Positions 1-29,543 of a stretch of DNA of 29,543 nt are shown here, piece by piece (within the stretch, counting starts at the first letter, position 1; each line of letters begins with the position of its first letter). The position numbers were made by a program, and so were the translations under genes. The stretch comes from a bacterium. Its GTDB lineage: Bacteria; Zhuqueibacterota; QNDG01; DTFT01. The stretch spans positions 1 through 29,543 of the forward strand of contig JBFZEN010000151.1 in NCBI GenBank assembly GCA_041306805.1, given 5' to 3'. Below the pieces are notes generated by a model. That model ran no database searches. It was not told the origin of the DNA and worked only from the letters and a program-made list of their open reading frames with translations.

Positions 1-136
1 GCTCTTCCGATATATCGGGACATTGCGGATAAGGGCGTTTTTCATCCATCAGGTAAAGGCATGAACTCCACAACTTTCCATCCGGTCCTTCGAACAATGC
101 ATGATGTCCCGTTTCACGACCGGATGTTGCTTTCAT
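1..136 (-). pseudogene. Possible GH43-like fragment running off the left edge
   Basis: Manual translation from ATG at 136: MKATSGRETGHHALFEGPDGKLWSSCLYLMDEKRPY..., which resembles the GH43 last-blade motif (GH.s.f.gPDG.lw). An in-frame TAA lies 4 codons upstream of the ATG, so it cannot be a full N-terminal gene. Confidence 0.3.
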
Positions 137-162
137 CCTGAAATTCCATTAATGCAAAAGCC

Positions 163-1515
163 CTATTCAAAACCGATCCAATCGATCTCAACCGTCCTGG
201 TATTTTTTAACATTACAACCAGGTTTTGGACGCCTGATTTGAATCCGGTTAAAAGTGCTTTATTCGTCTTCCATTTGGTATTTTCAGGAATTTCAACCTG
301 GGCAATAACGGGACCTTCGGCATGATTTAATTTTATTTGCAGGACACATCCTGTTCGCGACTGCGCTCTTACATAGACTGATTTTAATTCATTACTTCCG
401 AAATCAACACTGTTGTACCGCACCCATGCGTTTGCAGTATTGAGCGTCGTCTTCCAGCCCTCAAATGGTTTGAGTGTGTCCATGAAAGCCACTGATACAC
501 CTTCATCGCTTTTAAGACTGTACCTGTCTACCTGTATTTTATGGGAGGCTTCCGTTGACCCGACACCGCGCAATGTGGGGATTACTTTTTTGATGGCGCC
601 GTCTGCGTTGAAAAACAGGCTGTCGATTCTCGCGGATCTGTTTTTGTCAAATTTCGGAGACAAGTCATTTTGATGATAGAAAAGATACCATTGACCGTTG
701 AATTCGATGATTGACTGCTGGTTGGTCCAGCATCCCGCAGGAGATTCATCCATGATCACTCCGTTGGCCTGAAAAGGCCCCATGGGATTATCGCCCATCG
801 CATATTCGAGTCTTTCAACCGTATTCTGCACGTGCGGATACGTCATATAATAAACACCGTTTCGCTCGAATAGAAAGGGGCCTTCTTTAAGTCCCTTTTC
901 AGGTAAGCCTTGAACCGGCTGCGGTTCAGTGGAAAGTTCCAGCAGGTTTTCTTTCAACTTGGCCACATAAATTTTGCCCATCGCCCAGTATAAATAGGCC
1001 TGTCCATCTTTGTCAATAAATGGATTCGGATCAATGCCATGGGCCCTTTGAATGGGTTCGGGCTGAACGGCAAAAGGTCCATAAGGCCTGTCCGATACGG
1101 CAACCCCGATTGAAAAACCCCTTCCGTAGTTGGCATCGCTGGCTGGAGCCGGAAAATAAAAATAGTATTTTCCGTTCCTGTGAATGCAGTCCGGAGCCCA
1201 CATACCGTATGATTTTGAATTAACCCAGGGAACCTTATCCTGACTGACGATGACGCCGTGGTCCGTCCAATCGGTCAGGTTTGAAGAGGAGAAAACGTGA
1301 TAGTCTTCCATGCAAAACCAGCCGATTCGGCCCCGCCCTTCCCCGGCGGGAATATCGTGTGAAGGATAAACGTAAACGCGGCCATCAAAAACCCTTGCCG
1401 AAGGGTCGGCGGTGAACTGGTTGAGAATAATCGGATTTTGCGCGATCAACCGCATATTCGCGAGAAACACCGCAATGCCGGCAATGAATAATTTCCAATT
1501 GTATTGATTCGACAT
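163..1515 (-). CDS. GH43 glycoside hydrolase (xylosidase/arabinofuranosidase type) with C-terminal CBM6-like domain
   Basis: ADPSARVF, WAPD, IDP and KEGP catalytic-propeller motifs; C-terminal WVRYNSVDFG...WIGFE CBM6-like domain; signal-like KLFIAGIAVFLANMRLIA-Q. Start placed at Met40 (1515) because residues 1-39 of the track ORF are transposase-derived. Confidence 0.88.
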   Translation of the reverse strand: MSNQYNWKLFIAGIAVFLANMRLIAQNPIILNQFTADPSARVFDGRVYVYPSHDIPAGEGRGRIGWFCMEDYHVFSSSNLTDWTDHGVIVSQDKVPWVNSKSYGMWAPDCIHRNGKYYFYFPAPASDANYGRGFSIGVAVSDRPYGPFAVQPEPIQRAHGIDPNPFIDKDGQAYLYWAMGKIYVAKLKENLLELSTEPQPVQGLPEKGLKEGPFLFERNGVYYMTYPHVQNTVERLEYAMGDNPMGPFQANGVIMDESPAGCWTNQQSIIEFNGQWYLFYHQNDLSPKFDKNRSARIDSLFFNADGAIKKVIPTLRGVGSTEASHKIQVDRYSLKSDEGVSVAFMDTLKPFEGWKTTLNTANAWVRYNSVDFGSNELKSVYVRAQSRTGCVLQIKLNHAEGPVIAQVEIPENTKWKTNKALLTGFKSGVQNLVVMLKNTRTVEIDWIGFE

Positions 1516-1797
1516 GGCATAGCGAATGCGATGAAGCACGAACCATTCGGCTTTCTGCGTAACCCCAAGTTCGCGGGTCGATTGCATGATGGGAATCCCT
1601 TTCTTGTGCGCGGTGATCAGCCGCCAATCCATAAACCATTTCTGCGGAGAGATTGCGCCTTCCTCGAAGATCGTTCCCCTCTTTAATGGGAAAGGTTTTC
1701 GGCAATCAGCACGCTTGAAAAGTCGTTCATATCAAATAGAGCGGGTTTTGCACTGGCTAGTGGAATATAAGCAAACAGGCTTTCCATTTCAACGGAT
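1516..1797 (-). mobile_element. Decayed IS1595-family (ISXO2-like) transposase N-terminal fragment
   Basis: One frame reads IR*NGKPVCLYSTSQCKTRSI*YERLFKRADCRKPFPLKRGTIFEEGAISPQKWFMDWRLITAHKKGIPIMQSTRELGVTQKAEWFVLHRIRYAM. This matches the IS1595 pattern RWNG.PVCP.C...C..C...GTIFE.S.IPL.KWF......KKG.S..QL.R.LGVTQKTAWF.LHRIR.AM. In-frame TGA stops at 1789-1791 and 1732-1734; two of the four zinc-ribbon Cys are lost. Confidence 0.8.
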
Positions 1798-1830
1798 TAT
1801 TGTCGGTTCCTGGATGCGGGAGCAATTGGG

Positions 1831-1870
1831 GAAGATTAAAAGATTGGTAGATTGGAAGATTTGAAGATAA
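1831..1870. repeat. Five imperfect 8-bp tandem repeats
   Basis: gaagatta|aaagattg|gtagattg|gaagattt|gaagataa. Confidence 0.8.
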
Positions 1871-1926
1871 AAAGTTCATGTCTGATTTTTCCACATTTAT
1901 TATTAGATGATTCTTTACTGCAGATC

Positions 1927-1968
1927 CTTTATACTTTATCATTCTACATTCTACATTTATAATTCAAG
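1927..1968. repeat. Six imperfect 7-bp tandem repeats just downstream of the PL11 stop
   Basis: ctttata|ctttatc|attctac|attctac|atttata|attcaag. Confidence 0.7.
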
Positions 1969-1981
1969 TTTGGAATCGGTT

Positions 1982-3787
1982 TTATGGATTGACGCCGAGG
2001 TAGTAACCTGTCATGGGCGGCTGGTCATATCCCATGGCCTTGAACGCGACGTCCAGCCTGTAAAGCGGATCCTGCATCAGACAGGCCCGTCTGTCCGCCG
2101 CCGGAATGGTTGTGGTGTAGACGCGCAGCGCGCCGTCGCGTACGGTGACGATTTCCTCGCGCCAATCGCCCAGAATGTCGGCCCAGAGCAGAACCCGCCC
2201 CTCGATCGATCGGTCGATGACCGGGCCGCGCCATTTGGTTATCTGTCCCCTGAATTGGAGTTCCCGCAGCAGGTCGGCGTCCCACCAGACAAGGCCTTCC
2301 TGGGGAGGAACCTCCTTTCCCAGCGGTTCGCCCCCGGCTGAAAAAAAGAATTTGTCTCCCCACCATTCCATGCCCGGAAAATCCGGATCGATGTCGCCGA
2401 CCAGGCAGGCTCCCATCTGGTTGTCTTGGGTCTCCTCGCCGGCGCCCGCTATACATACGCCCGTGCGGAGGTCCCACAGGCTGAGGCCGTTTTTCGGATG
2501 GGGATCCTCGAAACAGTACACGGCTTCGAGGCCCGGGCGCCGTGGATCGACGTCCGTGACGTAAAACCGGTCCGCGTGCCCCATGCCGTTGCTGTCGAAG
2601 ATGCGGCCGTCCTGGTCAATGGCAATGGATCCGTTCAGAATCTCGTCGCAGCCGTCGCCGTCGATGTCGGCAACGTGAATGGTGTGCGACCCCTGCCCCT
2701 GGTAGCGCCATCCCGAGGTCCGGTTCGACCACGACCATGCCTTCTTCAATTCCGTTCCGGACAGCCACCAGGCGTCCATCCGCATGAGACCGTATATGCC
2801 GCGCAGGACGAGCAGGGCGGGCGTTTTGCCGTCCAGATAGGCCACGCCCAGCATGTTCCTGTTCATCCTGTTGGCTTTTTCGTCTCCCCAGTCCGCCGAT
2901 TTCCCGCGGGGAATCCAGTCCGTCCTGGCGATTTCCGCTCCCGTCCCGCCGTTCAGGACCGAGCAATATTCCGGCCCCGTCAAAACCCGGCCGTTTTCAT
3001 CGCGGGGGTCGCCCTCCCCTGTCTTCAACGCCACCTCGGCCTTTCCGTCGCCGTTGAAATCCCAGACCACCATGGGCGAATACCAGATCCCGAGTTCGAT
3101 GGACCAGCCAAGATCCTTCCGCCACAAAAAAGTGCCGTCGCTTTTATAGGCCTCTATTTTGAACGTGTCCGGACTTTTACGTATGCGCCCGGGATCGACC
3201 ATGCTGCCGGGCCTTTTGACAACGAAATCGTACTCGCCGTCTCCGTCCAGATCGCCCACCCCGACCTTGCCCGCCGAAGCCGGTTGCCTCAGGTCGGACA
3301 TCAGCGGTATGGACAGATAATTCCTTTCCAAAGGATGCGGCTGCAGCGCCGCTGCGACGGATGCTTCACCCTCGCGCGCGTCCAAAACCGGCCTCACCCG
3401 CCAGGTATTTTCACCGTCCAGGGGAGGTTTTTCGTCCGTGAAATCCGTTGTTTTTCGAATGGGTTTTTTGTTCAACCGGACGGGATCACCACCGGCCGTG
3501 GAGCGGTACATGTTGAAGGAAATGTCTTCGGGATCCGATTTGAGGAGCCGCCAGCTCAGGTACACCTTCCCCCCGCCGGACGGCACGGCGACCAGACCGC
3601 GCCCCGGTTTTTCCTCGACGCGTTTTTCGGCCCATCCCAAAGCGGCGGGTTGTCCGCCATATTCGGGATTCAGCGTATAATAATCGCAATTGGGTGGAAT
3701 GCCTGTATTCGACGGCAGTCTGGGCTGGGCCGCGGCCTGGTTTGATATCAGGAGAATGACGACGACGCAGACAATCTGCCTGGTCAT
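1982..3787 (-). CDS. Rhamnogalacturonan lyase, PL11 (YesW/YesX-like), secreted
   Basis: RGLVAV..GGGKVYLSWRLL N-terminal FN3-like motif; Ca-binding GDLDGDGEYD, DFNGDGKAE and DIDGDGCDE repeats; GQGSH; signal peptide; GGGAGG SD before ATG 3787. Confidence 0.92.
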   Translation of the reverse strand: MTRQIVCVVVILLISNQAAAQPRLPSNTGIPPNCDYYTLNPEYGGQPAALGWAEKRVEEKPGRGLVAVPSGGGKVYLSWRLLKSDPEDISFNMYRSTAGGDPVRLNKKPIRKTTDFTDEKPPLDGENTWRVRPVLDAREGEASVAAALQPHPLERNYLSIPLMSDLRQPASAGKVGVGDLDGDGEYDFVVKRPGSMVDPGRIRKSPDTFKIEAYKSDGTFLWRKDLGWSIELGIWYSPMVVWDFNGDGKAEVALKTGEGDPRDENGRVLTGPEYCSVLNGGTGAEIARTDWIPRGKSADWGDEKANRMNRNMLGVAYLDGKTPALLVLRGIYGLMRMDAWWLSGTELKKAWSWSNRTSGWRYQGQGSHTIHVADIDGDGCDEILNGSIAIDQDGRIFDSNGMGHADRFYVTDVDPRRPGLEAVYCFEDPHPKNGLSLWDLRTGVCIAGAGEETQDNQMGACLVGDIDPDFPGMEWWGDKFFFSAGGEPLGKEVPPQEGLVWWDADLLRELQFRGQITKWRGPVIDRSIEGRVLLWADILGDWREEIVTVRDGALRVYTTTIPAADRRACLMQDPLYRLDVAFKAMGYDQPPMTGYYLGVNP

Positions 3788-3820
3788 GTGGCAGCCTCCC
3801 CGTAAAGATGGTGCTCTTGT

Positions 3821-5509
3821 TTATTCGTACCTGTACAGGCTCACGCGCTGTATGTCCGGGCCGTCACCGGAAAACCTCAAGCCGCTGCCGGACTGGTTTT
3901 CCGCGGCGGCGCCGGCCAGGTCATAATCCAGAAGAATGTCGTCCCCGCTCATCTTGCGGACCGGCATCCATCGGCCGTTCTCAAAGCGGCCCGTTTCCGC
4001 GTCGGCGATTCCCGCGATGGAAGGCCCGGGCGTGTTCGGCCTGAACGTCACCTGGATGTCGCTTCCGGCGGCCAGAAAAACGTCCCCGCCCTCGGCCATG
4101 AAAATGCCGTAGCCGGACGGGGCGACCTGCGACGGGTCGCGCCTGTTGCGACGCAATTCCACGTTAACAATGTAATTGCCCAGAGTCAAGTCCTTTTTGG
4201 GATTTTCCGCGTTCAGCGAAACGGCCGCGATGGTGCCGCTGCTCTGGTGCGCGAGAACCGCAGGTGAAATCTGCCCCAGCACTCCATAGGCCCGGGCCAG
4301 CGGCATATTCTGGATGGGCTCCGAAACGGGCTGGGCCGTTTTTTCGATGCGGTCGATGGCGAAAGCGGAATACCCGATGCCCGCATGCATGCCCACGGCA
4401 TAAAACGCGTTGGCCGCTCCCGCGGCGCCGCCTCGGGATTCGGGCACGAAAAGCGGATTTCCGTTCCTGTTGAACCGGGCGCACCATTCGGCGAAATCGG
4501 GCAGATAAATGTCGGGCGCGTTGAAATCGATGTGCGGCGCCCCGGCCCTCCACGCTTCCAGCGTCAGCGGTTCCGGCCCCCCGCTGGGATAATCGCCGGG
4601 CCCCCTGTCGCCTGGCTGTACAATCCATGTATTCGTGAAAACGGGAATGGGATACGCCTCCTTCCCTTCCGCTGCCATGCCGTCCATGGTTCTGGCGTAA
4701 TGCCAGGCCATGAATATTTCATCCGCGGCGGCGTTTCGGCCGAAAACCTGCTCCCACGTTCCCGCGGTGCTGGAACCGGCGGAATCCCACACGCTCTTGA
4801 ATTCGGGAAGGAGGGTGCCCCGGTTCTTCTTCATATAATCGAGAAACGTCTTTGGGACCGGCGAGCGGAAGGCCGCCTCGGCCGCGGGGCATCGGTCGCG
4901 CGAATCGCCAAGAAGGCCGACCTCGTTCTGAAGCTGTATCATGATGACGGTTCTGTGCTCCGAATCGGCCATGGCCAGGTGGCGCATGAAGGCGGTGTAG
5001 GCGCGCTTGTCGGCGTACAGGTTGGTCTCGCTGAAAGGCGTGAGCACTTCAACGGATTTGCCGTTTTGGATCTTCGAGCGCGGAAACCGGTTTGGGTCGG
5101 CCTTCACCCACGGGGGAGCGAAACTCGACAGGCCGTTCTTCCAGCTGCCGAACCAGAGGAATACCACACGCAGGCCGTTCCTGCGCGCCCCGTCCAGCAC
5201 GCTGTCCACCAGAGTAAAATCGAACTTCCCTTCCTCCGGTTCCACCCAGGCCCATGCCACGGCCGTGAGCACGGTGTTGAGGTTCATTCTGACGAGCCGG
5301 GGCCACACCGTTTTCATGTGTTCGAGGCTCGAGGCGGCCGTGTTCGTCAATTCGCCCCCCAGAATCAGGTACGGACTGCCGTCCACGATCAACTGCACGG
5401 CCTGCCCCCGCTTTTCGAGGCGCGGGATGGACGGATTCTGGGCCGACGCGGCGGAAATGCACGCAAGAAAAATCCATGCGAAGAGAATTCTTTTTGGCAT
5501 TGTTTTCAT
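3821..5509 (-). CDS. GH35 beta-galactosidase with DUF5597-like C-terminus
   Basis: LIVDGSPYLILGGEL, WAWVEPEEGKFDF, LWFGSWKNG, QLQNEVG (acid/base) and LFVPESRG (nucleophile) motifs; signal peptide. The start could be 5530, 5509 or 5500. Confidence 0.88.
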   Translation of the reverse strand: MKTMPKRILFAWIFLACISAASAQNPSIPRLEKRGQAVQLIVDGSPYLILGGELTNTAASSLEHMKTVWPRLVRMNLNTVLTAVAWAWVEPEEGKFDFTLVDSVLDGARRNGLRVVFLWFGSWKNGLSSFAPPWVKADPNRFPRSKIQNGKSVEVLTPFSETNLYADKRAYTAFMRHLAMADSEHRTVIMIQLQNEVGLLGDSRDRCPAAEAAFRSPVPKTFLDYMKKNRGTLLPEFKSVWDSAGSSTAGTWEQVFGRNAAADEIFMAWHYARTMDGMAAEGKEAYPIPVFTNTWIVQPGDRGPGDYPSGGPEPLTLEAWRAGAPHIDFNAPDIYLPDFAEWCARFNRNGNPLFVPESRGGAAGAANAFYAVGMHAGIGYSAFAIDRIEKTAQPVSEPIQNMPLARAYGVLGQISPAVLAHQSSGTIAAVSLNAENPKKDLTLGNYIVNVELRRNRRDPSQVAPSGYGIFMAEGGDVFLAAGSDIQVTFRPNTPGPSIAGIADAETGRFENGRWMPVRKMSGDDILLDYDLAGAAAENQSGSGLRFSGDGPDIQRVSLYRYE

Positions 5510-5516
5510 CCGTTCA

Positions 5517-8480
5517 TTATTTGGAGTCATTTTTGATTTTTGATTTTTGAATTGCCTTGGCCAAAGAGCATCCCTTCAAACCATGGACTCCTTCAACAAC
5601 CATGGACGCATTCAGTGCCGCTCCCGCCCACGACGTATGGGTGTGGTCTTTGGACGTGAAGTACGCTTCATGAACACGGTCGAAACCTTCTTTTTCATAT
5701 CGCCGGGCCACGAGTTCATTCAAATCGATGAAAAAAGCCCCCTCGGACCGGGCGGTTTCCCCGGCCCACAGGCCGTAAGTCTTGTCGATCCGTTTCACTT
5801 TTCCCTCTTCCCATGAATCCCTGGGCACGGGTGAAAGCACGATCGCGGCGGCGCCTTTGGCCGTGGTTTCCCGGATCATCCTTCTCATGTACCATCCGTA
5901 GGTATGCACGGTTTCCGTCTTGCCCGTGGTGTCCATCACCGTTTCCTCGATCTCTTCGCCCGTGCCTTTCAGGGTGCCCCTGGCGCGGCCCGTGTTGATC
6001 GGGCCGTCGTCGTTGTGCCCGAACTGCATCATGACGAAATCCCCCGGCTTCAGGCTGTCCCGCACGGCAGCCCACAGGCCCTGGGTTTGAAATGTGCGGC
6101 TGCTGCGGCCGCCGAGCGCGCGGTTTTCGACGCGGACCTGGGCTGTGTCGAAATACGCCTCCAGGGGGCGCCCCCATCCCCACAATTGATCCTGGCCGTC
6201 ATCCCTGCCGTTCCTGACCGTCGAGTCGCCGATGAGATACAGCGCCGGTTTTCCGCCCTCATTGGATTGGGCAGGCACCGGCCCGATGACGACGAGCACG
6301 CTTTCCCATCCGCCCAAATCGAGCGGCATCGAGGCAAAACCGTCCGCAACCCGGACGCCGTACAGCGGCCTGATGGTCCCCGATTCCCCGTCCCACACCT
6401 GCGCCGTGCCCCTGCCCGCAAGCGAGGCCCTGCACGATGAGGGGATTGAATCTTCATTGAAACAGAAATAGACGTCGGCGTCTTTTATTTTCCTGTGCAT
6501 GATTTTCAGCGAGGGGCAATTTCTGTCCAATTGAACATCCGGTGGCGGAAGATATTCAAGGACATCCCGGCTCAATTCGGCGGCGGATTCACGGACGGAC
6601 CGGGGGATGTCGGCAGCGGGTTCGGCGTAAAGGAACGTCCGGCCGGCCGCCAGAACCGGCCCCCTGCCCATGATGACCACGCGCCCTCCCCTTCCTGCGA
6701 ATTCCCGAAGCCGGTCGACCGTGGATTTGAAAAGAACGCTCGCATCGGGAACGATGACGGCTTTGTATTCCTGCCCGCTGCGGTTGACCAGCCTGTCCCC
6801 CTTGATCCGGACGTCCGAAACGAGCGCCCCTTCATCCACCCAGTCGAAATCGCGCTGGTTTTCCATGAGGGCCCGGGCCAGGGCCACGCTGTTTGTGTTG
6901 GCCCTGGCATCCCCGCACCAGACTGAAGCCGTGGGGACGATCATGGCGGTTTGCGCGGCCGGCCGGCCCTGCGACAGCATGTACGAGACGCGGCGCATGG
7001 TGTCGGCGATGCGCGGGAATTCCGGTGACTCAAAGAAATTTCTTCTTTCCCGCGGGGCCGGGGGAGATGGCCCCGGACCCGGGACACCCTGCGCCTTGAG
7101 CGAATCGGATTGGCCGGCAGCTTCAGGCGGCGGCCGCCTGCCCGCGGAACTGGAGTAGAACATGATCTGCACCATGTTGATGCCGCGCGCGAGCTGGTAG
7201 TCCATCACCCATTTGGCCTGCCGCGGAGTCGGACGATGGGTGTAGGCCGCGAAACTCTCGGTGAACGCCCGCGGTTTGCCGGCCGTATGCGCCGCGGACG
7301 AGGCATACTTGGGATAATCGGCCGTGTGGTCCATCCAGATCTGGCTCCATATGGCGTCCACTCCCGGCGCGGCCGCGTATTTCATGTTCCTGAAAAAGTC
7401 GCCGCCCGACCTCGCAAGGGCCGGCATGTCGTCGTCTTTGTTGAGATGCACGATATAGGAGACACCGTTTTGGGCACACCATTCGTGCTGGACCCTGAAA
7501 AAATTCTCCGCGAAAAGTCGCGACCAGACGTCCCAGTAATCGGCCTTGGCCCGCCGGACCGGATCGGACAATTTCGGCGCAAAGAACAGAGCCGTCATGG
7601 GGCGCACGTCGTAGCCTTTCTCCTTCAAGAAGGCGTCAAAAATGCCGCCCGTCCACGGTATGCCCCTGATGGAATAATCCGGTTCGTCCCCCATGAAACC
7701 CATGAAAGTCCGGCCGAATTCCGGTTTGAAAGCGTTTTTATATCCCTCGTGCGTCCAGGCGAGGAATTGCCGGGCGGCTTCGGGATTGAGGTAATCCATG
7801 AGCGAGGCATTGGTGTCTTTTCCCCGCGTGGGATTGTTCACCGAACGCGTGGGCGACGTCATGAAACCGTGCCTGGCCAGAATGACCTGCCATTTCCCTT
7901 CGGGCGCCGTCCATTCGATCCGTCCGTTTTCGACAGGCAGGGACAGGCCGGTGGAATCGGCGGCGTTGAATGCCGCGGCGGAAACCTCGTCCGGCGCCAG
8001 GCCGCGCGAAACGGCCTGCCCCGGTTCCACATCGATGCGTTCCGATACGGAAAGCGCCTGCATTCTCAGGTCGGGGCGTTCCTCGCTGAACCTTCCCCCG
8101 GCGAATCCGCTCGGGTATTTTCCTTCGTCTTCGATCCAAACCCGCATGTTCCGCTTGCCCGCTTCGCCGACCGCGAACCGGACCAGGTTGAACCATTCCG
8201 GTGAAAGGTAACGCGCGGTCATCCCGTACCCGGCTTCGATCATGACGCCGGTGAACCCGAAGGAGCGGATGGTGTCGAGGTCTTTTTGGATGGTTTCCTC
8301 GTCCACGGGTCCGTCCCATCCCCACCACAGCGTCAATCCGTATTCCGCGGCCGGGTTCCTGAACCGAACGGCCGCTTCTTCCACGGAAGGACGGGTCAAC
8401 TGCTGCCACCAGGCCTTGCCCGCGAAAACGGATTGCACGCACACGCAAACGGCCATCGAGAGACACATTCTGATTTTCAT
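5517..8480 (-). CDS. GH106-like alpha-L-rhamnosidase fused to a C-terminal CE12/SGNH rhamnogalacturonan acetylesterase
   Basis: N-terminal LWWGWDG...YLSPEWF...WIEDEGKYPSGFAGG and FMGDEPD (GH106-like, residues ~1-735). C-terminal LYLIGDST, GGRSSRTF, QFGHND and DHTH (complete SGNH set, from ~6255 down). Signal peptide. Confidence 0.82.
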   Translation of the reverse strand: MKIRMCLSMAVCVCVQSVFAGKAWWQQLTRPSVEEAAVRFRNPAAEYGLTLWWGWDGPVDEETIQKDLDTIRSFGFTGVMIEAGYGMTARYLSPEWFNLVRFAVGEAGKRNMRVWIEDEGKYPSGFAGGRFSEERPDLRMQALSVSERIDVEPGQAVSRGLAPDEVSAAAFNAADSTGLSLPVENGRIEWTAPEGKWQVILARHGFMTSPTRSVNNPTRGKDTNASLMDYLNPEAARQFLAWTHEGYKNAFKPEFGRTFMGFMGDEPDYSIRGIPWTGGIFDAFLKEKGYDVRPMTALFFAPKLSDPVRRAKADYWDVWSRLFAENFFRVQHEWCAQNGVSYIVHLNKDDDMPALARSGGDFFRNMKYAAAPGVDAIWSQIWMDHTADYPKYASSAAHTAGKPRAFTESFAAYTHRPTPRQAKWVMDYQLARGINMVQIMFYSSSAGRRPPPEAAGQSDSLKAQGVPGPGPSPPAPRERRNFFESPEFPRIADTMRRVSYMLSQGRPAAQTAMIVPTASVWCGDARANTNSVALARALMENQRDFDWVDEGALVSDVRIKGDRLVNRSGQEYKAVIVPDASVLFKSTVDRLREFAGRGGRVVIMGRGPVLAAGRTFLYAEPAADIPRSVRESAAELSRDVLEYLPPPDVQLDRNCPSLKIMHRKIKDADVYFCFNEDSIPSSCRASLAGRGTAQVWDGESGTIRPLYGVRVADGFASMPLDLGGWESVLVVIGPVPAQSNEGGKPALYLIGDSTVRNGRDDGQDQLWGWGRPLEAYFDTAQVRVENRALGGRSSRTFQTQGLWAAVRDSLKPGDFVMMQFGHNDDGPINTGRARGTLKGTGEEIEETVMDTTGKTETVHTYGWYMRRMIRETTAKGAAAIVLSPVPRDSWEEGKVKRIDKTYGLWAGETARSEGAFFIDLNELVARRYEKEGFDRVHEAYFTSKDHTHTSWAGAALNASMVVEGVHGLKGCSLAKAIQKSKIKNDSK
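5526..5551 (-). repeat. TCAAAAA heptad element, copy 1
   Basis: Sense strand ttcaaaaa tcaaaaa tcaaaaa tgac; translated as KSKIKND in the last codons of the GH106-CE12 gene. Confidence 0.8.
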
Positions 8481-8522
8481 GGGAGGGGTTCTTTCTATTA
8501 TTGGTGATTCGTGATTTTCCCG

Positions 8523-9923
8523 TCAATTCCCGTACGGCCGGGTGAAATCGGTGAACGGGCTGGGAGGCCAGACCCACGTTTCCACGGGATCGGGACGGCC
8601 CGGGTCAAAGATCCCGGCATCTTCCGCCAGGTATCCGGCCAGCCCGGGGAGGCTTGAGCGGATGCCGTTCACCACGCATTTGGCCAGTTCATAGGCTCCG
8701 TACGGATTGAAGTGCGTGTTGTCCTTGAGTTCGCCCCGCTGGTCCGGAAACGTGCCTGCGGGGTAATGCACGAAAGCCCCGGCGGATTTTTCGGGTCCGA
8801 GCGCCTCGTAGAACGCCTTGCTCATGGCATTCAGGTCGATGAGCGGGGTTTTTTCCTCCGCGGCCGTACGGCGCACGGCTTCCGGATAATCCCCCAGGGT
8901 ATTGACGACGGCGCCCGTGCTGTCGAAATTCCGCCTGTGCACGGACGTGACAAGAACGGGCGTGGCGCCCTTCTTGCGCGTCTCGCGGATGAAATGCCTG
9001 AGACAGTCCTGATAGGACGTGAACGGGTCCGCGTGCGCGGCCCCCGGTTTCTGGTCGTTGTGAGCGAATTCCACGAACAGGTAATCGCCCGGCTTCATGG
9101 CTGTAAGTATTTTTTCAAGCCGGTTCCGGGCCATGAAGCTTTTCAGGGCCTCGCCCGATTCCGCGTGGTTGGCCACGGCGACTCCGGCCTTGAAAAAGCG
9201 CGGAATCATCTGGCCCCACGACGCCCAGGGTTCCCGCGTCTGGTCGGTGACCGTGGAATTGCCCGCCAGGTAAACGGTCACGGCTGAATCCGACCGCCTG
9301 ATGTCGAGGCTGCGAAGGCAGGGCCTCGGGCCGTTGAATTCCAGCGTGAGCTTGTCGTCCCAGTGAAACACGCCGATTTCACGCGGATTCAATTTTACGT
9401 TCCCGCTGTCGGACAGGCGCGGGGTCCGGATGTTGACCGTGAATTTCCGGACCGCGACCGCTCCGTTCTCCGTGCGGACGTTCTCGAGCATCAGCCTTCG
9501 CGACTCGGCCCGGACCGTCGCGGCGGACTCCCCGTTTGCATCGCCCAGTTCGACGGTGACGTCGTAATTGCCCTCAGGCAGTCTGACGGAGAATAAAAAG
9601 GGTTTGATGCCGGTGCAGAATCCGCCCTTGAGCGGGTCCGCGGCGGATGGCCGGATGAAACGGACGCCCGAGATGTCTTCGAACCCGTAACCGAGACCCG
9701 ATGAATAGGGAACGGCTTCGAAAACGCGGATGCCGCCTTCATTGACCGGGGAAGACGGATTGAAAACAAAACGGCGGCTTGCCCGGCCTGAATCGCCGGC
9801 GCCGCCGGATCGAATGGACGCGCCGTCCTGTTTAAGGACCCCGGTCCGGCATCCCTGGTCCGCAATCCCTGAAATCAGCGATAGAACGATGATCGGTACC
9901 CATGTCCGTTTTGTTCCTGCCAT
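8523..9923 (-). CDS. CE12 rhamnogalacturonan acetylesterase with N-terminal galactose-binding-like domain
   Basis: YLAGNST, NHAESG, FAHND and DNTHF SGNH motifs; N-terminal YGFE...FSVRLPEGNYDVTV beta-sandwich; GAGGA SD before ATG 9923. The longer track ORF begins inside a repeat element. Confidence 0.88.
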   Translation of the reverse strand: MAGTKRTWVPIIVLSLISGIADQGCRTGVLKQDGASIRSGGAGDSGRASRRFVFNPSSPVNEGGIRVFEAVPYSSGLGYGFEDISGVRFIRPSAADPLKGGFCTGIKPFLFSVRLPEGNYDVTVELGDANGESAATVRAESRRLMLENVRTENGAVAVRKFTVNIRTPRLSDSGNVKLNPREIGVFHWDDKLTLEFNGPRPCLRSLDIRRSDSAVTVYLAGNSTVTDQTREPWASWGQMIPRFFKAGVAVANHAESGEALKSFMARNRLEKILTAMKPGDYLFVEFAHNDQKPGAAHADPFTSYQDCLRHFIRETRKKGATPVLVTSVHRRNFDSTGAVVNTLGDYPEAVRRTAAEEKTPLIDLNAMSKAFYEALGPEKSAGAFVHYPAGTFPDQRGELKDNTHFNPYGAYELAKCVVNGIRSSLPGLAGYLAEDAGIFDPGRPDPVETWVWPPSPFTDFTRPYGN

Positions 9924-9997
9924 CAGGAATTCCTCTTTTATCATGGAAATTGAAACCATCGTCTGGCCGCCAACACCGGAATCGGCCCGAAAGAGAC

Positions 9998-10090
9998 AAC
10001 CACGGATAAAAACCACGGAAACACACGGATCGGTTATTGTTAATCTTTTGATTCAGTCCACCTGATTCCGTGGCGATTCCATGATTTCGG
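9998..10090. repeat. Intergenic element with inverted CACGGA/TCCGTG arms
   Basis: CACGGA at 10001, 10014 and 10024; opposing GATTCCGTGG (10064) and GATTCCATGA (10075); ~30 bp AT-rich core. Confidence 0.65.
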
Positions 10091-10096
10091 AACTAC

Positions 10097-10142
10097 CCCC
10101 TTGTGGGACTTGTCCCCTTGTGGGACTTGTCCCCTTGTGGGA
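10097..10142. repeat. 17-bp tandem repeat x2.7, each unit a GTCCC-N5-GGGAC hairpin (REP-like)
   Basis: ccccttgtgggacttgt at 10097 and 10114, partial copy 10131-10142; abuts the GH105 TGA (10143-10145). Confidence 0.9.
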
Positions 10143-11633
10143 TCAGGGCATGGATTCCCTGTTCCCCTGGTTGATCTGAACGGCGCCGTCGTTGATGATC
10201 AGCGGTTTGTTTTTCCTGAGCAGAATCATTTCGGAACCGGCAAGCAGGACGGGTCCGTACCCGTGCGCGGCGAATACGCCGGCCGGACGGTAGTAATAAA
10301 AGGCCGGGTCGAAACCCATGCCCGTTCCCACGCATGTGCCCTCCACCTGCCCCTCGGCATTGACCTTGGTGGTGACGGCGTTCCATCCGAGCTGGACGGC
10401 CGGGGCATAGGCCAGAGCGTCTATCCATCCGCGGTTGATGGCGCGGGCCATGCCGAATACGAACATGGCCGAGGCCGAGGTCTCGAGGTATGAATCGTTC
10501 CGGTCCAGGAGCTGGTTCCACAGCCCGTTTCCCGACTGGCATGCGGCCAGCCCGCGGAGATGCGCCCGCAGCTGGTTGAGCACGGCGCTGCGCCCTTTGT
10601 GCTTTTCGGGAAGCACGTCGAGCAATTCCGTCATGGCCAGAACGGCCCAGCCGTTGGCCCGGGCCCAGTGGAATGCGGGGTGCGGCTGCATGGCCTTGAC
10701 CCAGCCGTGCATGTAAAGCCCTTTTTCCTTGACGAACATGCGGTCCGAGAACTGAAGAATTTGTTTAACCGCGTCGTCGAAATATTTTGTTTCGCCCGTC
10801 AGTTTCCCCATCTGGGCCAGCGCGGGAACGCTCATGTACAGGTCGTCGAGCCACAGCGTCTCCGGCTGGGGCCGGCTGCGCGCCAGCGTGCCGTCCTCGA
10901 GGCGCTGCTGTTTCGTGCCGATGTATCGGATATAATTGTCTATCAGAGGCCTCAGACCGCCGCCTCCGCCCGCGCGGAGCATCTTGATCATGGCGGCGCA
11001 CATGGAACCGCTGTCGTCGAGGCTGCGCGGATCCAGAACCGACCTGAACGGCGTTCTCGCCCCGGGTTCGGCCTGCACGCGTGACCTGAAGGCGGGGGCA
11101 AGATCGGCGATGAACCCGAGCCGTTTGTCCGCGTATTGCCTGAACAGCGTGTCGCCCGTGGCCTCGGCCGCGAGCAGCATGCCCGAGTACGTGACTCCCC
11201 ACTCGTAACTGATGATCTGAAACGGCCCGGAATCCATCATGGCTTCGGCCCCGGGATTTGCCTTGTCCGTGATTTCCTCGCGCGTCTGCCGGTTCACCAG
11301 TCTGGCCGGGCTGTTGGCCTCCAGATAGACCCGGATCCGGTTCAGGACTTGCGCGATTTCCTCGACCTTCATCTGGCCGTAGGGCACAGGATATTCCGGA
11401 CGCAGGCGCCCGGGAAACATGGGGCGCGCGCCCGGCGGCAGATCCGGTAAAGCCGGAGGACGAGCCGCGGCGTCCTGCGGAAGCGGCGGCCTATTCTCAT
11501 TCGGCATAGACGCCCTGGTCACGGCATCCGACCTGACTTCCTGCGCCGGACAGTCAGCCGGTAAAACAAGCCAGGGGGTCACTAGGATTCCAATAATTGC
11601 AGGAATCATTTTTAATGTATATTTTTTATCCAT
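10143..11633 (-). CDS. GH105 unsaturated rhamnogalacturonyl hydrolase with Pro-rich N-terminal extension
   Basis: SYEWGVTY, LDDSGSM, LWLDDLYM, WARANGW, YLETSASAM and CVGTG motifs; signal peptide; AGGAGG SD. Confidence 0.9.
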   Translation of the reverse strand: MDKKYTLKMIPAIIGILVTPWLVLPADCPAQEVRSDAVTRASMPNENRPPLPQDAAARPPALPDLPPGARPMFPGRLRPEYPVPYGQMKVEEIAQVLNRIRVYLEANSPARLVNRQTREEITDKANPGAEAMMDSGPFQIISYEWGVTYSGMLLAAEATGDTLFRQYADKRLGFIADLAPAFRSRVQAEPGARTPFRSVLDPRSLDDSGSMCAAMIKMLRAGGGGGLRPLIDNYIRYIGTKQQRLEDGTLARSRPQPETLWLDDLYMSVPALAQMGKLTGETKYFDDAVKQILQFSDRMFVKEKGLYMHGWVKAMQPHPAFHWARANGWAVLAMTELLDVLPEKHKGRSAVLNQLRAHLRGLAACQSGNGLWNQLLDRNDSYLETSASAMFVFGMARAINRGWIDALAYAPAVQLGWNAVTTKVNAEGQVEGTCVGTGMGFDPAFYYYRPAGVFAAHGYGPVLLAGSEMILLRKNKPLIINDGAVQINQGNRESMP

Positions 11634-11650
11634 GACTGCCTCCTGATGAT

Positions 11651-11845
11651 AAACACCGAATCACGCTGAAATCACCGAAAAAGATAGCAATAATTTATAA
11701 TACCCCGGGATAATATTTTTATGATCCAATATATATTTATTCATCCATGTCAATCCATATCATGATAAAAACATCGGTTGGCGATTTATATGTTTCAGTG
11801 TTTTCGGTGATTTTCGGTGTTGAATTCGCATTTCAGTGTTTCGGG
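11651..11845. repeat. Intergenic ~170-195 bp element with inverted ~10-mer arms around an AT-rich core
   Basis: Left arm aaacaccgaa tcacgctgaa atcaccgaaa (11651-11680). Right arm tttcagtg ttttcggtga ttttcggtgtt (11793-11821; reverse complement aacaccgaaaatcaccgaaaacactgaaa), plus an extra tttcagtgtttcgg at 11831-11844. Confidence 0.8.
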
Positions 11846-11872
11846 TTATTGAACGCTTCCCGGTCGATTCCA

Positions 11873-13519
11873 TTAAAAATACCTGAACTCGACCCGGTCA
11901 ACGCGTTTGTCTGAAAGCCCCGGGCATTCGTGCATGCGGATGTTTCCGGAGTTTTTCAGCACGAATGGCGAAACGCCCTTTTCGCGCACCGTTTCGACGT
12001 GGTCGAAAACGGCTCCCGACACGTCGTCCATGACGATTGCGGGCCGCATGTCCTTTTCCATGACGCCGATCCGGACGTGGTCCATGCGGATGCCTTTCGC
12101 GTGGCGGATGAACCATCCGTGGGCCGGCGTGACGCCGAACATGCTCGGCTCGGGGTAGGCGTTTTCCTTTTCAGCCGGCTGCGCCGCGGCCTCCTCTCGG
12201 GTGCCCCCGCCGCGCGACAGAATCCGGATGTGGCTCAGGCTGACGTCTTCGACCGGATGCCCGGGCATGCCCGCGATGATGGATGCATAGCGCGGATCGG
12301 CGCCGTACACCGTGACGTTGCTGATCGTGACCCTTTTGAGCGACCCGGGCGGAATGCCTTCGGGGCCGCGCATGCGGGCGCCCAGCCTCAGGAAGAACGG
12401 GGCGTTCACGATGTCGCGCATGGTGATGTTGGTGACCACCACGTCCTCGAGCATGGCCCCGTCCACGGTTTCAAGCGCGAGACCCCGGCAGCGTTCGAAC
12501 ACGCAATTCGAAATCGCGATGTTCCTGAATCCCCCGTTCGACTCCGTGCCGAGCTTGATGCGTCCCGTCACGCCGTCGCGGTCGGGCGCGAGCTCCTGGG
12601 TTTTCCCGAACGTTCCGTTCAGAACGGTGCCCAAATCGTAACCGCTGACCATGCAGTTGGTGACGGCGACGTTTTCCGTGTACCGGGGAAAACCGAGGGC
12701 ATAGGAGCTTTTGATGACGATGGCGTCGTCGTTGGGTGAATTCACCCGGCAGTTCGAAATGGACACATTGCGGCAGCAGTCAATGTCGAATCCGTCGCGG
12801 TTGGTGTCGACCTGGAGGTTGTCGAGGGTGAGGTTGTCCACGCCCGTGGCGAGCAGGGCGAAGTGCCCGCATTTCAGCATGGAAAAATCGCGGAGGGTGA
12901 CATTGCGGCAGTTTTTCAGCGCGATGGCCTTGTTGCCCAGCCCGTCCATGCCCTTGAACTGCGCGTCGGCCCCCGAAGGCAGCTCGGGACGTACGGCCAC
13001 CGGATCGGGTTTGTCGAGCAAAGTGGTCGGCGTGTCCCCCGCCTTCACGGGACGCCTTGCCCCCGGTCCCATGCGCGTCAGTCCTTTCCCGTCGATCAGC
13101 CCGGGGCCGAGAATGGAGATGTTTTCAAGTCCCTCCCCCCAGATCAGACTGTTCCTCCAGTGGCTGTGTCCGAAATCCTGGTACATGTCCCAGGCATTGG
13201 GCTCGGGCCTGTCGTAGCTTCCCAGTCCCTCCGCCGGATCTCCGGCCAGAATGACGCACCCCCTGTCGAGGTAGAGCGATACGTTGCTTTTCAAACGGAT
13301 GGTGAAACACAGGTATGTCCCCGCGGGAAAAAACACCGTGCCTCCACCGGACGCGTTCGCCGAATCGACGGCGCTGTTCACGGCGGGCGTGTCCACGGTC
13401 TTCCCGTCGCCTCTGGCGCCGTATGTCATTACGTTGAACACAGGCGGGAAAGTTTGCGCGTTTGCCAGACATCCGGCCAGTACGAATCCGACGCACAGGC
13501 TGAAAAAACGTTTTTTCAT
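11873..13519 (-). CDS. GH28 (rhamno)galacturonidase, secreted
   Basis: FNVMTYGARGDGKTVDT, NRDGFDIDCC, PNDDAIVIKS and RIKLGTES GH28 motifs; signal peptide; GAGG SD. Confidence 0.92.
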   Translation of the reverse strand: MKKRFFSLCVGFVLAGCLANAQTFPPVFNVMTYGARGDGKTVDTPAVNSAVDSANASGGGTVFFPAGTYLCFTIRLKSNVSLYLDRGCVILAGDPAEGLGSYDRPEPNAWDMYQDFGHSHWRNSLIWGEGLENISILGPGLIDGKGLTRMGPGARRPVKAGDTPTTLLDKPDPVAVRPELPSGADAQFKGMDGLGNKAIALKNCRNVTLRDFSMLKCGHFALLATGVDNLTLDNLQVDTNRDGFDIDCCRNVSISNCRVNSPNDDAIVIKSSYALGFPRYTENVAVTNCMVSGYDLGTVLNGTFGKTQELAPDRDGVTGRIKLGTESNGGFRNIAISNCVFERCRGLALETVDGAMLEDVVVTNITMRDIVNAPFFLRLGARMRGPEGIPPGSLKRVTISNVTVYGADPRYASIIAGMPGHPVEDVSLSHIRILSRGGGTREEAAAQPAEKENAYPEPSMFGVTPAHGWFIRHAKGIRMDHVRIGVMEKDMRPAIVMDDVSGAVFDHVETVREKGVSPFVLKNSGNIRMHECPGLSDKRVDRVEFRYF

Positions 13520-13573
13520 GAATCATGCCTCTTGGTTGGATGGCTGCCATGGAGCGATCCTATCGGTCCATTT

Positions 13574-13628
13574 ATTTTGAATTTTTGCATTGTCATTTTA
13601 CATTTTGATCTTTGATTTTTGATTTTAC
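13574..13628 (-). repeat. TCAAAAA heptad element, copy 2
   Basis: Sense strand gtaaaa tcaaaaa tcaaaga tcaaaat gtaaaa tgacaat gcaaaaa ttcaaaat. Confidence 0.85.
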
Positions 13629-13680
13629 AATACGGGTGTCAGCCGGACATTGTTCAGAATTGTGCATCGGACACCCCTCA

Positions 13681-14826
13681 TCAGAGAGCATAAATCGCGC
13701 TGCCGGCAAGGAGGAAGCAGCCCACGCCGAAATCGTCGTGATTCGGCTCCTGATCATAGCCGACGGGCTGGCTGTCCTTCGGTTCCTTTCCCGTGCCCTG
13801 CACAAATCCCAGAAAACCATCCGGGTGCACGGAGTGGGCGGCCATGGCATTCCATGCCTTGACCGCGATTGGCAGATACTTTTCCTTTTTCAGATGCCCG
13901 TTCCTGACTCCCCAGGCCATGCCGTAGGTGATCAGGGCCGTGCCGGTCAGTTCCTTCCCGCCGAAATGCGTGGAATCGTGAAGGCTGACGTTCCAGTAGC
14001 CGTCGGATCTTTGAACGGCCGCGAGCGCGGGGGCCATTTCCCTGAATGTCTGAAGGTACTCTTCCCGGTGAGGGGCGTCGGACGGCAGAATGTCCAGAAC
14101 CCGCACCAGGGCGGCGAATACCCATCCGTTTCCCCTCGACCAATAGCAATTCTTCCCGTTGGGTTCCTGATAGGGCGGAACAAAATCCTTGTCCCTCCAC
14201 CACAAATGGTCCTTGAGGCTGTAGAGACCGTTCGTTCCGTGGAACGCCTTTGTATATATGTACAAATCATACATTTTTTGGAAATAGGCCTTGTCCTCAT
14301 AGATGACTCCAAGCCTGGCGAAGACGGGCATGGCCATCTGCAGGGCGTCTATCCACCACCAGTCGTCGATTTTCGGGCTGTTCACCATGCTGTCCATGGA
14401 TGCCTTGATATCTTGGATCCGTTCCGGTTTCGGGTCCATGAGGAAAAGATCGATATACGCCTGTCCGCAGCACTGGTTGTCCGCGTTCCGGGTGCGGATT
14501 CCGTCGCGAAGCCCCCACTGGTGATGTTCACCCCATTGCACCGCGTAGCCCAGGTATTCCGGTTTCGGATCGATCTGGTGCAGGGCCAGCAAACCTTCGT
14601 AATACACGGCCCTCGTCCAGATATTGCTGGGGCGTCTTCTGTCTGTGATGATGTCTTTCCCGGGATCGGGCCATTTCTTTATGAAATAGGCGTTGGCCAA
14701 TTCCATTTTCTCCACAATCTGTTTTTTATCGGGCAGGTTCTGCGCACGCCCCGGAAAGGGCTGGGTGGACAATAATAAAATGAAGAAAGGATACAACCAT
14801 TTCATTACAACGGATTTGCTGTTCAT
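13681..14826 (-). CDS. GH105 (GH88/105 fold) unsaturated glycuronyl hydrolase, second paralog
   Basis: WTRAVYYEG, ADNQCCGQ, WWWIDALQMAMP, YWSRGNGW, ELTGTA and FGVGCFLLAG motifs; strong AAGGAGG SD. Confidence 0.9.
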   Translation of the reverse strand: MNSKSVVMKWLYPFFILLLSTQPFPGRAQNLPDKKQIVEKMELANAYFIKKWPDPGKDIITDRRRPSNIWTRAVYYEGLLALHQIDPKPEYLGYAVQWGEHHQWGLRDGIRTRNADNQCCGQAYIDLFLMDPKPERIQDIKASMDSMVNSPKIDDWWWIDALQMAMPVFARLGVIYEDKAYFQKMYDLYIYTKAFHGTNGLYSLKDHLWWRDKDFVPPYQEPNGKNCYWSRGNGWVFAALVRVLDILPSDAPHREEYLQTFREMAPALAAVQRSDGYWNVSLHDSTHFGGKELTGTALITYGMAWGVRNGHLKKEKYLPIAVKAWNAMAAHSVHPDGFLGFVQGTGKEPKDSQPVGYDQEPNHDDFGVGCFLLAGSAIYAL

Positions 14827-14846
14827 GCGCGTTCCTCCTTGTCTGA

Positions 14847-15977
14847 TTATTTCAATTGGACGTCCCAGACTTTGGACCGCCGCGATTTTCCGTCCGGACC
14901 TTCCACGTCGAGCACGACGATATACGATCCGGCTTTGGAATAGGCATGGATCGGATTCTGTTCAGCGGATGTCGCGCCGTCTCCGAAATCCCACTTCCAC
15001 GAGGCGATGCGGCCGCGCGACATGTCCTTGAACGCCACGAGTTTCCGGGTCATGTCGATGACGGCGAAAGACCATTGGGCCTCCACCGGCTTCAGAAACC
15101 GCGTTTCAAGGGGCATGAGCCTGAAGGCGACGAGTTCGGACGCGTCGCCGTACATGGTGTGTTTCCGGGACAGATTCCAGAATCCGTTGTTGCCGCGAGC
15201 CGCGGCGCCGTCGTAGTCGATGACGGCCCATGAAAGGCCGATGAGTTTGTTTTCCCGAAGGATGGATTCGACGCCGCGCCCGGGGCCCTCGGCCCCTGCG
15301 TAGTCGAAGGGCGTGATCCAGAATTCGAGGACGAGCCTGCCGGGCTGCCCCGGCCGGAAATCGTATGAACAGGCTGCGTTCGCATACGGCATATCCTTGA
15401 CCCACACCGCCGCGCCCCAGGCCAGTGCCCAGTCCTTGTCCCCGGCCGGCGTGAAGATGTGGTAATTCTGCGCGTGCGTTCCGTGGAAAGACCAGTGGGC
15501 TTCCCCCGCATCGATGCGCACGTCCGGGACGGACCTGCTCTTGCCCACCATGTCGGGCATCCAGACGTCCGGATGCCCGCGATCTATCAGCGGCCCGCCC
15601 GACGCGTCTCCGTCCACCACGATTTCGAACGTGTCGTTGTGCAAAGTCGGGAGCGAAAAGTCCCAGTAGTCGTCATAGGCTTCATACAGAAAATACAGCC
15701 GGCTCATGCCGTCCACCCATCCCACGCGCACGCGTACGTCCAGATTCTTGGAATCGGGTGAGGGATGTTTTCCCGAGTCGTCCACGAGCTGCCCGGCGCC
15801 GACGGCATAGCCTTCGGGAACCATGGACCAATCTTCCGTTTTCCCGTCGATCCGGGGAATCTGGTCGGCTGGAAACTGAAAAACCTTGAATGTGGTATCG
15901 GGACGGCTGAAACACCAGGCCGGCGAAACGGCCAGAACAACCGTGATCAGGGGGAGAAAATTCCGGTGTGAGATCAT
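14847..15977 (-). CDS. Secreted CBM9/DOMON-like domain + PKD domain protein, function unknown
   Basis: Signal peptide; P.IDG...DW, VRVGW...RLYFLYEAYDD and DTFEIVVDGD are CBM9-like features; C-terminal FKDMS...SWKWDFGDG.TS.EQNP.H.Y...G.Y.V.L PKD consensus; GGAG SD before ATG 15977. Confidence 0.7.
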   Translation of the reverse strand: MISHRNFLPLITVVLAVSPAWCFSRPDTTFKVFQFPADQIPRIDGKTEDWSMVPEGYAVGAGQLVDDSGKHPSPDSKNLDVRVRVGWVDGMSRLYFLYEAYDDYWDFSLPTLHNDTFEIVVDGDASGGPLIDRGHPDVWMPDMVGKSRSVPDVRIDAGEAHWSFHGTHAQNYHIFTPAGDKDWALAWGAAVWVKDMPYANAACSYDFRPGQPGRLVLEFWITPFDYAGAEGPGRGVESILRENKLIGLSWAVIDYDGAAARGNNGFWNLSRKHTMYGDASELVAFRLMPLETRFLKPVEAQWSFAVIDMTRKLVAFKDMSRGRIASWKWDFGDGATSAEQNPIHAYSKAGSYIVVLDVEGPDGKSRRSKVWDVQLK

Positions 15978-16062
15978 ATGGTTCTCCAGCAAGAAATGGA
16001 CGCCCGGGGAAAAATAGGAAAATCCAATATGAAATTTTGTTCAGGATAGAAATTTATTTGTT

Positions 16063-16093
16063 CAAAGATACGATATTCACGGCATTTCTTCAA
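16063..16093 (-). promoter_or_regulatory. Putative sigma70 promoter for the PKD-to-PL11 operon
   Basis: TTGAAG (16093-16088), 17-bp spacer, TATCTT (16070-16065). TATCTTTG also fits the TAnnTTTG motif. Confidence 0.5.
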
Positions 16094-16147
16094 CTGTTTT
16101 TTTTTATTTTCCGGGGTCAAACCATTCAGGAAAAACCGTCTAAAAAT

Positions 16148-16188
16148 AAAGGCGCTCCGGGAACTGGTTTCTGTCACGGAGCGCCTTT
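16148..16188 (-). terminator. Intrinsic terminator after the ECF triad
   Basis: Perfect 12-bp inverted repeat aaaggcgctccg (16148-16159) / cggagcgccttt (16177-16188); on the minus strand the GC stem is followed by tttattttt. Confidence 0.8.
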
Positions 16189-16272
16189 TCCAACCGCAGT
16201 GTATTTCAGTCCTGGTTTTGCGTAATCCTCATCAAGTGCTGCTGATGTGTTTTCTATATATATGAAAGGCGT

Positions 16273-17346
16273 TCAGGCCGGCCGTTTTCTCAACACCGTC
16301 GTAAGAACCAGCCCCGCCAGCGCGGCCAGCAGCAATCCGCCGGTCACCCATATCGCCCATCCGTTCACCACGCGCGATTCCACGCGCATGACGTAGTCTT
16401 CCCAGAACAGCCTGTTCCCCTTGTACTTCCACACGGCCCGGTTCCCCTCCACGGTGGACGCGTTGGTGTCATAGATCAGGCCCGGCATGATGACGCTGTT
16501 TTCGTATGAATCCGAATTGAGGTCGAAAACGAATTCCTGCTTCTTAGCCAGCGATTTCATGACGTCATCCATGGGTCCTTTCCATCGGGTCACGGCCCTG
16601 CTCCTGTAGAACTTCGCAAGAAAAGCCGTCAATTCGGCCCCATTTTCGATATTATCGGAGTCAGCCCGCTTGAACGCCGCGAAAAGGCTGTCTTTGCTCG
16701 CACGGATCAACTCTGAGGTAAGCTTCTGATCGGGCATGGTTTCCGACGCGCGCACCAGGGCTGCGAACAATTCCTCGAAATAGGCCTTCCACAGCCACTG
16801 TTCGGTCTTTTCATCGAGATCCAAGGTGTCTTCGTCGATGTAATACATATCCAATTCTTCCCGTTTCAAGAAATCCTGTATCGGCGTGTTGGGATAAGGC
16901 CCGGCGGGTTTGATCGTTTCCGTGTATTCATAGAATGTATTAAACCACCTGAATTTTCTAACGAGACCGGCCTGCACCCTGACCTGCAGGGCGTCTTTCC
17001 CCTGCTTCTCATACAGCCGGTTCATGTCTGCCACTTTTCGAAACCGTTTCTGCGCGATGTTTCTCTTGTTGTCATTCCTTTCCGTCTTTTTTCCGCCTTT
17101 GACGCCGGTTGTCTTCCAGGTTGTATCTTTTTTGTGCGTGATCAACCAGGTCGAATCGACAGGCATGAAAAACGGCCCCGTGAAAACGGAATCCACGGCC
17201 GCCGAATCGCCGGGAACCTCGATGGTCCGCTCGCAGGATCCGTCTGGAAAAATCTTTGTGGTGGTCGTGATTTCCTTGCAGCCGGTAAGGGAGATCAGGA
17301 CGGCGACAGCCGAAAGCAATACCGTCAGCTTGAAGTGGATCTTCAT
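16273..17346 (-). CDS. Putative lipoprotein with additional C-terminal transmembrane anchor
   Basis: MKIHFKLTVLLSAVAVLISLTG-C lipobox; C-terminal hydrophobic helix WAIWVTGGLLLAALAGLVLTTVL followed by RKRPA; its ATG overlaps the anti-sigma stop (ATGA) and has a GGAGG SD. Confidence 0.75.
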   Translation of the reverse strand: MKIHFKLTVLLSAVAVLISLTGCKEITTTTKIFPDGSCERTIEVPGDSAAVDSVFTGPFFMPVDSTWLITHKKDTTWKTTGVKGGKKTERNDNKRNIAQKRFRKVADMNRLYEKQGKDALQVRVQAGLVRKFRWFNTFYEYTETIKPAGPYPNTPIQDFLKREELDMYYIDEDTLDLDEKTEQWLWKAYFEELFAALVRASETMPDQKLTSELIRASKDSLFAAFKRADSDNIENGAELTAFLAKFYRSRAVTRWKGPMDDVMKSLAKKQEFVFDLNSDSYENSVIMPGLIYDTNASTVEGNRAVWKYKGNRLFWEDYVMRVESRVVNGWAIWVTGGLLLAALAGLVLTTVLRKRPA

Positions 17347-18107
17347 ATATTCCCTCCGTGGTTTAGCCATGACCTGAACCGGCTCGACCATTCGGGATGG
17401 CCGGTCAGGACTTGTTCCAATTCGGACGCGTCGAGCCTCTCCGTTTTTATGAACCCGTTGATTTGAGGGCGGTATTTTTGAACGACATCCGCCGGAACCC
17501 CGTTCAGCCTGCGCGCGTTCTCGTAATCGTCCAGCAGTTTTTCAAGATCTTTTTTTCTGACCGAAATCCATTCATCTCCGGCCTGATGACGCATGGATAC
17601 GGGCGCCTTGAGCGGACGCGCTCCGCTCCATTCATTCAATTCGTTCAGCCGGACGGTGAAAGACGGTTCCCCTGAAACCGCGGCCATGCGCTTTTCAAGC
17701 CGTGACAGCCTCTTCAGAACCGTCGCCTCCTGAATGAAAAAGACCCCCGCGATCAAAACGGCCGCGACTGCGAAAACCGGCCTGGCGGCCTCGTGCCGTG
17801 AAAAACCGTCGATCAACGGCAGAATTCCTTTTATGGACCCCACCCGCTTGATCGTCCGGCCCGTTTTTCCTCTTGAGGTGCTTTCCACCGCCGAGGCGAT
17901 GCGTTCCGCCAGCCCCGCCGGATCCGCGGTGCGCGGCGTTTCCAGGCGCGCCGCGTCGAGCAGCCCTTCCATCCTGTTCACGCCGTCCCGAACGGCCGCG
18001 CAGGCCGGGCACCGCTTCAGATGTCTTTCCAGCGCTTCCGCCTGTCCGGGGGAAAGCTCACCCGGCCTGTTCAGGTGCGCGAGTTTTTGATATCGTTTGC
18101 AGCCCAT
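17343..18107 (-). CDS. Zinc-binding (ZAS/zf-HC2) transmembrane anti-sigma factor
   Basis: C3...HLKRCPAC (HxxxCxxC); single TM VFAVAAVLIAGVFFI; starts 1 bp after the sigma stop. Confidence 0.85.
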   Translation of the reverse strand: MGCKRYQKLAHLNRPGELSPGQAEALERHLKRCPACAAVRDGVNRMEGLLDAARLETPRTADPAGLAERIASAVESTSRGKTGRTIKRVGSIKGILPLIDGFSRHEAARPVFAVAAVLIAGVFFIQEATVLKRLSRLEKRMAAVSGEPSFTVRLNELNEWSGARPLKAPVSMRHQAGDEWISVRKKDLEKLLDDYENARRLNGVPADVVQKYRPQINGFIKTERLDASELEQVLTGHPEWSSRFRSWLNHGGNI

Positions 18108-18108
18108 G

Positions 18109-18687
18109 TCATTGCCCCGTTTTGTATTGTTCTTCCATCTTTCCGCGCAGGAATCTCCTCGCGTGGATCAGGTTGTTTTTCACGGATGCCCTGGTCATGC
18201 GCAGCGCCCGTGCCGTCTCATCGATGCTCAGATCCTGAAGGTCCCTGAGAACGAACACCATTCTCTGCTTCGGCGGAAGTTCCCGGGCGAAACAATGGAT
18301 CAACCGCACCGCCTCCTTTCCGTCGAGATCCCGGGCCAAGTCCGCGTCCGGATCGGCAATTTCAATCCGGGTGCCGTTCAGGGGAACCTGTCCTGTTTTC
18401 CCTTTACTCTTTTTCGATTTAAGCGCGTCGAAGCAGACATTCGCGACAATGCGGTAAAACCATGTCGTGAATTTCCTTGCCGGATCGTATTCAGTCAGGT
18501 GTTTCCATACCCTGAGAAACGACTCCTGCACCGCGTCCTCGGCGTCGGCCGCGTTTCCCAGAAAGCGGAAAGCCAGGGCGTAGGCATACGGCTGGTTGTC
18601 GCGCACGAGGTTTCTGAATGCCTCGTTCGGCTCCATCCCGCGGGATCCGGTTTGGTCACAGTGACCGATGTCGTCTTGTCTCGGCAT
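18109..18687 (-). CDS. ECF RNA polymerase sigma factor
   Basis: Region 2 DAEDAVQESFLRVW...FTTWFYRIVAN and region 4 LPPKQRMVFVLRD...SIDETA. The start may be Met18 (18636). Confidence 0.92.
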   Translation of the reverse strand: MPRQDDIGHCDQTGSRGMEPNEAFRNLVRDNQPYAYALAFRFLGNAADAEDAVQESFLRVWKHLTEYDPARKFTTWFYRIVANVCFDALKSKKSKGKTGQVPLNGTRIEIADPDADLARDLDGKEAVRLIHCFARELPPKQRMVFVLRDLQDLSIDETARALRMTRASVKNNLIHARRFLRGKMEEQYKTGQ

Positions 18688-18781
18688 CTATCAATGATAC
18701 GATTGGAAAGCTGAAAAGTAAAATGTGATTCTCTGAGAAAAAGCAACAAGTCAGGCTGTTGGAGGACGTATCGCAATGCTC

Positions 18782-18828
18782 CAGTCCCGCTTTGGCGGGA
18801 TCAGTCCCGCTTTGGCGGGATCAGTCCC
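18782..18828. repeat. 20-bp tandem repeat x2.35, each unit a TCCCGC-CAAA-GCGGGA hairpin (REP-like)
   Basis: cagtcccgctttggcgggat at 18782 and 18802, partial cagtccc at 18822; overlaps the GH115 terminal codons and stop (18821-18823). Confidence 0.9.
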
Positions 18829-21787
18829 CGGCGAACCGCGTTTCATCCGGCCCGAAATAGCCCGGCTCCAGAGTGCATCCGCCGTCGGCAATGATCCTGT
18901 CTATGACGATGCCGGGGTCCACCGGCCAGATTCTGAGCGTGTGCCTTCCCGCGGAGCCTATCACATGCGCGGTCGAAACCAGGGCCGCGTTGCGCAGAAC
19001 GTCCTCCTGCCACCGGATGTCCCTTTCCCCCGTATAGGCCGGGCGCGATACCACGACGGGATTATCGTCGTCCAGCGCGATGGCGTAACGCTGGGCCGAA
19101 TCCGCTTCCATGGACCATGTCGGAAGCATGCGCACCGTCACCGTCCACGCGCCCGGACTGTCTATCCACATGGGGTAATCCAGACGGGGGGAGTCGGGCC
19201 GGATGCGGCCGGGCGCGGTATTGGATGAAAGGGTCACGGATTTTCCGTTGTACCCCAATCCCTCCGCGTCGATCCATGAAGCGTCCATGCCTGCGATCCG
19301 CGCGGACGCGTGTTCCGCTTCCATCACCACGCGGCGGTTGTCCTCGTAAAAGTCGCCCGGACGCATCGAACCGCATTGAGCAGGACGGCCGGCGCTCACG
19401 GGCACCGTGATCGACTTGCCCCCGCCCGAAAAACGGATGCAGGCTTGCGCGGTTTCACCCCCGGGCACTTTGGACCAGTCCGCCTCCACCCGGACGCGGG
19501 CGTCGCCCTTGCCGGACGAACGGTCCAGGCGTATCCATCCGGCGCAGGGTTGGGCCTTCCACGAAAATTTCCGTTTTCCCGTTCCGAAGACATCCACAAA
19601 ATACCGGCTTTTCGACAACGCATGGAACTGCGGCAGTCCGGGCGCTTCGGCGTCCTGTTCCGATGCCGTGACCGCTTTCCCGCTTCCTTCGACCGCAATA
19701 CCCCAGCCGGCCGCATCGGGAACCGCCGGAAAAGCCGTTTCGGGTATGCTGAAAACAGGCAGGTCGCGGGGGTGGTCTGACATCATGTGTTTCCATTTTC
19801 CGTCCGCCGTCTTTTCATTGTAGGCGGCGGTCAATTCATGGATGGCCTGCTCGGCGGAACGGGCCTGATCGAGCATGCGGGCCGCGCACGCGCGTCCCTG
19901 CCCGGCATAGGCGAAATACCGCGCCAGAAAAATCCCCTTTTCATTCATGAGCGCGGCCGCCCGGACCGGGTATCCGATTATCTCGAAAAAAGCGCCCCGC
20001 TGTTCGGGTTTCAATTTCTTCTCGACGGATTCGAGGGACGAAACCAGGGAACGGAACGCGTCGAGCCGCTTTTGCGCCTCGTCCCCGTTGGCGCTGACTG
20101 AAAACGCGGGCTTGGACAGAAACGGATGATTTGCGTCGAAGCCCATGTGCTCGGGCTTGCGTTGAAAGTGCAGCCGGTAGGTTTCCTTTAAAAGCGGCAG
20201 GACATCCTTCGCGATGCCGCTCCCGAAGTCCCTTGACAAAACGGCAGCCATGCCGTCCTCGCCGCTTCCGGGATTCCAGGCCAGTCTCAGCGCGCATTCA
20301 ATTCCGATTTCGGCGGGTTTGATGTCGCCGGCGTTGAAAATCCAGAACGTCCGGGCGCCGGTGTCCCACGCCTTCGTCATTTCCTCGCGCACCAGGGCGG
20401 GATGCGTCGAATGCAGCCAGAGGTAATCGTAAGGCCTTCCCCAATAGGAAATGTGGTAGTACACGCCGGCGCCGCCGCTTCGTTTTTGTTCCGCCGCGTT
20501 CGAGAATTGGCGCACATATCCGAAATTGTCGTCGGGCCAGACCAACGTGACGTCTCCGGGAATGTCATCGGCCCGTCGGTACAAATCGAGCGCCTCCTTG
20601 TAGGGGCAGAATATCTGGGGCACCCGGAAAACGTCCGGATCGACCCATTTCGCGAGCAGACTCCGCTGGTCGCGTATGACGCGTTCGAGCCTCTCCGCCT
20701 GTTCGTCGGGCGTGCCGCCGCCCGGCATGCCCGAGTCGTGTATGCCCCGCATCCCCAACGTGTAGATGGATTCGTATCGCGCGTTCTGCCTGACGCGGTC
20801 TTCCCAGTAGCGGAGCACGCCTTCGCGGTTTGTTTCGTAATTGTATTCGCCCGCGCCGTCGCGCATCCACTCGTCCACGTTGTTTCTCAGCATCTGCTCG
20901 CAATGGGATGAGCCCATCACGATGCCGAATTGATCCGCCAGTTCCCTGTTTTCCGGGTAGTAATTGAAGGCGCGCGTGCCCGGGTGCATGGCCGGCCACA
21001 GGACGTTTCCCCTCAGCCGCAGGATGAGTTCGAATATTTTTTCATACGCCCCGGGGCCGATGTTGCCTGTCTGCGCATCGAGCGTCTTGGCGGACCAGGG
21101 GAAAAGCCCCCAGTCTTCGTCATTCAGAAACAGGCCGCGGTACTTCACCCCGGGGGGGCCCTGCCTGTGCCGCAGCCCGGCTGGAAAGGCGATTTGTTTT
21201 GCCCTTCGGGGCGGCACGTCCGCCCACCAGACCCACGGCGAAACCCCGATGGACCCGGACAACTCGTATATGCCGTATACGGTGCCCCGCCTGTCGCTGC
21301 CGGCTATCACCAGGGCGCGGTCCATTCCCCGTACGGGATGTTCCACGACCCGGATCACCCAGCTTTCCCATTGCCCCCGCAGGCCTTCGGCGTCGATCGC
21401 CCCCGCCGCGGCAAGACTGTCAACCAGTCCGCCTCTTCCCAATTGCCCCATGATGACGGCCTGTTTGGAGGCGTTTGAAACGCCGCGGACCACCGACGGC
21501 TTGATGCCCGTCACGGACAGGATGTCTCCGGCCAGATCCTGGACGGCCCTGGCCACGGCCCTGTCTTGATGTGAATCACAATAAAGGACGGCGGCGGTTT
21601 TCCCATCAGCCAGGAAGAAATCGCCCTTTTGAGGCGGACTTGAAGGCTTCAATGTGGAAGCAACGACAGCCTCGACCGTCCACGCCGTGAGAAACAAAAG
21701 ACGGAAGAAACGCCTGAGCCGCCCCGCAGAAGATTCTGAAAAACACGTCACACCATCTATTGCTGTTTTTGATTTTTGATTTGTCAT
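18821..21787 (-). CDS. GH115 alpha-glucuronidase
   Basis: LVIAGSDRRGTVYG..ELS...GVSPW.WWAD, YRGLFLNDEDW, LWPAMH, GSSHCEQM, MRGIHD, WPDDNFGY and GVYYHISY motifs; C-terminal VMEAEH beta-sandwich. The start is uncertain (21787 lies in a repeat; alternative GTG at 21751). Confidence 0.9.
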   Translation of the reverse strand: MTNQKSKTAIDGVTCFSESSAGRLRRFFRLLFLTAWTVEAVVASTLKPSSPPQKGDFFLADGKTAAVLYCDSHQDRAVARAVQDLAGDILSVTGIKPSVVRGVSNASKQAVIMGQLGRGGLVDSLAAAGAIDAEGLRGQWESWVIRVVEHPVRGMDRALVIAGSDRRGTVYGIYELSGSIGVSPWVWWADVPPRRAKQIAFPAGLRHRQGPPGVKYRGLFLNDEDWGLFPWSAKTLDAQTGNIGPGAYEKIFELILRLRGNVLWPAMHPGTRAFNYYPENRELADQFGIVMGSSHCEQMLRNNVDEWMRDGAGEYNYETNREGVLRYWEDRVRQNARYESIYTLGMRGIHDSGMPGGGTPDEQAERLERVIRDQRSLLAKWVDPDVFRVPQIFCPYKEALDLYRRADDIPGDVTLVWPDDNFGYVRQFSNAAEQKRSGGAGVYYHISYWGRPYDYLWLHSTHPALVREEMTKAWDTGARTFWIFNAGDIKPAEIGIECALRLAWNPGSGEDGMAAVLSRDFGSGIAKDVLPLLKETYRLHFQRKPEHMGFDANHPFLSKPAFSVSANGDEAQKRLDAFRSLVSSLESVEKKLKPEQRGAFFEIIGYPVRAAALMNEKGIFLARYFAYAGQGRACAARMLDQARSAEQAIHELTAAYNEKTADGKWKHMMSDHPRDLPVFSIPETAFPAVPDAAGWGIAVEGSGKAVTASEQDAEAPGLPQFHALSKSRYFVDVFGTGKRKFSWKAQPCAGWIRLDRSSGKGDARVRVEADWSKVPGGETAQACIRFSGGGKSITVPVSAGRPAQCGSMRPGDFYEDNRRVVMEAEHASARIAGMDASWIDAEGLGYNGKSVTLSSNTAPGRIRPDSPRLDYPMWIDSPGAWTVTVRMLPTWSMEADSAQRYAIALDDDNPVVVSRPAYTGERDIRWQEDVLRNAALVSTAHVIGSAGRHTLRIWPVDPGIVIDRIIADGGCTLEPGYFGPDETRFAGD

Positions 21788-21820
21788 TTTGATATTTGAT
21801 TTTTCATTTTTTATTTTAGA
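21766..21820 (-). repeat. TCAAAAA heptad element, copy 3
   Basis: Sense strand aaaaaa tgaaaaa tcaaata tcaaaa tgacaaa tcaaaaa tcaaaaa. Confidence 0.85.
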
Positions 21821-21826
21821 AGCCTC

Positions 21827-23167
21827 TCATTCAGGAGTAATCCTGTACAGCCCCGATCCATGCGCAGGCAGAACCGCGCTGAATCCGTTTTCATGTCTGC
21901 CCAAATCCGTTTTCTTCCATAGATCTCTTACTGCACCGCTTCCGGACAATCCCAGATCGCCCCATGAAACCGCAATCTCCGACGGTCCGCCGTCGCCGAT
22001 ATTGAACAGCGCCAGGTATTTCGATTTCGAGCCGGGAATGTCAGCCGCCCACGCGACGGAATCGCCTTTCCTGAAAAGCTCGCGGTTGTTCGCGCTGTTC
22101 TGGTTGACGGCCAGCACCTCGCCGTTGGTGAGCAGCGAGATCGTGAACGCGTCGCTGGTCGGCAGGTCTCCCCCCATCATGAGGGGCGAGCGGAATATGC
22201 TCCACAGCGACATCAAAGTGACCTGTTCGTCGCGCGTGAAACGGCTCGGCCTGTCGTCGCCGCGCTCGGCCCGCAGGCCGATGTGCCCCAGCGGCAGCAT
22301 GTCCGCGTCGGGCCAGCCGCCCGGTGCGACGTGGGGCGCCCATTTTGCGCAAAGATCGAACTGTTCCTTCAAATCCTGCCAGCGGTCCCAGAAATCGTTC
22401 GAGATGCGCCAGAGCTGGGCATTCGCCTTGAGATGACCGGCCCTGTCCAACGGCGCGGGACCCGGCGACAGGCTGAGCACGATGGGTCTTCGACATTGAA
22501 GAATGGCCTTATGCAACGCCTCGATTTCTCCGGCATGATAGGGCGAGCTCATATCGTCGGCCTTGATGTAGTCCACGCCCCACGACGCGTACAGCGACAG
22601 AATGGAATTGTAATAATCCTGCGCCCCCGGCCTGTTCATGTTCACGCCGACCATGTCGGTCAGCCATGCGCACAGGCTCGTGGTGTCGGCCGCGTCGCGC
22701 GCCTTGTACCGGCTTTGATGGATGGGCGTGTTTTGCCTGAAGGCCTGGCGGGGAATTCCCCGCATGATGTGTATCCCGAATAGGAGCCCCTTTTGATGGA
22801 CGTAATCGGCCAGGGGCTTGAAGCCCTTTCCCTTCGCCGCCGACGGAAAACGGTTCAACGCCGGAAGCAGCCTTCCGTATTTGTCAATGACAAGCTCGGC
22901 GTCTTTTCTGTAGCCATGCGCCCCGGCCTTGGGCTCGTACCACTGGATGTCGACCACGATGGTGTTCCATCCGACCTGCGCCAGACGGGCGGACATGAAA
23001 TCGGCCTGGGCCTTCACCTCAAACTCGGTGACGGACGGCCCGTAGCAGTCCCAGCTGTTCCAGCCCATGGGCGGAGCCGGGGCGAGCAATACCTTGTCTT
23101 TGGATTGGGCATTCAGACACAATCCGAATATTGAAATCATGCCGGAAATCTGTCGCCATTTTTTCAT
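21827..23167 (-). CDS. GH27 glycosidase, probably beta-L-arabinopyranosidase-type
   Basis: PPMGWNSW, VVDIQWY, WGVDYIKADD, WRISNDFWD and PDADMLP motifs; C-terminal RDLW Greek-key domain; GGAGG SD before ATG 23167; signal peptide. Confidence 0.88.
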   Translation of the reverse strand: MKKWRQISGMISIFGLCLNAQSKDKVLLAPAPPMGWNSWDCYGPSVTEFEVKAQADFMSARLAQVGWNTIVVDIQWYEPKAGAHGYRKDAELVIDKYGRLLPALNRFPSAAKGKGFKPLADYVHQKGLLFGIHIMRGIPRQAFRQNTPIHQSRYKARDAADTTSLCAWLTDMVGVNMNRPGAQDYYNSILSLYASWGVDYIKADDMSSPYHAGEIEALHKAILQCRRPIVLSLSPGPAPLDRAGHLKANAQLWRISNDFWDRWQDLKEQFDLCAKWAPHVAPGGWPDADMLPLGHIGLRAERGDDRPSRFTRDEQVTLMSLWSIFRSPLMMGGDLPTSDAFTISLLTNGEVLAVNQNSANNRELFRKGDSVAWAADIPGSKSKYLALFNIGDGGPSEIAVSWGDLGLSGSGAVRDLWKKTDLGRHENGFSAVLPAHGSGLYRITPE

Positions 23168-23264
23168 TATTCTTATCCTCCACGACGGTGAATAGGAGTC
23201 GGATGGTTCCGGATTATTGTTATTCATTAATATTCTTTTCTTGAGCAAATACCAATATTTTAAC

Positions 23265-23312
23265 ATTTTGAATTATGATCCGTCATTTTGATTTTTGATC
23301 CTTGATTTTTTA
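23265..23312 (-). repeat. TCAAAAA heptad element, copy 4
   Basis: Sense strand aaaaaa tcaagga tcaaaaa tcaaaa tgacgga tcataat tcaaaat. Confidence 0.85.
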
Positions 23313-23331
23313 TTTATTAAATTTTGCCATA

Positions 23332-24597
23332 TTATTCTGCTGTTTCAATAATGTCTTTCCCTTCGTCCACATTCAGTTTAAGTCCTGAATGATCGACGTT
23401 TCTTACATTTTCGAGAACAAGACCTTTTTTGGCTTTGACGGCGCAATTTTTGAAAACCACGTTCTCGATGGGACTGTCTTTCAATCCGTGTATCAGGCCT
23501 CCCGATTCAGCCCGGCCCGAGACGCCGGTGATCCGGACGTTCCTGACCACGGGCAATACTCCGGCCGGCGGCGCGATCGGCGGCACCATGCGCCATTCCA
23601 TATTGAATTCGAAGGCCCGCCTCACGCCGTTCAGACGGATATTTTTGTAAACAATGTTTTCGACCGTGCCGCCGCGGCTGGGCTGCGTCTTGAAGCGGAT
23701 GGGCGCCCAGTTGCCGGCCTCCGCGACGCAGTGACGGACCTCGACATTCCGGATGCCTCCGGACGTTTCGCTGCCCATGGCCGCGCCTCCGTGTCCGTAT
23801 CCGAACCGGCATTTTTCGATCAAAATGGCTTCGCACGGCCGGTTGACGCGAAGACCGTCCGCGTCGCGCCCCGATTTGATCGAGATGCAGTCGTCGTTCA
23901 CGTCGATGTCGCAATTGCGGATTTTGACGAGCCTGCTCGAATCCACGTCGATGCCGTCCGAACTCGGTATGTTGTGGTCGGCCCGGATGGTGAGCCCGTC
24001 CGCGACAACGTTTTCGCAGTACAGAATGTGCAGGCACCACACGGCCTGGTTGTGCAGGTTCAGGCCGGAAATGCGGACATTCCTGCAGTTCTGGAAGCAG
24101 ATCAGCCTCGGCCTTCCGAAGCGCCGGGGAATGGCCTCGCCCGGAACGGGCGGCGCGGGTCTTTGGCGGCCCAGCCATAAATCGCCCGAACCGTCAATGG
24201 TCCCCCCGCCTTCCAGGCGGACGCCGTCGAGGCTGTCGCCGTTGATCAGCGCGCACGTCCATTCGCGTTCCACGCCTTCCCAGCGCGTCCAAACCTGGGG
24301 ATAGTCCGCGGGATCGGCCGTGCCCTTCAGCACGCCGCCCTTTTCAACCGTCATATGGACGCCTTTTTTCAGGAACAGCGCGCCCGTCAGGAACGTGTCC
24401 TTCGGCACCACGACGATTCCCCCGCCTTCGGCGGAGCACCGGTCTATGGCGGACTGGATGAAACCGGTGTTGACCGTCCTGGCGTCGCCCACTGCCCCGA
24501 AATCGGTGATGGGGTACTTCTTCTTGGCGATGGAAACATCAGCCGAAAAAACAAAAAGAATAAATGAAAAGAAGACGGCCGTTTGATTCATTCTCAT
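23332..24597 (-). CDS. GH28 polygalacturonase-like, secreted
   Basis: ITDFGAVGD, PSSDGIDVD, NDDCISIKSG, GHGGAAMGSE and IRFKT motifs; AGGAG SD; signal peptide. Confidence 0.92.
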   Translation of the reverse strand: MRMNQTAVFFSFILFVFSADVSIAKKKYPITDFGAVGDARTVNTGFIQSAIDRCSAEGGGIVVVPKDTFLTGALFLKKGVHMTVEKGGVLKGTADPADYPQVWTRWEGVEREWTCALINGDSLDGVRLEGGGTIDGSGDLWLGRQRPAPPVPGEAIPRRFGRPRLICFQNCRNVRISGLNLHNQAVWCLHILYCENVVADGLTIRADHNIPSSDGIDVDSSRLVKIRNCDIDVNDDCISIKSGRDADGLRVNRPCEAILIEKCRFGYGHGGAAMGSETSGGIRNVEVRHCVAEAGNWAPIRFKTQPSRGGTVENIVYKNIRLNGVRRAFEFNMEWRMVPPIAPPAGVLPVVRNVRITGVSGRAESGGLIHGLKDSPIENVVFKNCAVKAKKGLVLENVRNVDHSGLKLNVDEGKDIIETAE

Positions 24598-24627
24598 GTA
24601 AACACTCCTGACGCGTTTTTAAAAAGC

Positions 24628-24687
24628 ATTACCACACCTTAAATGAACGCAACTCTTTAGGGTTGCATAACAAAATAAATTACCACA
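24628..24687. promoter_or_regulatory. Candidate operator architecture in the divergent promoter region
   Basis: ATTACCACA direct repeat at 24628-24636 and 24679-24687, flanking the imperfect palindrome GCAACTCTTTAGGGTTGC (24649-24666). Confidence 0.4.
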
Positions 24688-24705
24688 TTACAAAGTCGAA
24701 ATCAA
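24677..24705 (-). promoter_or_regulatory. Putative sigma70 promoter for the GH28-GH27-GH115 operon
   Basis: TTGATT (24705-24700), 17-bp spacer ending in TGG, TAATTT (24682-24677); extended -10 TGn present. Confidence 0.5.
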
Positions 24706-24730
24706 GCCCAATTCACGGCCCAACCCCCGC

Positions 24731-24759
24731 TTGACTGTGACGAAAAAAAGCCTTAGATT
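24731..24759 (+). promoter_or_regulatory. Putative sigma70 promoter for the GH5 gene
   Basis: TTGACT (24731-24736), 17-bp spacer, TAGATT (24754-24759); 32 bp before the ATG with an AAGGAG SD. Confidence 0.55.
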
Positions 24760-24791
24760 GCACGCACCGGCCAAAATTGAAGGAGACCTCC

Positions 24792-26114
24792 ATGTTCAAA
24801 TCGCGCCGTCGGATCCGATCCGCATTTCTACGCCATGGCGCATTTTGTCTCTATGTGGCCATACTCGCGGCATGGACCGTCCCGGTGAATGCCTCCCAAA
24901 AAGATGCCAGCATCGTCGACCTGTACGGGCAGCTGAAGGTGGAGGGAAACAAAGTGCTGGCTGAAAACGGCCAGGCCGCGAGCCTTCGGGGCATGAGCCT
25001 TTTCTGGAGCCAGTGGATAGGCAAGTATTACACCTGCGATTGCATTAAATGGCTGCGCGACGACTGGAAGTGCACCGTGGTCCGCGCGGCCATGGCGGTC
25101 GAAAGCGGGGGCTACCTGACCAATCCCGCGGCCGAGGAGAAAAAAGTCAGGACCGTGATCGACGCCTGCATCGACCTGGGGATATACGTGATCATCGACT
25201 GGCACGACCACAACGCCCACCTGCACCAGAAGGAGGCCGCCGCCTTCTTCAATAAAATGGCCGCGGATTACGGCGACCTTCCAAACGTCATTTACGAAAT
25301 CTACAACGAACCGCTCCAGATTTCATGGGCCAACCTGGTCAAGCCCTATTCCGAGGCGTTGGTCAACGAGATCCGCGCCATCGACCCCGACAACCTCATT
25401 CTCATCGGCACGCCGGCATGGAGCCAGGACGTGCACCTGGCCGCGGCCGATCCCGTCAAGGGAAGCAACCTGGCCTATACGCTTCACTATTACGCGGCGA
25501 CGCACAGGCAGTGGCTGAGGGACAGGGCCAAAGCGGCCATGAACGCGGGAATCGCGCTTTTCGTGAGCGAATTCGGAACCTGCGAATCGAACGGCAGCGG
25601 GGTTTTGGATTACAGCGAGACCGCCAAGTGGTTCGATTTCCTGGAAGCGAACCAAGTGAGCTGGTGCAACTGGTCCGTGGCCGACAAGGTGGAGACCTCC
25701 GCGGCGCTCAAGCCCAACGCGAGCCCGTCGGGCAAATGGGCTGAAACCGATTTGACTGATTCGGGGAAGCTGGTGAGGGCCAAAATCGTTGAATTGAACC
25801 TGCCTGTTCTCACGTCGATCGGGCCTGCGGCCGGCGCGGCCGTGCGGGAACCGGATTGTCGCTTGACGCATAACTATCCAAATCCCTTCAACCCGGGCAC
25901 GACCATCGAGTTCGGCCTGTCCGCTTTACGCCGGGTGAGAATCGACGTGTTCGACATGCTGGGCCGGAACGTCGCCGTTCTGGCGGACGGACCCATGGAA
26001 CCGGGCATCCATCGGATTCCATGGAACGCGGGTGGTCTGCCAGGCGGAACCTATGTGTACCGGATTAAAACCGCGGATGCGGTGCTGACGGGGCGAATGC
26101 AGCTGACAAAGTAA
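24792..26114 (+). CDS. GH5 endoglucanase (GH5_2-like) with C-terminal T9SS/FlgD-Ig-like sorting domain
   Basis: LRGMSLFWS, IIDWHDH, YEIYNEP (acid/base), LHYYA and FVSEFG (nucleophile) motifs; C-terminal HNYPNPFNPGTTIEF...G.YVYRI; AAGGAG SD before ATG 24792. Confidence 0.92.
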   Translation: MFKSRRRIRSAFLRHGAFCLYVAILAAWTVPVNASQKDASIVDLYGQLKVEGNKVLAENGQAASLRGMSLFWSQWIGKYYTCDCIKWLRDDWKCTVVRAAMAVESGGYLTNPAAEEKKVRTVIDACIDLGIYVIIDWHDHNAHLHQKEAAAFFNKMAADYGDLPNVIYEIYNEPLQISWANLVKPYSEALVNEIRAIDPDNLILIGTPAWSQDVHLAAADPVKGSNLAYTLHYYAATHRQWLRDRAKAAMNAGIALFVSEFGTCESNGSGVLDYSETAKWFDFLEANQVSWCNWSVADKVETSAALKPNASPSGKWAETDLTDSGKLVRAKIVELNLPVLTSIGPAAGAAVREPDCRLTHNYPNPFNPGTTIEFGLSALRRVRIDVFDMLGRNVAVLADGPMEPGIHRIPWNAGGLPGGTYVYRIKTADAVLTGRMQLTK

Positions 26115-26143
26115 TCGGAACCATGATATAAGGAATCCGTTCC

Positions 26144-26845
26144 ATGCCATTGGACATTCTCATCACGGGCGCGAACCGGGGCCTGGGCCTGGCCGTGACG
26201 GGGCGTTTTTTGACCCTCGGCCACCGCGTCTTTTCGGTCAACCGCCGTGAAAACGGCGCCCTGAAAGACCTGGGCAGGGGAAGGGAAAACCGGCTGCGTT
26301 GTTTTTCAGGGGATGTGACGGATGAAACGTCCATAAAGAAGGCCATGGCGGCCGTTTTCAGGGAAACTTCCGGCCTGGACATTCTGATCAACAACGCGGC
26401 CGTGCATCTCGACTCCCAGCGGCTGCCTCTCGAAAAAGTGGATTTCTCCGTCTACCTTCCGACCTTCCAGGTCAATGCCGTCGGACCTCTTGTCGTGTCC
26501 AGACACGCCCTGCCCCTGCTGAGAAAAGGAAACAAAAAACTGCTTGTCAATATATCGTCCGAGGCCGGATCCATCCGCGACGCCTGGCGCAAATCGGAGT
26601 ACGCCTACTGCATGTCCAAGACCGCGCTGAACATGGCGGTTCGCATCATGCAGAACGACCTGAAGGATGAGGGAATCAAGGTGCTGGCCCTGCACCCGGG
26701 CTGGTTCCGCTCGGACATGGGCGGAAAAGAGGCGCCCTTGTCACCGGACGAGGCCGCGGCCAAAGTGGTGGAGGTGATATTAAATCCGCCGGACCTGAAT
26801 GGACCGATATTTGTGGATTCGGACGGGAAGGAGATGAATTGGTGA
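26144..26845 (+). CDS. Short-chain dehydrogenase/reductase (CsgA/C-factor-like)
   Basis: ITGANRGLG, LINNAAV, YCMSKTALN (YxxxK) and LHPGW..SDMGG motifs. Confidence 0.92.
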   Translation: MPLDILITGANRGLGLAVTGRFLTLGHRVFSVNRRENGALKDLGRGRENRLRCFSGDVTDETSIKKAMAAVFRETSGLDILINNAAVHLDSQRLPLEKVDFSVYLPTFQVNAVGPLVVSRHALPLLRKGNKKLLVNISSEAGSIRDAWRKSEYAYCMSKTALNMAVRIMQNDLKDEGIKVLALHPGWFRSDMGGKEAPLSPDEAAAKVVEVILNPPDLNGPIFVDSDGKEMNW

Positions 26846-26846
26846 A

Positions 26847-29375
26847 TTATTTAAAATGGGATTGAATTTTCTCTTCTTCGGTGTTTTCTTCAATCATCAG
26901 GTACTCAGCCTTTTCATTCACCTGCGGAAAAGGCAATTCCATTTGCTCATATTTGACTATTTTGCCGGTTTGACTCCGTTCCGTCATTAAATCGAAAACC
27001 TTCTTTTTATATTGCGTATCCTCGTTTCCCGCAAGATGTTCGCCCTTGCTTTCGATGATGTAGACCAGTTCGAGCCTTCCGGTATCCGATTTTTTGGCTG
27101 CCACGAAATCGGGCCGTATTTTATATTGCTGCCATCCCTGAATGGAGTACCATGGTTTCTTTCCCTTGTTTTTGAACCACCATAGAATTCGTTCCTGCTT
27201 GTCAAGGATGTCACCCACTTTTTGTTCAAGCTTGTTCATGGCCGTGACATCGACGTCGTCAAACAGATAATAATGATAACCGCCTGGAATAGGACTGGCT
27301 GTTATTTCTTCAGATAGCGGGATCTTATAGCCAAATGATTCATCATTCGAAACGGCAAGGACTATTTGATTATGGCTCAAATATTTCGTGAACTGCTGTT
27401 CTTCCTGTTTCGACTTCTCCTCCGATAGGAACTGGCAGAGCATTGAAACGATGAAACCAAAATGCTCTTTAAGGTTCTTTTCTCCGACCCTCGACCCGGT
27501 CAAATCAAGGCATTGTTTCGCGCATTTTCGGGCGAGAAACGGATTCTCGACGATTTCCGCGAAGCGGCGGGTCGTATATTCGATGCTGATCTGGGCGGTT
27601 TCGGGGACGCTCGACGACTCTTCACGAAAGGCCGTTTTGCTGGATTCATCCAAGGTGATCGCGTATGGATGCCTGTCTTTATTCTCTTCACCCAGGGAAG
27701 CGGCTATCCGCTTGATCTGATCGGATGCCGGCTGGTAATGATTGAAATCAAGAAAAGGCTTGATGTGATGCTCGTATGAAAACCTGCGTTTCTCCTTTTC
27801 CCCGTCTACCATCACCCAAACCGGCAGGTAAAAAGCGGGCGAATATTTCTTGAATTCCTTGCGTACCCGCACGGTTTTTGAACGGTGTATCTGTTCATCC
27901 CCCGACACCTTGACGCCCGCGAGTAAATCCTCCAGCCCCTCATTTCTGAAACCGGCGGCCACCCTGTCGAGCATTTCCCGCACTCCGCCCCTGGAATAAT
28001 ACACATAGCTTTCGTCCAGTTCCTTAACCCCGGTTTTCTTCGCGTTGGGCTGTCTGAGAATGCGCCCGACCAGCTGGGTGATGCCCGTGTCCGAACCGAC
28101 GTTCGGAATGACGCCCAGCAGATAGGCGAAGGAGCAATCCCAGCCCTCCCTGAGGGCCTCTTTGGTGATCAGGTATCGGACGGGGCATTCGGAATCGAAC
28201 AGGTTGACGTCTTCAATGTCGTTTTGCGAACTCGTCTTGATCGCGATTTCGTCGGGATTCACTTCCAGATCAATCAGGAAATCCTTGACGTCGAGGCTGT
28301 GCACCCTGCCGCGCTCACGCTGGTCCTTTCCAGTCGCTTCTACCTGTACGAGTGCGATTGGTCTGATGTATATCCCGCTGGCCCGTTGATGTGCTACGGC
28401 TTTCTTTTCGATTCCTTCGCGCTTTTCCTTGATTTCACGCACCATGGCCTTCCAGTCGTTTCCCCGGCTCCCCACGGGAGGGATGATGTGCATGTCCAGC
28501 TTAACCATCTCCTCGTCCTTGAGTTCGAGACCGGTGATGGAAACAACCACGTTCATGCTCTTTTTCGGGGTCGCGGTCAGGCCGAGCACCATTTCGGGAT
28601 TGAGATGGTCTATGGTTTTTCGCGCGGTGTCGGAATACACCTTGTGGATTTCATCGATGATAATGAAGGGATTCGACACCCTTATGGCGTTGCCGAGACT
28701 GGTTTTAATCTGGGTGAAAGCGTCCCCTTCCGTTGATAATTTGTCCAGATTCGGGAATGTTTTTAACAGTCTTTCATGCTGGTCGTACCTGTTGTCGGCC
28801 GGGAAAAAGCTTTCGTATCCTCCTGAATCCTGAAAGACTTTTAGCGCTTCCTTTCCCGTCACCCGGTTGATGGACTGAATCATGACGAAAAGAATGACCA
28901 GATTTTCGTCAATATCCTGCATGGAAAGCCGCTGCCCCTTCTCGAGTATCAGTGTTTTGTTGCCGCTGCACTGGTCCAGAAGCTGGCGGAGCGGATTTGC
29001 TTTATCGCGTAGTTTATTTACGGTCTGGGAGTATATGGTTTCGGTCGGGACTATCCAGACAACGAGGCCCGTCCTTTTCCTGGCGAAAAGATTTTGGTAT
29101 TCGCGTATCGCCTCGACTGCTAGAAGGGTCTTGCCCCCGCCGGTGGGCACTTTCATGACAATGCGGGGATAATGCCTGTTCAGGCCGTTCACGGTATGCT
29201 CGGCATACGTTTTCCCCGTTTCGGAAAAGACGGATTCTACCCAGTCCAAACTGCCGCGCATATTCTCAGGCAGCGCGTTCGCCGCCTTTTCGAACCGGAC
29301 CTTCGTTTCACAGGCAACCCGGAAAAACTCCTGAAGCGTCTTGACGACCTTGATCTGATAGTTCTTTAAAAACAT
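26847..29375 (-). CDS. res: Type III restriction-modification Res subunit (SF2 helicase-like ATPase + PD-(D/E)xK nuclease)
   Basis: LKNYQ, VPTGGGKT (Walker A), IIIDEIH (Walker B), LTATP, LREGWD and QLVGRILRQP motifs; C-terminal RPDF...IIESKG nuclease motif; lower GC than the CAZyme block. Confidence 0.85.
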   Translation of the reverse strand: MFLKNYQIKVVKTLQEFFRVACETKVRFEKAANALPENMRGSLDWVESVFSETGKTYAEHTVNGLNRHYPRIVMKVPTGGGKTLLAVEAIREYQNLFARKRTGLVVWIVPTETIYSQTVNKLRDKANPLRQLLDQCSGNKTLILEKGQRLSMQDIDENLVILFVMIQSINRVTGKEALKVFQDSGGYESFFPADNRYDQHERLLKTFPNLDKLSTEGDAFTQIKTSLGNAIRVSNPFIIIDEIHKVYSDTARKTIDHLNPEMVLGLTATPKKSMNVVVSITGLELKDEEMVKLDMHIIPPVGSRGNDWKAMVREIKEKREGIEKKAVAHQRASGIYIRPIALVQVEATGKDQRERGRVHSLDVKDFLIDLEVNPDEIAIKTSSQNDIEDVNLFDSECPVRYLITKEALREGWDCSFAYLLGVIPNVGSDTGITQLVGRILRQPNAKKTGVKELDESYVYYSRGGVREMLDRVAAGFRNEGLEDLLAGVKVSGDEQIHRSKTVRVRKEFKKYSPAFYLPVWVMVDGEKEKRRFSYEHHIKPFLDFNHYQPASDQIKRIAASLGEENKDRHPYAITLDESSKTAFREESSSVPETAQISIEYTTRRFAEIVENPFLARKCAKQCLDLTGSRVGEKNLKEHFGFIVSMLCQFLSEEKSKQEEQQFTKYLSHNQIVLAVSNDESFGYKIPLSEEITASPIPGGYHYYLFDDVDVTAMNKLEQKVGDILDKQERILWWFKNKGKKPWYSIQGWQQYKIRPDFVAAKKSDTGRLELVYIIESKGEHLAGNEDTQYKKKVFDLMTERSQTGKIVKYEQMELPFPQVNEKAEYLMIEENTEEEKIQSHFK

Positions 29376-29378
29376 GGT

Positions 29379-29543
29379 TCAGTCTTGAATTTCCGCAAGA
29401 ATGCGTTCCATTTGGGGACGGAGCGAGGGGAAATCTTCTTTTACGGTAAGCCAAACGATCTCGAAATCGATGCCCATATAGTCGTGAATGAGCTTGTCCC
29501 GCATGCCTGCCATATTCTTCCATGGAATATCGGGATATTTCTT
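29379..29543 (-). CDS. hepT: HEPN RNase toxin (HepT/DUF86), 3' part only (5' end outside the window)
   Basis: Manual translation KKYPDIPWKNMAGMRDKLIHDYMGIDFEIVWLTVKEDFPSLRPQMERILAEIQD*; RX4HXY motif (RDKLIHDY). Absent from the ORF track because it lacks an in-window start. Confidence 0.9.
   Translation of the reverse strand, partial: KKYPDIPWKNMAGMRDKLIHDYMGIDFEIVWLTVKEDFPSLRPQMERILAEIQD

Follow-up and report, generated by a model that had tools for sequence, protein, structure and literature searches.

The window (the whole stretch of DNA analyzed here, 29,543 nucleotides) carries a gene cluster for pectin and rhamnogalacturonan degradation, and four copies of a short heptad-repeat element are found at the gene junctions of this cluster (Table 1). 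The genes are on the - strand, in whose sense the repeat reads TCAAAAA (TTTTTGA on the + strand). The core AAAATGAC is present in all four copies. The GC content of the window is 57%, not the 60% given in the original prediction, and that of the elements (hereafter arms) is 18-24%.

Table 1. Heptad-repeat arms at the junctions of the cluster and the short ORF opened by one of them
Feature	Position	Strand	Description	Evidence
Copy 1, solo left arm	5526-5553	-	(TCAAAAA)x3 + TGAC	Profile E-value: 3e-4
Copy 2, solo left arm	13575-13635	-	Family-typical extension TGACAATGCAAAAATTCAAAA	Profile E-value: 7e-6
Copy 3, solo left arm	21767-21825	-		Profile E-value: 4e-9
Copy 4, solo left arm	23262-23312 (profile match 23262-23309)	-		Profile E-value: 1e-6
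Stub ORF	13516-13596	-	26 codons, opened by the copy 2 core ATG (MTMQKFKINGPIGSLHGSHPTKRHDS, then stop)	Translation

The prediction had described four same-strand copies of the heptad and its core at junctions, and had taken them for a homologous family rather than random AT-richness. Both claims are borne out. A left-arm profile trained on 62 copies, all from other genomes belonging to other phyla and with the window left out, matches exactly four sites in the window, every one of them on the - strand, and has no match on the + strand. The real score of each copy is reached by 0 of 2000 dinucleotide shuffles. A pattern search of both strands of the window with TCAAAAATCAAAAA (two mismatches or fewer) gives 13 matches versus 0.47 expected, a number reached by 0 of 100 shuffles; all 13 are on the - strand and confined to the four clusters. 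TRF detects period-7 arrays at all four sites. The family consensus register is 7-7-6-TGAC (..TCAAAAATCAAAATGAC..) and is kept in copies 3 and 4, as had been noticed for these two; copy 1 instead runs 7-7-7, and an additional TGTAAAA unit occurs in copy 2.

The four arms are placed differently with respect to the neighboring genes. The expectation that the copies lie at or just after a stop codon holds for copy 3, which begins 2 nt past the alpha-galactosidase stop (TGA, 21827-21829), and for copy 4, which begins approximately 20 nt past the GH28 stop (23332-23334), but not for the other two. Copy 1 is read through before the stop and supplies the last 11 codons (..QKSKIKNDSK, then stop) of the upstream GH106/GDSL ORF, whose stop codon (5517-5519) is just past the arm. 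Copy 2 begins approximately 46 nt past the GH88 stop (13681-13683), with a GC-rich hairpin intervening, in a 161-nt spacer between GH88 and a GH28-like gene (start at 13519). All four arms lie near an upstream stop, between co-directional genes and with the A-rich strand in the sense orientation. By itself, this all-sense orientation carries little weight as evidence; among the intergenic solo arms of other genomes that lie between co-directional genes, 10 are sense and 7 antisense.

In copy 1, the ATG of the core (5530-5528) shares the frame of the GH35/42-like gene downstream and possibly serves as a start codon for it; the likely start of this gene is at 5509 (MKTMPKRILF.., signal peptide). 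In copy 2 it opens the stub ORF, the N-terminal residues of which match the N-terminus of the cassette protein described below (MTKQKFKKEF.. / MTMQ..) and the TGA of which forms an ATGA overlap with the ATG of the gene that follows. In copy 3 (21787-21785) it opens a 988-aa GH115 ORF. This ATG is the only plausible GH115 start in the relative L005, where the alternative GTG is CTG. Judging from these sequences, the copy 3 ATG appears to have become the start codon of GH115, and the arm would act as a translation start region. In copy 4 it opens an 8-codon ORF and nothing longer, and the alpha-galactosidase start (MKKWRQ, 23167, SD GGAGGA) follows approximately 95 nt downstream of the arm.

The window copies are homologous to the left arm of a small-gene cassette. 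The order of a complete cassette is upstream stop, A-rich heptad arm with an ATG, ORF, stop, T-rich complementary arm and next start. The ORF encodes a four-helix-bundle protein of approximately 120 aa (PF05635, 23S rRNA-IVS protein). A link to four-helix-bundle cassettes (TIGR02436/23S-IVS-like) had been proposed from recall, and it is substantiated by PF05635 ORFs elsewhere that are bracketed by a heptad/AAAATGAC arm and its reverse complement, such as those in L115 (an Omnitrophota MAG) and L006 (a Pirellulales MAG). Cassettes occur in Patescibacteria, Omnitrophota, Planctomycetota and many other lineages, a range that is read from MAG taxonomic labels, which may be wrong. A 20-nt core pattern is found in more than 120 genome stretches among the matches listed (124), part of which may be ordinary coding or leader sequence and not family members. 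Conserved flanks such as TGACAATGCAAAAT are common to cross-phylum copies and copy 2. Only 4 matches occur among 2.9 million viral contigs, so the element is not primarily phage-borne.

A PF05635 ORF subfamily is represented by 34 metagenome loci (L126-L159), and a AAAATGAC-type core (one mismatch or fewer) is found upstream of the ORF in 28 of them. In all 28 of these complete cassettes, the arms pair around the ORF in predicted folds, with 25-64 arm-arm pairs. In this set, a median of 24 nt separates the upstream stop and the ORF ATG, a median of 62 nt lies between the ORF stop and the next start, and the neighboring gene is on the same strand in 26/28 on each side. Arms pair more strongly with their own partners (-29.6 kcal/mol) than with those of other cassettes (-25.6 kcal/mol; 3/5000 permutations). 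The start codon and first ~8 codons of the cassette ORF are inside the left arm, without an SD. The AAAATGAC ATG is in frame with the ORF in just 7/34 loci, and in most of the 34 the ORF begins one heptad before this ATG (AAAATGCAAAATGAC, giving MQNDKAK..); the arm thus contains the start, which does not coincide with the core ATG in every locus.

The family also includes ORF-less hairpins (two arms with a short loop) and solo arms. The hairpins are intergenic in 61/62 cases, and arms within ORFs are sense in 27/27. In-frame arms occur within conserved Patescibacteria genes such as those for LepA and AlaRS. Of five two-armed copies, four have fold z-scores of approximately -2.5 to -5 and the fifth (L026) has a z-score of -0.5. 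The core ATG is a gene start in 6/62 solo arms from elsewhere (MurG, IlvC, CoaE and others) versus 0/61 hairpin copies. Distant arm pairs, 150-1500 nt apart, were considered as large cassettes and rejected: their cargo is ordinary (MurG, IlvC, GatB, FtsE and others) and the arms are independent.

The right arm and the small ORF are absent at all four sites in the window, so its copies are solo arms and not complete members of the family. No right arm was detected in the window by pattern search, inverted-repeat search or the profile on both strands. The prediction that no four-helix-bundle gene is present agrees with phmmer, which finds no match in the window or in the close relatives L001-L005 at E-values up to 10. 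The arms of the window are unstructured as RNA (fold z-scores of +0.5, -1.0, +0.5 and -1.2), and neither inverted repeats nor target duplications were found at them. An Rfam scan of full hairpins and cassettes in six loci returned only tRNA and sub-threshold chance matches. Intrinsic (Rho-independent) terminators were rejected as candidates for the arms, which are A-rich and unstructured in the sense orientation and are overlapped by none of the terminator-like sites listed.

The closest known relative of the cassette is the S23p-bearing 23S rRNA intervening sequence (IVS) found in Coxiella burnetii, Leptospira and others. In Coxiella, two to three tandem heptamers stand just before the S23p ATG, the element has a 28-bp terminal inverted-repeat stem, and RNase III cleaves at the first repeat (PMC4990558). 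S23p IVSs have variable heptamer copy numbers, ORFs with a poor or absent SD and ORF-less versions, are regarded as selfish, and have a stem that RNase III cuts (PMC4990558; CPR rRNA insertion study). The cassette likewise has a PF05635 four-helix-bundle ORF in the loop of an inverted-repeat stem and tandem heptamers directly upstream of the ORF start that vary in number, as do the window arrays. It differs in lying between protein-coding genes rather than in 23S (or 16S) rRNA helices, in having arms that are longer heptad arrays (approximately 45-50 nt) of TCAAAAA rather than GACAGAT, and in having its ORF start inside the arm. The window copies depart further from S23p IVSs: they have one arm and no ORF, hence no stem is possible, and they lie between glycoside-hydrolase genes, with no rRNA in the window (Rfam scan, 0 matches at E-values up to 1).

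Other repeat families were compared by description. Like Correia elements of Neisseria, REP/BIME and Rickettsia palindromic elements, the family comprises short, multi-copy junction hairpins that are co-transcribed with their neighbors. RNase III acts on Correia elements, and genes that receive a Rickettsia palindromic element keep their frame, a behavior paralleled by the arms in LepA and AlaRS. The family appears to share no sequence similarity with these elements, and neither a defined terminal inverted repeat with target duplication nor an associated transposase was found; its arms are tandem heptad arrays, and a PF05635 (or PF13366) ORF is present in full versions. Cyanobacterial STRR (short tandemly repeated repetitive) sequences are also tandem, intergenic heptanucleotide arrays with many copies per genome, but have other repeat sequences and another host group, and no published link of STRR to inverted partner arms or PF05635 ORFs was found. 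The Avd accessory protein of diversity-generating retroelements (DGR) and the cassette protein are members of one four-helix-bundle superfamily, and one cassette ORF has a sub-threshold match to PF22296 (bAvd). Unlike in Avd systems, neither a reverse transcriptase nor template/variable repeats are found near the cassettes examined or in the window. A limited literature search found no published description of junction cassettes beyond rRNA-borne IVS/S23p and DGR Avd, and as far as this search goes the junction cassette is undescribed.

Relatives allow alleles to be compared at three of the junctions. Arms are at the copy 3 and copy 4 junctions in both L005 (92% amino acid identity) and L001 (84%). 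Those of L001 are degenerated and keep their AT-rich heptad character in a GC-rich genome. In alpha-galactosidase relatives at approximately 70% identity synteny is lost, which leaves no alleles to set against copies 3 and 4, and no relative spanning the copy 1 junction was found. At the copy 2 junction, the window has 161 nt including the arm, versus 39 nt and no arm in L170; the window lineage could have gained an insertion here, or L170 could have lost one. In L169, a neighboring two-armed element has been reduced to a solo arm by deletion. In the relatives examined, none of the four junctions has a filled allele, with either the ORF or the right arm, so we infer rather than observe an origin from a complete cassette at these sites.

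The original prediction offered two readings: that the copies are solo footprints of a junction-targeting cassette or non-autonomous versions of it, or that they are mRNA processing/stability signals. The junction and strand bias of the family, the 34 cassette-containing loci and the presence/absence polymorphism at the copy 2 junction favor the first, with mobility itself presumed. Two-armed forms are plausible mRNA processing signals, but the window copies are unlikely to be such signals because they have no partner arm and no predicted structure.

We therefore prefer the reading, with a probability of roughly 0.7, that the four elements are orphaned, vestigial left arms of an IVS-like small-gene cassette and have been partly reused as leader or start codon. 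The model is as follows. A complete cassette occupies the short spacer between two co-directional genes. In the transcript, pairing of its arms is predicted to give a stem of approximately 25-60 bp around the ORF, and such two-armed forms may be processed by RNase III. At the four window junctions, the ORF and right arm were probably lost by deletion, to which long inverted repeats built from direct repeats are prone. The remnant would be an unstructured, stop-free, A-rich sense stretch that now forms spacer or leader; at copy 2, its ATG opens the stub ORF that ends on the ATG of the next gene. The cassette is presumably mobile, by whatever mechanism.

A possible though doubtful alternative, which can be compatible with a cassette origin, is that the solo arms are selected cis-elements. 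They would be unstructured A-rich leaders that set glycoside-hydrolase translation or mRNA stability through SD-free ribosome recruitment or RNase E/Y entry. Between the window and L005, the arms are identical at 106/110 positions versus 588/695 third codon positions (p = 3e-4), which fits poorly with a purely inert relic. The AT-rich heptads persist in L001 despite its GC-rich genome and 84% identity. Copies 1 and 3 are directly at starts without a good SD, the core ATG starts GH115 and, in six other genomes, housekeeping genes, and the cassette ORF itself begins within the arm without an SD. However, arm conservation between the window and L005 is not higher than that of the rest of the spacers (p = 0.23), the start downstream of copy 4 is distant and equipped with a strong SD of its own, and the L170 junction works without any arm.

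It is unlikely that the copies are recent, still mobile, non-autonomous, MITE-like half-sites that target stop-start junctions. Such half-sites would account for the polymorphism at the copy 2 junction, the local density (four in 29.5 kb), the near-identity of the arm sequence across phyla and the in-frame arms inside LepA and AlaRS of Patescibacteria. However, copies 3 and 4 have counterparts at the same junctions of the 92% and 84% relatives and have diverged along with them, and the four copies are too different from one another for a recent burst. The window copies are also without terminal inverted repeats or target duplications, and no transposase-like partner was found in the 29.5 kb of the window.

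Quite improbable, too, are internal promoters in which the core ATGACA/ATGACG serves as a -35-like hexamer for the downstream gene. A weak sigma-70-like match extends over copy 4 (ATGACG-18-TAAAAT, with TG), and a second is at the 5' edge of copy 2. However, promoter-like sites are not clearly enriched (13 versus 7.0 +/- 2.8 expected), and copies 1 and 3 are overlapped by no promoter match and have a start codon inside the arm or 21 nt from it, with no space for a -10 element and leader. In full cassettes, the identical sequence either codes for protein or forms stem. Independent microsatellite expansions in AT-rich spacers, unrelated to cassettes or to each other, are scarcely credible: heptad number does differ among copies and relatives, so slippage clearly occurs, but the non-repetitive core is in all four copies and family-specific extensions are common to three, the scores of the other-phyla profile (E-values: 4e-9 to 3e-4) are not reached by shuffled sequence, and the other spacers of the window hold quite different repeats.

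A broader and more tentative proposal is that PF05635 (and PF13366) tandem-repeat-stem cassettes may form one pan-bacterial class, 'intercistronic intervening sequences', at operon stop-start junctions and in rRNA helices. RNase III excision would segment operon mRNAs, and decay would leave ORF-less hairpins and solo arms, which hosts would have reused repeatedly as SD-independent starts that lend the following gene its start codon (GH115 here; MurG, IlvC and CoaE elsewhere). We know of no origin or function established for 23S rRNA IVSs and their S23p/four-helix-bundle ORFs in more than 30 years. The same architecture, a heptad-repeat stem with a PF05635 ORF, between ordinary genes in many phyla, together with its ORF-less and one-armed decay products, would make the rRNA IVS one among several habitats of a general element that lives at junctions. 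IVS biology, including RNase III processing, operon segmentation and translation starts, would then become testable in mRNA. The arms provide a simple sequence marker for tracing cassettes in metagenomes. They also yield spurious low-complexity N- or C-terminal tails (..KSKIKNQND..) and mis-called starts in gene predictions.

Almost every gene in the window lies on the minus strand, and the set is one for pectin and rhamnogalacturonan degradation: GH43, RG lyase PL11, a GH35/42-like enzyme, GH106 with GDSL, a GDSL esterase, two GH88/105, two GH28-like, GH115, GH27 alpha-galactosidase and GH5, accompanied by an ECF sigma/anti-sigma pair and a helicase. The GC content of the window is 57% and its spacers are far more AT-rich. 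The first approximately 2.1 kb have a GC content of 43-50%, clearly below the remainder. At four sites, TCAAAAA-type heptad runs surround a AAAATGAC core in gene orientation. The original prediction had the coordinates, strand and core of these copies right, as judged by direct reading, pattern search and TRF, which finds period-7 arrays at each site. A two-heptad pattern (up to 2 mismatches) has 13 matches in the whole window against 0.47 expected, all on the minus strand and inside the four clusters. The copies had also been placed at or just after a stop codon; this holds for copy 3 (2 nt past the upstream stop) and copy 4 (approximately 20 nt), but copy 2 lies approximately 46 nt past its stop and copy 1 is translated as the final 11 codons of the upstream ORF.

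Features of the window, in coordinate order
Position	Strand	Feature	Details
1831-1874		Short tandem repeats, AATCTTCN 8-mers	349-nt spacer, GH43 to RG lyase
1940-1957		Short tandem repeat, AATGTAG x2.6	Same spacer
5526-5553	minus	Heptad copy 1
10000-10095	minus	Strongly structured junction element, inverted arms of CCACGGAAT / ATCCGTGG units, no ORF	Fold of 9990-10145: -57.9 kcal/mol, z -4.6
10097-10142	minus	Perfect 17-mer CCCACAAGGGGACAAGT x2.7	From TGA of GH88 gene
11634-11872		239-nt spacer before GH88	Two-armed inverted repeat
11652-11686 / 11787-11821		35-nt inverted arms	ACACCGAAA / CACTGAAA units around 100-nt very AT-rich loop
13575-13635	minus	Heptad copy 2
13640-13677	minus	GC-rich hairpin GGGTGTC ... 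GACACCC	Immediately past GH88 stop, just before copy 2; no sense-strand U tract follows
16148-16188	minus	15-bp GC-rich hairpin, 93% complementary, then TTTATTTTT in sense	After gene ending at 16273
18782-18828	minus	Perfect 20-mer GACTGATCCCGCCAAAGCGG x2.3	Right after GH115 stop
21655-21787	minus	Long signal peptide (MTNQKSKTAIDGVTCFSESSAGRLRRFFRLLFLTAWTVEAVVAS) of GH115 if started at arm ATG	Twin-arginine-like RRFF motif
21767-21825	minus	Heptad copy 3
23262-23312	minus	Heptad copy 4
26847-29375		ResIII/DEAD helicase	Adjoins sugar-degradation cluster

The four-copy observation is real. An arm profile trained on 62 foreign copies, taken from the matches listed in the genome scan described below, finds exactly these sites in the window (E-values: 4e-9 to 3e-4; all minus strand), as well as orthologous sites in relatives, and 0 of 2000 dinucleotide shuffles reach the real profile score for any copy. 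The copies are therefore members of a homologous family, as had been proposed, and not composition artefacts or random AT-richness.

Fuller forms of this family are seen in other genomes. A four-helix-bundle consensus search of ORFs in the listed genome loci gave eight ORFs, four of them confirmed by Pfam as PF05635 (23S rRNA-intervening sequence protein), and each ORF lies between inverted arms that consist of short tandem repeats. The arm in L115 (Omnitrophota MAG) and L006 (Pirellulales MAG) is the heptad arm of the window, which bears out the link to four-helix-bundle cassettes that the original prediction had made; the peptide given there (SKIKNQNDKSK-like) is the arm in translation. Other copies use the repeat units TAGCCAC, AGCTGTT and CCAATAA instead. 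Thirty-four metagenome loci encoding the L115/L006 ORF subfamily have one constant layout. After the upstream gene stop comes an A-rich arm of heptads that closes with ..AAAATGCAAAATGAC.. and contains the cassette ORF ATG (MQNDKAKFKKEFKKR.. or MTKQKF..); the ORF of approximately 120 aa ends in TAA or TGA and is followed by a T-rich arm (TTTTGCATTTTGATATGTAATTTTGATTTTTGA..) and the next gene start. The AAAATGAC-type core (up to 1 mismatch) is present in 28/34 loci, so that the ORF-enclosing copies suggested as a check do exist; in a few loci it is replaced by GCGCAAAG-type arms, also on both sides. Median spacing is 24 nt from upstream stop to ORF ATG and 62 nt from ORF stop to next start. Folding gives 25-64 arm-to-arm pairs enclosing the ORF in all 28 complete cassettes, 26 of which are flanked on each side by a gene on the same strand. 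Pairing of a left arm is better with the right arm of its own cassette than with right arms taken from others (permutation, 3/5000), which fits selection on pairing. On several unrelated metagenome contigs (L143, L144, L147, L150-L153) the cassette follows the same upstream gene, which ends ..GKLxDPRKYL* and is probably the large subunit of isopropylmalate isomerase; the next gene begins MAKAHVY. Such recurrence would mark either a hot spot or a position conserved for a long time.

When one genome from each species was scanned with the pattern AAATCAAAWATCAAAA(N)TGAC, more than 120 stretches matched, a lower bound. Among the matches listed, record titles are mostly Patescibacteria/Saccharibacteria, Omnitrophota and Planctomycetota, with Elusimicrobia, Nitrospirae, Edwardsbacteria, Pacearchaeota, Bacteroidota and others also represented, although MAG labels may be imperfect. 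Flanks outside the searched 20 nt are also conserved in these matches (..AAAATGYAAAAATCAAAAATCAAAATGACAATGYAAAATTYAAAAT..); the extension includes TGACAATGCAAAA, common to copy 2, and its TGACAAATCAAAA / TGACAGATCA variants resemble copies 3 and 4. A reverse-complement arm lies within 150 nt downstream in 62 of the 124 matches listed, forming a long AT-rich inverted repeat (median AT-rich span 108 nt) that is intergenic in 61/62 cases, mostly between co-directional genes. As RNA, strong folding is seen in four of five two-armed examples (z -2.5 to -5; z -0.5 in the other one). Viral contigs have almost no copies, and no Rfam family matches the window or the full elements of six loci. In Patescibacteria MAGs (L093, L034, L091, L124, L108) the arm is translated in frame as ..KSKIKNQNDN.. 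insertions inside conserved genes, including LepA/EF4 and alanyl-tRNA synthetase, and L093 carries the whole hairpin; Rickettsia palindromic elements are likewise inserted in frame.

The window itself holds vestiges only. Its copies match the left arm alone, in the sense orientation and place just after the upstream stop that full cassettes have. No PF05635-like ORF is present in the window, as the original prediction stated, or in its close relatives; pattern and profile searches of the window found no opposite-orientation arm, the four sites have no inverted repeat, and RNA structure is not predicted for copies 1-4 (z +0.5, -1.0, +0.5 and -1.2). The copies are therefore solo left arms. The evidence supports the reading preferred in the original prediction, namely that they are isolated footprints of a four-helix-bundle cassette that dwells at gene junctions.

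In relatives, copies 3 and 4 are found at the same junctions, almost unaltered in L005 (92% aa identity) and as degenerate runs of A-rich heptads in L001 (84%), so these two are old and inherited. The presence/absence polymorphism anticipated for the family is seen at the copy 2 junction, which is 161 nt with the arm in the window and 39 nt without it in L170 (from the same sample as L001). The 239-nt spacer ahead of GH88 holds a second polymorphic repeat-armed element: its arms recur in L170 around a different loop of approximately 165 nt, while L169 (closest relative, 90%) has a right-arm remnant only in a 72-nt spacer. One-armed remnants thus arise by deletion in this lineage. Relatives showed no filled allele at any of the four copy sites, so it is by inference that the window copies would derive from complete cassettes or hairpins; that long inverted repeats carrying internal direct repeats are known to be unstable supports this origin.

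Of the systems described, the S23p-bearing intervening sequence (IVS) of 23S rRNA comes closest. The Coxiella IVS has a 28-bp stem of terminal inverted repeats and, immediately ahead of the S23p ATG, 2-3 tandem GACAGAT heptamers whose number varies from strain to strain; RNase III cuts at the first repeat, and production of the protein is unlikely (PMC4990558). Insertions in the rRNA of CPR bacteria have likewise been reported to carry PF05635 ORFs, called functionally uncharacterised. The architecture is common to both, but the family described here lies between protein-coding genes rather than in 23S rRNA, and the window copies also lack the stem and ORF. By analogy, RNase III processing of a stem would be predicted only for the two-armed relatives. 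The interest lies in the family revealed, a widespread IVS-type variant outside rRNA; our literature search found no paper describing IVS-type elements between protein-coding genes.

Some arms may have present roles. Between the window and L005 they differ at 4/110 positions versus 107/695 third codon positions (p = 3e-4) and are no more conserved than the rest of the spacer (p = 0.23), some sign of constraint, though not on the arm specifically. Two of the three sense-strand frames are free of stop codons, whereas three units of a TTTTTGA repeat are enough to put TGA in all frames. Because only the sense strand is stop-free, arms inside long ORFs elsewhere are all in sense (27/27 among matches listed) and copy 1 can act as a C-terminal tail. 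The core ATG of copy 3 opens the GH115 ORF; the alternative GTG is CTG in L005, so the arm ATG is the only plausible start there. The L001 orthologue has a different ATG as start, with its own SD. The core ATG of copy 1 is in frame with the downstream gene, and that of copy 2 opens a 26-codon stub (MTMQKFKI..), the N-terminus of the cassette protein, whose TGA overlaps the next ATG. Among matches listed, ordinary genes (MurG, IlvC, CoaE and others) begin at the core ATG in 6/62 solo arms versus 0/61 hairpin copies. Partial reuse of arms as leader or start codon is likely.

Other junctions carry further elements. Arms of the CCACGGAAT / ATCCGTGG type bracket a 120-aa PF13366 PDDEXK_3 ORF in another locus (L163, 7994-8356), and the ORF-less element in the window, kept in L169 and missing from L170, looks like a version of this second IVS-type cassette. 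Each 17-mer unit is capable of a small GTCCC/GGGAC hairpin, and L169 (90% aa identity) lacks the array at its orthologous junction. The 20-mer array, each unit of which holds a CCCGC-CAAA-GCGGG hairpin, is similar in position and style. The hairpin after the gene ending at 16273 is a conventional terminator, and the cluster is therefore probably not one single operon. In L001 (syntenic; 1129-6145) an N6/N4 DNA methyltransferase and a nucleotidyltransferase/HepT pair precede the helicase, which suggests that a restriction- or defence-type island flanks the cluster.
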